A stretch of DNA of 64,000 bases, taken from Amoebophrya sp. A120. Its lineage: Eukaryota; Protista; Dinoflagellata. This document shows, one piece after another, positions 1-64,000 of the stretch. The notes below the pieces were generated by a model. It was not told the origin of the DNA and did not search any database. It saw nothing but the letters and a program-made list of their open reading frames with translations. The stretch is from assembly GCA_905178155.1 (NCBI GenBank), contig CAJINV010000003.1, positions 331,091 through 395,090 on the forward strand, read 5' to 3'. A program made the translations under genes and the position numbers. Numbering within the stretch: position 1 is the stretch's first letter; the number at the start of each line of letters is the position of its first letter.

Positions 1-3000
1 CCGGGCCGTGGCGGAACCCAAGCAGCCCGAGGCGGACTGGTTCATCGTGGGGGCGGGGAACGACAACGAGAAGCCCATCGACGAGGACGAGTTGCTCGCG
101 GAGCTCCGCTATCCTGTGCAAAGGTATCGTACTCGTAGTCACTGCAGTCATGCATTACAAATCTTTTCCCTAAGGCAAATCCGCATTGCAAATTTGATTT
201 CTCAATCTGAGGAAATTTGTAATGCATTTATACGAGTGCGATACTTCTGGTTCTGCAGTTCATATCCACGCCGAAACCGGGAATCCGGACTACCAGCTGG
301 AAAAGGAACTGCGCCCCATCGCGAACAACAACGACCTGATTGCCTGGCTGGTGCGGTCCATTCTGTCGCACCGCGCCAACGTGAACATCATGAACCTGCG
401 GGGCGACACGCCCGTGGTAACGGCGATCCGCAACGGCCACAACTGCGAGGTGGTGAAACTGCTTCTGGACTACAAGGCGCACGTGCAGTATCGCAAGCGC
501 CCGCTCATCGAAACCGAGCCGGACGAGGAACTACCTCCCGAAGAGGAAGAAACCGATAACAACAAACCGCCGGACGACGCCGAGGACAAAGACCGGCGGA
601 AGGTTCTAGACGACGAGCAGTACCTGTCGGCCCTGACGATCGCGGTGAAGTGCCGCCGGTCACCGGAAACGCTGCTGACGATTCTGATGCAAAAGAAGGT
701 GGACTGCAACGTGGTGGATTGTGACGACATATCCTGTGCAAAAGTATCGTACTCGTATTGCAATCATGCATATACAAATCTTTAACTTTATCTTAAGGTA
801 AATCCGCATTACAAATTTTATCTCTCATGCTGAGGACATCGACATTTGTAATGCTTTTATACGAGTACGATACTTTTGCAATGCATACGACATCAAGCAG
901 AAATCGCTTCTGCACTACGCGGTCCGCCAGCGTGACATCGCCTTGACGGCAATTTTACCCTGTGCAAAAGTATCGTATTCGTATAAATGCAAGTCTTGCA
1001 TTACAAATATTTTTCTTAACGCAAATCAGCATGACAAATTTCATTTCTCATGCTGAGGAAATTTGTAATGCATTTATACGAGTGCGATACTTTTGCACTG
1101 CATAAATTTTGCTGCAGTCCAAGCGGACGGAACAGCTGGATTGCAACATCCCGGACTTCCTCGGGTGGACGCCGATCTACGAAGCCATCGACTTGAAGGA
1201 CGAGGCCATGGTGGAGCTGCTCGCGGACTCGCAGCTGCAGATCCGGCAATTCAACGATTTGGGGCCAAAACTGTGGAAAACCGTGAGCGGGTGGCCGACG
1301 GCAGTGCGGAAGCCCACGATCAAGGACCCGAAAACCGGACGGAAGGTGCTGCGCGACCCGACGTATGCATTGCAAAAGAATCGCACTCGTATAAATGCAT
1401 TAAAGATTATTTCCTCAGCATGAAAAAAATTTGTATATGCGGACATACTTCAAGTTTGTAATGCATGATTGCAATACGAGCGCGATACTTTTGCACAGGA
1501 TACGACGCGGGTTAGGGTCGACGTGCTGGACAAGCAGGGGGTTTCGCCGCTGTGCCACGCCATTTTGAAACGGTGGGTCGAGGGGGTCAAGTGCCTCTTG
1601 AAATTTTGGCCCTCGATCGCGTTCTCGACGGGGTTGCCGCTTCGCGTCGCGTGCCGGCTGACGGACGTGGTGACGCGGGGGGACAGGGCCCGCCTGGAGA
1701 TCGTGGACCATCTGCGGATGATTGGGTCCGAGCTATTCCCCTCCGTGGTCGAGCAGGGGCACATATGCATCGCAAATATGTAGTCTGGGTCTGGAAAGTT
1801 GGAACTTGTCATGCTAAAAAGTCTGGATCCGTTGCAAAAAATATATGTGTTGCGTGATTTTTCCCCAGAAAAGTTGTCAGCGTTTGACGGAGTAGTTGGA
1901 GGGAGTTTCTCATGTTCATGTAGGATATAGGCATGGTTGCACTAGAGATCTTACACAATCAATCTGTCACGCTAGAAGGTCCTGCATTCCAGAATCCAGA
2001 CCTCATTGGTCATGGAAAACCCGCGTGACAAGTTTTGCAATATTGTTCCAGACCCAGACAACATATTTGCATTTGATAGCACACCCTGGCGCACGACGCG
2101 GAGCTGATGCGGCTGATCCAGAAGCACGAGGAGGCCGAGAAGCTGAAGCGGCAGCGGGCCGGAATGGATCCGAAGGCTCTGGAGCGGCAGCAAAAGAAGA
2201 AACGCAAGGAACTGGGCCTCCGCGACGACGAGGAGCTCCCCGGCGAGAACGACAACTTTGAGGACCCGGTGTCCTACTACGTATGCGAAGAAAAAAAAAT
2301 ATGTGAGTGTACTTAAATCCGTGATGCAAAACACACAACATAGTTACCGCTGTCATGCTGGCCAGCCATCAACTCCTGTTTTCGTATGTGTTTTCCTTTT
2401 CACGTACAGGCTGCGCATGACAGGTTTTCTCTGTCATGCAGTGACAGGCTTTCTCTGTCATGCAGAGCAAATTTATCATGCTGTCACTCGCCAAGACACC
2501 TACACTCACGCAGTTTTTTTCTTGGATACTACGTGCGCAACTACTACAATGACCCGGGCTCCGACGAAAATTCCGCGGTGTATGCCGCCATGCAAAACGA
2601 CGCCAAACTGCTGGAAGTTCTCTCCAAGTACCGACCGCCACCCGGCGTGGCCTCGCCGGACTACCCGAATCGTGCGCCCACGTCGGACCATCTGACGGCC
2701 GCGCTCTGCGTGCCCAACATCAACCAAGATATGCGAAGAAGACAGTGTTTTACAGTTTTCACATAGTGTGCTGTTCTTGCAGGAGACCAGGCAAGAAGAT
2801 AGATACGTGAAATAGAGGCCTGTCATCTTGCTGGATAGACTCGGGACGAGCCTGGTTTGTTCATACGCGTTGATAGTTGATTTCCCTCACGATGTCTGCA
2901 TTCTTGCGTGTTTTCTCTGTCATGAAGACGAGGAGCACGTTCTTTGTGTTGCTGAGGTTAATACGACAAGGGCAACAAGTGTGTAAAAACAGTTTTTTCT

Positions 3001-4004
3001 GGCCGCAATAGAGGAGTGCGCGCGTATCCTTGTGGAACACAAGGCGGATCCGAACGGGCAAATGTACGTGCACGACGCGATCGCCGCTGCCATCCTGGAA
3101 AACATTCGCGGCAAGCCGAAGAGGGAGGCTTTTCTGAAGGGCCTGGGGAAGTACGAGCTGACGGACCGGCGGGAATTCGAAGACACGATCTTCGCGGTTA
3201 CGCACTCCGACGCGGTCACGCTGCACACGACCCAGATTGGGCTGGGGCGCGCAACCGAGGAAACCGAGGCGCGGTGGGATCCCGCGGTCGCGACGGAGAT
3301 GATCCGCAACCCGCGGTTCAATTTGCACCAGCAAAAAACGGCCGCGAATGTGCTGTCCGTTCCGAGCAGTCGCGGCCGTAACGCTTTGGCGCAGCAGCAG
3401 GAGAAGAGCCAGTTGGTGCGCGGGTTGCCGCCGCACGTGGAGATGCCCCGGGAACCGCCGGCGAAAGAGCGGGAAACGAGTCCGTTGCTGAAAGCAGCAG
3501 ATCAGGAAGACATCATCAGCGAGGACTTTTTGCGCGACCAGGTGTCACATCTGCGGGAGCGGCGAACGCCCGCCATGATTGCCTGTACCACGGGCAAGCC
3601 AGATGTGTTGGCGCTGCTGGACGCCCGCGGAGCCGATATTGAGGCCATGGAATCAACCTCTGGTTGGTCCACGCACATCTACGCCGCACGTGCAAACCAC
3701 CTGCAGAAGGTGGCCCTTGCAAGTCTAAGAAATGCCTGATACTTCAACTTACTTTATTTGTATCTATTACTTTGCTGTGAACCTGAACTTGAAGGGGTAC
3801 GCTGGAGAAGCTCCTTCGCCAAAGAATCTAGGTGGCGCGCATCTTCGCGGAATCGACCGTCTTCACACGAAGGTCTTGCCAGGGTGGGTGTTTTTGGGAG
3901 GTGCTGCAGCACCAGTGGTGACCCGTGTTCGCCAAGATACAACCTGGTGCATGTCCGAAAATTACTTTACTACGTTTGATCATCATGAAAAAATGTATGA
4001 ATAG
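1..4004 (+). CDS. Ankyrin-repeat protein (5'-partial, split by 7 introners; 3' end uncertain, 3709-4004)
   Basis: Removing each element plus one 5-bp TSD joins one frame with ankyrin motifs: NLRGDTPVVTAIRNGHNCEVVKLLLDYKA, DIKQKSLLHYAVRQRD, DFLGWTPIYEAI, DKQGVSPLCHAI, RRTPAMIACTTGKPDVLALLDARGADIE. Confidence 0.8.
110..264. mobile_element. Introner, family A
   Basis: TATCCTGTGCAAAGGTATCGTACTCGTA...TACGAGTGCGATACTT...GCAGTTCATA; TSD TCCGC/TCCAC. Confidence 0.85.
730..887. mobile_element. Introner, family A
   Basis: TATCCTGTGCAAAAGTATCGTACTCGTA...TACGAGTACGATACTTTTGCAATGCATA; perfect TSD CGACA; removal gives DCDDIKQKSLLHYAV. Confidence 0.92.
956..1104. mobile_element. Introner, family A
   Basis: TACCCTGTGCAAAAGTATCG...CGATACTTTTGCACTGCATA; TSD AATTT. 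Confidence 0.9.
1364..1502. mobile_element. Introner, family A (inverted orientation)
   Basis: TATGCATTGCAAAAGAATCGCACTCGTA...GATACTTTTGCACAGGATA; TSD CGACG. Confidence 0.9.
1764..2078. mobile_element. Introner, family B
   Basis: TATGCATCGCAAATATG..TCTGGGTCTGGAA...TTCCAGACCCAGACA..ATATTTGCATTTGATA; TSD GCACA. Confidence 0.9.
2282..2528. mobile_element. Introner, family C
   Basis: TATGCGAAGAAAAAAAAATATGTGAGTGTA...TACACTCACGCAGTTTTTTTCTTGGATA; TSD CTACG; removal gives VSYYVRNYY. Confidence 0.85.
2730..3010. mobile_element. Introner, family C-like, degenerate
   Basis: TATGCGAAGAAGACAGTGTTTTACA...TGTAAAAACAGTTTTTTCTGGCCGCAATA; decayed TSD CAAGA/GAGGA; the 5-bp offset still restores the frame (NINQECARILVEH). 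Confidence 0.7.
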
Positions 4005-4100
4005 AACGATCGAAGGATCTTGAAGATCAGCTGAGGGTTTCGAAGAAGACGCATGTAACCGATCTTCATCGTTTTTTCTTGCTCTGAGCAAGCCAGTGAA

Positions 4101-5952
4101 ATGCGGCGCATTGTTCCACCTCGGTTGCTCCATTCGGGTGGCCGACCCTCATGCGTCGAAACGGGTCGTTCTTCCCTGATATCCGGCAGCGACAGCTGCT
4201 GCTCTTGCACGAAAAGGGAACTTTTTTTCCCTGCTCTGCGTTGCGATTTGAAGACGGGAGGTGATGGAGGCACGTCCAGCTCTTCGTCGAGCAGCAAGGC
4301 CTTCATCTCTTGGCGAAGGAGAATGAGCAGTGCCGTGACGTCGACCCCATCCGCAGACGAACTGCTTCGAGGAGGTGGAGCACCAGCCGGAACTACTTCT
4401 ACTGGACGCACGACAGGACGGACGAGCGAGCTGCAGCACCAGTGGACCACCCGAAACGCGCTCCCGCTTCCGAGCATCGGCGGGACTAGTAGTATCAGTG
4501 CTACTACAGTCCTGCCAACCGGGACGAGGTTTTCGCGAACAAGCGGCAAGAACCAGCCACATGAAGTTCTGCAGCGGCAGTCGTTCTGGGAATTGCGGTC
4601 GGCCTTTCTGGACGAGCTTTTTCGCCAGCAATTCAAGTACCAGTTGAAGCCCCTCGGGATACTGCCCATCTGGGCCCTGCAGCGCACCGTTCCAAGAAAT
4701 GAGTACCGGTTCATGATGGTCGCCACCTTCCCGCTCGTTGCGCTCACCGGAGCTGCGGTGGCTATGCACCTCTACTACACGTCGTCGACCACATCGACCG
4801 GCACCTCCGCGGAAGAGGACGAGGGAACAAGTACAGAAAAAGAGAATTATCCTGCCGGAGCAGCAGTTACACTTACTGCACAGCACCAAGACGTCGGGAC
4901 CACGCGGGTTTTCCAGGTAAACCCGGGCGTACTTTGCAATTGGGCCCTGATGTACGCGTGGATGCTGTTGATCGGAAGGTCGGCAATACACTACGGGCTC
5001 CAGCTCGGGGAATTTGCTGTGCCAAACGTGAGCAGCTGGGGGGGAAACCTGTTCCTGTCCCGCCTGCTGCCGCCGATCGGCTTCTTCCTGCTCGGAACAG
5101 CTCTTCTAACCATGTGCGAAAGCAACGACCACTGGCGCGACGCGAATCAACTCACTCTGCTGGCGTACATTTTCATTTTCTTTCATTTTATACTGCAGGG
5201 TTGGGATTCTGAATGTGATGCAAATTTGAGTTGTAGAAGAACATCTCAACTACAAGCAATTTTGAATTTGTTCATTGGATCAAAAAAAGCTCAAAAAAAC
5301 AGGTTCATGGTGCAATTCTGGTTGTATGACTTCTGGAATTTTCATCACGGCGGACTGGCACCGCAGTATTGGGGTCCCCTGTGCATGGCGCAGTCTATTG
5401 CGTCCATGCTGTGTCTGCAAACGATCGGCTACCTCATGCGGCAGTACAGCGTGGCGACGGCGGAAGCAGGGGAGTTTCGCATTTTCCCCAAGGAGGAAGA
5501 AATCGCAAGAACCGCCACGGTACCAAATGCAAATATGTCCGGGTCTGGAAACTTGTGATGCTAAAATGTGGATGATGGAAACAGTTGCGAATGCAACACA
5601 GCATGACAACTTTTCGAGACGCCTTTTCATAGGCAATCCGCATGAGAAACTGCGGTTTTGCATGTACAAAAGAGGCTGCGACTTGTTTTGTTGGTTATGC
5701 AATACATCAGATTTCCTAGGTATGCAAAGCTAGCATTACAAGTCCCACTCTTCCAGACCAAGACATATTTGCACTGGATAAACGGCAGCAGCCGGGGAGC
5801 AAGAGCAAGCAGCCAGGGGAACCACGATGGGAAAAGCCGCGTCAGGGCGTGGAGCAATAATCGATGACATTAACGCTCACATCGATTCGTGGCTTGGGAT
5901 CTCAGCCTCGAACACGCCGGGGCAAGAGCCTCCTTACAAAGTTGGAACATAA
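4101..5952 (+). CDS. Multi-pass membrane protein, unknown function (start codon uncertain)
   Basis: 485-aa ORF with several hydrophobic segments; continues in frame after the 5521-5780 introner (ATAAAGEQEQ...KVGT*) to TAA at 5950-5952. Confidence 0.6.
5521..5780. mobile_element. Introner, family B
   Basis: TACCAAATGCAAATATGTCCGGGTCTGGAA...TTCCAGACCAAGACATATTTGCACTGGATA; TSD CACGG/AACGG. Confidence 0.88.
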
Positions 5953-6528
5953 ATAAAACGTCCTACCATTGGATTGGAACACTATAGCATAGCTGAGCAT
6001 GGGGTTTGGCGTGTCGGAACTTTAAGAGTGCAGCCGAGTATCCTCGTCACGATCATGATTGAAGCAAAGGTGATGTACAGATCGCGCAATATCTTATCTA
6101 CAGATGAGAAAAGCAGACATGGATTGTGCGCGAGTCCTGCTTGTAGCACAGTTGATGTTCTTCGATTTCGTGACCAGTACCAAACCCAAACGGACAATCG
6201 TGGCATTTAGTACTAGTTGGTCATTTTCTACGAGGGACCCCGAGGGAGTGAAAAAGCGAAATTGATGTAATTGAAGAGAGCCTGAGAGTTTGTTAGAGTA
6301 TAGCGGATGCCCACCAGATTGTTGGTTCCGAGCATGCTAATGCTATTGGGTCCAAGCATGCTAATGCTCTCTTGATGGATTCGCGTTTTTGTGTGAATGA
6401 TTTCGCAACAAGTTTTCATTAGTGTAGAACTAGAACAACTCAAGGCATATAGAAGTAGATATTGATTCTGATTTCGTAGGCTTCCCGTCGGTGTCGGTCG
6501 ACGGACAGTCGGCAGAAACACGTCGCAA

Positions 6529-7317
6529 ATGCCGCGTCGCAGCTTTTTCTTCAAAGAGAACTTGCTAGCCTTGACCAGTTTCTTGGCGACGACTTCCGCT
6601 ACGGCTTCCGCGCATGGGCATCAACTACAAACTTCCAAGGCGGCGGCCAAGTCGGGAAACACGGCAACAGCCTCTGGCGGTGGGGACGAAAATGATGTGA
6701 CTGCAAGCGACATTCCGTCGTCCAAGAGCGTTGCGCTTGAGCTGGACACCGCCGGGGCGAGTAGTCCTTACTCGCGAGGAAGTAAACCCGCGTTCGCGCT
6801 GGGTGAAGAGGAAGACGGGGCATCCCCGGCAGGACGGGATCCAGAAGCGGACTTCCTCGAGCGCACCCACTCATCGGCGCAAGCTTCCACAAGACGAGCC
6901 GCCACAAGAAATCGACAAGAAAGCTCGAGAAGGATGCGAGCAAACCCGTCCAAGCCGAGGAACAAATGCGACAGAAACCCTCCCCACCCGTGTTGCGAAT
7001 ACAAGAGCAAGCACGAGAGTGACTTTGCGCACCTTGCTGTGGATGCGCTGTTTGTTCCAGACGGAAATCTGTCAAGGTGGACGTGTGTGGAGAAAGGACA
7101 CGCGGGACAAGAGTGCAACAACCTACGAGAAGACTTCTGCGCCGATGATGATGATCAAGAACATGAAGATGTTGATTCAGCAGACGCAATCTCTAGCTCC
7201 GGTTCGGCAAGGTCCTCCAGCTCGGGAAGCTCTTCCGGCTCGGGAAGCTCCTCGAGCTCGGGCGGACGGTTTTCACGCTTCCGGCAGTGGTGGCGGGAAG
7301 ATGACCACGAGCAGTAG
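6529..7317 (+). CDS. Hypothetical protein, possibly secreted, with a Cys-rich domain
   Basis: 262-aa single ORF; N-terminal hydrophobic stretch LLALTSFLATTSATASA; Cys cluster and Ser-rich tail. Confidence 0.55.
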   Translation: MPRRSFFFKENLLALTSFLATTSATASAHGHQLQTSKAAAKSGNTATASGGGDENDVTASDIPSSKSVALELDTAGASSPYSRGSKPAFALGEEEDGASPAGRDPEADFLERTHSSAQASTRRAATRNRQESSRRMRANPSKPRNKCDRNPPHPCCEYKSKHESDFAHLAVDALFVPDGNLSRWTCVEKGHAGQECNNLREDFCADDDDQEHEDVDSADAISSSGSARSSSSGSSSGSGSSSSSGGRFSRFRQWWREDDHEQ

Positions 7318-7381
7318 GGAAATCTTACGGTTACGGGCGAAAGGAGATGAGGGGCAGAACAAAGCTGATTATAGATGCTTT

Positions 7382-7409
7382 ATCATCATCATAATCATCA
7401 TCATCATCA
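7382..7409. repeat. (ATC)n microsatellite
   Basis: atcatcatcataatcatcatcatcatca just downstream of the 6529-7317 ORF. Confidence 0.7.
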
Positions 7410-9618
7410 CGCATTTAGGACGTTTTTTTTCTTGAATCCGGGCGACAGAGCGCCGAGCAGATTGTTGATTGAATTGACAAGTTGGTGAATTTTGAGTTTA
7501 ATTATATGTAGCGAGTTCACCGAACGGTAACGGTTCCACTTCTAACCTGGTTTTTTAATATAAGTAGCTGACGACGACTCGTTCTCGTCGAAGTTGTGAG
7601 GGTCTTCGATGTCTTTGCGTAACAGCGCGTATTTTTTCGAGTCAGCCACTGACGGGCGGAACGAGTGACCATCGAGTGAAAAGCAAATGGAGCAAAACTG
7701 GCCACGTACAAGAGCGTCTGAGCAAGGCAAGAAGGGGAGGGCAGTGATTATGCACTTGCGTCCGGTTTTGCAAATGACAGACGAGAAAAGGGAGTCGGAG
7801 TAGAGAGAGCAGAAAAGGAAAAGCAAACACAACTTGTTCTTAAGTGTGGAATGCTCTAGGGAGCGTACCTTAACTTCCACGAGCTGTCCAGATAAAACGT
7901 GAACGCTGGCTGCATTTTTTTCGTCGAAGAAAGACAAACAACAGTATACATCACTAATTTTGAGAACGACTCGTCTGGGCCCAATTTTTCGTAAAGAGAA
8001 ACCATGAGCTTGAGTACTTCCAGAGAGCAAGAAAAGCGTTAGTCAACTACACCATCCACACCGAACCGATGAAACGGCAGCCCGACCGATTCGGTCTTTC
8101 GCACCGGATGAAAAAGTGCGCCTCCCAGTGGCAGTAAGGGAGTACTGGATTCTTCGCTACGCCTACGCGAGTTGCAGCTGCCATTTGGCTTGCAATGAAG
8201 ACCTCTGCCTGCTGCACGTGGTTCTGCATTTTCTTTCCACGCAAAAAGGCACGCAACAAAAGCTTGGAGGAACTCCGTATCTTAATCTTGCTAAGAACTG
8301 TACGTTCTATGTACATTTACAACATGATCATTTTGTTCTCATCGAATGGCTTCTTCAGAAAACGATTTGCATTTGCTATTGCTTCTGTTACAGAAGGTCG
8401 GGCGGCAAGAGTGTCCAGTTCAACACGGTATTAATCGTAGCCTTTTCTTTGCAAAACCATGAAAATAACCTTCAGATTCCCAACCAGCATTCGAAAAGTC
8501 TCAAGCCCCTCCGGAGGACCTCATCCGCGGCATGTTGGAACAGGCCGAGCACCGCAAGAGCATGGGCCAGCACAGATGCATTGCAGACAGGAACGCCCTG
8601 GTCCACTTCACCGCAGCAAACACCGTATGAAATGATTTCAGTCCTTCTGTCCTTCTGTTTCTTGGTTTAAGTGTATAGAGGATGGTAGTTGTGGTTGCAG
8701 TAGCGCTACGTACGTATGATAGATAAAAAGCAGAAATACGTCAACATCAATTTTCTACCCCTGCAGGTTCCCATCGGCGCACGGGAGATAAAACGGCAGC
8801 CACCTTCACCACCAAGATCAGCATCTTTTAAACATCTCGACAGATGATAAGAAATTATAGTCTGCAAAACGAACAGGAGTTGAAAAAGTTTCCAAAAAGT
8901 TAAGATTATAATGCGAGAGAAATTCGCCTTCGCGTGGCCGAATAAGTATTTGAAACGGCGATATTTTGCATGGGTGTGTTCGCACTTTCAACGCGTCTGT
9001 TCAACATCGTCGTGAAGAAGAAGATATTAAAGAAGCAGTTGCATCATGATATCAAAAGTACTTTTTGAAGGAATCGGTCACGGTCCGAAAAGGACCTGCT
9101 GTGCAGCGTCTGTTGAGCAAGCGTACTATTGCTTGTTATTTCGTGTGTTGTATTTTTCTTGTCGGTATTTTTGCGAGTACTATAATTCTCGGTCAGCAGT
9201 GGTTCTTATTCGTGTGCCTCGGTTGCAGTAGTTCTCACTTCGTGGCGTCGTTGTCACGCGTCGGTTGTCGTACGTGACGACGAATGTGTTTTCTCTTGGG
9301 TACCAGCGTGTAGGTGGCGTGCACGACGTGTTTTGTAGATTGCACTAGCACGACCAGTGCGTCAACCTCGTGTCCTGAGGAGTATCTCGCAGGCTTATCT
9401 TCATGATCTATCTTTTGTACTATGTACCATCCCCCGGTCCGCGACCGCACCACCTAGTCCTACAACTACTTCTATTCGTCACGACAAGAATGGGTGAGTA
9501 CTAGACGAACCCCCTCGTCCGTCGACGAGTAGTTTCAGACTCTGTAAGCAAAGCGTCTCTGTCTCGTCGATTTTCCTCCCACCACAACCTGATACAACTT
9601 GTTTAGGAAGCAAGCACC

Positions 9619-12600
9619 ATGCCCTTGGTAAACCTGGATGATCTGTTTCCGCCCAGCAGCGTGGAGTCTTCGGGCTCGGACGAAAAACTGGAGCACGTAG
9701 TTTTCTTGGGCGAGAGTAGGCAGAAAGTCACCGTGGAGGCCAGGGAAGAGGGCCTGACCGAAGAGCTGTTGAAGAAGGTATCTAAAGTGACGGGCGTGCC
9801 CGTTCGGTTTCTGCGGCTCACCGCGTTCACTGCTCCTGGGTACGGCGATGACACAGACGAACAGACCACCTGGAAACTTCTGCCGCTGGACACCCGTTAC
9901 AGCCAAACGAAGCAATATGCATCTTCGGATACGGATAAAGGAAATACTAGTACAACTGGTGATGAGGTGGATGGAGATGGAACAGCAAGAACATCCGGGC
10001 CGCGAGGTAGAAAACAACTCAAGTTTCACTTGACGCAAGTTTTGAAGAAGACGGACTGGGTGAGCGTTTTGACAGAAACGCAGCAACTTCTGGTGGCAGA
10101 CGGGACGCTGGCGAACCTGCCAGCCGATGAAGAGATTTCATCTGGCGGTGACGAGGAACAAGACGAGGGGTACTATTCAAGCAGCAGCTCCGGGGGGACA
10201 TCGTCATCAAGTGTCGTGTCCGATGACCCAGAGACCGCTGCGGCAAAGCAGGAGGACGCAGTATCAGAATGAAAAATGCCCCCACCCCCGAACTTGAAAG
10301 CATTTGTATTGCAAACCTTTCCAAATGAAACATTCGCCCTCTTGCACCTATCAGCATCACAGGTTTCCAATCGTGAATAGCGAAAATTTGTATTGCAAAA
10401 GACCCCAGCAAGAGCGGCGCTTGTCATGCAAGCGATGCGATAAACGCCTAGACTCTGCATCAGAAAGATTCATACTCCTTTCATGCATGACAAAAAGGTT
10501 TCATTTGGAAACTTCGCATCACAAATTTTTGCAATTTGAGGGGTGGGGGGCACTTTTCACTGTAATACGCAGAGTGGAGCTACATCGCGTCACTGTGGTT
10601 TCTATCAAATGTAAAAATGTCTGGGTCTGGAAGATTCCGATATTTGTCATGCAGTTTCTCCAAGCTCCACCAAGTCTGGAATGCAGGTCCTAGCATCACA
10701 GGATCTGCAGCCCCTTTGTGATGCCTGTTCTGCATGAGAAATGCCCCCTCAGCATGGCCAGAAATGAGCGCCTTTTATTGCAAGTCACGCAACACAGATT
10801 TTTGTATGATGCGCAACATGCATCACAAGTTGCATCCTTCCAGACTCAGACATTTTTGCATTTGATAGTTTCCCGAAACTGAGAAGGGCGATGTCGCGCA
10901 GGTCTTAGCCGCCATGGGTCGAGATGAAAAGAGTGCGAGCAGAACAAGGAACGACTCTACTTCTATGAAAGGTCGTACGATGAACACCAGAAGTGCTCGT
11001 GCCGGGAGCCGCGGTGCCACGGCAACTGAAGATAGAAGTGATTTTCCGCACCAGAGAATGAGGAGCAACCCTAGAGAGGAAGCCGCGCGGAGAAAAAAAG
11101 AGGAGCTCACAGTGACCTCGGTCAACGCGCCGGACATGAATGGATGGACGCTGATGGGACTTGCTTGTGCCCGGGGCCTGCCAAAATTGCTGACGTACGT
11201 GCTAGAAACCCTGGCCAGCGTCGAGCTGGTAAATCTGAGTCTTCGCGTGGAGGAAACCTGTAGTTTTTTGCGTAGTAGTTCGTCCATTTTTGCAGATGGG
11301 GATGCAATTGAAGAAGAAGAAGTGGAACAAGAACGGGAGAAAGGCTTCTTGAAATCACCCGCACAAGAAAGACCTCGGACGTCAAATCTCAAACGGAATC
11401 AAGACACGCCCGAAATGAAAATCAGACAGCGTTGGCGAAACCTTCCACCGCTTTTAGCCGCTATTCGCTATAACCCGTCGGACGCCTCCTCCGCGGAGGT
11501 GGTAGCAATCCTGCTGGATCAGGGTTTCGATGTGAACCCGAACGTGCGCGAGGGAGTCCGGTCGGACGGCTACACACCCCTACTGCTCGCGATCAAGAAG
11601 GCAAAATGGCAAACCGCAGCCGTGCTCTTGCAGAACGAGCGCATCGACGTGAACTGCATTTTGGAACAGGAAGTACCAGCTGCACGGACAGCAGCTGGAA
11701 CTACTGTTGAAAATAAAGGCCGCGAAGAAGGAGCAGTAGAGCCTTCAACACTGGTGGAGGGATCTTCTTTACGTTCGCAGGAAGCTGCGCTCGTCGGAGG
11801 CGATTTAGTAGACCAAGATGTTGTAAAGAAAGCGGAGATCATTCTTGTGCCAAAGATCATGAAGAAAAATACGAAGATTCGCACGAGATGGCCGTTGGGA
11901 TATTTTTCCAAGCGGTGGCGCGAGCTGCTGAAGCCTGAGGCGGAGGGGGAGCGGCAATTTTTGGCAAAGCTGGTGGCGCACCCGCTGATTTCGCCGGATC
12001 TTGTGCCGTCGGCCAAGAGCAAGGAGGACAAGAACAAGAAAACTCGAAGATCGAAATCCCCCCCACCACTGGACGGGGAGAAGATTTTTGAGCAGCCGAA
12101 GCCGAAGCGCATCCCCACGTGGTGTAGTTCGGTGATGGAGGCTCCCCCGCATGGGCAAAACGCTCTCATCTCCGCCTGTCGCTCGGGCAATGTGGTATTC
12201 GTGGAGATTTTTCTCACCCACTGCCTGCCAGAGAAGGTGTATCCCAAGAAAAAAGTGTATACAGTTTTTTTACACGACATCTGTATGCAACTTCAGCAAC
12301 ACAATAGACTTGCTCTGCATTTACAGATGAGAAATACAACTTGCAATGCGTCGATTCATCGTCCGAAGGGGAAACACGTATCAAACGAGGCTCGCATGCC
12401 TTTGCGGCATGAGAGAGGTTGTCTGTCATGCGCGTTCTGCAAGAACACATTGTATGACTGTAACAGTAACACTTTTTTCATTGCACAAATTGACGCGCGT
12501 GATCAACCGGCTCGACGACTTATCCTGTACAAAAGTATCGTACTCGTAGTGCAATCATGCATTACAAATTTTCTTGTTAAGTCAAATCCGCATATACAAA

Positions 12601-13374
12601 TTTTGTTTCTCATGCTAAGGAAATTTGTCATGCATTTATACGAGTGCGATACTTTTGCAATGCATACGACTACGCACGCTCTGCGGTCTATGAAGCAGCG
12701 ATTTTTTTGTCCCGGGACGCCACGGACACTGTGCGAGATATGGGATTCTCAAACGTTACATTCTCAACTGTTAGATGATTTGTCATGCAAAATTACCATA
12801 AGCCGCCGCGCCAGGGTCAGACGACCAAGGTTCTTACTTCGCGTGACAGATTCTGAAAGGGCGGCTAGGCAGCATCTAAACCCGTTCCCAATTTGTGATG
12901 CGAGAGTTGCGAGCTTGGGCTTGCCGATTACGATTTCACCGTTGCCGTTCTTGCGTCACATCAAATTGATGTATAACAGTTGAGAATGTAACGTTTGAGA
13001 ACGCCATGCGGGACTCGAAGAAGGTGGCGGCGGACATGGTGGAACTGCTTCTCCGTGTTGACAACATCGACGCGGGGCTACCCGACCTGGAAGGCTACCA
13101 ACCCCTGCAGCGGGCAGAGCAGCGGGGGTACGAGAAAGTGAAGCGCTTGCTGATTCGGGAGTACTACGAGAAGCACGGCCTGAAGTTCGAGCTCACGCGA
13201 GAGCCGCAGTACGAGATTAACTTTTTCCGGCTCCGCATCGGGGAGCAGCCGTGGCGGGGAGATCCGCCGTTCGGTGTCACGGGGAAGGAAATTTGGCACG
13301 ACTGGAAGAGAACAAGTCCGAGGTTTGGAAAGAAAGTAATCGTGACCGAGACCACTGCGACATTCTTCGAATGA
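9619..13374 (+). CDS. Ankyrin-repeat protein (5 introners, 3 micro-exons)
   Basis: ORFs 9619, 10914 and 13006 join via micro-exons AEWSYIASLWFP, TRVINRLDD and YARSAVYEAAIFLSRDATDTVRD. Ankyrin motifs: DMNGWTLMGLACARG, DGYTPLLLAIKK, GQNALISACRSG, DLEGYQPLQRAEQRG. Confidence 0.8.
10262..10567. mobile_element. Introner, family D
   Basis: TATCAGAATGAAAAATGCCCCCACCCCCGAA...TTGAGGGGTGGGGGGCACTTTTCACTGTAATA; TSD CGCAG. Confidence 0.88.
10603..10867. mobile_element. Introner, family B
   Basis: TATCAAATGTAAAAATGTCTGGGTCTGGAAG...CTTCCAGACTCAGACATTTTTGCATTTGATA; TSD GTTTC. Confidence 0.92.
12240..12487. mobile_element. Introner, family C-like, degenerate
   Basis: TATCCCAAGAAAAAAGTGTATACAG...CTGTAACAGTAACACTTTTTTCATTGCACA; decayed TSD AGGTG/AATTG; frame restored. 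Confidence 0.65.
12521..12666. mobile_element. Introner, family A
   Basis: TATCCTGTACAAAAGTATCGTACTCGTA...CGAGTGCGATACTTTTGCAATGCATA; TSD CGACT. Confidence 0.92.
12739..13008. mobile_element. Introner, family E (inverted relative to the 26369 and 41694 copies)
   Basis: TATGGGATTCTCAAACGTTACATTCTCAACTG...CAGTTGAGAATGTAACGTTTGAGAACGCCATG; TSD CGAGA/CGGGA. Confidence 0.88.
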
Positions 13375-14100
13375 TAAACAAATGAAATACTTACAAAAAT
13401 AAAAAATCAGAGGAGTGTTGGTTCTTAGGTTATTTCCTAGGAGTAGGAGCAAAATTACTTGAAAATTTAGAAGCTGCATGATCATGTCTGTGCGCATGAC
13501 CACATTGCCCTGCTACGAAATCAACTGGTGCGTTCGTACTAAGATGCTCATGGTCACCAGAAAATCTACAAGAAAAATGCAGACCGGTCGTCTTCCCCAC
13601 CTAGCCCCCCACGTGTAGCTCTCTCTGCTCGGTTTCGTGCTCCTTCTCTCTTCCGTATTCATGATGTCACAGTCGGTTCTACTTTACTACTCCTTTACTA
13701 AAAATATTCTTTGCAGCTTTCTCGTTCGGTATGACTATGATCGGTGATCGTGTTGTTCATAATTCGTGCGTTCCGTAATTGACTTCGTCCATCAGCATTC
13801 TGCGTTAAAGGTTGACGTTCCATCGTTTAGATATGTGCTTCGTGCTCCTTTTTCAAAATGCATGCTTTTTTCTTGATGTATCAGCGTCAAAAAACAAACA
13901 GGGACAACTCCCGACGTTCCTCGGTACATTTTTACACTTCACATCCCCACCGCGTGTGTAAGATTAAGCTACAGTGTGGATCTTCATACATTGTGCCATT
14001 GAAGTTTATTCGTTCCGTGTACTAATATTCTTCTTCATCTCGTTCTTGATCTACTTCTACAAACCCCAATAAACCCCCCGTGGTCGTGATCTTGAAGAAA

Positions 14101-17100
14101 ATGCAGTCCGAAGAAGACAACGCACAGGACGATCTCGGGCAGATTCAAGAGGAAAGCCAGGACTATGACGATGAAGACGAGCAGGTGGAGCATTCTGATG
14201 CGCACTATGAAGACGAGCAGGAGCAAGAAGAATCTGAAGCAGTTTATTCCGATGATGAGGGAAGAAGCCCGAATGATGAACAATCCGAAACGGAAGCGCA
14301 CAATGAAGAGAGGACTCCCGTAGCTGCCGTTGCCGATCGACGCGGTGCTATTGAGCTAGAAAAAATCCCTTCGGCAGAAGGCGAAGCGGAACCGTTTTCA
14401 ACAGCGTCTGCTGGTTTAGCTACTGGCGACGATGCTGAGGACGAGCGATTGTTCAAGACCGCCAAAGCGGACGATGATGACGCCGAGATTTATCTGAACG
14501 TGGATGATCATCTGAACGAAGACGAAGAGCCAGACGAAGCTGCCAGCCTGGTGCCCAGCACGACCGAGTCTCTCGACCCGACTACGAAGGCAGAGAACTT
14601 CTACCGAGAAGACTTCTCCACGCCCGCAGATCTCGCGGCCAGCTTTCTCGCGGCACCTGAGTTCTACGCACAGAAGCCAATTCTTTCGCCCTTGCGCCGG
14701 CGGCACGACGAAGCAGGAGAACACGCGGAAGATCTGAAGAAAACCGGCAAGAGCGAAGATGACGAGGCACTCGATCTACAGGGGACTTCTCTCACTGGCA
14801 CCGCAGTCGCCATTTCGGCGAATGCGCTTGTGCCATTGCCCAGTACAGTCGCACCTCTGGTGGAGAACGACCACGCCGCGTTTCGGGGCTATTTTCTTGA
14901 GGTAGATTTCTCTGTGTCCGGCACGTACGTGCAGAGCAGCAGCCCCCGCAGCCCGCGTTCCGAGGACGAAAACAAGTTGCATGAGATAACCGAGAATGAC
15001 AACGAGGAGCAGGAGCACCATCAAAAAGATGAAAATGATCTGGATTACGTCGAGGGAGCACACCAGTCGAGCGCCCCAGTAGGAACTGCTGGTGAAGATA
15101 GCAACTCGATAAACTCAGCCGGGAATTACTACAGCGACGGGCAACAAGACCAAAATTCCTCTGAAGCTCCTCCCAGCCCCACCTCCTCCCGAGCGAACAG
15201 CAAGGGTATGAACGTGCGAATCCAGAATACCAGCGACGCAGTCACGACTCCCCGAACAACAGCAGTCACGCCGCGAAAGTCCTACAAGCGTGCGTTTGGA
15301 CGAAGGCGGAACATTTTTCCGCGGATTTCCATCGGGTTTGCCCTCGACATGAGGGCCAAGAAAGCCCCAGCCGGACAGGAGGATGGCGCACCAGCCGCGA
15401 AAGAACTACAAACCGAAGAAAATTTCACCGATGCAGCAGCGGAGCCACAAAGTTATGAGGACCTGGAGGAGACAGCTTACACGGTGTCTCTGGACCTTCG
15501 CGGAAACGAGGGAACTGAGACGGGTCCGCGGCACTACTTGAAGATGCGCGGCCTGCGGTGTCTGGACTTTCAGTTTGACCTCGACCTCGTTAGCAGGACT
15601 GGAAGTACAAGTAGCACAGGGGACGACAACCAGCCAGCGCATGATGGCGAGGTGGAAAACAAAAGTATAAACGACGAAACCAGTAACATACGATCGAGCA
15701 CTCTAAGCCTGTGGGTTCGGCCGAATTGGGTCAACGGCGAGGAGGTGGTGGTTTTGTCGGTTTTCAACCAGCGAATTCCCGTCTTTTCTGCGGTGCTTCC
15801 GGACGCGCACTTCATCCTTCACCCCGAGAACGAACAGAAAATTTTCGCGTTGTTCGATTGCGACTCGCCGAACACCAGTATCCGCTGGAGGAAAGCGAAC
15901 GAGCTCCCGCCCACGGTGGAATATTGGTATAACCGGAGGGCGGGCGGCGTGCAGCGGCTGACGGAGCAGATCATCCAAGGACTGGCCTATCCCGACCCGC
16001 GCGACGCAGTGGAAATGATGAGCCTGGCCAATTACGACTTCGAAAGCAAAATCACCTGCGTGCCCTGCTCCCCGTGGGCGCGCTTCTATGCCGCGTCGGT
16101 GGGAGGTGTGGACCAGATGCCATTTCTGCTGCAGTACGATTTCGATTGGTTTGTTGACATGCTGATAATTCTTCTATCTCTTTCTCGTGCGTCTGCGTCC
16201 GTACCAATATGAAGATTGTGATTCCTTTACTGCAAAATGAAAATATTATCGATTTTTACATAGCAAAAAACAAAAAATTAGGTATCGTCCGCAGGCAATG
16301 CAGTCTAGCACCAAGGGACCCTTGACGCGGTTATTGGCAAACGACACGGGTTTCAGCGACGTCATCCCGACCCTGCAGGGACTTGTGTCAACCTTCTGTG
16401 GCGTCTGGGAATCGAACTGGATAGATCACGCCGGCGGAATGAAATACGGTTCTAAAGGCTCAGTTTTTTCCGTAGAAGACCGACTGCAAGTGATCCCGGA
16501 TGAGTCTGCCGCCGTGGTAGAGACGTTGCTGCGGGAGAAAGCTGGTTACACGCTCTGTGCATACTTTGGATCCTGTCCACACCTGCGCGGGGAAATCTTG
16601 CTATTCCTGTTGCAACAACTTTCGGTCGGAGGAAGCGCTTTTGTAGACGAGCAGCGACAGAAGAGCAGTGGACTTTTAGGCTACAGTGGGAGTGGGGCCT
16701 ACTCGTCTCCCAGAGGACCGGGCAGCATGAAGATGGTCAGCGAGGAGGAGCCCAGCGTCTTCGAGCACGCACTGGCCGCACAAGCGCGAGGGTTACTGTT
16801 GATACAGTTACTGTTTTCTACAAGAACTTCTAGTTCTACTACGCCGCCAGATGGTGGTGCGCCGGCTTTCGCTTTAGACGAAGATCTGTCCGCTCTCGTA
16901 CAGCTGACGGTTGTGCCGTTTTTGAAGAACGAGTTGGCGGAAAGAACGGTGACCGCCCTCGAGAGGCTGACCGGGCGGCCGTCGAAGCGAACTCAGGGGC
17001 GGATTGCGCCTCTCGTGCAGCTGCTGAAAAAGAGCATTGGATCCTGTCTACAAATTTTGCAAGAGCCCTTGTTACCGTCTCGCAACGCGGCGGAGAAGAA

Positions 17101-17179
17101 ATGGTCGCAGGCCCTTGCGGAGATAGCGGAGACCGCCTACCTGGCTCGCGGTCTTGGGACCGCACGCACCGGGAGATGA
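14101..17179 (+). CDS. Large acidic hypothetical protein (one canonical intron, 16134-16281)
   Basis: ORFs 14080-16212 and 16298-17179 join through a GTACG...TTAG intron, giving LLQYRPQAMQSSTKG; no family recognised. Confidence 0.65.
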
Positions 17180-18090
17180 TGAAGATGCTATACAAACATA
17201 GTTTGTAAAAAAGTTAAGGTTTAGTACAACCACAATTTAGGATGAAGATCAAAATCCTCTTCTGCACACGGAATGACACAGGGTTTTTGTGAAATCTCAC
17301 TGATCATGTTGTCCTCTTAGCCAGTTCCAGGTATTCCCCTGGTTCTGTAGCAACTCGAGCTATACATGTTGTATCCCCACGCCCACCAGGTCGTCCATTT
17401 GTACATTAGAATCACGACCGCATTCCAGATTGACCCGAACTATCAAAGTCGAATACAACAAAAGCTACTGTCAGTAGTTCTTGCATAATATCCGCTAGGA
17501 CTCACGGCGCGCAACTGTCGCACCTCAAGCGGATCTATCAAATTCTGTGCGCCGAGTTGTGATGGTTCCTCGAGCAGAAAGCTCCTTTTGTTCTTCAAAT
17601 AATTAATGGATGAAATATCAGAATGTCGATGTTGCAAGCAGGATCAGGTGTATCGATCTTTGCCTAGCGCTTCCTTCGCTACAAATCGACCGAAGTCATC
17701 AAGATCACCTTGAATGAAATGTTGATCCACTTCTAGTTCTGTTTGAATCGCCGGATACAAAGAAAGGTCGTAGAATCGGCAATCATCTCTATCAATTTCT
17801 CGTTGACCATGACTTCCTGTGTCATCGATGATGTTGATCTGTTATACTTTTGTTGTATTGCTGCACCAACTTGAATTTCAGGTAGTTCTTGCAGAGGGAG
17901 CGGAGGGTACTAGAAAATTTCTGTGCGTTAAGAAAGACAAAGAAGGCATAAAGTAAGATCAGTTCTTGCGATGTTGTGTTTTTCTTTGGCGATAGTGGGC
18001 TCGCACTAACGGCGCGCAAGCATCCATTAGAGGTTGTTTATGATGAAGTCTAGATCGGTATCTGTATCTATATGGTGTAAGAATTGAACC

Positions 18091-20631
18091 ATGAGCGCAA
18101 AATTGCAGCACCATCAGGCTCTGAGTGGCAAGAATGCCGGGGCAGGGAAACTACAAGTTCCGGTCCGTAAACCTACCGGACATGAGGCGGAGGAACCAAA
18201 GAAGCGAAGAAACAAGCCGAGCAAGGGCAAAAAACGAAACCAAAAGAAGGCTAACATCGGACGGCCATTTCTCCATATTAACGCTAACGGGTCGACTGCC
18301 CCGGGTCAAACTACGAAGACAGCTGCGTCAGCTGCAACGGGAGAATTACGTGCTGAAGCTTCTCATGTAACTTACGCAGTAAGTGCTGGTGCTCACCCAA
18401 CTACAACAACATCTTCCTCCTCATCATCTTCCTCGTGTCGTGACTTTTCCAAAAATGCTGCACCTGCGCGCTCAACATCTTCTGCCGGTCAAGGACATCA
18501 TCTGTTGCGCAGTTTGTTGACGCCGACGGCTGAGCGACGAGGAAAAATTGAGGATGCCATGGAGCAGCTGCAGACCTTGGTGGTCGGGCATCTGGGGCTG
18601 GACTTCTACCTGAAGCCGCAGGGCTCCTACGCGCAGAATTTGCTTTTGCCGGACTCCGACCTGGATTTGGTATTGTGCCACACAGATGAAAAGGTCGCGT
18701 CCCGAACGAAAAGCGTCAAGTGGCTGCAGCAACTGGCTGCGTTTTTTCGGAATGCACGAAAGAAGCAGGCGAAAAAGCGGCAGAGTAGCGAAAAGAAAGG
18801 CCATCGAAGCGACATTATCTTCAACGGTGAGGACGATAGCACCAGTAGTGGTAGTGCAACCACGACTACATGTGGCTTCCGACTTTGCGAGTGCATTTTC
18901 AGTGCGAGGATTCCGATTTTGAAACTGAACTACCTGGAGGACTTGGAGATTGACATATCAGCGGGTGATGATCGGCGTGGAACGGTTGACGAAACTATTG
19001 ACAGAACGTTGACCTGCATGGAGGCGGAGGTAATCCTAAAGAGCCCGGGGCTGAAACAGAATGATCTTCTTGCTCACGGCGGAAGGTCTTTACACGAGAA
19101 GCTTACGTCTGCTGCGATATTACAGCACGCCGGGTCCACCTCCTGTTCTTCGCGAGATTTTCTAAAGTTCCTGAAAGCATTTGCTTCCGAAAGCGAGCTA
19201 AACGTGGCATGGGATCGAGGGTTGTCAAATTTCTCGTGGGTGTTGCTCGGCATGTACTTTCTGCAAAATGTCAAAGCCACAGTAGGAGCTTCAGCACCGA
19301 TGAACAACAGTGAAAACGTTGACTCCGCCGATATCCTGCACCTTTGGGACAATTTCTTGAACTGGTTCTGCTCCACACTGCAGGATTACGTTGCGAGCGA
19401 CAAATGGCTGGTGGTGGACGTTGATTTAGAAAGAAGCGCGTTCTTCGCAGGAAACAAGCCACGCCACCGGTCGTCATGTAGTTCTTCACAGGCCGCACAG
19501 AGGACGTCGAAAGCTCGATCCGTTTACGACCCAGTACTTGGAACGATTGTGACCTCTTACGAAGATGATGAAAATGGGGGCGAGGAACACAATTTTAATA
19601 GAGGCGGGGTCAACAGAAATGGAAATCGTGGACCTTCGCATCTGCACGATGCATCACCGCTTCGCCTGCAAGTCCCGCACGCCGAGTTTGGAGAAAATGC
19701 CGCCAGATGTTTGTCATCTGCGGTGTGGGAAAAAAAAATCGTTCCTGCGGTCAGGACAGCGCGCCTCGAGATGCAAAGATGGCTGAGAACAATAAATGGG
19801 TCGTGCAGTGCTTCTACTGCTATTTCCAGTAGGGCGGCAACTACGAAGATTTCGCCCTCGAGAGGACAGCAAGATCATGCTCGTCACTGGTGGGTTCGCT
19901 TTGTACCGTCCCTGGCTGCGGATCTCCTAGGGCGAGACAGTACAACGCCGTCGTGTGCTGGTGATTCCACTTCGCTGGCGCAGGTGGATCTATCGTCCGC
20001 AGCAAAAACTTCGAATAGAACGACGGGCACATCAACTACTTCAAGCTCGTCATCAAGCTCAGCCTCGAATGTTACCACCACAAGAACAGCAGCTTCGCGC
20101 GCCACGACTTCGATTGCAATTGCTAGCTTGAACACGACGACTTCTACTTCGGCGCACTATAAGGGGCTGTCGGAGACGAGCGAGAGTTCAGATGACGAAA
20201 TGGGGGCTGATCTTATGCATATGAAACAGTTTTGTGCCAGAAAAATCACAGCAGGTGGCGAAGAGGAAGATAGCGAGAAACAGGATCATTCTGACGGCGA
20301 TGTCGCAGGCAGTGACACGGGCGCAGCCCGAGCAGTAGACAATGAAATGAGCGAAGACCAAGACGACGACGAGGACGATGATGATGAAGAGCCTCAGCAC
20401 GTAGTTGACAAAAGGCGGCGAGAGAAGGCAAAGAATCGCGAACGACAATCGGGCAAGCGTATGCTGTACGGAGACACGCGCCTGCTTGCAGCAAGAAACT
20501 TACTCTCCAAGAAACCGCCCCCAGCACAAGATCAAAGTGCAACGGCAAAGCGAGTCAAAAAGAAGAAGATGTTGAGGAAAAAGCAGAAGAACAAAAAGCT
20601 AGATCGACCCAAAATTAAGAAAAAGCGTTGA
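18091..20631 (+). CDS. Non-canonical poly(A) polymerase / TUTase-like nucleotidyltransferase (Trf4/Cid1 type)
   Basis: Pol-beta NTase motif QGSYAQNLLLPDSDLDLV, then ARIPILKL and LEIDIS; GLSNFSWVLLGMYFLQ; basic N- and C-terminal stretches; intronless. Confidence 0.8.
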   Translation: MSAKLQHHQALSGKNAGAGKLQVPVRKPTGHEAEEPKKRRNKPSKGKKRNQKKANIGRPFLHINANGSTAPGQTTKTAASAATGELRAEASHVTYAVSAGAHPTTTTSSSSSSSSCRDFSKNAAPARSTSSAGQGHHLLRSLLTPTAERRGKIEDAMEQLQTLVVGHLGLDFYLKPQGSYAQNLLLPDSDLDLVLCHTDEKVASRTKSVKWLQQLAAFFRNARKKQAKKRQSSEKKGHRSDIIFNGEDDSTSSGSATTTTCGFRLCECIFSARIPILKLNYLEDLEIDISAGDDRRGTVDETIDRTLTCMEAEVILKSPGLKQNDLLAHGGRSLHEKLTSAAILQHAGSTSCSSRDFLKFLKAFASESELNVAWDRGLSNFSWVLLGMYFLQNVKATVGASAPMNNSENVDSADILHLWDNFLNWFCSTLQDYVASDKWLVVDVDLERSAFFAGNKPRHRSSCSSSQAAQRTSKARSVYDPVLGTIVTSYEDDENGGEEHNFNRGGVNRNGNRGPSHLHDASPLRLQVPHAEFGENAARCLSSAVWEKKIVPAVRTARLEMQRWLRTINGSCSASTAISSRAATTKISPSRGQQDHARHWWVRFVPSLAADLLGRDSTTPSCAGDSTSLAQVDLSSAAKTSNRTTGTSTTSSSSSSSASNVTTTRTAASRATTSIAIASLNTTTSTSAHYKGLSETSESSDDEMGADLMHMKQFCARKITAGGEEEDSEKQDHSDGDVAGSDTGAARAVDNEMSEDQDDDEDDDDEEPQHVVDKRRREKAKNRERQSGKRMLYGDTRLLAARNLLSKKPPPAQDQSATAKRVKKKKMLRKKQKNKKLDRPKIKKKR

Positions 20632-21640
20632 AGAACTCAAATATGATCGCGACCTTTCACATCTCTTAAAATTTCTCTTCATGCGACTTGCTGTGCCAGA
20701 CAAGGTATGTGTGAGGACTACATCGAGTATATTGAGTGTGGAACCAGGACCTCCACGACGATGTTAGTGCTCGTTTCATCCAGGCTACGACATTATTCAA
20801 TGTTATCGCGACTGTGAAGATTCCTCGAGCTGCCTCCGCAGCATATAGACATATTTCAAAAACGGTAAACCTAAACCCAAACGGGATTTGGATTCATTCT
20901 GCTGACTGTTCGACGGCATCGTCTCCTTTGCAATGTGATACGTGACTCTTCAATTATCCTCTTCGCTGTTTGGAAGCAGAGAATGCATGTTCTCTGCGTA
21001 AGTTTATCTTTATTCATCTCTACTCCTACAATTGTTTACTGTCCTGTCGTGAACGTGGTGGCACTCTAAAAATCGGGTCGTGTACATCTTCGAAAAGAAG
21101 TCAGTTTGTCCAGGGCGCTCTTGTGTACCTCCCAGCCATCGAAATTTCGGTCGCTTCTCTACCAAGTTTTTTCTTTTCGTTTTCGTCTGAACGTCAAATA
21201 GGGCAACGGACAGGGTCGGGGCGGGGATGATTTCTGTACTACAACCTGGCAGAAATAAATGCCAGACCTTTGCGCAGCAGGATGTTCTGCTAGAAGCACT
21301 TGCAAATCTGAAAAAAATTACGGTTCGTTGCACCGAAAAATATCCGTAGCTTTATTTTTCCTTGTACAGTTACGCTTTGGAGATGAAAAGAACCATAATA
21401 TAGTTGTGTCTGCGTTGTCTCTACTTCGGACGAGCGCATTATAGCGTTCCTTCTACTCAAACTCATCTTTTCTGGCTTGTCTTCATCTGCCATACGACAA
21501 CACTACAGCTCTGCATCTCTTTGAATCTGCACACCGTGTCGAATTGCTAATACCTGGATCTTGTTCACACTGACCGTCTAGAACAAGTTTGCAGAGGGTA
21601 GATTATACACTTACTTACACAACTACATTCAACCCTCCAC

Positions 21641-23539
21641 ATGGTTTCAGACCAGCAGTCCCTGATGCGCGAGGACCACTACCAGTATGGCGGCAGCATG
21701 TCGCTGAACCGCGACGGAGGTCCGGTGGTCGACATCGAGCGTTTCATTGAGGCGGAGCGAAAGTTCGTCGCTTTCCAGCAGGCCGGGGATCACGAGAAGG
21801 CTGTGAAGGCTCTGGAGGCGGTCCTGCGGCAAAACAAGCAATTCGTGCAGAACCTGGAGGATACGCTGCTCAGTTCCCTGTTCGAAAAACTGGCCGTCGG
21901 CTACAACACGCTGGGCATGAAATTTCTGAAGCTCGGGAAGACGGACCTCAGCTTGCGCTACTTCCAAAAGTCCGAAGTGGTGACAGACCCCGCAAACTTG
22001 CACATCCACACGAACACAAGGTACGTCTATTCTGATGCTATGCTGCTTCAAGCGCTGGGCCCTTTTTCGAATGATATTTCTAAGCTTACCTACCTCGCGG
22101 CCACCTTTTCTAACTCGGCAAAATCAGATTGGTCCTACGTGCGGTGACGTACAACAACCTTGGCTGCTTCTACAAAAGTATGAACAAATTGCACACCGCG
22201 CTGCACTACCTGCGAAAGGCCCTCGTCATTGAAGAGCGCGGCTTGGCAGAGAGAAGACACATGGAGGACGAAAATGGTACAAACATGGGAGTTCCACATG
22301 CATTTATTTTTTCTTGTTTGGACGTCGCTATTCGAAAACGAGATTGGATTCCGTTTTCCTATTCCGTGTGCATCTTGTCAATCTTTGATATGACGGGGTA
22401 TTGCGGTAGACCTAGTGGTCCTCTGATCCCCCGTAGGACGAAAACGAAACTATACTTAACTACACACAATCTGAAATAAATCGGGAAATCGAAATACCAG
22501 CAGAGGATAACCCTGATCCGGACGAGAGTGTAGCAGCTGCTCCCGCAACATCCGGCTCTTCGTCTGGGGCACAGAACCCAGCGGCTACGCACCTGAACTT
22601 GTGCGCGCTGTTGTCGCAGATGTCCATGTATCGAATACAAATATCATATCTGGGTCTGGAAGAGTCATGCTGTTTTTGCATTTCACAGGATGTCTGTCAT
22701 GGAAGCCCTAGCATCACAGATTTCGAGAAGCTTCCGCATTGCTTAATCCACATGACAAGTCCCCCACTTTGGTGACAGGAAGTGGACATCTTTTGCTGCC
22801 TGCTATGCATGAGAAATTTGTATCTGAGTCTGTGTTGTGAAATGCGCATCACAAGTTCGCATCCTTCCAGACCCAGACATGTTTGCAATGCATACCATGC
22901 ACGAGAAGGCGCTGTACCACGCGCAGAAGGCGATTAAGTTCCTGCAGCAGGACGAGGCGCGGCGGAAGGAGTTGCTGCGGCGGCAGGAGGAGGACGGTCC
23001 CGCCGCCTCGGACCAACAAACCGAAGCCGCGGTGCAAGCCGCGGCCGCGACGCGGCAAGACGAGTCTCTCACCCCCGTGGCATACTTCAACATGGGAGCC
23101 GAATACGAGCACTTGAAGTACTACACCGAGGCGCTGGATTATGACAAGAAATCAAAGGTTTCGTCAGAGCACTGGTTCTTGTGCAAATAAATTCGCGAAT
23201 GGATCAAGCAATGTCGGCTCGATGTGTAGTGCTTATCTATGCATGACAGTATCAGTACTGGAGAAGGAAATTGATAGCACCTGCGATGTTGATTAAGGTC
23301 AACTAGGAGAACTTTGACAGCAGGAGCTGCATGTCATTTCAGTTTCGTCAAGTTTTTTGTGAACTGTGCTGGTGAAAATTTCGTTTCTTGCCGATAAGAA
23401 AGCCTACGGCCAGGCGTACGAAGCCTGTCTGTCGGAGCTCGGTGCCGGACACGCCCTCACCTCGAAAATCCTGGACAGCATCAAACAGCTGAAAAAAAAC
23501 CTGGGGCCTTCTAAAACCAATGCGAAGGGGAAGAAATGA
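21641..23539 (+). CDS. Tetratricopeptide-repeat protein (multi-exon)
   Basis: TPR motifs AVGYNTLGMKFLK, AVTYNNLGCFYK, ATHLNLCALLSQM, VAYFNMGAEYEHL; mixed GT-AG introns and two introners; stop TGA at 23537-23539. Confidence 0.8.
22629..22894. mobile_element. Introner, family B
   Basis: TATCGAATACAAATAT..TCTGGGTCTGGAAG...CTTCCAGACCCAGACATGTTTGCAATGCATA; TSD CCATG. Confidence 0.9.
23140..23396. mobile_element. Introner, family F, old copy with eroded TSD
   Basis: TATGACAAGAAATCAAAGGTTTCG...GAAAATTTCGTTTCTTGCCGATA; removing the element plus 5 bp gives EALDAYGQAYEAC in frame. Confidence 0.65.
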
Positions 23540-24260
23540 GGGAAAAATAAGTTTTCAACGACTCCATTGCGATAAACCATATTAACCAAACTTTACTGTT
23601 TCAGTTTCTATGCCTGTGGCTCCTGTGCCGACATGCTTCACATTGCTTCTACTCGTGTTAACCACTCACCGTTTCAGTTTCTAGTCCTTAAAACTTGCTC
23701 GTCTTGCATCTGAAGTGCTACCCACTTTCCCGCTCGGTATCCCCTACAGCAAGTGGTAAGAATCAGAAAAGCCTTCGTCTTGTATTTGCGCCAGCAGGAG
23801 CAGCTGATTGCGGTTGAACTTGAAATACAGCTTCTACCAAAGCGAATGAAGGGCTTCAAAAAGTGGATTTTTGTTTGCCTATTCGGTGACGCAGCGAACG
23901 CGAAGCCAGACAGCGCTTTTCCTTTGTTTTCGTCGTTGGTCGAAGATACGAGGAGCGTTTCAAAAAGGTTATGTTCGGAGTCAGGAGGTCATGTTCCGAA
24001 GAAAGAATTGATAGATGCTCTCTGAAATGTGATCTTCATGATCTTGTTGTTCTTTCGTACTCTCTGTGTACTTGTCGGTCCAGCACAATGTTGCTTTTTT
24101 TGGTAATTGCGGTCGGTCACCGTCACGTGCCCCAGCATTCGCTATTGTCTGTCTCGCTATATAAATAAATCGGCTGCACGACCACCTGCTATTCAGTTTG
24201 AGTCTTCTGTTCCGCTTAAGAAGGACCTGTTTCTAAAAGCTTATACTCACGAGTAGTTCC

Positions 24261-27037
24261 ATGATTCGACAGAACATGTTGACTACGCAAGATCCCGCGC
24301 TGCTGCCGTCACCGCGGGCTAGGAGTTCTTGGCTCGTTGTTTTTTTCTTCGCTTCTGCGTGTTTTCATCTGCTTTCCCGCCCGGCGGTCGCACGCAAGCG
24401 GCGACAGGAGGTGGAGAAAATAAACGTGGCGCGATCGAACTGGGTCACCAAGAGCAGCAGCCCTACAGCGCACAGCCGCGAACTGTCAGACCCGTTGAGG
24501 GAGGGCATCACGTTGACCAAGGATGTTTTCTACGGCCGGGCGATCATCCAGGTGCCCCGGAGCAAGGGCTTCCTGGGCGTGCAGAACCTGAACCAAACCG
24601 CGCACGGGACGCTACGAAAGCAGCTGCTGGAGGAATTCGCGTATGACAAGTACAACATCACGTCGGAGAACGCGAGACACGTGTTGCAGTCCTCGATCTC
24701 CCTGATCGCGGAGAACCGAGACCCGAATTCCCGTTTTCGCAAGTATTTGGACCTTTTGCAGACCGAGAACATGCTGGTTTTTACGCTCAACGACACCCAG
24801 CGCAAAATGCTCCAGGGCACAACGCAAGAGAAAACCCCCGAGGAGTTGTCGTCACTGGTGGAACTGGTCCACAGCGCCGCCGGGAACTTCACGCTGGAAC
24901 CGCAGGCGGGTTCGGACGCCAGCGAGGTGCTAGGAAAACCAGTGACGTGGCGGGAGGCACAGTGGGCGGTGTCGGCCATACTCACGCGGGCGCTTACCAT
25001 CTGGCCGCCAACCGAAGACCGACCCAGTGACCACGGGGAAGACCCCGCCACTGGGGACTCGGTATCATCTTATTTGTAGTTGTTGTAAGGGCCGCTGGAG
25101 GCGCTGGTGGAACGTTGTGAGAAAGATGAAACTCAATCTTTTTCTTAGGCGTATATGCAAGCAGCATGGGTAAACTACATCTCCCTACATCAACGCGGCC
25201 CCTTCCTCTGGCACTACTAGTGCTGCGCAAATGAGGAAACTACGGCAACATGCTCAGGATGTAAAAAGCAAACTAGAACTACGTTATATCAGATCAAAAT
25301 GTCCCTTGTGCCCATTCCGGAGCTGCTGTACGCCAATTACCATCCGGACGGGGGCACGGCCATCACTTTCCAGGAGGAGCGCATCGTGATTGACGGTCAG
25401 GTATCCTCTGCAAAAGTATCGTACTCGTAGTAATCGCATTTATGCATGACACATCTCTTTTTCAAGGTAAACCAGCATGAGAAATTCCATGTGTCATGCT
25501 GAGCAAATTTGTAATGCGATTACTACTAGTGCGATGCTTTTGCATTATTTCATATCAGGACGTGGATGTGGTGCTGCAGATCGCCCGGCGCGACATGGGC
25601 AAGGGCGAGGAGAACTTTTTGTACCCCGGACGCCTGTCGAATTCCGATCTGCTGCTGCGGTACAACCTGACGTTCAAGAAGAACCACGTCGGCATTGGCG
25701 ACAACTCCACCATATGCATTCGCAAAAGTATTATTGATCGTACTTCTAAGTGGTGCCTGCAATACAAATTTGCTCAGCACGACAAATAGAATTTGTAATG
25801 CTGTTTTAGCTTATGCTTAGGACGAAGCCGATTTGTCATGGAGAAGGAGATCTGCAATTAATACTTTTGCAATGCATACACCATCCCGGGGTCGCTGGCA
25901 ATGAGCGGGGACGACACGCGGAACATGCGTTCCAACAAAAACAAGCAGCGGCGGGAATTCGAAAAGTACAACTGCACGGCCGAGGACTTTGAGCTGCGGT
26001 TTTCGCCGAAGGGCTATCCGGACCGCAAGTTCTGCCGCTGTTGGCGCGTCAACCACTTCATGGAGAGTGGCTGGTATTCGCCGGCTTTAGTGAAAAAAGT
26101 GCACCTGCTATGGAGAGAAAAAAGTTTGTCACAGTCACTATCTTGGAGGTTTTGCATTACAAATTTTTTGAACATCACAACTTTTCCTTGTATTGCAGAA
26201 CCACTAAGGGAAATCCCGTATGAAGTTTGGCTGTGATGCATTTTTACGCATGCCAGGCATTTTTTGTATTGCAAAAATTGCCCATGAGTGATCGTGACGA
26301 ACTTTTTTCTTCTTATACCTGCTCGACAAGTGGCCCCCGCCCCCGGCCTACACGGACGAGGAAATGTGTATGGTGTTCATCTCAAATGTTACATTCTCAA
26401 GTGTTACATGAATTTGTCATGCAAGAACACCAAAAGTGAACGCGGGAAGATTGCGCGCTTTGCATTACAAATTTGGAACAGATTTAGTCCCTGTTTAGCC
26501 CTTCGATGATTTGTCATGCAAAACACCTTGATCGTGTGGCGGCTTATGGCATTTTTGCATGACAAATCATGTAACAGTTGAGAATGTAACGTTTGAGAAC
26601 GCCATAATGTGGTTGGCCCTCACCCAGGCTGACAACCAGCTCAATGCGCTTTTCAAGCAGGTATGTTGTTTTTGTGAGCTTCTGTTGAAAAGTAGTAGGA
26701 GTGACAAATTTACGTGTCATCATGTCGCGCGTACGTAGAGGTAGATGATGTCAAAGTTAAAGTTCTCTACTTGATCATTTTCATTCGCCTTCCTCCCCAT
26801 AAAACTACGAACTAGGGTAGTTTTCTTTCTAACAAAAACAAACAGCATTGCAAGTGGCGGCGCGCTCGACTCCGGAATGGTATTGACCGTGCTACTCTGG
26901 AAGCTTTCAAGGTTTCAGAGGATGTAATCGATCAGAAACTTTACAAGATGCGCATCGAAGAGACTAAGACCTTCAAGCACTGCGAAGAGCTTGCCAATCG
27001 GATTTCAAATGTAGAGTCCAAAAAAACTGAGCTGTGA
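24261..27037 (+). CDS. SET-domain (Rubisco LSMT/SETD3-like) protein with N-terminal hydrophobic segment and C-terminal KTEL
   Basis: WAVSAILTRA, LVPIPELLYANYHP, GEENFLYPGRLSNSDLLLRYNLTF; 4 introners plus GT-AG introns 25062-25292 and 26661-26845; ends ...VESKKTEL*. Confidence 0.7.
25402..25554. mobile_element. Introner, family A
   Basis: TATCCTCTGCAAAAGTATCGTACTCGTA...AGTGCGATGCTTTTGCATTATTTCATA; TSD TCAGG. Confidence 0.88.
25713..25878. mobile_element. Introner, family A variant
   Basis: TATGCATTCGCAAAAGTATTA...TAATACTTTTGCAATGCATA; TSD CACCA. Confidence 0.87.
26109..26317. mobile_element. Introner, family G
   Basis: TATGGAGAGAAAAAAGTTTGTCAC...GTGACGAACTTTTTTCTTCTTATA; TSD CCTGC. Confidence 0.87.
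26369..26606. mobile_element. Introner, family E
   Basis: TATGGTGTTCATCTCAAATGTTACATTCTCAA...TTGAGAATGTAACGTTTGAGAACGCCATA; TSD ATGTG. Confidence 0.9.
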
Positions 27038-27703
27038 CGGAGTCCTCAAATATTTTTAAGATGCAAACTTTCATGCCTGAAGATCCTGTCACTGCTGGCA
27101 CTGGCAGCCTTGTGAAAGACAAATGCTTAGCCGTCATTGAAGATCCTGTCACAAGCACGACCGCCTTTTGCTTTTTCGAGGCGCTGCGCGGCAACTACGA
27201 TCGCATTTTTTGAATTTCACGTCGCTGGTATGAGTATGAATATGACCAATATGAGTATTCATGTACCATCGCGGGGTACTAAGAGATCATCAAATGTCGA
27301 AATGTAAAGGATAAGGAAAAGGAAGTATATGATCTATGTATAGAAGATATGCCATTTGGATTTGGAAAATCCAAATCATGATGATCATCGATGTTGCTGA
27401 CGTCGCATGTCGTGATCTCTCTTTATTCGGCCGGAAGACCTCCAAACGCAGTCTTTTTTTGACAGAAAAAACTTCTACTAACTTCTCAGCTGATTTTTGC
27501 CTAGTATCAATCTAGTATTTTTCATCAGCATTGATTTGCCTAGCATCAATCTAGTATTGTAATTGTTCACTTTGTTCTTTCGTAGCAAAATTATTCGATA
27601 ATCGATTCAGCACGACTAAAATTTTTGTACAATTTTTCGAGTCACTGTCATCAACACAAAAAACAAGGGCGCCGAAAATATCAAAACTGCATCAAACTAC
27701 AGT

Positions 27704-30700
27704 ATGAGTGCCAAAATCATGCCGGTGGTGAAGCACCTCGCTTTGCTCGGGGTCGCCCATGCTGGTCAACAGCACCAAGACTTTATTTTTGACGCATTTC
27801 GCGACAAGGTTGACGCTTTCGTGGAACACGTAAAACAAAATCCGACCAACATTGCCGCTGCCGTGAAAGCGAGCACCGGGGACGAAACTAGTACCGCCGA
27901 AGGTTTCTTTCTTGAACAAGCGAGCGAAGATCAAGATGCTAGTACAACTACAGCACCCTCGAAGATGGTGCTCTGGGACCAAGGTGCGGTTCCCGACGAC
28001 GACGGATGGTATCCCTCCATCCGAAACCTCGTCATCGAGGATAAAGAAACCGGCCACAAACATTCCAACCTGATCTCTTCGATTCCGTGGCCTCGTGATC
28101 CATCTAGTACAACTTCTTCTACACCGCAAGAAACTACTACACAGCAGCTGGCCGTCCTGTCGCGCGAGATTGCGCGGTACCACGCAGTATCAAATGTAAA
28201 AATGTCTGGGTCTGGAAACTTGTGATGCTGGGTGGCGTCTCATGATGAGGCTACAAATGCTGGCTCAGCATGACAAGTTTCTGAGCTCCTAGGTGTTGCC
28301 TATTCTGCATGACAAACTGCGCTTCTGCATCACAGAAAAGCGGAGCTCTTGGGTGACGTGCATGACAGATTTAAGAGTCATGCCAGACAAGCATGACAGA
28401 CATGAATTCTTCCATACCCAGACATTTTTACACTTGATACGCAGTGTCGTACTTCGCCGCGCGCTGGCTCGAGGCGGCACTGCACGCCGGCGACGTGTAT
28501 GGATTGCAAAAATGCCTGGGTCTGGAAACTTGTAATGCTAAAAGTGAATGGGAGACGCACTGCAATACGCAGCTGTGCATGACAAATTAAATTTTTTGGC
28601 TCCCATGTCTTACGTATTCCACATGGCAAACTGCGTTTTTGCATGACAGGTAAGAGGGCCTCATCGTGCCTATGCAACGCAGATTCTCGAGTCATGCCAG
28701 ACAAGCATGACAAACTTGCATTCTTCCAGACCCAGACATTTTTGCATTTGATAACGTGGAAATGTTGAAGAGCCGTGGGATTCTCTCCCCCGAGTGGAAG
28801 GCCGGTGTCTACCTGCAGAGCGACGAATTCGCCTGCAAGAAGAAACTCGTTGATGCGTTGCTCCGCACCAGTACACTAACGATCTCCACCAGCGAAGATG
28901 AACAAGAAGATCAAGAGCAGAGCGAACGGGAAAAAATCGCAGGAGATGAAGTTCTCGTTGCTTTGGACGAGTACAAAACTTGCATGGGTCATGTCGAGGA
29001 GAAAAAACAGCTGGCGGCATCGGGAAAATGGGACTGCTCGGCGGGGGTGATCTTCGACCAAAAGCTGCTGAAGGACATTTTTGCCGTCCTGCGGTTTGAG
29101 AAAATCGACGAAGAATACGGACTGCTGGAGTGGATCAACCAGTTGGATCCAACAGAGTGGCTGCAAAGTATGATGACCTCTCTGCGACGCAACGACATGG
29201 TGTCGGATTTGCTCGCCGTGGGCATCGTCGACAACTACACGAAGGTCGTGGCAGGAGATGTTGAACCAGCTGCACAGGATGAAGATGTTGAGCAACTCGA
29301 AAATTCCGAGATGATTGACACGATGCTCGATACTCAGCCTCATGTTTTGACCGCTGATGCGGACGTGGAAGGGGCTGCGTTTGCCGAGCAGCTCCGGGCG
29401 GAATGGAAGGATTTCAGCCTGGAAAAGATTCTGAATGCCGATAAAGCGCGAACCTCGTCCGCCGCTTCCGCCATGTTCCACTACGCTCTCGTGCTGCACA
29501 GCATTGGGGAGCAATTGGGCGGTGCGAAGAGTCGCGGCCGAGGCCTCCTGCGCGATGTCGTTGACCATTTCACGAAGCTGCGGCCAGCGCTGAATCTGAT
29601 GGACACGCCAAGCGCCTTTGAGGCGGTAAAACTTTGGTCCGTGGAACCGGCCATGAAGACATGGGCGGAACATAACTTCGAGTGGGGTGCCAAGCCCGTC
29701 GAAGCAGAAGAAGCGGGAGGAGATGAAGGCACGGAACAAACTGAGGACTTCCGCGAGGGCATGGTATGAACAAGAATAGAATGTTTATCGTGGACTTGTA
29801 TTTATAAAAATGCTCATGCTTTTGTTCGTACTAACTATTTCTATTTCAATTTCTTCACCTGACAGAACAATTGGGTAGGTGGTAAGCAAATGTTTGTGGC
29901 AGGGGCAATATGTGTACGATGCGGTAGAAATGTGATCGACGCTCGTTCCGCTTGTATGTACACCACCTACACAAACTAAACGTAGGCGTAGCACACTTCA
30001 TCTACTGCTCTTTCCGAATCCGAAGATAATAATAAACACAAAACAGAGTTTGAACTTGACCCTGCGTCTGAACATCCTGGAGGCTACGTTGCAGGACCAA
30101 GTGAACGAGAACCACCTGAACGTGATCGCGGGACAGGACATGGTGGAAAGCCAGAACGTGAACTGGGCCGCGCTGGCGAGCTTCCAGCGCCTGTACGAGT
30201 CCTGGAACCTTGCGTTTGTCACTGGCAACTTCCGGGAAGCGCCGCTGTTTTGGTCGAAATTACTCACGCCGATCGTCGGCGGCGCCACCCCGGGGTCCTA
30301 CATGTTTCACCGCATCCTGGCCCTGTACATCCACTGGCACACCATCATGTGTCTGCGCCACGACGGGCGGACCAAATTGCGGGCGCTGGCGCAGCGGGAG
30401 TCTCCCTTGCGGGAAAAATTCGTGAAGAAGTACCAGGAAGTGGTCAAAAGCGGCCACGCGGCCCCGATCGACGACGCCGTGGTAGATCTGTTCGCGCCGG
30501 AAGGATACCGGCTGGGAAACGTCACCCGAACCTTGTTTGGGCGGCGAACGCAGGGTTACGCATTGGGAGACGGGGTGAAAGCCTTGGCGAGAAGGGCCAC
30601 GGGCGCGGAGGATCCGGTTCGTCAAGCGATCAAAGGAAAGCTGTACGAGATGATTGCGGATCATACTAGCACGACCACGACCAACAACAGCTCGACGTCC

Positions 30701-31054
30701 ACCTCCACGTCGTCCGCGGTTGTTCAGAGGGAAATCCCGGCTCTTGAACATGTTTCTGGATTTCCGGAGAGTCCGTTTCTGGAGGCCTTTCTGAAAATGC
30801 AAATGGTGCCGTGGAACCAGAACAAGGACGTTCTGGGGGCGTGGGGTGCGCTGAATGCCGCTTTCTCGCAGAAGGTGCGGGGCCTGATGACGGACAAGGG
30901 CGTTGATACCGAACACGGCGTTCCGGCGTGGCACCGGCACCGCGTGGTGGCCCAGCGCCTCATCGCCGCGATTGGACGGGCTCGACAGGCGCGCAAAGGC
31001 TTGGTCGGAAGATTTCTGCCAAATAAACGTCAACGTGGTGCCACGCACTCGTGA
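27704..31054 (+). CDS. Large hypothetical protein, possibly secreted (2 introners, canonical intron 29764-30046)
   Basis: ORFs 27704, 28756 and 30050 join in frame via micro-exon VSYFAARWLEAALHAGD; signal-peptide-like N-terminus. Confidence 0.65.
28188..28439. mobile_element. Introner, family B
   Basis: TATCAAATGTAAAAATGTCTGGGTCTGGAA...TTCCATACCCAGACATTTTTACACTTGATA; TSD CGCAG; near-identical inverted copy at 41982-42233. Confidence 0.93.
28498..28753. mobile_element. Introner, family B
   Basis: TATGGATTGCAAAAATGCCTGGGTCTGGAA...TTCCAGACCCAGACATTTTTGCATTTGATA; TSD ACGTG. Confidence 0.92.
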
Positions 31055-32699
31055 AACTGCAGCAGCTTGTTCACACTAGAACTAGTGAGAAAGCTGCATA
31101 TGTTGTAGGGTGATATTATCTTGACCTTGTTCACGACACTATAGGTATGACTATGTATGATCAGCAGATTTTTTGGGATCGCAAAATCTATGAAGATGAG
31201 CTCTAATCTAAGTACTACTTCATGGCAATGACTCGTGGGCTTCTTGCTTCCGTAGTGTGCTCGTGGGTTCGTCTTTTCTTCGGAAGCACAAGCGCCGGAA
31301 GCGGAGCCGGCACACGCAGATCAATTTCAATACTTAAAGATGATTCTCGATCAGGATTGTGGTCACACAGGAATTCTGCATTATGATTTTGATTATTTGA
31401 ATATCTTGACAAACTGCATCTCAGGAACAATCCAAGACACGACAGATGAAGAGTTTTTTTTTTACTTATTCATGTGGTACGCTTTTATTCATTTCGAAAG
31501 GAAATCTGATAAACATAAATCGGATGCATGTGTTATTTTTGCACTTATTGTGATGAGGTTTAGAAATGTTGATTTCCGTTTTTGAAAGTACCGTCAAATT
31601 AGAAGTACAAGTTTTGGACTTTTGGGTGCTTTCAGTGACTGCGCCACTTATTTCGTGAAAGACAAAGAGTGGGGGGCCGCCCGCTTGGAGCGGGTGTCCT
31701 CGGGAAGCGCCTGCGCATACTTACACGCCCAGGAACGCACGACGGCAGGGTAGGATACGGCACTGCTGTGTCGTCCTGCGCCCCCCCCCGTTTATACAGG
31801 CACCAAGACAGGAGATTCTGGGGCAGAAAAAGGGATCTTGATTTGGCAGCAGCCATACTGTAATACCATAAACCTAGAGTAGTAAAGACTGACAAAGAGC
31901 GCTCAACAACTAGCATATGAGAATTGCCGTCGTGTATAATTTTTTATTAGTGTTGTACGATTTGAATTTTTTATGTCGTGCTCGTGTATGATTTTCTTTT
32001 TCTTGATTAGTGTATAATGACTATGGTTTAGTCCAGGCTTCATGTCGGGAAATCAGTGCCATACCAAAGATCGCATCTTACATAGACCTATGAATGTTGT
32101 ATATCTATATTGCTCGCGGAAAGAGGCAGCAGCATTCGCTAGAGTGCAGGATGCACCACGATGAACGCGGCACAAGGCTTGTAGCCCGCCGCTGCCATTG
32201 AAAGATCGCCGTAAAAAAATCAATCAGCACGACGCGAGTAGTGATGAGGACGCGTTGATGCTGCCATCAGTTCAAAAAAATTGAGGTGTGCAGATGGATT
32301 CACCTATGCAATTTCATGCTTGATGATCATCCTGTCACTGGCACTGGCACCGGTGGAAGCCAAGTGTTTTCTCGGGTTCTGTTCAAAAGTGTTTACGTTT
32401 GAAGTCGTTGTTTCATTCTTGTGTGTTGCTCTTCTTGTTTCTCAAGGATCAGAGGAAGTTCCAATTCCAAAATTACTGAACAAGAAGGATCCTGGTCAGA
32501 TTTTCTTTTTCGTTGAACTTGAAAAAGATCTTTGTTTCTTCACTCTCAGACCCGGGCTCCTCATATCACTTTACTTGACGGCTTTTCTTTTCGTCGGCTT
32601 CACTTCTTACTTCTTTTTCTTGCAAAAGAAAAGACGAACATAATATTAATAAACTCAGACGTGCAATTGGAATAGGAATAGCATACCTCTGTAGAAGAA

Positions 32700-33950
32700 C
32701 GCGAGCAGGGGCGGGCGGCCCGCCTCTTCAAGATTGCGGGGCAGCTCAGCGCAGCGATCTGCGCGCAATAGACCGGGCGATAGTTATCCAGAAGCAAGAT
32801 GGTGGCGTGCGTTGTAGTTGGTTCGTTTGCGTCTGGTGCTGCGGCTGTTATGGCCTTGGAGGTGGCTTGCGGTTTCGCCGCGCTATTGACCAGGGAGGGC
32901 GATGACCTTGCGCATGGGCGTCCGCTTTATCTCGAACCCACGACGCGAGTCCGTATCAAGATCTGCTTCATGAGGATGCGCGCCTCGTGTTCGAAGAGCC
33001 CACCACGGGGACCTGGGCCATTGCGACGATGGCAGGGCGGGAGGGTAGGCGCGCCGGCTGCGGGTATGTGGACGACGTCGGTCGCGCGCCGGCGGGTTTT
33101 GCCCGTCGGGCCCGCCTCCAGCAAAGGGGCCCGCGCGCCGGCCGCGCCCCCGGCGCAAGGGCCCCCCGGCGCATTGATCTGCCGCCGGGGCTGGTTTTGC
33201 CCTTTTGCGCCCGGCGCCTTTGAGGCGGCTGCTGTGGCGGCACTGGGTCCCTCACTTTTTTTGTGTGAGGTAACAGAGTGCGGGGCGAGTTTGTGTGGCA
33301 TCGGCGTGCGCCGGCGATTATTGCGACTTAGACGCAAAAAACCGCGACGCCGCGCCGTTTGTTGCGTTTGTCCCCGCCCTGTTCTATTCCTTGGCCCGCC
33401 GGCGGCCCCTCCCCGCGCGCCGCCCTCCCGGGCAGCCTTCTCCGGCGCCCCATTTCGGCCGCGCCCCTGGCTCTGCGTGCATTTGTTCGATGCGACCTTG
33501 CCCGGCCCCAGGCGGCGCTAGGAAGTCGTGGGCGGCGGCCAGCCGCTGCCACCAGCACCACGCGCCGGCCCGCCCGCCTCCGCGCGCTCCCACGCACTTC
33601 AATTTAATCCGTGGAGGCGCAGTAGATGCGCAATGGCGTGCGGTCTTTGACTTTCTCCGCGCGGGCGAGCTCCTTGGCAGGGCCGGCCGCCGTGGCTGCC
33701 TGTGCCTGTCCCAGACATTGGATGGCATGCCCTTGCCGTTTCCGTGCGCAGGGGCTGGCGTTGATTACTTTGTTTATGTTCAACTTGAACGTCTCGCCCC
33801 GTCCGCAGCGAGTGCGAGAGCGACCGACGGGCGAGCCGCGACATAGCGTAATCTTGTAGAAGTGTTCTTTGGTCGTGGTCGCGGAGGTGCTGGCCGTTAT
33901 GGGTATTGTGGGCGTTCGTTTCGTGCGGCTGGCGCGCCCTCCGTCCTGCT
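32700..33950 (+). mobile_element. Possible degenerate retroelement (DIRS-like) remnant
   Basis: Very GC-rich island with overlapping nonsense ORFs; RT-like GYVDDV near 33063 and tyrosine-recombinase-like FDFLRAGELL near 33646. Short motifs only. Confidence 0.3.
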
Positions 33951-34206
33951 TTTGTTGGTGACAGAGAGAGTGAGAGAACAGGAGAGCGAGAGACCGCCAA
34001 AGCAGGCGACGTTGCCAGTGTGGAAAATCAGAAGACGTGGGGGGACAACAGCTGCAAGACTGACGCGGAGTGTGCTTTCATTCTGCTATCCAGTGAGTCC
34101 TTGACCGGGACAAGGATACAGCCCTCAAGCAGCAAGAAGGGTTGGTTCTTCGCCACGCCATACAACACGGACAACAACTTCCGCGACAAAAGAACAGCGT
34201 TGGGCC

Positions 34207-36156
34207 ATGTCGCTCTCATCTTCTCCGTCCCGGTTTGCGTTGTGGGCATGGCTCTGGATCGCCGTCACCATGTGCAGCTCGGCGGGCGCTGTATTTTTGT
34301 TGATTTCCGAAGTTCCACCGTTTCTTCGTGCGGCCTGGCGCCTTTGGTGCCAGTTTTTCGTGCAGCTCGCCCCGTTCATCAGCGAACTTCGAGTCGAATA
34401 TTACCGCCAGCAAGAATCGGGCACCTCCACCTCCGCAGAAAAGACAGATACGAGTGACCGTGGGCCGCGATCAGGAGGTTCAGAAGACGTTGATGTGCAT
34501 GTCAGCGAAAGCGAAAGTACAACTCGGGAGGAAGAGGATGCGCACGTGCCACGACAACTTTCAAAAGAAGACCAAGATGGTTGTCGTTTTTTCGACGAAC
34601 GAGAACTCACTGTGTTGTCGAAGTGGGTCCGCTCGCTTCCCTGGATCGCCCTCAGTGGGTGTTTTCTGGGCGGCCACTTCGCTTTCTGGGTTTGGTCACT
34701 CGAGCACACGACACTGCTGCACTCCCTCATGTGCGTGACGAGCTACCCCCTGTTTCTGCACTCCGGTAAGTGGGTGCTATTTTTCTGCGGACTTGCACTG
34801 TTTTCGCTGCAGCATCGTCGAGAAGGAAGGCAACATGCCGGACCTCCGCAAGGATCGGCCGTCGACGAGCGCGAGGCACGCCAGACACAGGAGACTTCCG
34901 GACCAAGCCTGCAGCAAAAGAACCCGGACAGTCGTGAAGTCGCCGGGGAGGGCGAGGATCTCGAAAACAGCCCGCACAGTAGAACCAAAGCTACCACTGT
35001 CACAACCCCATGTGTTGAAGGGGCAGCAACAGCGGACGAGCCGGTAACACCAGCGTCTCCTTCCCGCCTTGAGGTTGCATCGAATCGACCGTCCAATGCT
35101 TGTTCCACCTCACTCTTAGACGATAGGTCGCTAGAAGTGGGAGATCATGCGCGCCAGCTGCTGCGAGAGAGCAAAGCCCCCGCGTGGCAAGAGTCCGTGG
35201 GTATCTTTGTGAGCCTTCTTGGCGTAGCGGTTTTACTTCTTGGTCCCGAAGTGGTCAGGAGTAGGGACGACGACGACAAGAACTCTAATACGGACGACAA
35301 ACAGCAACAGCCTTCTCTCGTCGGCGACCTCGTCGCGTGCGTGAGCGCGATCTGCATGTGCTTCTACCTGTTGATCGGGAAAGTTTTGCGGAGTTGGTGT
35401 CCCCTCTTCCTGTACACCACCCCGGTGGTCCTCGTTTCCGCGGTCGTCTGCACTTTGCTCAGCGTCGCCACCGAAGGCACGGGCTTCAACCTACCCGCGC
35501 CGAGTCGAAACGTCTTCGGCTTTTTCCACCGTGGGGACTATCTGGGAGCCGCGATTTTTCTGGGCGCCGGCGCGGGCGTTGGCGGACACACGGTGCTGAA
35601 TTTTGTCTTGAAGTGGATGTCGCCGATGGTGGTGTCCACCGCCTTGCTACTGGAACCGGTCCTCGGCACGGCGATCGGAATGCTCCTGGACGTGACGGAG
35701 CGGGAGGTTGCCAAATGGGCCGTCTCGACGCTGCTCGGCGTGCCGATCTTACTCGCGGGACTGGTCCTACTGGTGCGGTCCGAGCAGGAACAGGGTGGAA
35801 GAAGCACCGCGGCCGAAGACGAGCTGCAAAAGGATGACTCTGATCTTGACAGAAGGATATTGATTAAAAGGAACGACTTCAGAAATACAACCTCAAAGGT
35901 TTGTTCAACACAGGTCCTCGTGGATGAAGAAGGAGAATTGGAAATTGAAAAGGTCAGATGTCCAAAGGACGTGCAGGTGAGCGTAAAGTTGTTTGCTGGC
36001 GACACAGCATGCTCATTCGCAGATGATGTTGTGGTCTCTGAGGCTGGGCTTCCTTTCTCCGGTGAGATCTCCGGCCGAGTATACGGAAAACTAATCGGTC
36101 CGCGGCAGGATCGCATTTATCTAGTGCACGCTGAGTTCTACTTTCAAGCTGTGTGA
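34207..36156 (+). CDS. EamA/DMT-superfamily transporter
   Basis: About 10 TM segments with DMT motifs PPFLRAAWR, GGHFAFWVWSLEHTT, GDLVACVSA, GHTVLNFVLK and LLEPVLG. Confidence 0.85.
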   Translation: MSLSSSPSRFALWAWLWIAVTMCSSAGAVFLLISEVPPFLRAAWRLWCQFFVQLAPFISELRVEYYRQQESGTSTSAEKTDTSDRGPRSGGSEDVDVHVSESESTTREEEDAHVPRQLSKEDQDGCRFFDERELTVLSKWVRSLPWIALSGCFLGGHFAFWVWSLEHTTLLHSLMCVTSYPLFLHSGKWVLFFCGLALFSLQHRREGRQHAGPPQGSAVDEREARQTQETSGPSLQQKNPDSREVAGEGEDLENSPHSRTKATTVTTPCVEGAATADEPVTPASPSRLEVASNRPSNACSTSLLDDRSLEVGDHARQLLRESKAPAWQESVGIFVSLLGVAVLLLGPEVVRSRDDDDKNSNTDDKQQQPSLVGDLVACVSAICMCFYLLIGKVLRSWCPLFLYTTPVVLVSAVVCTLLSVATEGTGFNLPAPSRNVFGFFHRGDYLGAAIFLGAGAGVGGHTVLNFVLKWMSPMVVSTALLLEPVLGTAIGMLLDVTEREVAKWAVSTLLGVPILLAGLVLLVRSEQEQGGRSTAAEDELQKDDSDLDRRILIKRNDFRNTTSKVCSTQVLVDEEGELEIEKVRCPKDVQVSVKLFAGDTACSFADDVVVSEAGLPFSGEISGRVYGKLIGPRQDRIYLVHAEFYFQAV

Positions 36157-37142
36157 TCCGTGTGCATATTACTGTATAGACCACACCGAGCAGATGAACG
36201 TGAACTTGAATCTTTCGGTTATGATGCGCTGGTTTGATATGGCGATTCCAGTAAGACTGTCTGTGTGTGTGAAGCTTTCATTGCAGGATGCTCGGTGGCG
36301 TTTCTTTAATCAACATGAAGTACTTGTACTGCAAAAATCGGTGCGCGCGCCGAATGGACGCACGACCACATATAACAGAGGAGCGAATGAACTTGAACAG
36401 CATAAGGCTTCGGTTTCTGAATCTGAACTTCTGGTGTTTTTGTCTCGAATCGGTTGCGGCACTGAGAATACGAATATTAGATTCTTTATCTTTACAAGTC
36501 AAGGCATGATGAAGATGCAGCCGCTACTGCTGAAGCTCATCGGTAATCATACTCCTCATCGATCATCACAAACAAAAACGCTGAAACCAATCAAAACCGA
36601 ACCAGGGTGAGCCTCTCTCCTGAGGCGGAGGATTTTGCACGACCCCGCTCCTGCAAAGTTGATTTGCGCACAAAAATCCTTTTTTGTGACAAGAAAATCT
36701 GGCTACGATTGATGCAAGAATAGCAGACTGCTTGTTTCTAGGGGCGTTTGCGTGCGTTACTACTGGAACGTCAGTAATTACACGGCCTGGCTTATCACAT
36801 TCACTTCTTGAATTCCTCTTGTAGGGCGGGCTAGTTGTGCACCACAATCGGGTTGCTTATTGTATTCGTTTGCGTATTGAGCTCGAGGAACAACGAACAT
36901 TCCAATTTCTTCAACAAGTTGAATCTGTAATTGCTATAACTGAAGTTTCACGCGACTGCATTTACAGTTATTGGCTCTTCTGGACGCCTCTCGTCGAACT
37001 TCAATTAGAACTTTCTTGTTTCTTGTTGTGTAGTGTTGGCAGTGCCACCAGTTCGACTTGTTACGGCGAATTTACATACTTACACGGAGAAGTAGACCTT
37101 TTGCTTTTTTGAAAACTAAAGTTCTAGATCGCGCAAAAAAAA

Positions 37143-40100
37143 ATGGCGAAGGCTTCCGTTGCGCCCTCGGACATGGCCAACATGGTGGATGTGCAGCAAT
37201 ACGCCAACCCCGCCAACAAGACTGCCCCCTCCTCGATGATGGAAGACCCTTTGACGGATTACAAGTTCAATAATGGGGAATTTTCCAATTTCGGATCCAC
37301 CCAGGGCGGAACAGCAGGCATGGGAGCAGGCTCTGCCGGCGGGGGCGCAGCAGCTGCGGCCAACGGGGGCGGCTTCATCGGTTTCCTGGCCGGAATGTCG
37401 GGGAAGATGATCGTGATCGCGGTCTTTGGCATCGGCGCTGCCGTCGGCGGCATCGGCGCGATCGTGGCGTACGTGGTTGCCACCGGCGCGGCGGACAACT
37501 CGGGCGCAAATTCGTTTCCCGCGGGCGAAGGCGTCGCGCTGCACACCGGAATCACCATGGACCAGGTTGCGGGCCACAACTTCAAGTCCTCGTGCTGGAT
37601 CGCGGTACACGGCAAGGTGCTGGACGTCACGGAGTGGCGCAAGGAACACCCGGGCGGCAAAGACGCGTTCACCTGCGGGGAGGACAACACGCAGAAATTC
37701 CAAAACCAGCACGGCGGGGTGGAGTCGCTGGAGCGCCGGATCGCGCAGCAATCGCAGTACGTGAAGGATTTAGGAAAAGTCGCGACACTGAAAACAGGTT
37801 CAGGTTCTACGTCGAGCTCCACGTCCTCTTCCTCTAGCAGCGGAAGCAAAAAAATCGAGTTCGATTTCTCGAACGTGCAAAAGCAGCCGCACCCGGGCAG
37901 CGGCGCCGAGTGGAAGACCATGGTTTACATCGAACTGAAGGGCGGCGTGGACGGTGCGGCCATGTTTGTGAACGTAAACAACCCGGAGGAAGTGAACCTC
38001 TGGTGCGGCAAGCGCCCAACCTTGTCCGGTGAAAATTACTGCACCTGCCTGGCGCCCAGTTCTACCGCGGCGGCCCAGGACTGCACCAGCTGGCAGCTGC
38101 GCCGGGGGCCAACCGGAAATGCGGACGACCGATACGTGAGCGACATGGCCGGCACGGCGGGGCAGCTGGCGATGACGGACGTTTTGGGGGGCGGGTCCAA
38201 GGGGTGGATGCAACTGTGGAACGAGAACAAGATGTCAATCGTCGCGGGCGTGGGCCGGTACGACCACGGCCGCTCGCACTTCGAAGTCAAGGACGCCGCA
38301 GCAAAGGGCGTGTCCGTAGCAAAGGAGGCGGAAACCACGCACGGGTGGTTGGCCAAGAGCATCTTTGCGTACAACAATCTGTACACGCATCCGCCGGATT
38401 CCGCGAAAGCCAAAGACCCCGCATTGCCCGACGGGATCTCGTTGGCAAATGCCGCCGCCGGTCCGAACGCGCTGGAGGTGTCGGACGACTCCATCTCCCA
38501 CACGACGTTCCAGCACATCTCCGGCGTCAAGTCGGTCGACGGGGTGGTCGCGTCTTCCAAGTTCGATTTCGTGAACCCCTTTACCGCGGCAAAAATGATG
38601 GCCGGGTCCGGTTCGTCTCTGAGAAAAAGAACCTTGGAAGGAGCGGCTGAACAAGTCGCAAAAAATTCTCTGGTCGTGCCAGAAGAGGACTCAGCTTTAC
38701 TCAGTTCGACTTCCGAGGACATTATTATTCCACCTGGAGGCAACAACTACGTGGATCATGCCGAGCAACCGCAGTGCGGCGCCCGGTACGAGCACGCGAT
38801 CGGAGGTGGATCATGGGGGGTGAAGAACAGTAATATTGGCGATCATTACAATGATTTGCTCGCAACTGAGCATGCAAACACGGTGCAGTGCATCGAGCTC
38901 CGGCAGATGACGGACGAGGAGGAGTGGAGCACAACCAAGAGCAACCTCGGTCTGGAGGAGCTGCTCGCGAAGGAGGCCTCGATCTTCCAGGGTGTGGGCG
39001 TGATGCAGGAAAAACTGGCGCAGTACCGAGACAATCTGTCCACCCTCTGCCCCAACTTCCCGGCGACCGCCGAGTGGGCCGACAGCTCCTCGGACGCGCA
39101 GATCGGCATGCAGCTGCGCGCGGTGGCCATTTTGCTGGTGAACGGCGTGCGGCCGAAAGTGTTCCAGCTGCAGCAAACGAAGTACGACACGCACTCCAAC
39201 CAGGGCGCGCGCCTGCAGACGCTGCTGTCCGACCTGAAGACCGGCGTTTACACGTTTGTGCGCGCGGCCGAGGCGTGCGGCTTTGCCAACGACGTGCTTG
39301 TGACAACGTTTTCCGAGTTCGGGCGCCGGCTGGAGGAGAACAGCCGGATATGCATTGCAAATACGGCTGGGTCTGGAATAAAAGTGACACTTGTAATGCA
39401 TATCTTGCATTCCTGGAGAATCTGTGTTGCATGAGCAGCAAAAGAGCAGCTTCCTTTGTTATGCAAAAACGCAATTTGTCATGCGTGCTAGGCATCACAT
39501 TCAGAACGAAGCAGGCGTCTCGAAAACTTGTCATGCTTGGCTGCCATTGCAAGGGCTTCAATCGTTTGCAATTTAGCATCACAGGTTTCCAGACCCAGAC
39601 ATATTTGCAGTTGATACCGGAAGGGCACCGACCACGGGTGGAGCAGCTACTTCGCGGTGTTCGGCACGGTATCAATTGTAAAAGTGTCTGGGTCTGGAAG
39701 AATGCAACTTGTGATGCTGCGTCTGCATTATCGAAAAATCTGTATTGCATGAACAGCAAAAGAGGTATGATTTTGGCCACGGCGAGAGGGCATTTCTCAT
39801 GCGGTATAGGCATCAGAAAGCCCTCACAAGATCTGTGATGCTAGGGCATGCATCGCAGACATCAGGAGTCATGCAAAATGTGCATGACAAACCTTGCATC
39901 CTTCCAGACCCAGACATTTTTGCATTTGATACACGGGGCTGCAGCGCAAGGTGTTCGGGTACGACCCCGTGAAGCAGAGCGCGGAGTTGGGCAGCATCAT
40001 CCCGTATCAACTGTAAAAGTGTCTGGGTCTGGAAGAATGCAAACTTCTCATGCATATTTTCCATGCCCCATGAGGTTTGGAAAGCAGGGCCTAGCATGGC

Positions 40101-43100
40101 AGGTTATGCGACGTCCCTACTATGCCTATCCTGCATGGCAAACTTGTTCAAAACTGCACAGCTTTTGGTAGTCACGCAACACAAATTTTTGTACGATCCA
40201 GACTTAGCATGACAAGTTCGCATCCTCCCAGACCCAGACATATTTACAATGCATATCCCGCGCCACAGCGACGCGTACGTGGAATCGAAGGGGACCAAGG
40301 GCGACCTGCCGCTGATCACCTCCGTGCAGACTTGGAACGCGTGCCTGCTGAACGCACTGGCCCTGCCCGCGCTCCCGCGGCTGGGGCGCTGTCCGCTGCG
40401 GCTGCGCAACGGCTTGGCGCAGATCCCCTACTACGAGGAGCAGCAATACTACAAGCAAAGCAGCGCTAGTAGTGCAACCACCGCCAGTTCCAGCACTGCG
40501 CAAACCACAACGACCGCGTCAAGTGCCACCTCGACCACCGGGAGCACGGCGCACTTGACGCAAGCCCTGACCACGACGGAATTGTTGCACTTCTCGCGGC
40601 GGATCGGGTTCGCGCCCCAGGCACTGAACTTCCACACGGATATCGCGACCGCGCGGACCAATGCGGTGCAGCAACCGACCGCGCGCAACCCGGACGGCTC
40701 GGCCAACACCACGGTTACCCTGCAGCAGGCGATTTCCCGGGTGCTCGCGCCCGCGAACACCGCCACCCCAGCGGCGGACACGCAGCTTTTTTTGAAATGG
40801 AAGATCCGCAAGTTCAACGCCCTCGCGCTGTGGAGCAAGGAACGGCAGATGCGTCGGAATAACTGGGAGGAGATCCTGCAGCTGCCCTACCCGGCGCAAG
40901 ATTCCTTTCACAACCGCGTGCAGCGCTGGGACCTGGCGCAGTTCTTCGACATGAGCTCTTTGTACATCAACCCCAACAACCCGCACGACGGACGCGTCGA
41001 CCTGCACGCGAACTACGTTGGGAAGGGGCACTTGCTGCTGCAGCACCTGCAGACAAAGGCGACCATCTTCTACATGGCGCTCCCGGTGAGCAAGGCGACG
41101 GGCAAGGCCAAAGACAATTGGCTGGACGACGACGGGAAGGTGAAGGACGAAACCAAAGTGGCCTGGTACCAAACGGTAATGCAGGTGCCGGACGTGAAGG
41201 AGATCACGGCGCTCACCGTGCAGATATCAAATGCAAAAATGTCTGGGTCTGGAAGATTTTGAGATTTGTCATGCTTGTCTGGCATGACCAAAAAGTTTGT
41301 GATGCGTGTCCAAGAGGAGACCCTTTTGCCTGTCATGCCAAAACGCACTTTGTCATGGGGAACACGCAACACAAGGAAGCGCAGGCATTTTTCATGCTTG
41401 CCTGTGCATTACAGAGCATTCACTATTCCCAACGCAGCATTACAAGTTTCCAGACCCAGACATTTTTGCAGTTGATAGCAGAAGGTGATCGACGACCGGA
41501 AGTGCAGCACCGGCGGCACCGCGACGGACCCCTGCGACCCCGAGTGCGACTTGACCAAGTTTCTGGACATCTACCACAACAATTCCACGGCGATGTTCAA
41601 GCCCGAGCACTACCAAATCTGGAAGGGCCCGGACGGCACGAAGCAGACCGCGCCCTGGTTCAAGCTGAAGACCTGTGCGAAGCCGGACAACGATATGGCG
41701 TTCTCAAATGTTACATTCTCAACTGTTACATGAATCTGTAATGCAAGAACGGCGAAAGTGAAAGGGGGAAGATTGCGCCCTTTGCATTACAGATTTGGCA
41801 CAGATTTAGACGCTGTTCAGCTCTTCGGATATTTGTCATGCGAAGTAGCTCAATCGTGGCGATCTTGGTGGTAAATTTGCATGACAAATCATGTAACAGT
41901 TGAGAATGTAACAGTTGAGGACGCCATAGACGATCGCAAGACCTTCGAGCACGAGCGCGCGAATCAGCTGAAACTGAAGATTATCAAATGTAAAAATGTC
42001 TGGGTCTGGAAGAATGCATGTTTGTCATGCTTGTCTGGCATGACTCTTAAATCTGTCACGCACGTTACCCAAGAGCTCCATTTTTCTGTGATGCAGAAGC
42101 GCAGTTTGTCATGCAGAATAGGCAACACCTAGAAGCTCAGAAACTTGTCATGCTGAGCCAGCACCTGTGGCCTCATCATGAGACGCCACCGAGCATCACA
42201 AGTTTCCAGACCCAGACATTTTTTCATTTGATAAAGATCGCCCAGTACCTGCAGGACCGCTACTTCGCGGACTTCACATCGACCTCCCTGGGGCAAATCC
42301 GGGCGCGCATGACCTGGTTCTTCCTGAACTTTTACGCGACGCCCAAAACCGCGGTGAACGACGACTTGCTGATGTACAAGCAGTACGAGACGCTGTGGCG
42401 GGGCAGTCTGGGGAACTACCGGACGCTCGCGTTACAAATGTTCAACGACAAGGCGCTGCGGAAGTCGCTGGACCAATTGGAAGAGGTCGAGTGCGGCACC
42501 GCGCCGATCGAGAACTTCGCCCGGGAGTGGTTTGAGCGGTTCACGTATAAAATGCAAATATGTCTGGGTCTGGAAGAGTCCGAACTTGTGATGCTGCATT
42601 TGGATTCCAAAAAAATCTGTATTGCATGACCAGCAAAGGGAATGCAATTTTGGCTACGCGGAGAGACCATTTGTCATGCGACATAGGCATCGCGAAGGCC
42701 TCAAAAAGTCTGTGATGCTAGGGCATGCATCACAGACATCATGGCCCATGCAAAACGTGCATGACAAGTCTCAGACAGACGTGCACGGACATGCAAAACG
42801 TGCATGGCCCATGCAAAACGTGCATGAAGGATTCGTGGCCGGGAGATGATGGTGATGGCACTTCGGTGTCCGCCTGACCTACCTTCCCTGCGTGACAGCC
42901 ATCTGCGGCCGTTTGCAAAGGGGGAGGCAAAGTGTGCCGCACTTCTGTTTAGCATGACAAGTCTCAGAATGTTCCAGACCCAGACACTTTTGCATTTGAT
43001 ATCACGGTGGGCCTGCGCGCGCACAACGAGGGTGACGTGAAACGGCTCAGCAAAGGGCTCATGAACTGCAAGGACGACTCGGAGACGGCGAATCTCGACT

Positions 43101-44094
43101 TGATGCAGCCGGGCGTGATCTTCTCGGACCCAATGGAAATCCCCTGGACCCTCACCTACGCCGAGCAGAAGGCGTTGGTGGACCGGATCCTCGACAAAAA
43201 AATTGCCGCCAACGAGCCTCCGGCGGCCGCGCAGTTCCTGTGCTGGAAACTGTACAACGAGTTTGGCGTACTGCCTTCCATGGATAGCATGAGCGGGATG
43301 AGCCTAAGCTCGATCGGTATTTGTTTTTCTTCGGTGAAGTAAACGTTCGGTCGGTTTTGTGAAAAATCTTCAAATGTCGATCTTCCTTTTATTGTCTGTT
43401 GGTGACGACGCTGGTGACACTACGTCTGATAATATTGTCATCGATTACAGGTATGCCTCCCGCGGTGGTTTCCTGCGCGACGCACTTCTACGACCACAAT
43501 TACGATCTGACGTTCGCCCTGGAGTACATTTTGCAGGACCAGGCGCACTTCCGCGACACGCTGGGCACCAAGACGCGGTGGCCGCACGCGGTGATTTTCG
43601 GGGCGTGGACGGAGTTCCAGCCCGACGGAATGGACCGGAGTCACGCGGTGTGGCGCATGACCCAGGTGGGAATGCAGCCGTTCGAGCCGCAGGATGTGTC
43701 TGGGTACGACCTACACTCGGTGTGGACGCTGGACCGCATCTCCGCCGCGCACAAGTTTCTGGAGCAGAAGGTGAAGCCGAAGCTGCAGCAGGCGAGCGAA
43801 AAGTGGCACTTCGACAACAGCACCATTTTTGAGACCACCTACGCGGATTACGCGCTGATTCCGAAGAGTGGGAGTGAGCAAGCGATGAGCGGCAACAGCC
43901 TCTACTCCTACGCGGTCAAACTCTGCTCCAACGAGTTTGTGGACGTGAAAGGAATGGAGGGGAAACACATCATCCAGAAAGAGGTCTTGTTCGATCCGTC
44001 GAACACGGACTACAACAGCCGGAACAAAAGGTACCAAGCTTGGAAGGCGGCACTGGAAATCGCCGTCAGTAACGTCTGCCAGTTTGTGTGCTAA
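37143..44094 (+). CDS. Cytochrome b5 + DUF1501-like + DUF1800-like fusion protein (7 introners, canonical intron 43317-43450)
   Basis: N-terminal TM; b5 motif CWIAVHGKVLDVTEWRKEHPGG; DUF1501-like YDTHSNQ...FSEFGRRLEENSRKGTDHGW (rebuilt across an introner); DUF1800-like RARMTWFFLNFYATP...GNYRTL...PIENFAREWFERFTVGLRAHNEGDV. Confidence 0.75.
39349..39616. mobile_element. Introner, family B
   Basis: TATGCATTGCAAATACGGCTGGGTCTGGAA...TTCCAGACCCAGACATATTTGCAGTTGATA; TSD CCGGA; splits ENSR/KGTDHG. Confidence 0.93.
39670..39931. mobile_element. Introner, family B
   Basis: TATCAATTGTAAAAGTGTCTGGGTCTGGAAG...CTTCCAGACCCAGACATTTTTGCATTTGATA; TSD CACGG. Confidence 0.93.
40005..40255. mobile_element. Introner, family B
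   Basis: TATCAACTGTAAAAGTGTCTGGGTCTGGAAG...CCAGACCCAGACATATTTACAATGCATA; TSD TCCCG. Confidence 0.92.
41225..41477. mobile_element. Introner, family B
   Basis: TATCAAATGCAAAAATGTCTGGGTCTGGAA...TTCCAGACCCAGACATTTTTGCAGTTGATA; TSD GCAGA. Confidence 0.93.
41694..41928. mobile_element. Introner, family E
   Basis: TATGGCGTTCTCAAATGTTACATTCTCAACTG...CAGTTGAGAATGTAACAGTTGAGGACGCCATA; TSD AACGA/GACGA. Confidence 0.9.
41982..42233. mobile_element. Introner, family B
   Basis: TATCAAATGTAAAAATGTCTGGGTCTGGAAG...TTCCAGACCCAGACATTTTTTCATTTGATA; TSD AAGAT. Confidence 0.93.
42546..43001. mobile_element. Introner, family B, with internal insertion
   Basis: TATAAAATGCAAATATGTCTGGGTCTGGAA...TTCCAGACCCAGACACTTTTGCATTTGATA; TSD TCACG; splits ERFT/VG. 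Confidence 0.92.
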
Positions 44095-46004
44095 GGCTAA
44101 CTGGGACAGAAGTACTTAGAGTCAATGAAGACAAGTCTCATGTTTCTATTGTTTCAGCGGGCTCATAGTTGTCATACATTTCTTTTTCTTGTTACACTGT
44201 CACTAGTAGAATCAGACGGCAATATAAATATTACAAGTGGTAGGCTCGATGTGCAGAGCTGTGTTCGAAGTTGTAGCAGGAGCGTTTGTAGTTGCAGCGT
44301 TTTAGCACGACATATTGACCTACCGAGTCACGACGCTATTTTAATTTTTCTCCGACATTTATTGTTTCTTCTTCTTCATCATGTACATGTTCATTTGTCT
44401 TTGTTTCTATCAATGCCCCCAGAAGTAGTCCTGAAAATGTGGCAAAAGCAATCAACATCTAAGTAACTTTACTTACGTTGCCATGATTCGTCCGCGCCCT
44501 GCATGCACTTCTGAAAATCATGTATATCGTCATGGTCCGTCTCGACCTAGTACTTTTTAATTTCACGCCGCCAGCAGGTTGACTGAGAAATAAGAATAAC
44601 GGTAGAACTGTTGTGTAAGATACGATATGCATAATCCCCGCCCTGGCATGAAATCACAGCTGGAATGACCCTCACTTTCATACGCGAGGACCAGGAGGCT
44701 GTGTTGTATTAACTGCTTTCATTTTTATCCATGGGCTATTGTGGCAACATGAACATCATCATCGCGTATCAACGAGTATATCAAAATCAATTTAATCATT
44801 TTGATATCAGTATCAAACGGACGACCGAGAAAGAAGGCCTGTGCTGTTGTAGATCAACTGCTCATCAACGTCATGAATAACATCGCTGGTGTATTAATGC
44901 GATGAAATGTCAGTGTTCTTTCTCTTTGCCACGTCGATCGTGTTTTATTGCAGCAACGAGGCGCTTTGATGCAAGCAGTATTATTTGTGGCTCGCGCTCG
45001 CCAATCAAGACAAGAACGTTAGTAGAGTCGATGGACATGGAAAACCGGAGATGTCGAGTAGAAAGTGATTGGATGTTTCTCTGTTCTTCTTTTTTCGTAT
45101 CGCAGCGTCGAGGAATTCGCACTGAATGAACAAAAAAAGCGTGAAGACTCCGGATCGAAGAGTAAGAGGCGTCGTTTCTTTTTTCGTTTTTTCATGCGAC
45201 TACGAAAATGCAGACTATTGTCCTTCTGTCGTGCCGCGCATGTTGTAGTTCTTTGCGTCGAGGTGATTGTGATAGATATCAGCAACAAAAAGAACGAATA
45301 GAGTTGAGAACATCAACATAGAGATTTTGTTCTCGCGCTCGGATTTACGTGGCGATTAGTGCGGCTACAAGTTTTGTTTGAAGTACGCTAAAAGTAGAGA
45401 GAGGTAATGTAGTACGCAAGAGCCGGTGAATCCAATCTCGGAGGGGCGCGACGTGGGTTCACAGAATGTGGCACCTGCAGCGTTCTTAAATAAAGGATGA
45501 TGGTTGGACCGTCGCTTTTTTTTACTCCTAGGCGCGTGATGAAAGTGCGATGCGTTTGATACTGAAAGTAAGAATACAGATTTGAAATTTTTGAAGCAAC
45601 TATGGCGACAGTATCCGAGTTTCCTAAAAAAAGGTAGAATTTGCGACGACAGCGACAGGAGAGTGGAGTCGTTCTTTTCGCTGCCTTTGAAACAGGAAAA
45701 GAGGGCGTCGTGTCCTCTAGCTATTTTTTTCCAACGGAGCCCGATCATCTTTCCGCATAAAATACGACACCGGGCGAGATAAGTAGCCGGAATCTGCTCC
45801 GTTGTCGACCCAATCTGGATAATTAACCTTCGAAGGACCAGGTCGTGTTGTAAGTAGCGTTTGACGAGACGAGGCGGTCCTTTCATCGACGTGGTTGCAA
45901 ACTCGTCTCAGTACAAGAACTACTGCCAGTACTTCTAAACAGAAGGGAGCGCGACCGCTACTCGCGCCTCTGCCTTGACGGCCAGTCCTCGCCGGTGGAG
46001 CAGG

Positions 46005-50180
<4,176 letters not shown>

Positions 50181-51639
50181 GAACAAGAGCGCTTTGCTCG
50201 CTTTTCTCCGCGAAGGTTGGGGCCGGAAGTTACTTTTCTGCCAGTTGTTGTTTAGTCTATATACCTATACGTCTTGCTAGTGAGAATAAACGCAAGATGA
50301 AAAAGAAGTCGCTTTATTAAAAATTCCAGAGCGAATGATTTGAGTAAAGTTAGTCGAGAGCCTGTTGCAAGAGCAACAATGTTTGAATAATACAGTCAGT
50401 AGAAAGATGCGGATATGCCGAGTAGGAGATTAGATTGTCCTTATCCCAAGTTTGTTACCAAGAGATTGAGATACAGATCGTTTAGCGTCGCGGTATCAGA
50501 AGAACAAGAATTACTTACTTTGCTTTTCGTACACTGTGTGAAAATGTGGAGGTCAATTTACAATTAGAAACGACGTCCGTCGATAGAAAACTGCTTGTGT
50601 CACAAGCCATGAACAAGATACAGATAGGTCATGCAGTTGCAGGCTGAGTCCTGACTACGTGAAACCAAGAAGAGTGGATCACTACGAAACGAACGGAGAG
50701 CTAAATCCAGTCATTTTATCCGATATTGGGTGGTATTAAGGAATCGTGAGTTGTTGCACGTCGTGCTAGCTGCTGTGATTGGAGACATGATAAATCGCGG
50801 TACCGAAGAACTAGAACTGTGACACGCGGCCAAAATTGTGTCGTCCGTACGGTAACGCCTACGACAACATAAATCGGGCCCCCAAGACCTAGAAGAACTT
50901 CGCAGCGTCGCCGCAGGCTGGATGGCCAGAAATTCCACCCAGCGAACAAGACTAGAACTATCTCGCAGGTGCAAGTACACAATAAATCTAAAATACAAAA
51001 ATGTATCCTCGTCCTGAAAATTACGGCTTTCTTCACGTGAAAGAGAAAGTCAATTCGAAGACGTTTTTATTCTACAATTAACCTGTACATGAATTCAGAG
51101 CTACAAGTCTTTTTACTTAGTGATTGGTGTAGTTGTCGTGAATCTCTGCAAATAAAAGAAAATCCGAACTGTGTCTGTATTTCGTGAGTGAACGTTTAGA
51201 GCTCTGCCTCGGAAAACATCTTTGTTCTATTCAGGAAACAACAGGAGCATGCACGAGACCGGTCGGAAAAATGAACATCAGCATTCTGTATCGACGTCTT
51301 CGACGCATGTCGAATATCGACCGTCCCCCAGGATGTGTTGCTGCTCGCAATCAAGGAAAAAGGTCGGGGTTGTTCACAAGCCAAGTTCAGGGGCATTGTC
51401 GTTTTTCTTGAGCGCCTGCGTTCTGTTCAAGTGGATCCCAGTTTATTTGAGGGTATGATAGATTCTGATACAAGAACGACAGTGGACGAAAAGCATGGCT
51501 TCGCTCGCAGATGCCTTGTTATTTTAGGAAAAAGACAAAGAGAAAAGCTGATAACTACGCCTACGGCTAGGTTGTATTACGAAAAAGAAAAAGAATATTC
51601 ATCAACATTGAGTTCTCTACCGAAATTCAAATTGAAAAA

Positions 51640-52440
51640 ATGTTGTCCCACCTTGCTCCGCAGCGGATGTACCCGAGCCTCTTGGCGCGGAAAATGATCA
51701 CGCCCAGTGAAGCCAGTGCGAAGCGCTTTTCAACGGGCCGCTCTCATAGAGGTACACTGCAGCACTCCTGTCCACGGGGAAGATTCATCCCAGAGCAGCC
51801 CATTGCGTTCCGCAACACGTTTGGCCGCGGGTTTCTTGGTTCCAGATCTGCAACCTGTTCCGCTGGCTTACGAGTACGACCGAATTTGTCTGCTGTGTCG
51901 TCCTGCGCTGCTGCAACCAGCACTATCTCGTCGAAATCCAGCCCACTGTTCGACCACCAGCGAAGGACCTTGTTTGATTGGGCGCTGCGACCCTATGCGT
52001 GTGCAGCTGTCGCTAGCAGCGCCGTGCCGCTTTCTACCCTGAGCGCTGGCTTTTCAAAGTGTAGTCTATCGCTTTTGGTCGCGCCCTGGAAAGCTCTGCC
52101 TACTGCTCTTGTCATCCTCCCCGCGGCCTGGGCAGTGCCAGCTGTGTATCGTCTTTGCTTTTCGAACTGTTCCAGAGGAGCAGTTGCTGGCGTCTTTACC
52201 TTCTTTATGCAGTTTACCCTAACTTTTCTTCCCGTCCCGGCCTTCGAGAACTTGTTCGCCGAGCTGACGTTTTACATCACGGCCCTCTGCATGACATTCT
52301 TCATGTACAACCTGTTTCCGGAGCTGATGCTGGAAGACGGCATTTGGATCTTCTACTCTGCGCTCTTTGTCCTGCCTATGTTGCCGCTAGCCTTCTCATA
52401 CCTACCACTGTTTGCCACGAGGACCTACTTTATCTTGTAG
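51640..52440 (+). CDS. Hypothetical membrane protein with mitochondrial-presequence-like N-terminus
   Basis: 266-aa ORF; R/S-rich, acid-poor N-terminus; 4-5 hydrophobic helices at the C-terminus. Confidence 0.55.
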   Translation: MLSHLAPQRMYPSLLARKMITPSEASAKRFSTGRSHRGTLQHSCPRGRFIPEQPIAFRNTFGRGFLGSRSATCSAGLRVRPNLSAVSSCAAATSTISSKSSPLFDHQRRTLFDWALRPYACAAVASSAVPLSTLSAGFSKCSLSLLVAPWKALPTALVILPAAWAVPAVYRLCFSNCSRGAVAGVFTFFMQFTLTFLPVPAFENLFAELTFYITALCMTFFMYNLFPELMLEDGIWIFYSALFVLPMLPLAFSYLPLFATRTYFIL

Positions 52441-52659
52441 AACTTCTGGGACTGGAAAGAAGCAAATGAAGAAATGTGGTCTCAACGAAACGGAAAAGTT
52501 GGCGGTTTAGAAGAAGTGCCGGGATGCAAACAAGCCCGTGAAAGAGAGAAAATCCAGAAAAAGAAATCAAATTGAATAAGTGGCTGCGGCGATCTGTGCC
52601 ACCGATGTTGACCGCTGTTTTTCTCGAACGAATCGCGGCCGGTCGGGCGTGCGTCGATG

Positions 52660-53209
52660 CTTTCGTCGCTGATGTTCTTGTGGTAGGTAGACCTGTGTTG
52701 TTGATTTGCTGGTAGCTGTTGTCTTCCAGGTTGATTTTACATGATTTACTGTGCTCGATAGGTATATTGAGTGCATTTTTTTTTGTTTTCGATGTCTTTA
52801 TAAAAAACTACTTACGGTTCGGAATCGGGTTACTGTTCGAGTTCGAACTGGAAGGAAGTAGTGTCGGTACTTTTGCAGCTGATCTAGCACGTACCGAGAG
52901 TAGATTCGTGTTGCGTAGAGAGACCGGCGAGCAGCATATTCATCAAGGGCTTCCGGGGGTAGTAAGGCCCAATTAAAGGCCCGATACCAATTGGAGCCCG
53001 TGTGGCCCAATTAAAGGCCCAATTTATTATCATGGGAGCCACTCGGCTCTCCTGTTCGTGCTGGACGAGCTGGACCTCGTCCGCTTTGGCTGCTCTACTC
53101 TTCTACTTCAGTGTTTTATTTTCCGAAACTCGGGCACTGGACGGGCATTTCTGTTGGGTGGGAGGAGTATCGTGGTCCGACTGCTGCGACACGGGTGGCG
53201 CGTTCGGGA
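52660..53209 (+). pseudogene. Truncated 5' duplicate of the methyltransferase gene, lacking the introners
   Basis: Aligns by eye to about 53860-55697 once the 54351 and 55521 elements are removed; the frame ends shortly after GGAFG. Confidence 0.75.
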
Positions 53210-54141
53210 CTTGGAATGGCCGAAGGCCATGAAGGGCGTGGCTGGGAAGCAGCCAGCGCGCGAGCTTGGGGGAGAACGGGCAGCCGTCTTCGGCGGGGCT
53301 GCCGCGCTTCTCCTGCCGGGCTGCCAGGAGTGGGCCTTACGCTCCTGCTCGTTGAAAGCGCGTGGCTTTCAAGTGCCCTGCTATTGGAAATGAATTACTT
53401 GCATTGCCTTGGCATAGGAAGTATTTTCTTTGTTGTGCTAGTATATTGCAAGCAATTCGTGTTCAGCGCCAGCTCGTTGAAAGCAATGCGCCTTCAATAT
53501 AAGGGGTCGCCCAGCAGCTGCCACACTCTAGCCTTTCGGAAATGCGTTCCCAAGGTTTGCCGGAAATCCTGGGAGCATATTTCGGCAAGGCCCCCACGTC
53601 GGCTTTGTGCTCTGGCCGGCAGTAGGTCTGAAGACCTCGCGCAAAATCATCCGACGTCGGGGAGATAAAGAAATGCGCCCCTGGGATTTTCGCCGCGTCG
53701 AGACCTGGGATCATAGTTCTGCAAAACCCCCTCGTAAGATGATTCTGTGCGGGTTTTTCTGTGTTTCAAGATCAGAACACAAACTCGAGTAGCACTCTCG
53801 TGCTCTGGCTTGCAGAACTGTGCTCCTAAGATTTGCTGACATCTGATGTTCTTTTTTATTTGTCGCTGATGTTCTTTTTTTGTTGATTTGCTGGCAACTG
53901 TTATCTTCAAGGTTGATTCTACATATGTTACATATATGTGTGTCCATTTTTCTCCGTTTTCGATGTCTTTTAACATTTACGGTTCGGGTTACTCTTCGAG
54001 TTCGAACTCGAAGGAAGTAGCGTCGGTGCTTTTGCAGCTGATCTAGTACCGAGAGTAGATTCGTGTTGTGTAGAGAGAGCGGCGAGCAGCATATTCATGA
54101 AGGGCTGCCGGGGGTCGTAAGGCCCAATGAAAGCAGCTATC

Positions 54142-57100
54142 ATGGGAGCTACTCGGCTCTCCTGCTCGTTTCTTGCAGGTCGTGTTGCTTCAGAGGTGGG
54201 GGGTTCTGGTGGAAATTTTTTGAAGAGCGCAACAGCAGCACGATATAATTCGGCCTGGACGAGCTGGACCTCCGCTTTGGCTGCTCTACTCTTCTACTTC
54301 AGCGTTTTATTTACCGAAACTCGGGCACTGGACGGGCATTTCTGTTGGGTTATTCAGGGAAAATTTGTCACCGTCACCGTTTTGGCATATTCATTTTCCG
54401 ACCCAAAAAAATTGATTTTTTCCTGATATCCCACACATGCCCATATTGATCAGTTGTTGCAAATGTGGCCCGCGAGGCATTACACTTCGAGCATGGTGGC
54501 CCGTGTAGTTGAACGCAATCCAGAAGCGCCCCGGAATGGCTTTGCCGTCGTACAGACCAAAGACGCGGCTCCAGAAGGTCCGTTGCGAGGAGGCTGGCTG
54601 CTGGCGCATAGGGGCTCGACCCTTGCTGGGGGGCCTTCTCCATGGTGCGGCTTGCGATGTTGGGTTGCTCCTGGGAATGTCGGGCCCTTGTCACTCCTTG
54701 ACGAAAGGCCTCCGGCAAAGGACCTCCAGAACCCAGAAAAAAGCAGCAAAATTTTAAGCAAATTTAACGACCACCTGGTGACAAATCCCAGAAATTTTAC
54801 ATTTTGCACGGTATGGTGGACGTTTCCGAGCCAGATTTGTTACTGGTGACAAATCAGCAAATTCTTGCATTTTGCAAGGTATGGTGGACGATTGCGCACG
54901 GACCAAAAATTCTTGCAGCTGCAAGAATTTTTGATCAGTGCGCAATCGTCCACCATACCGCGCAAAATGCAAAATTTCTGGCATTTGTCACCAGTTCCGA
55001 TTTTGGGCTCCCAGAGTCCACCATACCGTGCAAAATGCACGATTTTCGAGATTTGTCACCAGGTCGTCGGTTAATTTGCTCAAAAAATTGCCTTTTTTTC
55101 ACGGGTAGTGGAGGTCCTTTGCTGAAGGTCTTTCGTCAAGGAGTAAGATGTGCCCGAGATGCTAAGGGGCAACCCAGCAAGACCAGCCACAGTATTCCGA
55201 TCCTCCGCGGACGGAAATCTGGTTGCTCTAGTGTCAGTAGACAGCCTCCCAGCCAAGGACCTTCTGGAGCAGCGGCTTTGGCCTGTATAACGGCAGCGCC
55301 GTTCTGGGATATTTCGGGACTACCTTCAGCGAGCTAGGTCAGCGCGCTTGAAACGCAGTAGCTAGCTTGCCGCAGTTGCAACATGTGGCAGACACGGACA
55401 CGCATACAAAGCCAGCAGAAATTCAAATTTTTTTGCTCAAAAAATGAATATGCCAAAACGGTGACGGTGACAAATTTTCCCTGAATATGGGTGGGAGGAG
55501 TATCGTGGTCTGACTGCTGCTATCCTGTGCAAAAGTATCGTACTCGTAGTAATCGCATTTATGCATTACAAATCTTTTTCTAAACGCAAATCCGCATTAC
55601 AAACTTAATCTGTAATGCTGAGCCAATTTGTAATGCATTTATACGAATACGATACTTTTGCAGTTCATAGCTGCGACACGGGTGGCGCGTTCGGGAACGA
55701 AGCGTGTTGGACCGGGGAGTTCACGTTCGAGCGATGTTGCGACCGCCAGATGCAGGGTCTGGAGGACGAGTGGGGACCGAAGCTGCTGCAGAATCTGAAG
55801 ACGACGTTATCCTGAGTAAAAACGTACCCACACCAGAGTCAGGATGGGGATTTTGCAACACAAACCTAGGAGCTTTGTAAGTCACGCATGACAAGTTGCA
55901 CTATGCAGTGTAGTGCAGGTTAGCAAGTGCAGCCGCGTCACAGATTCATCTGCTCATCCTGTTCACAGCATCACAAATTTCAAAACACGATTGGAAATGG
56001 CTCTCATGGAGATGCGCATTACAAGTCTTCCTGTCTTTGCAAATCTGCATTACAACTCTGGTGTGGGTACGTTTTTACTCAGGATAGACGTCGCACGAGG
56101 AGATGGAGGAGAGCCTGCGGAAATCACTGACCGTGGTGGAGTATGCATTGCAAAAGTATCGTACTCGTACTAATTGCAGATATGCATGACAAATCTAGCT
56201 GTTAAGGTAAATCAGCATTACAAATTTAGGTTTGTAATGCTGAGCTAATTTGTATTGCGATTTATACTAGTGCGATACTTTTGCACAGGATATGGAGAAC
56301 CGCACCATGAGTGCGCACAGTAGCGCGCTCTTCCTGGTCTTGCTGCTGCGTCTGCAACAGCGATTCGCGGAGGCGGAAGAGCTGCAGCACCAAATCCCGC
56401 AACTGCAGCTGTCCGTGAATTCCGCCACCGGCGTGTGGGAAGGGAGCAGCAGCGTCGGGTACCACATGCACGACGTCGATTTGGTGCACACCGGTTTGAT
56501 ATCCTGTGCAAAAGCATCGTACTCGTATAAATGCATTACAAATTTGCTCGGCATGAGAAATAAAATTTGTAATGCGGATTTAGCTTCAGAAGAAAAATTT
56601 GTCATGCGTGATTGCAATTACTACGAGTACGGTGCTTTTGCATTGCATATTTGATGCCTTTACTGCAAAAATACAACGCCCGTTCCGTGCTGGACCTGGG
56701 CTGCGGTGTGGGCTACTACGTCCGCGACTTCCGGACCAAGTACAGGTCCGCCAGTCAGGCGCCATTGGACCTCGTGCTCGGCGTGGACGGCAACCCCGAT
56801 ACGGTGGAGATTACCGACGGGCGGTGCACCGTGGGCGACTTGTCGAAAAAGCTGGACCTCGGCTTTCGCTTTGACGTGGTGATGTCCCTGGAAGTGGCCG
56901 AACACATTCCCCCGGAGTACGAGCAGACGTTTGTAGCGAATTTGCTGCGACACAGCGGACACCTGCTGGTGTTGTCTTGGGGCAACCAGCCGGGGCACGG
57001 CCACGTCAACAACAAGGCATCGGGGGAAGTTCGAAGCGTCTTCACCGCACACGGCTTTCTTTTCGACGAGGAAGAGAGTCGCAGGCTTCGCACAGCCGCA

Positions 57101-57220
57101 AACTTTCCCTGGTTCCAGGAAACCCTGCATGTCTTCCGAAGAATATACAACACAACGAGTGCCGCGGGCGGGGCTGGTCATGTTGGTAGGAGTACAGAAC
57201 CCGGCAAGACGCGGAAATAA
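54142..57220 (+). CDS. Class I SAM-dependent methyltransferase with signal/TM segment and CW-x7-CC repeats (5 introners)
   Basis: SVLDLGCGVGYYV, LGVDGN, FDVVMSLEVAEHIP; N-terminal CWVGGVSWSDCC and CWTGEFTFERCC; frame restored across all five insertions. Confidence 0.85.
54351..55487. mobile_element. 1137-bp foldback (fully palindromic) TIR element acting as an intron
   Basis: Perfect TIR of about 47 bp, TATTCAGGGAAAATTTGTCACCGTCACCGTTTTGGCATATTCATTTT; TSD TGGGT; imperfect arms converge on the palindrome AAAAATTCTTGCAGCTGCAAGAATTTTT centred at 54918/54919. Confidence 0.9.
55521..55669. mobile_element. Introner, family A
   Basis: TATCCTGTGCAAAAGTATCGTACTCGTA...TACGAATACGATACTTTTGCAGTTCATA; TSD GCTGC. 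Confidence 0.93.
55808..56086. mobile_element. Introner, family I
   Basis: Perfect 32-bp TIR TATCCTGAGTAAAAACGTACCCACACCAGAGT; TSD GACGT. Confidence 0.93.
56142..56292. mobile_element. Introner, family A (inverted orientation)
   Basis: TATGCATTGCAAAAGTATCGTACTCGTA...GCGATACTTTTGCACAGGATA; TSD TGGAG. Confidence 0.92.
56500..56649. mobile_element. Introner, family A
   Basis: TATCCTGTGCAAAAGCATCGTACTCGTA...TACGAGTACGGTGCTTTTGCATTGCATA; TSD TTTGA. Confidence 0.92.
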
Positions 57221-57719
57221 TCCTTTTGCCGATTGAGATTGTAAAAGAAAAATGTGTAGCTGCTGATATGCTAGCTAGCAGCTAGTACAGCGTTGCGCGT
57301 GCTGTTGCTTGTTCCGGACAGCATTAAAATCGACAGAAGTGCTAGTGCTCGCACATGCAGTGGCATTTTCGCAGCGCTAACCCAAACTCTTTCTCTTTGC
57401 AAAACGCAACATATGCAACGCGGGAACCTTTTCAATGAGCTAGTCGCTTGCGCTGATGGTGATGTTAAAGAGAATGCAGTGGTGGCTCGCGCCGAAAAAT
57501 ACACGAGGATGAGGATCAAGAAGGGTCTTTGACTCCGGTGAAATGTAGTTTTACGGAAATGTCAATTGAGGGATAATATAGGAGAGACTTCATCACTTTT
57601 GCTGATCGCCATGATTGATGGGTGGCTGGCGCAAACCGAAATCAGGAGAGCAGAAGAATGTTACAAGCGACTGTAGGCTTATGCGCTAGAACCAAGTGTG
57701 AGTGTCTAATAAGCAAAAG

Positions 57720-57872
57720 CAAACACATAGCTGCTCCACCTCCTGTGTGATAATAGACACACAGCACGAACAAATTATGCCTCGTGTGACGACGTCTCAG
57801 ATCGAAGCGAGCTTGCGTGGCCTGGGACTGGCCCTGCCGTCTCCCGCCGCACCCGCCGCTAACTACATTCCT
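57720..57872 (+). pseudogene. Truncated 5' duplicate of the RidA gene, lacking the introner
   Basis: ATG at 57777, MPRVTTSQIEASLRGLGLALPSPAAPAANYIP, with a single CTGGG; stops at 57908. Confidence 0.75.
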
Positions 57873-57904
57873 TACTCACGGAACGCCGGGCCACTTCAGC
57901 TCGT

Positions 57905-59337
57905 CTGAGATCCCAAAAAGATCCTATCAAGATCCTGGCCGCTGGGCTACTTCCGCGCCCCGAAATTACGAATCAGGCCCAATGTTTTGGCCTTCGCTTT
58001 GCCTCCTTTGTATAGCAAATTCGCGCGGCCTTTTCTGGGCGTGTCGCATAGCTGCCGAGCCTATCCCGAGAGCGGCCCTGTTTGGGAAGCGCGATTCTTT
58101 TTCCTCTTGCGGGGGTATGTCGGTACTTTACGGCCACGCAAAACTTGGCGCGGGCCAGCCGTTAGGGAACGCGCCGCCCGCCGCGGCCAGCATGTCCTTT
58201 TGCCCCCCCTGTCTGGTGTGCTTCTGTAGTTTTTTCGTGGTAGTCTTGGCCATTGGGAAGGGGGTGGCGCAGAGGTGTTTCGACTGCAGGCATTCTGTTT
58301 GCCCAGCATCCGGGAGCGCGCAGAGAGGCGATGGCCTTTGGCGCGATGCGGTGGGTGCCAAGTGTTTTGCTTCTTGGGGTCGCGGGGATCGGCAGGCCAA
58401 CCCTGCAGAAAGCATGTCAAGCAAGGGTGGGAGTTGTCTCCCCGCGGCACAATTTTCGTACTCAGGAGCATTTCCCAGTGGAATTCGGCCGGGCATGGGG
58501 CCACTTTCCGGAGTTCATGGCCGCCGCCTCCATTTTCAAAAGTTCCGATCAAATGCCGATCAAGGTCCTCTCACATGCCTCTTTTTTTGCGCCGCCAAAT
58601 CCATAGATTCTAGTCGGGGGAGAGGCCAGGAGAAGCGGCAAAAAAAGTGTCCTCTGGACAGGATCTTGATCGGAACTTGATCGGAACTTTATCGGATCTT
58701 GAACGGAACTTTTTAGGAACTTTTTTCTCGCCTCTGATGCTTTTGCCATACCGCCGTGATTGGAGACTTTGAACCTTGGTCGGATCCTTAGTCGGATCCT
58801 TTGTTCGGGGTTGCAGAAGTGGCCTTTCTACCCTTGAAGCCCGTGCTTTTTCTTTGATTTAACAAATTCAGCGGGTTCGTTTTTGAATCAAAAAAAAAAC
58901 TCGCTTTGGGGCTAATGCGCCGTCTTTTGGTGGACCATTTCCGACCTGGCCTTGCCCTCGGGCTCGGGTATTTCTGGGCCATGGAAGCGGGATGGACCCT
59001 GCGGACGGGGGCATGCAATTCCGTCCATTGCCGGGCCCCAGATTGTTCCGCGTGGCGCCAGGGCTTTTACAACCGCGCGACCACTCGTTCGCCCTTGTTG
59101 GGCGTGGTTATTCGTCACTGCCAGCAAGCTAGCACCTGCGGCACCGCCCGTGGGGCGTCTGGCCCTTTCTCACATCCACCATGCCATCGTGTAACGCGCG
59201 TTACGCGAGCGGTCTATGCTTCCCGTTCGTCTGCAAGTTGTGGCAGAGGCTACAGAGGGGCGGGCGCTCCGAATCTTTCCGACCCCTCCCCCTGGAGTGT
59301 CGAGGGTGATCTTTCCAGGATCTTAATGGGACCTCAG
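57905..59337. mobile_element. Unclassified insertion with imperfect inverted ends
   Basis: CTGAGATCCCAAAAAGATCCT at the left matches the reverse complement of AGGATCTTAATGGGACCTCAG at the right; internal ~11-bp tandem repeats (GATCGGAACTT) near 58660-58710. Confidence 0.4.
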
Positions 59338-59386
59338 GGCGTCGACTGTGGCCCGCCGCACCCGCCGCTAACTACATTCCGTTGAC

Positions 59387-59893
59387 CGTTACTGTTGTCG
59401 AGGCAAAACCTTTATCCCGCGGGGTAAGGGAATGGGTTGTCAGAGGGGCCTCTCTTCCTCCGTCAGCGGGGTTGTCAGGTTTTTGCGGTCTGACGACCTA
59501 CGTTCGCACGTTCGGCCCGTTGTTGTCTCCGACGGTTTCGAGTTATAAAAGTTATGGTTTGTGTGATAAGGAGGCGGAACGGGCCTAGCGAAGCGGCCCG
59601 GGTTGCCGACGCCGGAACACAAAGCGGATTTTTATAAAGAGACACCCCCTTCCTACCGGTCGCTGTTGTTGTGGTCCCGGGAAGACCTAAAACTCGACCC
59701 AAAGAATTCAAATCGGTTCAAGTTTCAAGTAAAAATTTTTCCCGCCCTTCCCTCCCTTTATTTCTCGTTACTGTTGTCGGTACAAACCCCTTATCCCGCG
59801 GGGTAAGGGAGTGGGTTGTCAGGTTTTTGCGGTCTGACGACCTACGTTCGCACGTTCGGCCCGTTGTTGTCTCCGACGGTTTCGAGTTATAAA
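59387..59893 (+). repeat. Direct duplication of about 130-160 bp (59387-59550 and 59767-59893)
   Basis: Both copies contain TTATCCCGCGGGGTAAGGGA..GGGTTGTCAG and GGTTTTTGCGGTCTGACGACCTACGTTCGCACGTTCGGCCCG...GAGTTATAAAA. Confidence 0.8.
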
Positions 59894-59958
59894 ATAAAAC
59901 ATGACATAGCAGCTCTTCCTGTCCCTGTGTAATATTAGATACATAGCACAAACAAATT

Positions 59959-61434
59959 ATGCCGCGTGTGACGACGTCTCAGATCGAAGCGAGCTTGCGT
60001 GCCCTGGGTACTAAGTGGAAAAATGTCTGCAGCAAAAAAAAACAAAATTGGTAGTGCAGTTTGTGCCCTTCTCTTCTCGCCCGGACTGCAGCGCGCTGGC
60101 GAGCGCCGTGGACTCCATGCTGGGGAGCTTGGCCGTGGTGCTGTGCTCCATTTTTCCTGCGTCGGTGCTCAAAGCTCCCGCGCGAGCTTGAAGGTCCCCC
60201 AGTAGTCAGCCCAGGCCTTAGTCCTCATACTTCTCGTTCTGGAAAGTAGTTGCTTTTGTCATGCTCCTGTCCAGCATGCCGCGAACCTCAGCCAGGTACT
60301 TGGGCGTAAAGCCCCTCCCGCCAAAAGTGGCAATTTGTAATGCGGGTCTCGCATTACAAATGGCCTTTTCTTGTGACTCGTTCTGGGTCAGCTTTCCGGG
60401 CCGGGTCACAAATCTGAGGCCCTGCATCAGCAGAATGCCGTGCTGTAAGGGTTCAGATTTGTGATGCAAAACGTGGCTCCGCCAAAAACGTCTGCACCTC
60501 GTCACTGAGGTCCCCAAGTGGAGGTGCAGAGCCTCTTCTTCAGCAAATTCAACTCATTCTCAAACAAGACAGGCACTAGGTAAATCGTCTGGAATCAGGA
60601 GGGAGTGTGGGAACTTGAAGAACTACAACTGCGAACCCGGGTGGACGACGTCCACCGATACCGACGCACCGAGTCCCTCGGTGGCTGAGCTGTCTCCTCT
60701 GCTTCGTCGGCCGAGGCCTTGCCGGAATACCTGGCCTACCCATTTCCTTGATTTCGTTTCATTGTGAAAAAAAATAAACACCCAAGAAGGTGCCCAAAAA
60801 TGTAGGATGCAAAAATTTTGATTTTTTTAGCTGCAGACATTTTTCAGTTTAGTACTGGGACTGGCCCTGCCGTCTCCCGCCGCACCCGCCGCTAACTACA
60901 TTCCGTTCACGAAAGTTGGCCCTCTGGTGTTTGTGAGTGGCCAGATCCCAAAGTTACCCGACGGAACCATGCACAAGGGGAAAGTTGGAGACTCGTACAC
61001 GGTGGAGAGAGCACAGGAAGCCGCACGGGTATGCGCCCTAAACATCGTAGCACAGATAAAGGAAGCCTGCAAAGATGGGGAATTGGCACAGGTAGACTTT
61101 TCATAGGATCACTACTTTTATCATCTGAAGGAAGCAGCGGCGGGCAACATCGCTGTTCTTAGATTGGTGATGATGAAGATGAAAGAGGAATCAAAGCAGC
61201 TACCTTCGCCTTTCCTGAAAAACTCAGGTGAAGAAAATAGTGAAGCTGGAAGGATTCGTGTCGTGCGGTGCGGAGTTTACCGAGCACCCAGAAGTGATCA
61301 ATGGGGCGAGCGACCTGCTTGTTGACCTATTTGGCCCAGATGTCGGACCGCACTCGCGATTCGCTGTAGGCTGTGCCAGTCTTCCGCGGGGTGTTCCCGT
61401 GGAGATCGGGGCCGTCGTCGAGCTCGATGGATAA
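59959..61434 (+). CDS. RidA/YjgF/YER057c/UK114-family protein
   Basis: PAAPAANYIPFTKVGPLVFVSGQIP...AARVCALNIVAQ...VKKIVKLEGFV...HPEVINGASDLLVDLFG...HSRFAVGCASLPRGVPVEI; element at 60009-60854 and GT-AG intron 61092-61227. Confidence 0.9.
60009..60854. mobile_element. 846-bp introner / MITE-like element with TAC...GTA ends
   Basis: TACTAAGTGGAAAAATGTCTGCAGC...GCTGCAGACATTTTTCAGTTTAGTA; TSD CTGGG; carries TGT(C/A/G)ATGC motifs. Confidence 0.88.
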
Positions 61435-62245
61435 AGGAAGATAGATTTCATGGCTGACGGCAAAAGTGACCAAGACCAACTTTTGAATTCTACGTACTGA
61501 CCTACAAGTAGCAGCTGCACAACATCAGAATCAAGAGGCATGATAGCGACGCAAGAAAAACTTTCAGTGACTCACAATGACCTGTGGCACAGTGATGTTA
61601 ACTACATCAAACGAATGAACTTTTCTCAGCGAGGATCATGTCAACAGAACAAACCTTTCAGCAAAGAACACGACTTTGTTGTGGATGAATTAGACGACGA
61701 AGACTCGTTCGTCGATCGAACAATTGGGGAGATGCTGTTGTCAATTTTTTCGCCAGCTCGGGGCTGGCCAGGTTTTCCTATCTTGTGAACAAACGATCTT
61801 TCCGTATTGTGCGCCGTCGATCTCTTTCCTTTTTCATTTACACCGTTTTTCTTTTTGCTCCGTCTCATTCTTTTTCTCGTCTAGGGTGCATTTTTCTCAT
61901 ATGAAGATTTTGTATGCTAAAAAAGTTGTCAGAGAATTAGAAGCAACTGAACTTTAGTACGTGCTAAAGGAAAAGTGCTAGTTTTGAAAGGTTAAGGTAG
62001 TAGTTATCAAATAAATTGTTCGAAGGAGATGATATATTGAATGCGTTCCACTCCATTCTTTTGATTGAATTAGCCGTGGCATTTCTATCGCAGTAGCAGC
62101 TGTACCTCCCCTAGAGGTCAAATCTCGAACATGACGTAGGTCGTGGTTTTCAGTCACACTGACTCCGTTACAACAAGGCCTGAACAAAGCGAACGAATAC
62201 TACAGATCTACAAGCACTACCCTTTTATTTCAACAACGATAAAAC

Positions 62246-63857
62246 ATGCACTATCCTTCTCTAAGAGATCTTCAAATGAAATATCTGTCGCTGCCGCGCC
62301 CGCGCCTGGCCCTTCTTTCGTATCGTGGCGCCTCCGCTTTACGCAGAGGGGGGGGGGGGGTGCGCGGACGCACGGGACAAGGCGCTTCACTTCTCGGGGT
62401 ATTTTTTTCTGTCTCCCACGTTTTTGCCACTTTGGTAACCACCCACGACGCCGTAGGCTTCCCTGACGCCAACTCGATCAGCTCTATGCCGTATTATTAC
62501 TACAATTCTTCGTCGTTCGCAGACCTGCACTTGCACAGCCAGGATCGCCAGCTACCTTTGCTGCAGTCAGAAAACTTTGGAGCCGCTTTTGCAACAAATT
62601 GGACTGCCTGTGATGGTGTTGGAAGTGGTGCGACATACGTACTACAACACCAACAGAGCCTTCCGCATATGCTCGAACATCAGCCTTCAGTGTACGAGGC
62701 CGGCGGCCTAGAAACCGCGAGGGAGCCGACAAGCAGCGCCAATACGTTGAGGAAAAACGAAGAGGCCGAGCGGAACAATCCGGGCTTCAAGGCAATGTCG
62801 CAGCAGCTTTTTCATCTCGCGAGGGCTCGCCCTCGCGAGGTGCGAGGAGATGTTTGTCGACGTCAACGAGGGCGCCGCGGGCGGTTCCTTTCTCAGTCCA
62901 AAGCAGGCGCTAAAACTCCGGCAAATCATCACCAACAGCGTCCCGCTGCAACGCCCATATTTTTGAGCGACGCCGACCGGGAAAAGCCAGGTTGGGAGGC
63001 ATCTACGCGGCAGCTACAGCCTTTTCACGCGAGAAGTGCGCCGCGCGGTAGAAGAGCGCTTCCCCGCCGCCAACGGAGGCACGAGCGGTTTCTTCCTTTT
63101 TCCAAAGCAGGCGCTCTCCGGGCGGATCTCGATTTCGTCGACCAGGTCTCGTCAACGGCCAGCTCCCATTCCGAAACTGGTATACATAGAAGTTAGAATT
63201 TATGTGTAAATCATAATGCTTTCTCGGTTTTGTTACGAGGGGTGTGCAGTTTTTCTTTTTTCGTTTTCTCAGTCATGGGCAGAAAGACGTTCAAATGGAC
63301 ATCCATCTCAAAGTCTCACCAGTTTCTGTTCGCAGGATTTTCGTTTGCAGGATTTTATAAAAACATTTTACAAAGCAGGCACGAGACCTTCCGCCAACGG
63401 CCAGCCTCTACTCCCTGCTGTCGCACGGCCGCTGCGGAGGGTACAGCGGTGCGCAGACCTCGGAAGCTTGGTCAGACCGTTGGAGAGCGAAGTGGGCTTG
63501 CATACTCTTGGACATCGCAGCTTTATCCCGGTTGCGCCGATTGGCGTGGCCGGAACTACATACCAGGAGGGGCATGGAGAACTAGGAATCGGCGTCAGCT
63601 CTGCCAACGGCCACCTTAATAGCTCTGCCACCGGATTGCTCGCATGTCCGCCGCTTTTCTCGGAAGAGATCGAGCTGGAGCTCGGTTCTTTCCTTCTGCC
63701 ACCGGCCTGGAGCGCCCGGGACTTCTCTACAACGGCACTCTCTAGCGCAGCCACTGACATCGGGGACTCAAGTTCAACGGAAGACCTGCCAGTCTTCGCC
63801 AGCGCCGCACGCAGTGATGTTCGCCCTGCTTCTGACAGAGAACACAAGTGGAAATGA
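62246..63857 (+). CDS. Hypothetical protein (probably two or more exons; model uncertain)
   Basis: Consecutive + strand ORFs 62246-63196 and 63216-63857; no recognisable domain. Confidence 0.35.
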
Positions 63858-64000
63858 CAAGAACAACAAGCGCCGACCTGATAGATGAAGAACGAGCACT
63901 GCGTTGCAGTTGCACGTAACGAGCGCTGGCGCTGCCAGTGTGAGCCATGCGCGGATAATCATTGTGCAGGAAAAAAAAAAGATATAAGAAAATAATATTA

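Follow-up and report, generated by a model that had tools for sequence, protein, structure and literature searches.

Introners of Amoebophrya sp. A120: removal of the element plus five bases and a probable N-U-A-Y donor

The coding sequences in a 64 000-nucleotide stretch of the Amoebophrya sp. A120 genome (hereafter the window) are interrupted by short elements with inverted ends. The best explanation, to which we give somewhat better than even weight, is that they are introners of this strain, removed together with five adjoining bases, likely mobilized by a single transposase lineage and likely spliced by the host spliceosome from a donor reading N-U-A-Y. The system itself has already been published; the splice-start rule and the mobilizing enzyme are likely common to its families. 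To the published description we add a duplication that is uniformly 5 bp, an internal motif, GCATNACA, found in all 13 multi-copy families, a donor that one RNA junction limits to zero or one base before TAT, and a polar pattern of end damage.

Inventory and anatomy of the elements

Between positions 110 and 60854, scans and reading of the sequence identified 34 elements of the form TAY...ATA, each having inverted ends and flanked by a duplication of 5 bp. All 34 are exonic; coding sequence makes up about 50% of the element-free window. They are distributed over 10 genes, plus strand throughout. The first-pass annotation had counted 35 elements in 10 interrupted genes. The number of genes stands, but the 35th candidate (54388–55450) sits in the 75-nt inverted repeat of element 54351 and is not counted. 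The candidate-pair scan returned 40 pairs in the window versus 0–1 in each of 12 local shuffles. The elements, which are listed without strand and referred to by their first position, are given below with the evidence for each, followed by partial gene duplicates that contain three empty sites.

110..264, family A (about 150 nt), ankyrin gene 1, duplication TCCGC/TCCAC; RNA joint 108->269 (160 nt), which retains the upstream copy and places the donor at -1 or 0
730..887, family A, gene 1; RNA joint skipping 163 nt
956..1104, family A, TAC start, gene 1; RNA joint skipping 154 nt
1364..1502, family A, gene 1; RNA joint skipping 144 nt
1764..2078, family B (about 260 nt group), gene 1; RNA joint skipping 320 nt
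2282..2528, single in window, gene 1; RNA joint skipping 252 nt
2730..3010, single, gene 1, duplication CAAGA/GAGGA, sole element without GCATNACA; join 2727->3014 (286 nt) deduced from the coordinates of the contig pieces, with the upstream copy retained as far as position 3
5521..5780, family B, TAC start, gene 2, duplication CACGG/AACGG; RNA joint 5516->5782 (265 nt), retaining position 1 of the upstream copy
10262..10567, single in window, ankyrin gene 3; scan and frame, gene outside RNA contig coverage
10603..10867, family B, gene 3; scan and frame
12240..12487, ends ACA, gene 3, duplication AGGTG/AATTG; reading and frame
12521..12666, family A, gene 3; scan and frame
12739..13008, family D (TATGG ends), ends ATG, gene 3; reading, frame and grouping
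22629..22894, family B, TPR gene 4; scan and frame
25402..25554, family A, gene 5, sole one writable as GT–AG (register -1); scan and frame
25713..25878, family A group, gene 5; scan, frame and grouping
26109..26317, single in window, gene 5; scan and frame
26369..26606, family D, gene 5; scan, frame and grouping
28188..28439, family B, gene 6, sharing 94% identity with 41982, which has the opposite orientation; frame and grouping
28498..28753, family B, gene 6; scan and frame
39349..39616, family B, gene 7, splits ENSR/KGTDHG; frame and homologues
39670..39931, family B, gene 7; frame and homologues
40005..40255, family B, gene 7; frame and homologues
41225..41477, family B, gene 7; frame and homologues
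41694..41928, family D, gene 7, duplication AACGA/GACGA; residue N of P0001 here corresponds to the upstream copy
41982..42233, family B, gene 7; frame and homologues
42546..43001, family B, 456 nt, gene 7, splits ERFT/VG; frame and homologues
49827..50148, kinase gene 8, duplication GCCAT/GGCAC, differing at position 5; scan and frame
54351..55487, long fold-back element of 1137 nt in gene 9, open for at most 189 codons in any frame; scan and frame
55521..55669, family A, gene 9; scan and frame
55808..56086, family E, 279 nt, gene 9; scan and frame
56142..56292, family A, gene 9; scan and frame
56500..56649, family A, gene 9; scan and frame
60009..60854, long element of 846 nt with TAC...GTA ends in gene 10, open for at most 111 codons in any frame; scan and frame
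53055..53205, + strand, partial gene 9 duplicate without elements 54351 and 55521, each 5-mer once (empty sites); sequence comparison
57725..57883, + strand, partial duplicate of the gene 10 start without element 60009, 5-mer once (empty site); sequence comparison

The starts are TAT (31 elements) or TAC (three). As first described, the ends are ATA (31) or GTA (one) with two exceptions, ACA in 12240–12487 and ATG in 12739–13008. Taking the 68 ends together, the terminal inverted repeat has T, A and T at positions 1–3 in 67, 67 and 64 cases, and an A-run at positions 11–13 (A in 56–66 ends). BLAST divides the window elements into 12 groups, with 10, 12 and three members and nine singles; past position 16 the families have no common end sequence. 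Copies recur at unrelated gene sites (for example, 28188 and 41982), and 31 of the 34 have relatives in other loci, with up to 96% identity. The de novo set of 356 elements includes a few that are mis-bounded (e.g. L001 1359, L022 4425 and L004 8473). A spacing period of 200 nt, suggested by the window, is not evident among 272 gaps.

The duplication is perfect at 27 of the window elements, with one mismatch at four and two at three. Its length was also examined in 103 elements from the loci, defined by internal anchors only, without use of their ends: 201 of their 206 ends are TAT and, where both ends are TAY (99 elements), 85 have a perfect 5-bp repeat and none a 6-bp repeat. The CNNNG target preference seen at the 34 window sites is gone in 273 sites (phase-matched p = 0.26–0.71), except for G at position 4 (109 versus 86, p = 0.02, uncorrected).

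These elements have the traits of the A120 introners of Farhat 2021 (PMC7789003): that text describes inverted repeats starting with TAT, seven variable bases and an A-run, a length of about 240 nt, and direct repeats of 3–5 nt with RNA-supported removal, including a 5-bp example in the legend of Fig. S19. The TAT, the seven bases and the A-run, the direct repeat, the lack of GT–AG and the dispersed copies are all found here. The window elements are the published system and not a different one, and the first-pass annotation had stated correctly that non-canonical introners flanked by inverted and direct repeats are known in Amoebophrya. The same text calls the repeats variable in length and their border unknown, and rejects general mobilization by a transposase.

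Removal from transcripts and proteins

Assembled transcript contigs of one sample, in which minor isoforms are invisible, cover eight of the 34 elements. At all eight sites exactly the element plus five bases is absent (seven listed joints, and one from piece coordinates). The contig sets X3 and X5 are one and the same and carry the label 'RNA?'. The same contigs also lack three GT..AG introns and have zero depth over gene 3 and the intergenic bins; they are therefore not derived from DNA. The raw RNA runs X9 and X10 covered element ends only, and no exons.

Spliced gene 7 is identical to an Amoebophrya sp. A120 database protein (P0001) over 1388 of 1388 residues. Its homologues are colinear and align without gaps over the ENSR/KGTDHG and ERFT/VG splits. 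As had been proposed from the reading frames, including at these two motifs, removal of the element plus five bases leaves the frame intact for every one of the 34 elements, and retention of each introduces stops. Removal of the element plus two or plus eight bases would likewise preserve the frame, which therefore fixes the removed length only modulo 3; the exact value of five comes from the transcript contigs at eight sites and from the gapless homologue alignments.

The impression that most elements cannot be expressed as GT–AG introns was borne out: this is possible for one of the 34 in the window (25402; two elements were checked by eye). Ends of the major (U2) class are lacking in most of 273 oriented elements, GT–AG being writable in 16 and GC–AG in three.

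It was set out beforehand that retained elements, or junctions at distant cryptic GT–AG sites, would speak against precise removal; neither is seen at the eight covered sites. That the genes are pseudogenes or use such cryptic sites is extremely improbable. Gene 3 has no transcript coverage, as pseudogenes might not, but all eight junctions correspond exactly to the element plus five bases, the exons give intact frames in all 10 genes and the homologues are colinear. For genes 1 and 2 this reading is already refuted.

Donor position and end pairing

The RNA joint 108->269 restricts the donor to register -1 or 0, that is, one or zero bases before TAT, and the junction at 2730 rules out register -3 and beyond; no junction distinguishes -1 from 0. 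The upstream copy of the duplication is kept at all three informative RNA junctions, and also in the P0001 case.

Damage to the ends is polar. The terminal base is altered at the transcript 3' end in 10 elements and at the 5' end in none (p = 0.002); positions 1 and 2 together are altered in 13 and one, respectively. TAC at the 5' end only occurs seven times, versus one GTA at the 3' end only (p = 0.07). The counts were assembled manually out of multiple scans, with weakly oriented rows and 18 of 19 pairings from one of these scans dropped; the dropped rows are L013 and L015 (3'), L073 TAA (5') and L060 (both ends), and adding the position 1–2 rows gives 16 versus 2. On genes oriented by Pfam, all 16 confident strand calls were correct. 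There is one counter-example in a well-oriented gene, L025 5233–5477, which starts TTT. The polarity implies a positioned signal.

We think it more likely than not that the donor lies at -1, rather than at 0 or at a variable position. At -1 the intron would have U at +2 and A at +3, as host introns do: 14 of 14 of these start GTA, and 11 of 14 GTAY. At +1, G is not enriched (91 versus 86 expected). In Table S4 of Farhat 2021 (PMC7789003), nine of nine top A120 sites begin NT and nine of nine top A25 sites begin TT, with repeats there starting TTA, so that U+2 and A+3 would be common to both strains. The published NT starts may be partly the aligner's choice, as AN ends, the mirror register, are equally frequent in fam2.

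Mismatches between the two copies of the duplication are synonymous in 33 of 59 cases, above the 37–43% expected under a fixed register (p = 0.002–0.03), a possible sign that at times both copies are part of the exon. This excess is what would be expected if the cut fell anywhere within the duplication, varying by intron or by molecule with the same product. The text of Farhat 2021 (PMC7789003) also calls the splice sites variable relative to the hairpin, and the codon-usage polarity of the mismatches is flat; neither this test nor GC-to-AT polarity resolved the register. Retention of the upstream copy at all three informative junctions and in P0001, together with the polar damage, nevertheless makes a free register improbable.

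Excision would likely be carried out by the host spliceosome, which probably cuts one base upstream of TAT, the intron reading N-U-A-Y. The acceptor is predicted to lack AG and to be positioned by distance, four bases beyond the final ATA, and an end-to-end hairpin would juxtapose the two sites. We lean towards this combination of a donor matching host GTAY at +2 to +4 and an acceptor placed by distance. It is doubtful that the branch point is the conserved A located seven bases upstream of the acceptor. As one copy of the duplication would leave with the intron and restore the mRNA exactly, the element would need no splice signal from its target. The earlier claim of one splicing rule for all families is supported indirectly, by the uniform geometry and the polar damage.

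A non-spliceosomal or dedicated machine might instead read the terminal hairpin, as in euglenids, with one cut at the foot of the stem (register 0) and the other five bases beyond the stem. The RNA is equally compatible with register 0 and with -1. In 121 folds, pairing to the far arm involves terminal bases 1–3 in 86% and bases 9–16 in about 90%; sense folds are slightly lower than antisense folds in 72 of 121 (p = 0.03). Euglena has a paired motif with fixed spacers (PMC12501133), and the text of Farhat 2021 (PMC7789003), in which U1 was not found in A120, proposes an alternative splicing mechanism after this apparent loss. A symmetric stem, however, does not predict decay of the 3' terminal base (10 elements) with none in its 5' partner, and seven TAC/ATA ends disrupt the third pair. 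Selection on arm pairing at the RNA level is not seen overall (G-U 258 versus A-C 259), the wobble test having opposite signs in two sub-ranges. On this reading, the agreement of TAY with host GTAY, and that of A25 TTA, would be coincidental. We regard structure-guided excision as quite unlikely, and the spliceosome, rather than a separate machine of this kind, as the more likely agent.

If true, a fixed N-U-A-Y donor with an AG-free acceptor would show how far a spliceosome can relax. The fixed donor would also account for the flat splice-site logos, the aligner having scattered sites across the 5-bp repeat, and A120 gene models could then be placed by rule. More tentatively, and with less than even confidence, we suggest that the spliceosome of A120 and A25 dispenses with G+1, terminal AG and U1, reading only the U+2 and A+3 supplied by the transposon and placing the acceptor by a ruler from an adenosine at the other extremity. 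A single transposase lineage yet to be discovered, with TAY ends, a 5-bp duplication and GCATNACA binding sites, perhaps a 5-bp relative of IS3EU/GingerRoot, could then insert tracelessly anywhere in exons and give rise to tens of thousands of introns.

Mobilization and relation to known systems

The motif GCATNACA is present in 33 of the 34 window elements. There are 103 copies within elements (10.9 per kb) versus three outside (0.055 per kb). It occurs in all 13 multi-member groups (390 elements) and is mirror-symmetric about the element in transcript orientation. Insertion was likely the work of one cut-and-paste transposase lineage, and we think it moderately probable that GCATNACA is its putative binding site; the motif offers a handle for finding the missing enzyme. 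The single lineage proposed by the first-pass annotation is plausible from the same ends, the same 5-bp duplication and the common internal motif, but no transposase was found. Pfam detected none in 134 of 163 long frames from 552 kb of loci. A search from 30 unpaired ends for long autonomous copies gave no far partner with a perfect duplication, the family B end pattern is absent from viral contigs, and the text of Farhat 2021 (PMC7789003) reports no A120 transposase.

The common grammar might also result from filtering rather than descent, several unrelated transposases being active and only splicable TAY/5-bp elements surviving in exons. Such filtering concerns mobilization and is compatible with the splicing model preferred here. 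It could act, as all 34 window elements are exonic, and it agrees with the lack of a common end sequence beyond position 16. In the material of Gozashti 2025 (PMC12130899), A120 introners fall into several classes, including a Mutator-like family with 8–9 bp duplications. A splicing filter accounts for the 5' TA, but not for equal conservation of positions 9–15 at both ends, and leaves the strand-symmetric motif of all 13 groups unexplained. We consider it rather unlikely, and retain the single lineage.

Dataset S2 of Gozashti 2025 (PMC12130899) labels A120 families mostly 'TIR DNA, Unknown', with lengths near 150, 210, 260, 280 and 305–320 nt; fam38 is given as '5-bp TSD, TA/TA Termini' with integrase-like homology. 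The automated duplication lengths there scatter from 2 to 6, and no common rule is drawn from them. The resemblance to IS3EU-type elements noted at first holds in part. IS3EU/GingerRoot elements (PMC10045372, PMC12730594) also have TA..TA termini, and the fungal IS3EU ends TAYGG..CCRTA recur in family D and element 49827; their duplication is usually 6 bp, in contrast to 5 bp here (6 bp in 0 of 99), so membership is not supported.

Euglenid nonconventional introns (PMC12501133) share with our elements paired ends, direct repeats, a short motif placed at fixed distances from the cuts and the lack of GT–AG. Their motif is CAG/CTG, with spacers of 3 and 5–6 nt and a purine after the acceptor, whereas A120 elements have TAY/ATA, spacers of 0–1 and 4–5 nt and no exon-base preference; the signature N3-CDG...CH'G-N5-6 with a following purine is not seen in end and flank composition. 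In the texts on Fritillaria borealis (PMC11282704, PMC13326754), MITE-derived introns are removed by an adapted U2 spliceosome; those have mostly AG-AC or AG-AT ends and U1 is present, whereas in A120 the bases at either extremity of the intron seem unconstrained.

In the literature passages searched, neither a fixed N-U-A-Y donor nor the GCATNACA motif was found; the words 'subterminal' and 'GCAT' are absent from the main text of Farhat 2021 (PMC7789003).

A U12-type intron was also considered. The elements have C at position 5 in 85 of 271 cases at either end, and U11/U12 are reported absent in the text of Farhat 2021 (PMC7789003); this class was rejected. At position 4, C weakly favours the 5' end (55 versus 36, p = 0.06). 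The U12 donor consensus is RTATCCTT.

Introners of the window and their host genes

The element system is already known: the same elements were described for A120 by Farhat 2021 (PMC7789003). In Gozashti 2025 (PMC12130899, Dataset S2, 58 A120 rows), most families are given as TIR DNA, type unknown; the A120 family fam38 has a 5-bp TSD and TA/TA termini.

The whole window was read, and it was also scanned for sequences that start with TAY, end with RTA, have inverted ends and are flanked by 5-mers. There are 40 candidate pairs from the scan, against 0–1 in each of 12 local shuffles; three elements of the final set were added by eye, and two boundaries were revised. The window holds 34 elements of 139–1137 nt in ten plus-strand genes, one fewer than the first-pass annotation had counted, and its description of their ends is upheld: all begin TAT or TAC, and 32 end ATA or GTA. 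BLAST sorts them into 12 groups, where about 10 families had been proposed. All 34 lie within coding sequence, itself half of the remaining window according to the gene models built in this analysis, and their G+C content is 44 per cent compared with 58 per cent in exons.

Once the element plus 5 bases (one duplication copy) is taken out, ten of ten segments stay open; when the element is retained, additional stops appear in 34 of 34 cases. The restoration of frame claimed earlier therefore stands, but frame alone equally allows removal with 2 or 8 additional bases. Three of the elements are absent from two partial gene copies in the window, where each 5-mer occurs a single time, as target duplication predicts. 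These copies (52698–53205 and 57725–57883; 81–94% identical, element-free) are truncated versions of the beginnings of genes 9 and 10; each continues into G+C-rich sequence, and they may have arisen by fragment capture or by older duplication.

Pfam matches include ankyrin repeats (genes 1 and 3), TPR (gene 4) and a kinase domain (gene 8), with no match for the exons of genes 2, 5 and 6. Gene 7 (37143–44095) is a fusion of cytochrome b5, PF07394 (DUF1501) and PF08811. Its close homologues are from other Amoebophrya and unnamed metagenome proteins; the distant ones are bacterial, which suggests that a pair of bacterial genes was transferred and fused. Spliced in silico, gene 7 equals P0001, a database protein named Amoebophrya sp. 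A120, at 1388/1388 residues. Homologues are gapless across ENSR|KGTDHG and ERFT|VG, bearing out the earlier report that elements split these conserved motifs. Every gene model built in 1–61435 is plus-strand, in agreement with the unidirectional gene clusters reported for Amoebophrya (PMC7789003).

Metagenome copies, duplication length and a shared motif

A search of metagenome contigs with the end pattern of family B, an element group of about 260 nt, yielded 143 loci (552 kb), at least 76 of them from one assembly. The loci contain relatives of 31 of the 34 window elements at up to 96% identity; they probably come from this species or one very close to it, and they do not count as evidence independent of the window. 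Scanned de novo, the loci gave 356 elements, and a 104-kb shuffle gave none. Elements defined by internal anchors only have TAT at 201 of 206 ends; in many copies of family B, TAT at one of the two ends had been preset by the search pattern.

Among 99 elements with both ends TAY, the perfect repeat is 5 bp in 85, 4 bp in three and 6 bp in none. This uniform 5-bp duplication rule is new over the published system. IS3EU/GingerRoot transposons, of which the first-pass annotation had pointed to the IS3EU type, combine TA..TA ends with duplications that are usually 6 bp long (PMC10045372, PMC12730594). The likeness in ends and in way of working stands, but membership fails on duplication length (6 bp in 0/99). 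No transposase turned up in 134 of the loci's 163 long frames, and no frame in the long window elements exceeds 189 codons.

The motif GCATNACA has 103 copies in the window elements and three in the other 54 kb. It is present in 33 of 34 window elements, in 346 of 356 loci elements and in all 13 groups of two or more members; as a cross-family motif it is new. In transcript orientation it is mirror-symmetric, with 143 reverse and four forward copies in the first fifth of the element and 137 forward and three reverse in the last. This symmetry suits a putative transposase-binding site, by analogy with the subterminal repeats of hAT and CACTA transposons, better than a splicing signal. The longest element (54351–55487) folds back on itself almost completely, with 74% complementarity from end to end and a centre near 54918; it carries the motif once and is without relatives among the loci.

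Rare longer duplications, of 8 and 7 bp, surround otherwise typical elements (locus L057, 3868–4147; locus L136, 76–330). The elements are clustered: between neighbours in the loci, 64 of 221 gaps measure 20–80 nt and only one is below 20; in the window, 11 of 33 measure 33–73 nt. Element lengths lie near 150, 210, 260 and 320 nt. Together, gaps and lengths recall, as an analogy, insertion into nucleosome linkers, or else local hopping.

Removal of the elements from RNA

Four RNA runs were compared with window 1–14000, which holds 13 of the 34 elements: X3 and X5 (assembled contigs from the same sample, labelled 'RNA?'), X9 and X10. The X3/X5 contigs behave as transcripts, since three GT..AG introns are absent from them and depth is zero over most of gene 3 and the intergenic bins. 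All eight RNA-covered elements of the 13 are missing as exactly the element plus 5 bases. The listed skips are 160, 163, 154, 144, 320, 252 and 265 nt, and the eighth, 286, is deduced from piece coordinates; the listed exon pieces show zero differences from the window. At the covered junctions, elements are thus neither retained nor removed through distant cryptic GT–AG sites, the outcomes that the first-pass annotation had set against its proposal. The five gene 3 elements have no X3/X5 coverage.

X9 and X10 matched element ends only. X9, with exon coverage absent here, has more than 100 reads in which family-B ends are joined to other sequence (at 10603–10636 and 1783–1818); a related strain may carry family B in an abundant transcript. 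Window 7931–8800 is a strongly covered transcript with two GT–AG introns and no element.

Position of the cut

As a perfect duplication hides the register, imperfect duplications were used. At element 110 the RNA carries the upstream copy as far as position 4, so that the intron can begin only one base before TAY (register −1) or at its T (register 0). The upstream copy is kept through position 3 at element 2730 and at position 1 at element 5521, and P0001 likewise agrees with it at element 41694. These RNA cases leave registers −1 and 0 unseparated. Register −1 gives the intron start N-T-A-Y; the ordinary introns of the window, three shown by RNA and the others from our gene models, start with GTA in 14/14 cases and GTAY in 11/14, and all end in CAG. 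The N-T-A-Y reading agrees with Table S4 of PMC7789003, where NT opens every one of the nine top A120 sites, and TT the nine top sites of the second strain, A25, whose repeats start TTA. In the A120 family fam2 (PMC12130899), NT starts (6681/9716) and AN ends (6598), the mirror registers, are equally common, so the published borders are probably in part the aligner's choice; RNA at 110 and 2730 excludes the AN register.

A codon model oriented 273 elements (239 in loci, 34 in the window); of those left unoriented, 10 lacked sufficient length and the rest fell below threshold. On Pfam-oriented genes it was right in 16/16 confident cases, with four more below threshold, one of them wrong. In a small, hand-compiled tally that leaves out weakly oriented or weakly paired rows, 10 elements have a changed terminal base at the transcript 3' end, and none has one at the 5' end (p=0.002):

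Altered 3' terminal base: loci L001, L013, L026, L039, L044, L061, L076, L111, L120; window element 12739

For the second base, three elements show a change at the 3' end and one (L025) at the 5' end. The third base has the opposite trend (TAC only at 5' in seven, GTA only at 3' in one). Since a transposase acts in the same way on both ends, and mutation with a strand bias would not leave the T of position 1 intact while changing that of position 3, the polarity points to splicing. The pattern corresponds to an invariant U+2, a strong A+3 and a tolerated Y+4, and this proposed polar splice rule is new. The best-kept 3' base, A at −7, would be a candidate branch point at a fixed distance; short fixed branch-point distances occur in some protists and yeasts.

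A spliceosome reading only U+2 and A+3, with a ruler-set acceptor, together with one transposase lineage making the introns, is a tentative reading that we place somewhat on the doubtful side. Against the proposed splice rule, the duplication is near exon background: G is not in excess at +1 and only weakly so at position 4. Moreover, 33 of 59 mismatches between its copies are synonymous, above the 37–43% expected for a fixed register; polarity tests on these mismatches were flat. Comparators are the nonconventional introns of Euglena (PMC12501133) and the introns of Fritillaria (PMC13326754, PMC11282704). U1 is present in a strain whose introns are canonical (PMC12005148).

The element arms pair in predicted folds, with no overall wobble excess (258 vs 259). 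Pairing is 52–70% at positions 4–7, against about 86–98% at 1–3 and 9–16; across families, the arms would thus model as a short terminal helix, a loop and a long helix. Insertion phase is uneven among the 273 oriented elements (83, 124, 66; p=6e-5), and at register −1 the excess is in phase 0, as in ordinary introns.

Follow-up and report, generated by a model that had tools for sequence, protein, structure and literature searches.

The window analyzed here, a 64,000-nucleotide stretch of the Amoebophrya sp. A120 genome (contig CAJINV010000003.1, positions 331,091 to 395,090 of the forward strand), contains 34 introner elements with terminal inverted repeats (TIRs) and 5-bp target site duplications (TSDs), which cover 9,490 bp. 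They include the elements of a gene at 1-3720 and seven elements at 39343-43002. The elements are listed below with no strand assigned, and each exact match to the octamer TGTVATGC (V is A, C, or G) is given by its position and strand.

110..264, family A element, ~150 bp; TSD 4/5; octamers 152(-), 218(+)
730..887, family A element; TSD CGACA; octamers 806(-), 847(+)
956..1104, family A element; octamers 998(-), 1029(-), 1064(+); 31-bp pair
1364..1502, family A element, reverse orientation; octamer 1457(+)
1764..2078, family B element; octamer 1807(+)
2282..2528, family D element; TSD CTACG; octamers 2351(+), 2415(-), 2432(+), 2456(+)
2730..3010, decayed element E; TSD 3/5; no exact octamer, two one-mismatch sites
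5521..5780, family B element; octamers 5554(+), 5601(-), 5733(-)
10262..10567, family F element; octamers 10354(-), 10422(+), 10485(-), 10516(-); 31-bp pair
10603..10867, family B element; octamers 10645(+), 10693(-), 10717(+), 10820(-)
12240..12487, decayed family G element; TSD 2/5; right end placed by eye; octamer 12424(+)
12521..12666, family A element; octamers 12559(-), 12626(+)
12739..13008, family C element; octamers 12781(+), 12894(+)
22629..22894, family B element; octamers 22711(-), 22846(-)
25402..25554, family A element; octamers 25444(-), 25492(+), 25510(+)
25713..25878, family A variant; octamer 25794(+)
26109..26317, family H element; octamers 26154(-), 26232(+)
26369..26606, family C element; octamers 26415(+), 26462(-), 26512(+), 26557(-)
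28188..28439, family B element; octamers 28221(+), 28268(-), 28307(-), 28327(-), 28360(-), 28391(-)
28498..28753, family B element; octamers 28531(+), 28577(-), 28641(-), 28705(-)
39349..39616, family B element, spliced with one TSD copy, 273 nt skipped; octamers 39392(+), 39477(+), 39492(-), 39529(+), 39576(-)
39670..39931, family B element, spliced, 267 nt skipped; octamers 39710(+), 39834(+), 39882(-)
40005..40255, family B element, orientation opposite to 39670, spliced, 256 nt skipped; single exact octamer 40207(-)
41225..41477, family B element, spliced, 258 nt skipped; octamers 41267(+), 41298(+), 41331(+), 41406(-), 41437(-)
41694..41928, family C element, spliced, 240 nt skipped; octamers 41737(+), 41784(-), 41834(+), 41879(-)
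41982..42233, family B element, spliced, 257 nt skipped; octamers 42023(+), 42087(+), 42107(+), 42146(+), 42193(-)
42546..43001, family B element with internal insertion, spliced, 461 nt skipped; octamers 42587(+), 42672(+), 42711(+), 42727(-), 42759(-), 42952(-)
49827..50148, family I element; TSD 3/5; octamers 49869(+), 50009(-), 50046(+)
54351..55487, element J, 1,137 bp, long TIR, same tips and 5-bp TSD; single octamer 54477(-); empty site 53140
55521..55669, family A element; octamers 55563(-), 55594(-), 55611(+), 55629(+); empty site 53168
55808..56086, family K element; octamers 55886(-), 55968(-), 56016(-), 56047(-)
56142..56292, family A element; octamers 56184(-), 56215(-), 56233(+)
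56500..56649, family A element, reverse orientation; octamers 56533(-), 56568(+), 56600(+)
60009..60854, element L, 846 bp, TAC tips; octamers 60257(+), 60336(+), 60351(-), 60460(+), distant from the ends; empty site 57807

All families showed TAT-N7-AAA tips and a 5-bp TSD. The tip consensus in a group-weighted logo was TAT(G/C/T)-N6-AAA, with values of 1.0, 1.0, and 0.94 for T, A, and T and of 0.72, 0.72, and 0.92 for A at positions 11 to 13, the first bases being set in part by the element-calling procedure. Among 379 copies found by homology, 34 were dropped and 345 were retained; TAT was present at 657 of 690 element ends, and 275 of the 345 copies had a perfect TSD. Three empty sites with 39/40 identity were found inside the window, at 53140 for element J, at 53168 for the family A element at 55521, and at 57807 for element L. 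No target-site preference was evident among 76 sites. The inner TIRs (positions 15 to 30) differed among approximately 19 TIR groups, and the element interiors did not cluster by BLAST, yet the octamer sequence was kept across them. Family-specific inner TIRs usually point to differing transposases, and one common site sits oddly with them. The A120 introners described in PMC7789003 are noncanonical introns of ~240 nt in many families and in co-oriented genes, with an inverted repeat (IR) of TAT, seven looser bases, and AAA and with short direct repeats (DR) at the boundaries. The window elements match the A120 introners (Farhat et al., 2021) in IR, direct repeats, ~240-nt introns, number of families, and co-oriented genes.

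The octamer was found 105 times in the window, compared with 7.4 ± 2.6 times in 100 dinucleotide shuffles, and 102 of these matches fell within the 34 elements (10.7 per kb). The remaining 54.5 kb held three (0.055 per kb), and shuffling within the elements yielded 2.5 ± 1.5 octamers with a maximum of 7. At least one octamer was present in 33 of the 34 elements and at least two in 27, and 24 had both orientations. The seven GT-AG introns of the window (1,364 bp; six are joints in RNA contigs and the seventh is implied by contig pieces) contained no octamer. These counts bear out the original prediction that an octamer enriched over background is common to families with differing TIRs, often in several copies and both orientations, and is rare elsewhere. 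Its seven example elements all carry the octamer, at 2282 (4), 10262 (4), 26109 (2), 26369 (4), 49827 (3), 55808 (4), and 60009 (4), except that 55808 shows a single orientation by exact match. Its description of the families as otherwise unrelated was too strong, because they have tips and 5-bp TSD in common and a weak likeness between groups in the spacers. The data comprised the window and 153 metagenome loci from one assembly. In the second, metagenome-derived set, the octamer was present in 287 of 295 elements, 1,221 of 1,306 nonredundant matches lay within element-homologous DNA, and 40 matches were isolated in 266 kb. A viral collection gave no matches to two TIR patterns, and prokaryote genomes gave no matches; two viral motif-pair matches without TIR or TSD were taken as chance.

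A 12-mer, ATTTGTVATGCW, has the octamer at its core. The first site lay mostly ~33 to 35 or ~41 to 47 bp from the element end, in either orientation; exact sites peaked at 33 to 34 and 41 to 45 bp, and none started before position 27 from an end. This is the positional bias for which the original prediction had proposed a test, and the two preferred distances differ by about one helical turn. Same-direction pairs 30 to 33 bp apart occurred in 14 of 19 TIR groups versus 8.5 under random placement, and with one representative per group in 12 of 19 versus 3.0 ± 1.5 (0 of 5,000 randomizations). Convergent (45 to 48 bp) and divergent (47 to 50 bp) spacings were high by weight and not by group number (P = 0.21 and 0.59). 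Evidence for a general 10.5-bp phasing of all site pairs was weak: R was 0.38 at both 10.4 to 10.5 and 15.5 to 16 bp, and the value at 10.5 bp fell to 0.24 without the 31-bp peak, a ~16-bp period fitting equally. TIR tip positions 3 to 14 resembled the motif in its outward-facing orientation (P = 0.004; P = 0.0095 without families A and B). In elements J and L, the sites were few or distant from the ends. The accessible text of PMC7789003 names IR and DR motifs only; it mentions no motif common to the element interiors, no rule for spacing, and no separation of a signal for transposition from one for splicing. The common spaced internal site argues that the many introner "families" are one superfamily.

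Substitutions in the core were rare on the lineages that were copied. The core/spacer substitution ratio was 0.22 (CI, 0.17 to 0.27) on internal branches and 0.44 on tip branches, with 0.51 to 0.56 in the shortest tip bins. Core change on copying lineages was thus about 0.22 to 0.25 of the spacer rate, with all nine families below 0.35; the constraint also held in families 5 and 8, whose absence from the window kept them out of the matrix training. The core changes on internal branches were mainly tolerated variants (G1>C, 24; A4>T, 14), and the breaking transitions were biased to the tips (tip versus internal: T5>C, 53 versus 2; T0>C, 34 versus 2; A4>G, 34 versus 3). G1>A occurred 25 times on tips and was absent among the internal changes listed. 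The spectrum of breaking changes in single copies looked neutral, but the rate at G6 was low even on tips (0.015 versus 0.026 to 0.054 at other core positions). Binning tip branches by spacer divergence proved biased by regression to the mean, and bins of total divergence and TSD state were used instead.

No orthologous insertions between strains were found in the window and the 153 metagenome loci, and the decay that follows insertion was therefore gauged indirectly, with TSD mismatches as the sign of age. The extra core decay of TSD-mismatched copies relative to the spacer was 1.02 (CI, 0.30 to 3.9; 70 versus 275 copies) in one comparison and 0.90 (95% CI, 0.47 to 1.79; 97 versus 275 copies; P[<0.23] = 0.0005) in another. 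These values point to neutral decay, near the spacer rate, in old copies, where the original prediction had asked about persistence. Strong core constraint after insertion is rejected, and weak constraint remains compatible with these values. Since another age marker gave 0.59 (CI, 0.29 to 1.10), partial host-level selection may act after insertion.

Ancestry with neutral decay, which the original prediction had set against its own reading, is insufficient because of the enrichment, the position bias, the regular spacing, and the rate of 0.22 to 0.25; the octamer common to the TIR families is kept by selection. It is hardly credible that the motif has no function specific to its sequence and is just an ancestral relic or a side effect of hairpin pairing. 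Tips and TSD length are indeed common to the families, a weak likeness links different groups in the spacers of their 31-bp pairs (0.33 versus 0.265 shuffled and 0.29 for unpaired sites), and 348 of 628 paired core bases in predicted RNA folds pair with another core. However, a relic would not leave the low internal-branch ratio in all nine families, breaking changes piled up on tips with tolerated variants on internal branches, or the same octamer across interiors that do not cluster, and a need for pairing would not by itself hold different families to a single sequence.

The relation of the octamer to splicing was assessed from RNA and reading frames. Contigs X1 and X4, which are presumed to be RNA, skip all seven elements in 39343-43002, each with exactly 5 additional nt, and they skip GT-AG introns too. 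Excision is precise, comprising the element and one TSD copy, and takes place at noncanonical ends, as in PMC7789003. Raw-read runs X10 and X11 (2026) covered the region sparsely and gave no junctions. Element 49827 is probably spliced as well, because the RNA contigs have only 105 nt between 49475 and 50151. The reading frame of the gene at 1-3720 was restored once all its elements were removed; removal of element 2730-3010, which has no exact octamer, keeps the frame open, and this element is likely spliced, judging from reading-frame continuity alone.

The original prediction had offered a mark on RNA for noncanonical excision as one of two options. In such a case the octamer would be a signal for a splicing factor that replaces the missing U1 snRNA, which was not detected in Amoebophrya according to PMC7789003. 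This option fits poorly and is improbable, although the octamer is absent from the seven GT-AG introns, the tip-branch ratio is below 1, and an exact copy persists, on one or the other strand, in every one of the 76 frame-verified metagenome introns. The window octamers were divided equally between strands (51 sense versus 51 antisense), and 11 of the 76 introns had no exact sense copy. A mild sense excess in those introns (134 versus 96; pooled sign-flip P = 0.034; element level, 49 versus 36, P = 0.19) indicates that strand bias relative to transcription is weak at most. Moreover, family B is spliced in both orientations (39670 and 40005), element 2730, with no exact octamer, restores the frame upon removal, and breaking mutations accumulate in single copies. 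Extra decay in aged copies is close to the spacer rate, and the motif density in coding introns drops from 1.34 to 1.17 and 0.47 per 100 bp as TSD mismatches rise (n = 63, 11, and 2). In the predicted RNA folds, 81% of core bases are paired, and the core is therefore poorly exposed.

The other option, a subterminal DNA site, fits. We consider it reasonably probable that the octamer array is a binding site on double-stranded DNA for the mobilizing machinery, most likely one or a few related integrase-like transposases. Protein subunits would bind sites about three helical turns apart on the same DNA face, and also the degenerate motif copy at the TIR tip, and binding at both would bring the element ends together. 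Copies losing sites would cease spreading and persist as introns, and splicing would use other features, probably the paired ends and the TSD. Similar arrays are known from hAT elements, whose transposases bind short subterminal repeats (Herves CG/AATTCAT; Ac, Tol2, and Tag1) (PMC3143072). As in hAT elements, the motif here is short, recurs near both ends and apart from the TIR, and has single-base variants; as expected of subterminal transposase-binding repeats, it occurs in either orientation and is kept in active lineages. The hAT motif is specific to one element and its transposase, whereas one motif here extends over ~19 TIR groups, with 30- to 33-bp spacing and in elements that double as introns. 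Subterminal binding repeats are well known, and the principle is without novelty. The TSD of hAT elements is 8 bp, and that of the window elements is 5 bp.

The enzyme class is suggested by the element ends alone, no coding element having been found in the DNA searched. The TA...TA termini and 5-bp TSD agree with A120 family fam38, listed in supplement file 8 of PMC12130899 as "5-bp TSD, TA/TA Termini" and classed as TIR DNA/Ginger. IS3EU/GingerRoot elements also have TA...TA termini, but their TSD is usually 6 bp (PMC6839031 and PMC10045372); TDD-4/5 have a 5-bp TSD, and Ginger1/Ginger2 have TGTNR termini in contrast to TAT here (PMC2836005). The cited parts of the Ginger and IS3EU/GingerRoot literature describe no subterminal motif array. 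No transposase or integrase Pfam domain was found in 124 open reading frames (11 from or near long elements and 113 of at least 230 amino acids from metagenome loci) in ~0.43 Mb of nonredundant DNA. PMC7789003 (section 16) likewise reports no transposase in A120 and on this ground argues against general transposase-mediated mobilization.

A host DNA-bending or chromatin protein could instead occupy a site needed for transposition and serve several family-specific transposases, each reading its own inner TIR. This would explain one motif in ~19 groups with differing inner TIRs and two end distances about one helical turn apart, and it predicts the same evolutionary signature as a transposase site; the TTTGT half of the 12-mer may also resemble HMG-box sites. 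However, host DNA is not enriched in the octamer (3 in 54.5 kb and 40 isolated in 266 kb), and a TIR tip that is a degenerate motif copy suits the cutting enzyme, so a host protein is unlikely. A role of the motif in RNA packaging or recognition, with the excised intron RNA being reverse transcribed and inserted by an LTR-type integrase, is highly improbable. TA...TA ends and 5-bp TSDs also fit such integrases (PMC6839031 and PMC10045372), and selection confined to copying lineages would look identical; however, there is no marked strand preference, the elements have TIRs instead of LTRs and lack the extra 5 nt of the excised intron, and the ~31-bp spacing is natural to duplex DNA.

Extending the DNA-site reading, a single DNA-binding system with a 12-bp word on a fixed 31-bp grid may mobilize essentially all the tens of thousands of TA...TA introners of this parasite, of any TIR family. 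The family-specific inverted repeats could then diverge, mattering only by their pairing, which would draw the exon ends together for a U1-independent cut within the TSD. This extension is tentative and rather doubtful. If true, each element would have two codes, one in DNA that is universal and serves jumping and one in RNA that consists of structure only and serves splicing, and the driver would be either a host chromatin protein or a so far undescribed enzyme of the integrase type. The common spaced site can serve as bait for the mobilizing protein and as a signature by which autonomous copies and further families could be recognized. By setting the signal for jumping apart from that for splicing, the mutation pattern leaves the ends, the stem, and the TSD as the places to look for the splicing signal, in a genus with one of the largest known bursts of noncanonical intron gain. 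A possible likeness of ATTTGTVATGCW to Sox-Oct composite or HMG-box sites would probably be coincidental.

The exact octamer TGTVATGC, an internal word of the introners, occurred 105 times in the window, compared with 7.4 ± 2.6 expected from dinucleotide shuffles. The 34 listed elements (9,490 bp), each with terminal inverted repeats (TIRs) and a 5-bp target site duplication (TSD), were mostly called by script and otherwise by inspection of ends; the right end of the element at 12240 was placed by eye. They contained 102 of the 105 octamers, against 2.5 expected after shuffling within elements, and the remaining 54.5 kb contained three. The three permitted octamers ranked 1, 3, and 7 among all 8-mers ordered by family number. 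At least one octamer was present in 33 of the 34 elements, at least two in 27, and both orientations in 24, and none was found in the seven GT-AG introns examined in the window. These counts bear out the original prediction of an octamer concentrated in introners, in several copies and both orientations across families with different TIRs, and the shared octamer is genuine. The refined motif was a 12-mer, ATTTGTVATGCW, with TCTCATGC and TGTATTGC tolerated, and 159 of its 170 matrix matches lay inside elements.

A second set was obtained with the TIR pattern of one family (family B), which yielded 153 loci (412 kb), all from one metagenome assembly; their longest stretches of BLAST similarity to the window (≤322 bp) were all element copies. 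The TIR/TSD caller, with no false calls in three Markov controls, called 295 metagenome elements, and 287 carried the octamer. Among nonredundant metagenome octamers, 1,221 of 1,306 lay in element-homologous DNA; the remaining 85, including 40 isolated ones, were spread over 266 kb of other DNA. Metagenome and window copies formed 35 clusters, which were assigned by eye to 19 TIR groups after removal of one mis-call. Because the search design overrepresents family B, statistics were weighted by group.

The families had been described as otherwise unrelated, which is contradicted by their ends. The group-weighted logo gave tips of TAT(G/C/T)-N6-AAA, in agreement with the A120 introners in the available text of PMC7789003, where introners themselves were already published; this likeness suggests Amoebophrya A120 or a close relative as the source. 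Because tips and TSD length are common to all, the families are best regarded as a single superfamily whose inner TIRs differ. An integrase-like DDE enzyme is suggested by the TA...TA ends combined with a 5-bp TSD. Supplement file 8 of PMC12130899 places an A120 family with the same two features in Ginger, and the main text, as far as available, describes it as lacking the usual Ginger termini and TSD. According to the accessible portions of the sources, Ginger1/2 termini are TGTNR (PMC2836005), whereas IS3EU/GingerRoot elements share the TA ends but have mostly 6-bp TSDs (PMC10045372 and PMC6839031); the elements were therefore not assigned to any of these groups. No transposase or integrase was found by Pfam among 124 open reading frames. 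One metagenome element (L018:105-1208; 1,104 bp, TA...TA, perfect 5-bp TSD) carries four octamers within 220 bp of its start and an open frame of 238 codons with no Pfam match, and could have arisen from an autonomous copy by deletion.

Positional bias was evident. Exact sites started no earlier than position 27 from the element end and peaked at 33 to 34 and 41 to 45, facing inward or outward depending on family; by group weight, first sites fell at 33 to 35 (2.4 of 18), 36 to 40 (1.5), and 41 to 47 (6.8). Same-direction pairs spaced 30 to 33 bp occurred in 14 of 19 groups (null, 8.5; weight, 14.1 versus 2.5) and, with a single representative per group, in 12 of 19 (null, 3.0). Convergent (15 to 16, 45 to 48) and divergent (17, 35, 48, 66) spacings were less general, and the all-spacing test did not establish a global helical period. 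Tip positions 3 to 14 matched a degenerate outward-facing motif (P = 0.004). Mere ancestry is an unlikely explanation of the octamer. Spacers within 31-bp pairs showed slight cross-group likeness (0.33 versus 0.265), so ancient homology may explain part of the motif sharing.

The motif columns were conservation peaks in nine aligned families. With base-class matching and gap filters, the core/spacer change ratio was 0.22 (CI, 0.17 to 0.27) on internal branches and 0.44 (0.39 to 0.49) on tips, and the pattern recurred in families 5 and 8, which were absent from the matrix-training window. Because tips mix unsampled copying steps with postinsertion change, TSD mismatch was adopted as an age marker, and copies were located through interior homology (379 copies), keeping ends and TSDs out of detection. 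The ratio of extra core to extra spacer decay was 1.02 (CI, 0.30 to 3.9) in 345 copies, 34 having been dropped because they had an aberrant length or three or more mismatches in the TSD or ends. In 372 copies, it was 0.90 (CI, 0.47 to 1.79), and the internal value of 0.23 was rejected (P = 0.0005); a combined TIR and TSD marker gave 0.59 (0.29 to 1.10). The mutation spectrum agrees with these ratios: internal core changes were mostly G1>C and A4>T, and breaking transitions fell almost entirely on tips (tip versus internal, T5>C, 53 versus 2; T0>C, 34 versus 2; A4>G, 34 versus 3). Against purely neutral tips, G6 changed at just 0.015 per site, and the ratio was 0.51 to 0.56 even in the shortest tips. 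Constraint was seen along internal branches, and extra decay in copies with mismatched TSDs proceeded near the spacer rate. On this evolutionary evidence, the octamer is functional.

The motif is a spaced, near-end, two-orientation site retained mainly in copy-leaving lineages. We infer that the mobilizing complex would bind it on duplex DNA, with the 31- to 32-bp repeat placing sites on the same helix face and the tip site setting the position of the cut; a host cofactor could instead occupy the site. The original prediction had offered a transposase subterminal site or an RNA mark. A splicing signal, the less likely of these, would fit the presence of an exact octamer, on either strand, in all 76 metagenome introns that passed the frame test (76 of 246 testable; controls, 4 and 8). 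These held 134 sense and 96 antisense octamers, and 11 lacked an exact sense-strand copy. In the window genes examined, all on the + strand, octamers were evenly split (51 sense, 51 antisense). Families were inserted in both orientations, one being spliced in both, and the element at 2730, with no exact octamer, restored the reading frame upon removal. Strand bias relative to transcription is weak at most (pooled, element-level P = 0.19; sign-flip P = 0.034). In predicted RNA folds, 81% of core bases were paired. A signal for mobilization at the RNA stage is a further, unlikely alternative. Of the two predicted roles, binding to DNA by the mobilizing complex fits better. Binding repeats in subterminal positions have precedents, among them those of Herves and related hAT elements (PMC3143072). 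The internal shared motif is apparently undescribed within the text, rather than figures, of the literature searched, which included available portions of PMC7789003, PMC12130899, and the review PMC11282704 and left subscription papers mostly outside.

RNA-type contigs (X1 and X4) lacked each of the seven elements in 39343-43002, along with a single 5-nt copy of its TSD and no more, and ordinary GT-AG introns were also skipped in these contigs. Excising element plus 5 nt left four gene regions (1-3720, 9600-13400, 27700-29800, and 37100-43330) 98 to 100% open and two further regions 85 to 87% open; two others, containing GT-AG-type introns identified by eye and left in place, were 31 to 41% open. 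Empty-site duplicates within the window matched three insertions at 39/40 identity. The TSD copies of the element at 49827 differ (GCCAT, 49822-49826; GGCAC, 50149-50153), and 105 nt remain between the flanking pieces in contigs X1 and X4, which were taken as RNA by guess; the junction would therefore lie within the TSD, cut without GT or AG. Mismatched TSDs could locate the true splice position across the genome. A family B element, enlarged to 456 bp by a ~190-bp insertion (42760-42940) beginning with short tandem repeats, retained precise splicing. In sequencing run X10, a deep read pile (44674-44854) ended in poly(A) at position 44854, where the gene carrying seven introners has its 3' end, with the rest of the gene nearly bare.

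The element at 54351-55487 (1,137 bp) is foldback-like, with perfect 30-bp tips, TIR likeness over 100 bp, internal inverted repeats of its own, a single octamer, and no Pfam match in its open reading frames; it may represent a separate mobilization subgroup. Just upstream of a methyltransferase-like gene (53870-55700; labeled from a translation read by eye), 52660-53210 is a copy of its 5' end without the 54351 and 55521 insertions (empty sites 53140 and 53168, 39/40), followed by ~650 bp of unrelated sequence. This duplicate possibly reflects gene-fragment capture or rearrangement by a larger element. A second gene (59958-60900) has its 5' end repeated upstream (57778-57870) without the element at 60009 (empty site 57807, 39/40), and a third, shorter piece lies at 59350-59380 within ~2 kb of repeat-rich noncoding DNA. 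In the metagenome, loci L006, L007, and L008 carry tandem paralogous genes (73 to 88% identity), which could order insertions in time against gene duplication.

Follow-up and report, generated by a model that had tools for sequence, protein, structure and literature searches.

A probable dominant register for the removal of introners from transcripts of Amoebophrya sp. A120, and a probably ordinary GT-AG intron beside them

Introduction

The introner elements of Amoebophrya sp. A120 were described by Farhat et al. 2021 (PMC7789003) as sequences whose inverted repeat starts with TAT, continues with seven variable bases and a run of A, and is flanked by direct repeats of 3-5 nt. More than 60% of A120 introns are non-canonical, and in the sections of that paper covered here they are said to carry no clear splicing signature, with splice sites variable relative to the hairpin and a border given as unknown. 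According to its Table S4, nine of the nine top non-canonical motifs of A120 are of the form NT-, and nine of nine in strain A25, where the inverted repeat starts with TTA, are TT-. Table S6 lists U1-70K, U1A, U1C, U2AF and PRP8 in both strains. The covered sections do not state how ambiguous junctions were placed for Table S4, which we do not treat as independent support. The register proposed below appears to be implicit in that table and, apparently, not stated in print, and Fig. 3 and Figs S19-S23 of the same paper may show part of it. A full-text literature search that left much of the subscription literature out of reach, the 2023 Current Biology version of Roy et al. among it, returned no paper fixing the register, its matches including PMC12130899, PMC12005148 and PMC11453091 in the portions that were accessible.

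Comparable elements are known from several other lineages. Introners of Aureococcus, Micromonas, Symbiodinium, Polarella and Florenciella (10.1101/2020.10.14.339549; PMC9860276) are, in the parts of these sources considered, also non-autonomous elements with terminal inverted repeats (TIR) and target site duplications (TSD) that become introns. The resulting introns, too, occupy a set place with respect to the TSD, some of the elements in both orientations, and some draw both splice sites from the TSD. These introners need GY/GA together with AG, either carried or recruited from the target, whereas those of Amoebophrya need neither. Fritillaria borealis (10.1101/2025.08.15.670264; PMC11282704) is alike in holding MITE-derived non-GT-AG introns in bulk, and its TIR-derived non-GT-AG introns are reported to be removed by a modified U2 spliceosome (10.1101/2025.08.15.670264). 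The preferred ends in Fritillaria are AG-AC and AG-AT, whereas positions +1, -1 and -2 are free in Amoebophrya; U2AF is duplicated in Fritillaria, in contrast to A120, where it is seemingly single-copy in Table S6. The nonconventional introns of euglenids and diplonemids (PMC4770533; PMC12621601) similarly have paired ends offset from the cut and short direct repeats at their junctions, and their 'intermediate' introns have raised the same question of conversion. Their stem joins +4..+6 with -8..-6 through CAG/CTG, whereas that of Amoebophrya starts at +2 and -5 with TAT/ATA, and they are thought to be non-spliceosomal, whereas the donor core of the Amoebophrya elements matches the organism's own canonical GUA.

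Amoebophrya removes tens of thousands of non-GT-AG introns, whose junctions have passed for variable since 2021 on account of the TSD, which masks the cut: where both copies are identical, the cut can be placed anywhere along the repeat. Elements whose two TSD copies have come to differ lift this ambiguity, and the resulting test is usable for any introner with ambiguous junctions.

Results

Introners of the window. The sequence analysed here (the window, 64,000 nucleotides in all) encodes a protein for which Amoebophrya sp. A120 is the named source. In ten genes on its plus strand we catalogued 33 TIR elements, each with a 5-nt TSD, together with 15 GT-AG introns; element 54798, a repeat with an offset TSD in a non-coding stretch, was omitted. 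Long reading frames are regained in the host genes once all 33 elements are removed. Every element begins with TAY at its 5' end (33/33) and 26 of the 33 have AAA at +12..+14, reproducing a TIR of TAT, seven bases and an A-run, while the TSDs are identical in 25 elements and mismatched in eight. Most elements strongly match another one in the window, with a few old ones lacking such a match, and a family of ~150 nt sits in genes in both orientations. A GCATGAC-type core is found in 32 of the 33 elements versus one of the 15 canonical introns. The ends are paired in all 33, at -16.3 kcal/mol or better, and those of the canonical introns pair at -12.4 kcal/mol or worse. With the same organism, TIR signature, 3-5 nt direct repeats and NT-xx motifs as described for A120 (PMC7789003, in the parts covered), together with family repetition and frame-restoring removal, the TAT...ATA elements of the window are the published A120 introners. 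Our results differ from that account in that mismatched TSDs yield one register and that neither G at +1 nor a terminal AG is favoured.

Transcript contigs. Our transcript evidence consists of contigs from four runs (X1-X4) of one sample, guessed to be RNA and representing majority forms only. Each of the 14 window elements for which a joint is listed (one listing covering 15 of its 25 joint rows) is skipped as exactly the element plus 5 nt, and among the joints listed each element has a single joint form in all runs. Seven canonical GT-AG introns are skipped in the contigs as well, so the contigs behave as RNA, and a single contig record is without seven consecutive elements of one gene. For thirteen of the 14 spliced elements, none of the six registers gives GT-AG. 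No contig covered the gene that holds elements 12240 and 12739, and two raw-read runs (X8 and X9, with the same species label and a non-matching strain) did not cover the genes.

A register read from mismatched TSDs. We define k as the count of bases from the left TSD that remain in the mRNA. The original prediction placed the donor 1 nt before TAY and the acceptor 4 nt after RTA, corresponding to k=4, and proposed that eight elements with mismatched TSDs be used to read the junction. Four of them were readable (110, 23140, 2730 and 5521), with 12240, 12739, 41694 and 49827 left out; the annotated protein P0010, considered as a further source of register evidence, was rejected, as it reads through element 12240. 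The four test introns are:

109..268, plus strand: test intron with element 110-264, TSDs TCCGC/TCCAC; joint 108->269 with one ambiguous base, in 3/3 runs
23139..23400, plus strand: test intron with decayed element 23140-23396, TSDs TGGAT/AGAAA; joint 23137->23400, both=1, in 2/2 contig runs
2729..3014, plus strand: test intron with decayed element 2730-3010, TSDs CAAGA/GAGGA; joint 2727->3014, both=2
5520..5784, plus strand: test intron with element 5521-5780, TSDs CACGG/AACGG; joint 5516->5782, both=4

At element 110 the TSD copies differ at position 4 and the left G is kept, which allows k=4 or 5 and gives CT-CA ends at k=4; the annotated protein P0001, which reads ELRAE at this element, agrees with the register and is not independent of it. 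The transcript across element 23140 contains TGGAA, allowing k=3 or 4 (TT-AA ends at k=4), while element 2730 allows k=3, 4 or 5 (AT-GG) and element 5521 allows k=1 to 5 (GT-CG). The only register common to all four readable junctions is k=4. Under a random register (k=0-5) the predicted k would fall inside all four allowed sets with p=0.046, in one sample, and any common k would arise by chance with a probability of 0.23. The predicted junction thus passed at the four elements where it could be read, and we consider it likely that the dominant register is k=4, in which the intron is N-TAY...RTA-NNNN and the mRNA retains four bases of the left TSD and one of the right.

The gene that gave rise to the prediction contains both an intact element and a canonical intron for comparison:

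24261..27037, plus strand: host gene P0007, 524 aa; its two canonical introns are 25062 and 26661, its four introners 25402, 25713, 26109 and 26369
25062..25292, plus strand: canonical GT-AG intron of 231 nt in phase 0, separating a Ser from an Ile codon; contig joint 25060->25292, GT..AG at cut +1
25397..25401, plus strand: left TSD TCAGG of element 25402; at k=4 its first four bases are exonic and its last G is intron +1
25402..25554, plus strand: intact introner of the ~150-nt family with TAT...ATA TIR, skipped as 158 nt; hairpin z=-7.7
25555..25559, plus strand: right TSD TCAGG of element 25402; at k=4 its first four bases are intronic and the fifth is exonic

The letters and positions on which the prediction was built, namely G-TATCATC...GTTATA-TCAG for 25062-25292 and TCAGG on both sides of 25402, are as it gave them. 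Element 25402 does yield GT...AG when one left and four right TSD bases are intronic; it is the sole GT-AG reader among the 33 window elements, and is so at k=4 alone. Its own joint (25396->25555, 158 nt) is ambiguous over 5 positions.

Donor and acceptor signals. Base counts at k=4 were made on 150 elements, 33 from the window and 117 from a related genome. Scanning metagenome contigs with a motif yielded 151 loci of this genome with the same element family, whose best identity to window elements has a median of 79% and a maximum of 91% (60 compared). The metagenome contributed 208 distinct elements, of which 176 entered orientation and 117 with a clear stop-free frame were retained, using a method that was correct for 31/33 window elements in leave-one-gene-out trials. 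In the metagenome set G is at +1 in 29/117 (30% expected), a terminal AG is found in 10/117 (10.3 expected) and GT-AG in 3/117. Across all 150 elements T is at +2 without exception (150/150), G at +1 is at chance level (43/150), AG at -2/-1 is found in 12/150 (12.9 expected), and four, or roughly 3%, are GT-AG from the outset by chance. As a class, the introner-derived introns have neither the GT/GC start nor the AG end of U2-type introns. The canonical donors of the window are GTA in 15/15 and GTAY in 13/15 (seven of these introns seen in contigs, eight inferred from the reading frame), bearing out the remark that ordinary introns here often start with GTAT or GTAC, and T occupies +2 in 33/33 window elements under k=4 and under no other register.

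Left TSDs that end in G, counted as 15 of 35 in the original prediction and as 14 of 33 here, had been offered as a source of GTAT/GTAC donors. Their frequency does not exceed the 33.7% expected from codon-phase-matched exon composition (p=0.19), and the independent set (29/117) is likewise at chance. Since both G at +1 and AG are at chance level, this argument fails and both signals appear to have been dropped: neither is favoured in introner introns, and the proposed relaxation of +1 and of the acceptor was, if anything, understated, as no preference for G or AG is detectable.

To compare the two ends we used only the arm left unfixed by the search motif, which gave 102 arms from 202 anchors (32 anchors had no partner; the others were duplicates, cut short or unoriented). 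The terminal TA is changed in 0/48 donor-side versus 4/54 acceptor-side metagenome arms (p=0.12), and in 0/81 versus 6/87 when the window is added (two-sided p=0.029). The third TIR base shows a weak reversal, being changed in 3/81 donor-side and 0/87 acceptor-side arms (p=0.11), as if +4 were tolerant and A-7 were not. Mimicry of donor positions +2 to +4 by the transposon end therefore stands for +2 and +3, unchanged in 81/81 donor-side arms, and is doubtful for +4, which is seemingly less fixed. A palindromic C...G target preference was considered and rejected: C1 and G5 each occur in 14/33 window elements, but the larger set shows no excess of G5.

Intron 25062-25292. This intron had been taken for a decayed introner that became a GT-AG intron. 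It has the GT...YAG ends and GTAY donor of U2-type introns and is excised in transcripts, and we judge it likely to be an ordinary GTAY...YAG intron in which the ATA at -7..-5 is coincidental. The alternative, compatible with the register, is that it is an old introner that has gained G+1 and CAG, as old introners generally would in drifting to canonical form. It draws on the TAT at +2 and the ATA at -7..-5; an RTA at -7..-5 is found in one of the 15 canonical introns, where one or more would turn up by chance with a probability of 0.54. The TIR traces are weak: over 20 nt its end complementarity is the best of the 15 canonical introns (score 6.2, shuffle p=0.025 uncorrected for having been picked) and 0/210 cross-pairs score as high, with two other canonical introns at 5.6, and over 30 nt the signal is lost (p=0.26). 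This 20-nt trace takes the place of the TIR signature of TAT and A-run, and the end duplex reaches -9.1 kcal/mol versus -16.3 for the weakest element. Canonical introns in general do not pair their ends, a possibility rejected on own pairs at -8.1 versus cross pairs at -7.8 kcal/mol (p=0.24).

Against an introner origin, the would-be TSD is CTCGG/TCAGA, with one match in five in place of a 5-nt direct repeat. Ser-Ile-Lys-Met is kept across the junction in three orthologues (P0008 and P0009 among the compared proteins), so that such an origin would need at least three changes in the intronic TSD copy. A 4-nt TSD (TCGG/TCAG) was rejected, since excision would then leave the reading frame out of step with the three orthologues. 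A metagenome search for relatives of the host gene confirmed 0 of 159 candidate stretches. The best BLAST match of the intron among the 33 elements has E=0.69, and it contains no GCATGAC-type core, no A-run at +12..+14 (its ends are T-rich 5' and A-rich 3', as in other canonical introns) and no hairpin (fold z=-1.0, versus -7.7 for element 25402).

The wider claim that old introners drift to canonical introns runs against the TSD mismatches. At TSD positions 3-5 the canonical base is in the intronic copy in 3 cases, in the exonic copy in 12 and in neither in 10 (p=0.035), thus running away from GT-AG, and the two most decayed elements seen spliced (23140 and 2730) end in TT-AA and AT-GG. A net drift of introners to GT-AG is not supported, and relaxed splicing would itself relieve introners of any pressure towards canonical form. 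AT-biased mutation in introns may account for the skew of 3 versus 12. The inverted and direct repeat organisation given for 15% of A120 canonical introns (PMC7789003, in the sections covered) and a euglenid GC-AG nonconventional intron suggestive of type conversion (PMC4770533, in the part considered) speak for conversion, and introners may occasionally become GT-AG introns; for 25062-25292 itself we regard it as unlikely.

Discussion

Based on these results, the elements being already known, the original prediction is likely right about the register, and G+1 and AG are both lost more clearly than it claimed. We think it reasonably probable that introners are cut out with one TSD length in a fixed register, probably by a U2-type spliceosome, with the stem setting the 3' cut; given the register, the combination of a spliceosome with the stem as a ruler is likely. 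The hairpin introner would leave the RNA together with one TSD length, and the U2-type spliceosome would read only U+2/A+3, as in canonical GUA donors. These two bases are probably read by the donor site, because k=4 alone aligns the TIR with the GUA donor. The checks of G+1/G-1 and of A-2 may have been dropped together for introners. In spliceosome structures positions +1 and -1 are monitored jointly, so the loss of both is coherent. Terminal non-Watson-Crick pairs are discussed in the tunicate preprint (10.1101/2025.08.15.670264, in the part considered). At the other end the TIR stem would replace the acceptor signal and is predicted to place the 3' cut four bases beyond itself, being the obvious guide since there is no acceptor motif and the stem brings the ends together. 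That element 23140 is spliced despite a non-significant whole-intron fold (z=-0.44) counts against this explanation.

A single rule for the 'variable' introns, by which G+1 and the 3' AG are dropped for hairpin introns, U+2/A+3 are read and the stem serves as the 3' ruler, is in our view evenly balanced between right and wrong. Under it the invariant A at -7 is a candidate for the branch base, with A-12 and A-5 as further candidates. Wherever in an exon a TAT...ATA element with a 5-nt TSD lands, it would be a ready-made intron in either orientation, and the TTA elements of A25, all TT-, would obey the same rule. A fixed register would be a testable rule (U+2, A+3, a 4-nt spacer and A-7) which gives positions for lariat mapping and would correct gene models. 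A spliceosome unconstrained at +1, -1 and -2, if true, goes beyond what is seen in Fritillaria and would explain why introners can land anywhere in exons without cost.

The main rival keeps the register and assigns it to a structure-guided, non-spliceosomal cutter and ligase acting on the TIR stem, a route also suspected for the nonconventional introns of euglenids and diplonemids. Its staggered cuts would fall 1 nt ahead of the stem and 4 nt past it, the match to GUA being incidental. Such a route fits the paired ends of all 33 elements and the lack of G+1, of AG and of a recognisable branch motif common to all families. A stem offset from the cut, joining +4..+6 with -8..-6, is also known from euglenid introns (PMC4770533, in the part considered), and U1 snRNA was not found. 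An Rfam scan of the window gave 0 matches, with no snRNA gene at gathering score. We nevertheless consider this route improbable: of six positions the register hits the only one that matches the genome's GUA donor, the donor-side TA is invariant and its mirror is not, which a symmetric cutter would not need, and the spliceosomal proteins are nearly complete.

It is similarly doubtful that the cut slides within the TSD, so that k=4 would be preferred rather than fixed, slippage being silent and the identity of the copies kept by selection. Minority junctions would be invisible in contigs, the Fig. 3 legend of PMC7789003 (as far as covered) is in keeping with sliding, and a common k among four junctions is not rare by chance. 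In the metagenome 20 of 33 TSD mismatches are synonymous, where 37-44% are expected with a free intronic copy (p=0.006-0.08 depending on assumptions), as would fit both copies coding at omega 0.2-0.3; this unexplained excess keeps sliding alive. In the window, however, only 5/13 mismatches are synonymous and 8/13 are non-synonymous, including all three at 23140, and the pooled count (25/46 synonymous) lies between the fixed-register and sliding models. The shared k is moreover the one predicted beforehand, element 110 rules out k<=3, element 23140 rules out k=5 and k<=2, and one joint form per element recurs across runs among the joints listed, all of which we weigh in favour of a fixed register. 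Finally, it is very improbable that the joined contigs are DNA alleles without the elements, through empty sites or precise excision: runs X1-X4 were guessed to be RNA, but the same records also skip canonical GT-AG introns, and one of them lacks seven elements in a row from one gene.

The GC polarity of the mismatches speaks for the k=4 register where it flips between TSD positions 4 and 5 (4:0 versus 1:5, p=0.048), and against it in being absent at positions 1-3 (11:14).

Intron ends and TSD copies

In the introner introns, the A at intron position -7, which mirrors position +4, was unchanged in all 87 of the acceptor-side arms, while +4 was changed in 3 of 81 donor-side arms, a contrast with the invariant A-7 that is not significant. 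A-7 is a candidate branch base of these introns. Among the 15 canonical GT-AG introns of the window genes, the 5' ends are T-rich and the 3' ends are A-rich ahead of CAG, as in the following examples:

5165-5302, canonical intron
26661-26845, canonical intron
47767-47988, canonical intron

No pyrimidine tract was found in the canonical introns of the window, and the first exon base after the intron is a purine in 14/15. The pairing of canonical-intron ends is compositional, without specificity.

In the 117 oriented elements from the metagenome loci of a related genome (L001-L151), third codon positions hold 23 of the 33 TSD mismatches, and 20/33 are synonymous. Such a pattern would be expected if constraint also acted on the TSD copy inside the intron; the third-position and synonymous bias was not seen in the window element set.

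A decayed element and its annotation

12240-12487, decayed element whose 3' end has changed from ATA to ACA, TSD matching at 3/5, GT donor at k=4 (four left-TSD bases kept in mRNA)

The annotated protein P0010 carries this element as coding sequence, i.e., read through, and the neighbouring elements 10262, 10603 and 12521 are removed in the same annotation. Element 12240 may be spliced poorly; if so, its damaged 3' arm would not be rescued by the GT donor.

The host protein of 24261-27037, the gene holding intron 25062-25292 and element 25402, has no precomputed Pfam matches; its motifs may resemble those of SET-domain (Rubisco methyltransferase-like) proteins.

Repeats and a read-covered stretch

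Within the window, raw reads of the other strain cover only 32123-32270, where they match part of the stretch and then diverge into other letters, which suggests a dispersed transcribed repeat or small RNA. An Rfam scan gave no match for this stretch at the gathering score.

42546-43001, 456-nt member of the ~260-nt element family, ~200 nt longer than its relatives
54798-55060, inverted and direct repeats with the CCACCATACCG motif, in a non-coding stretch
52600-54350 and 57700-60900, repeat-rich non-coding blocks with local duplications

The first contains internal repeated motifs near 42750-42830 and may hold a nested insertion or duplication. At 54798-55060, the flanking repeat is A/T-rich and offset, and the repeats are dissimilar to the TAT family. 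Duplicated copies include 59390-59560, found again at 59760-59890, and 57820-57880, found again at 60850-60910.
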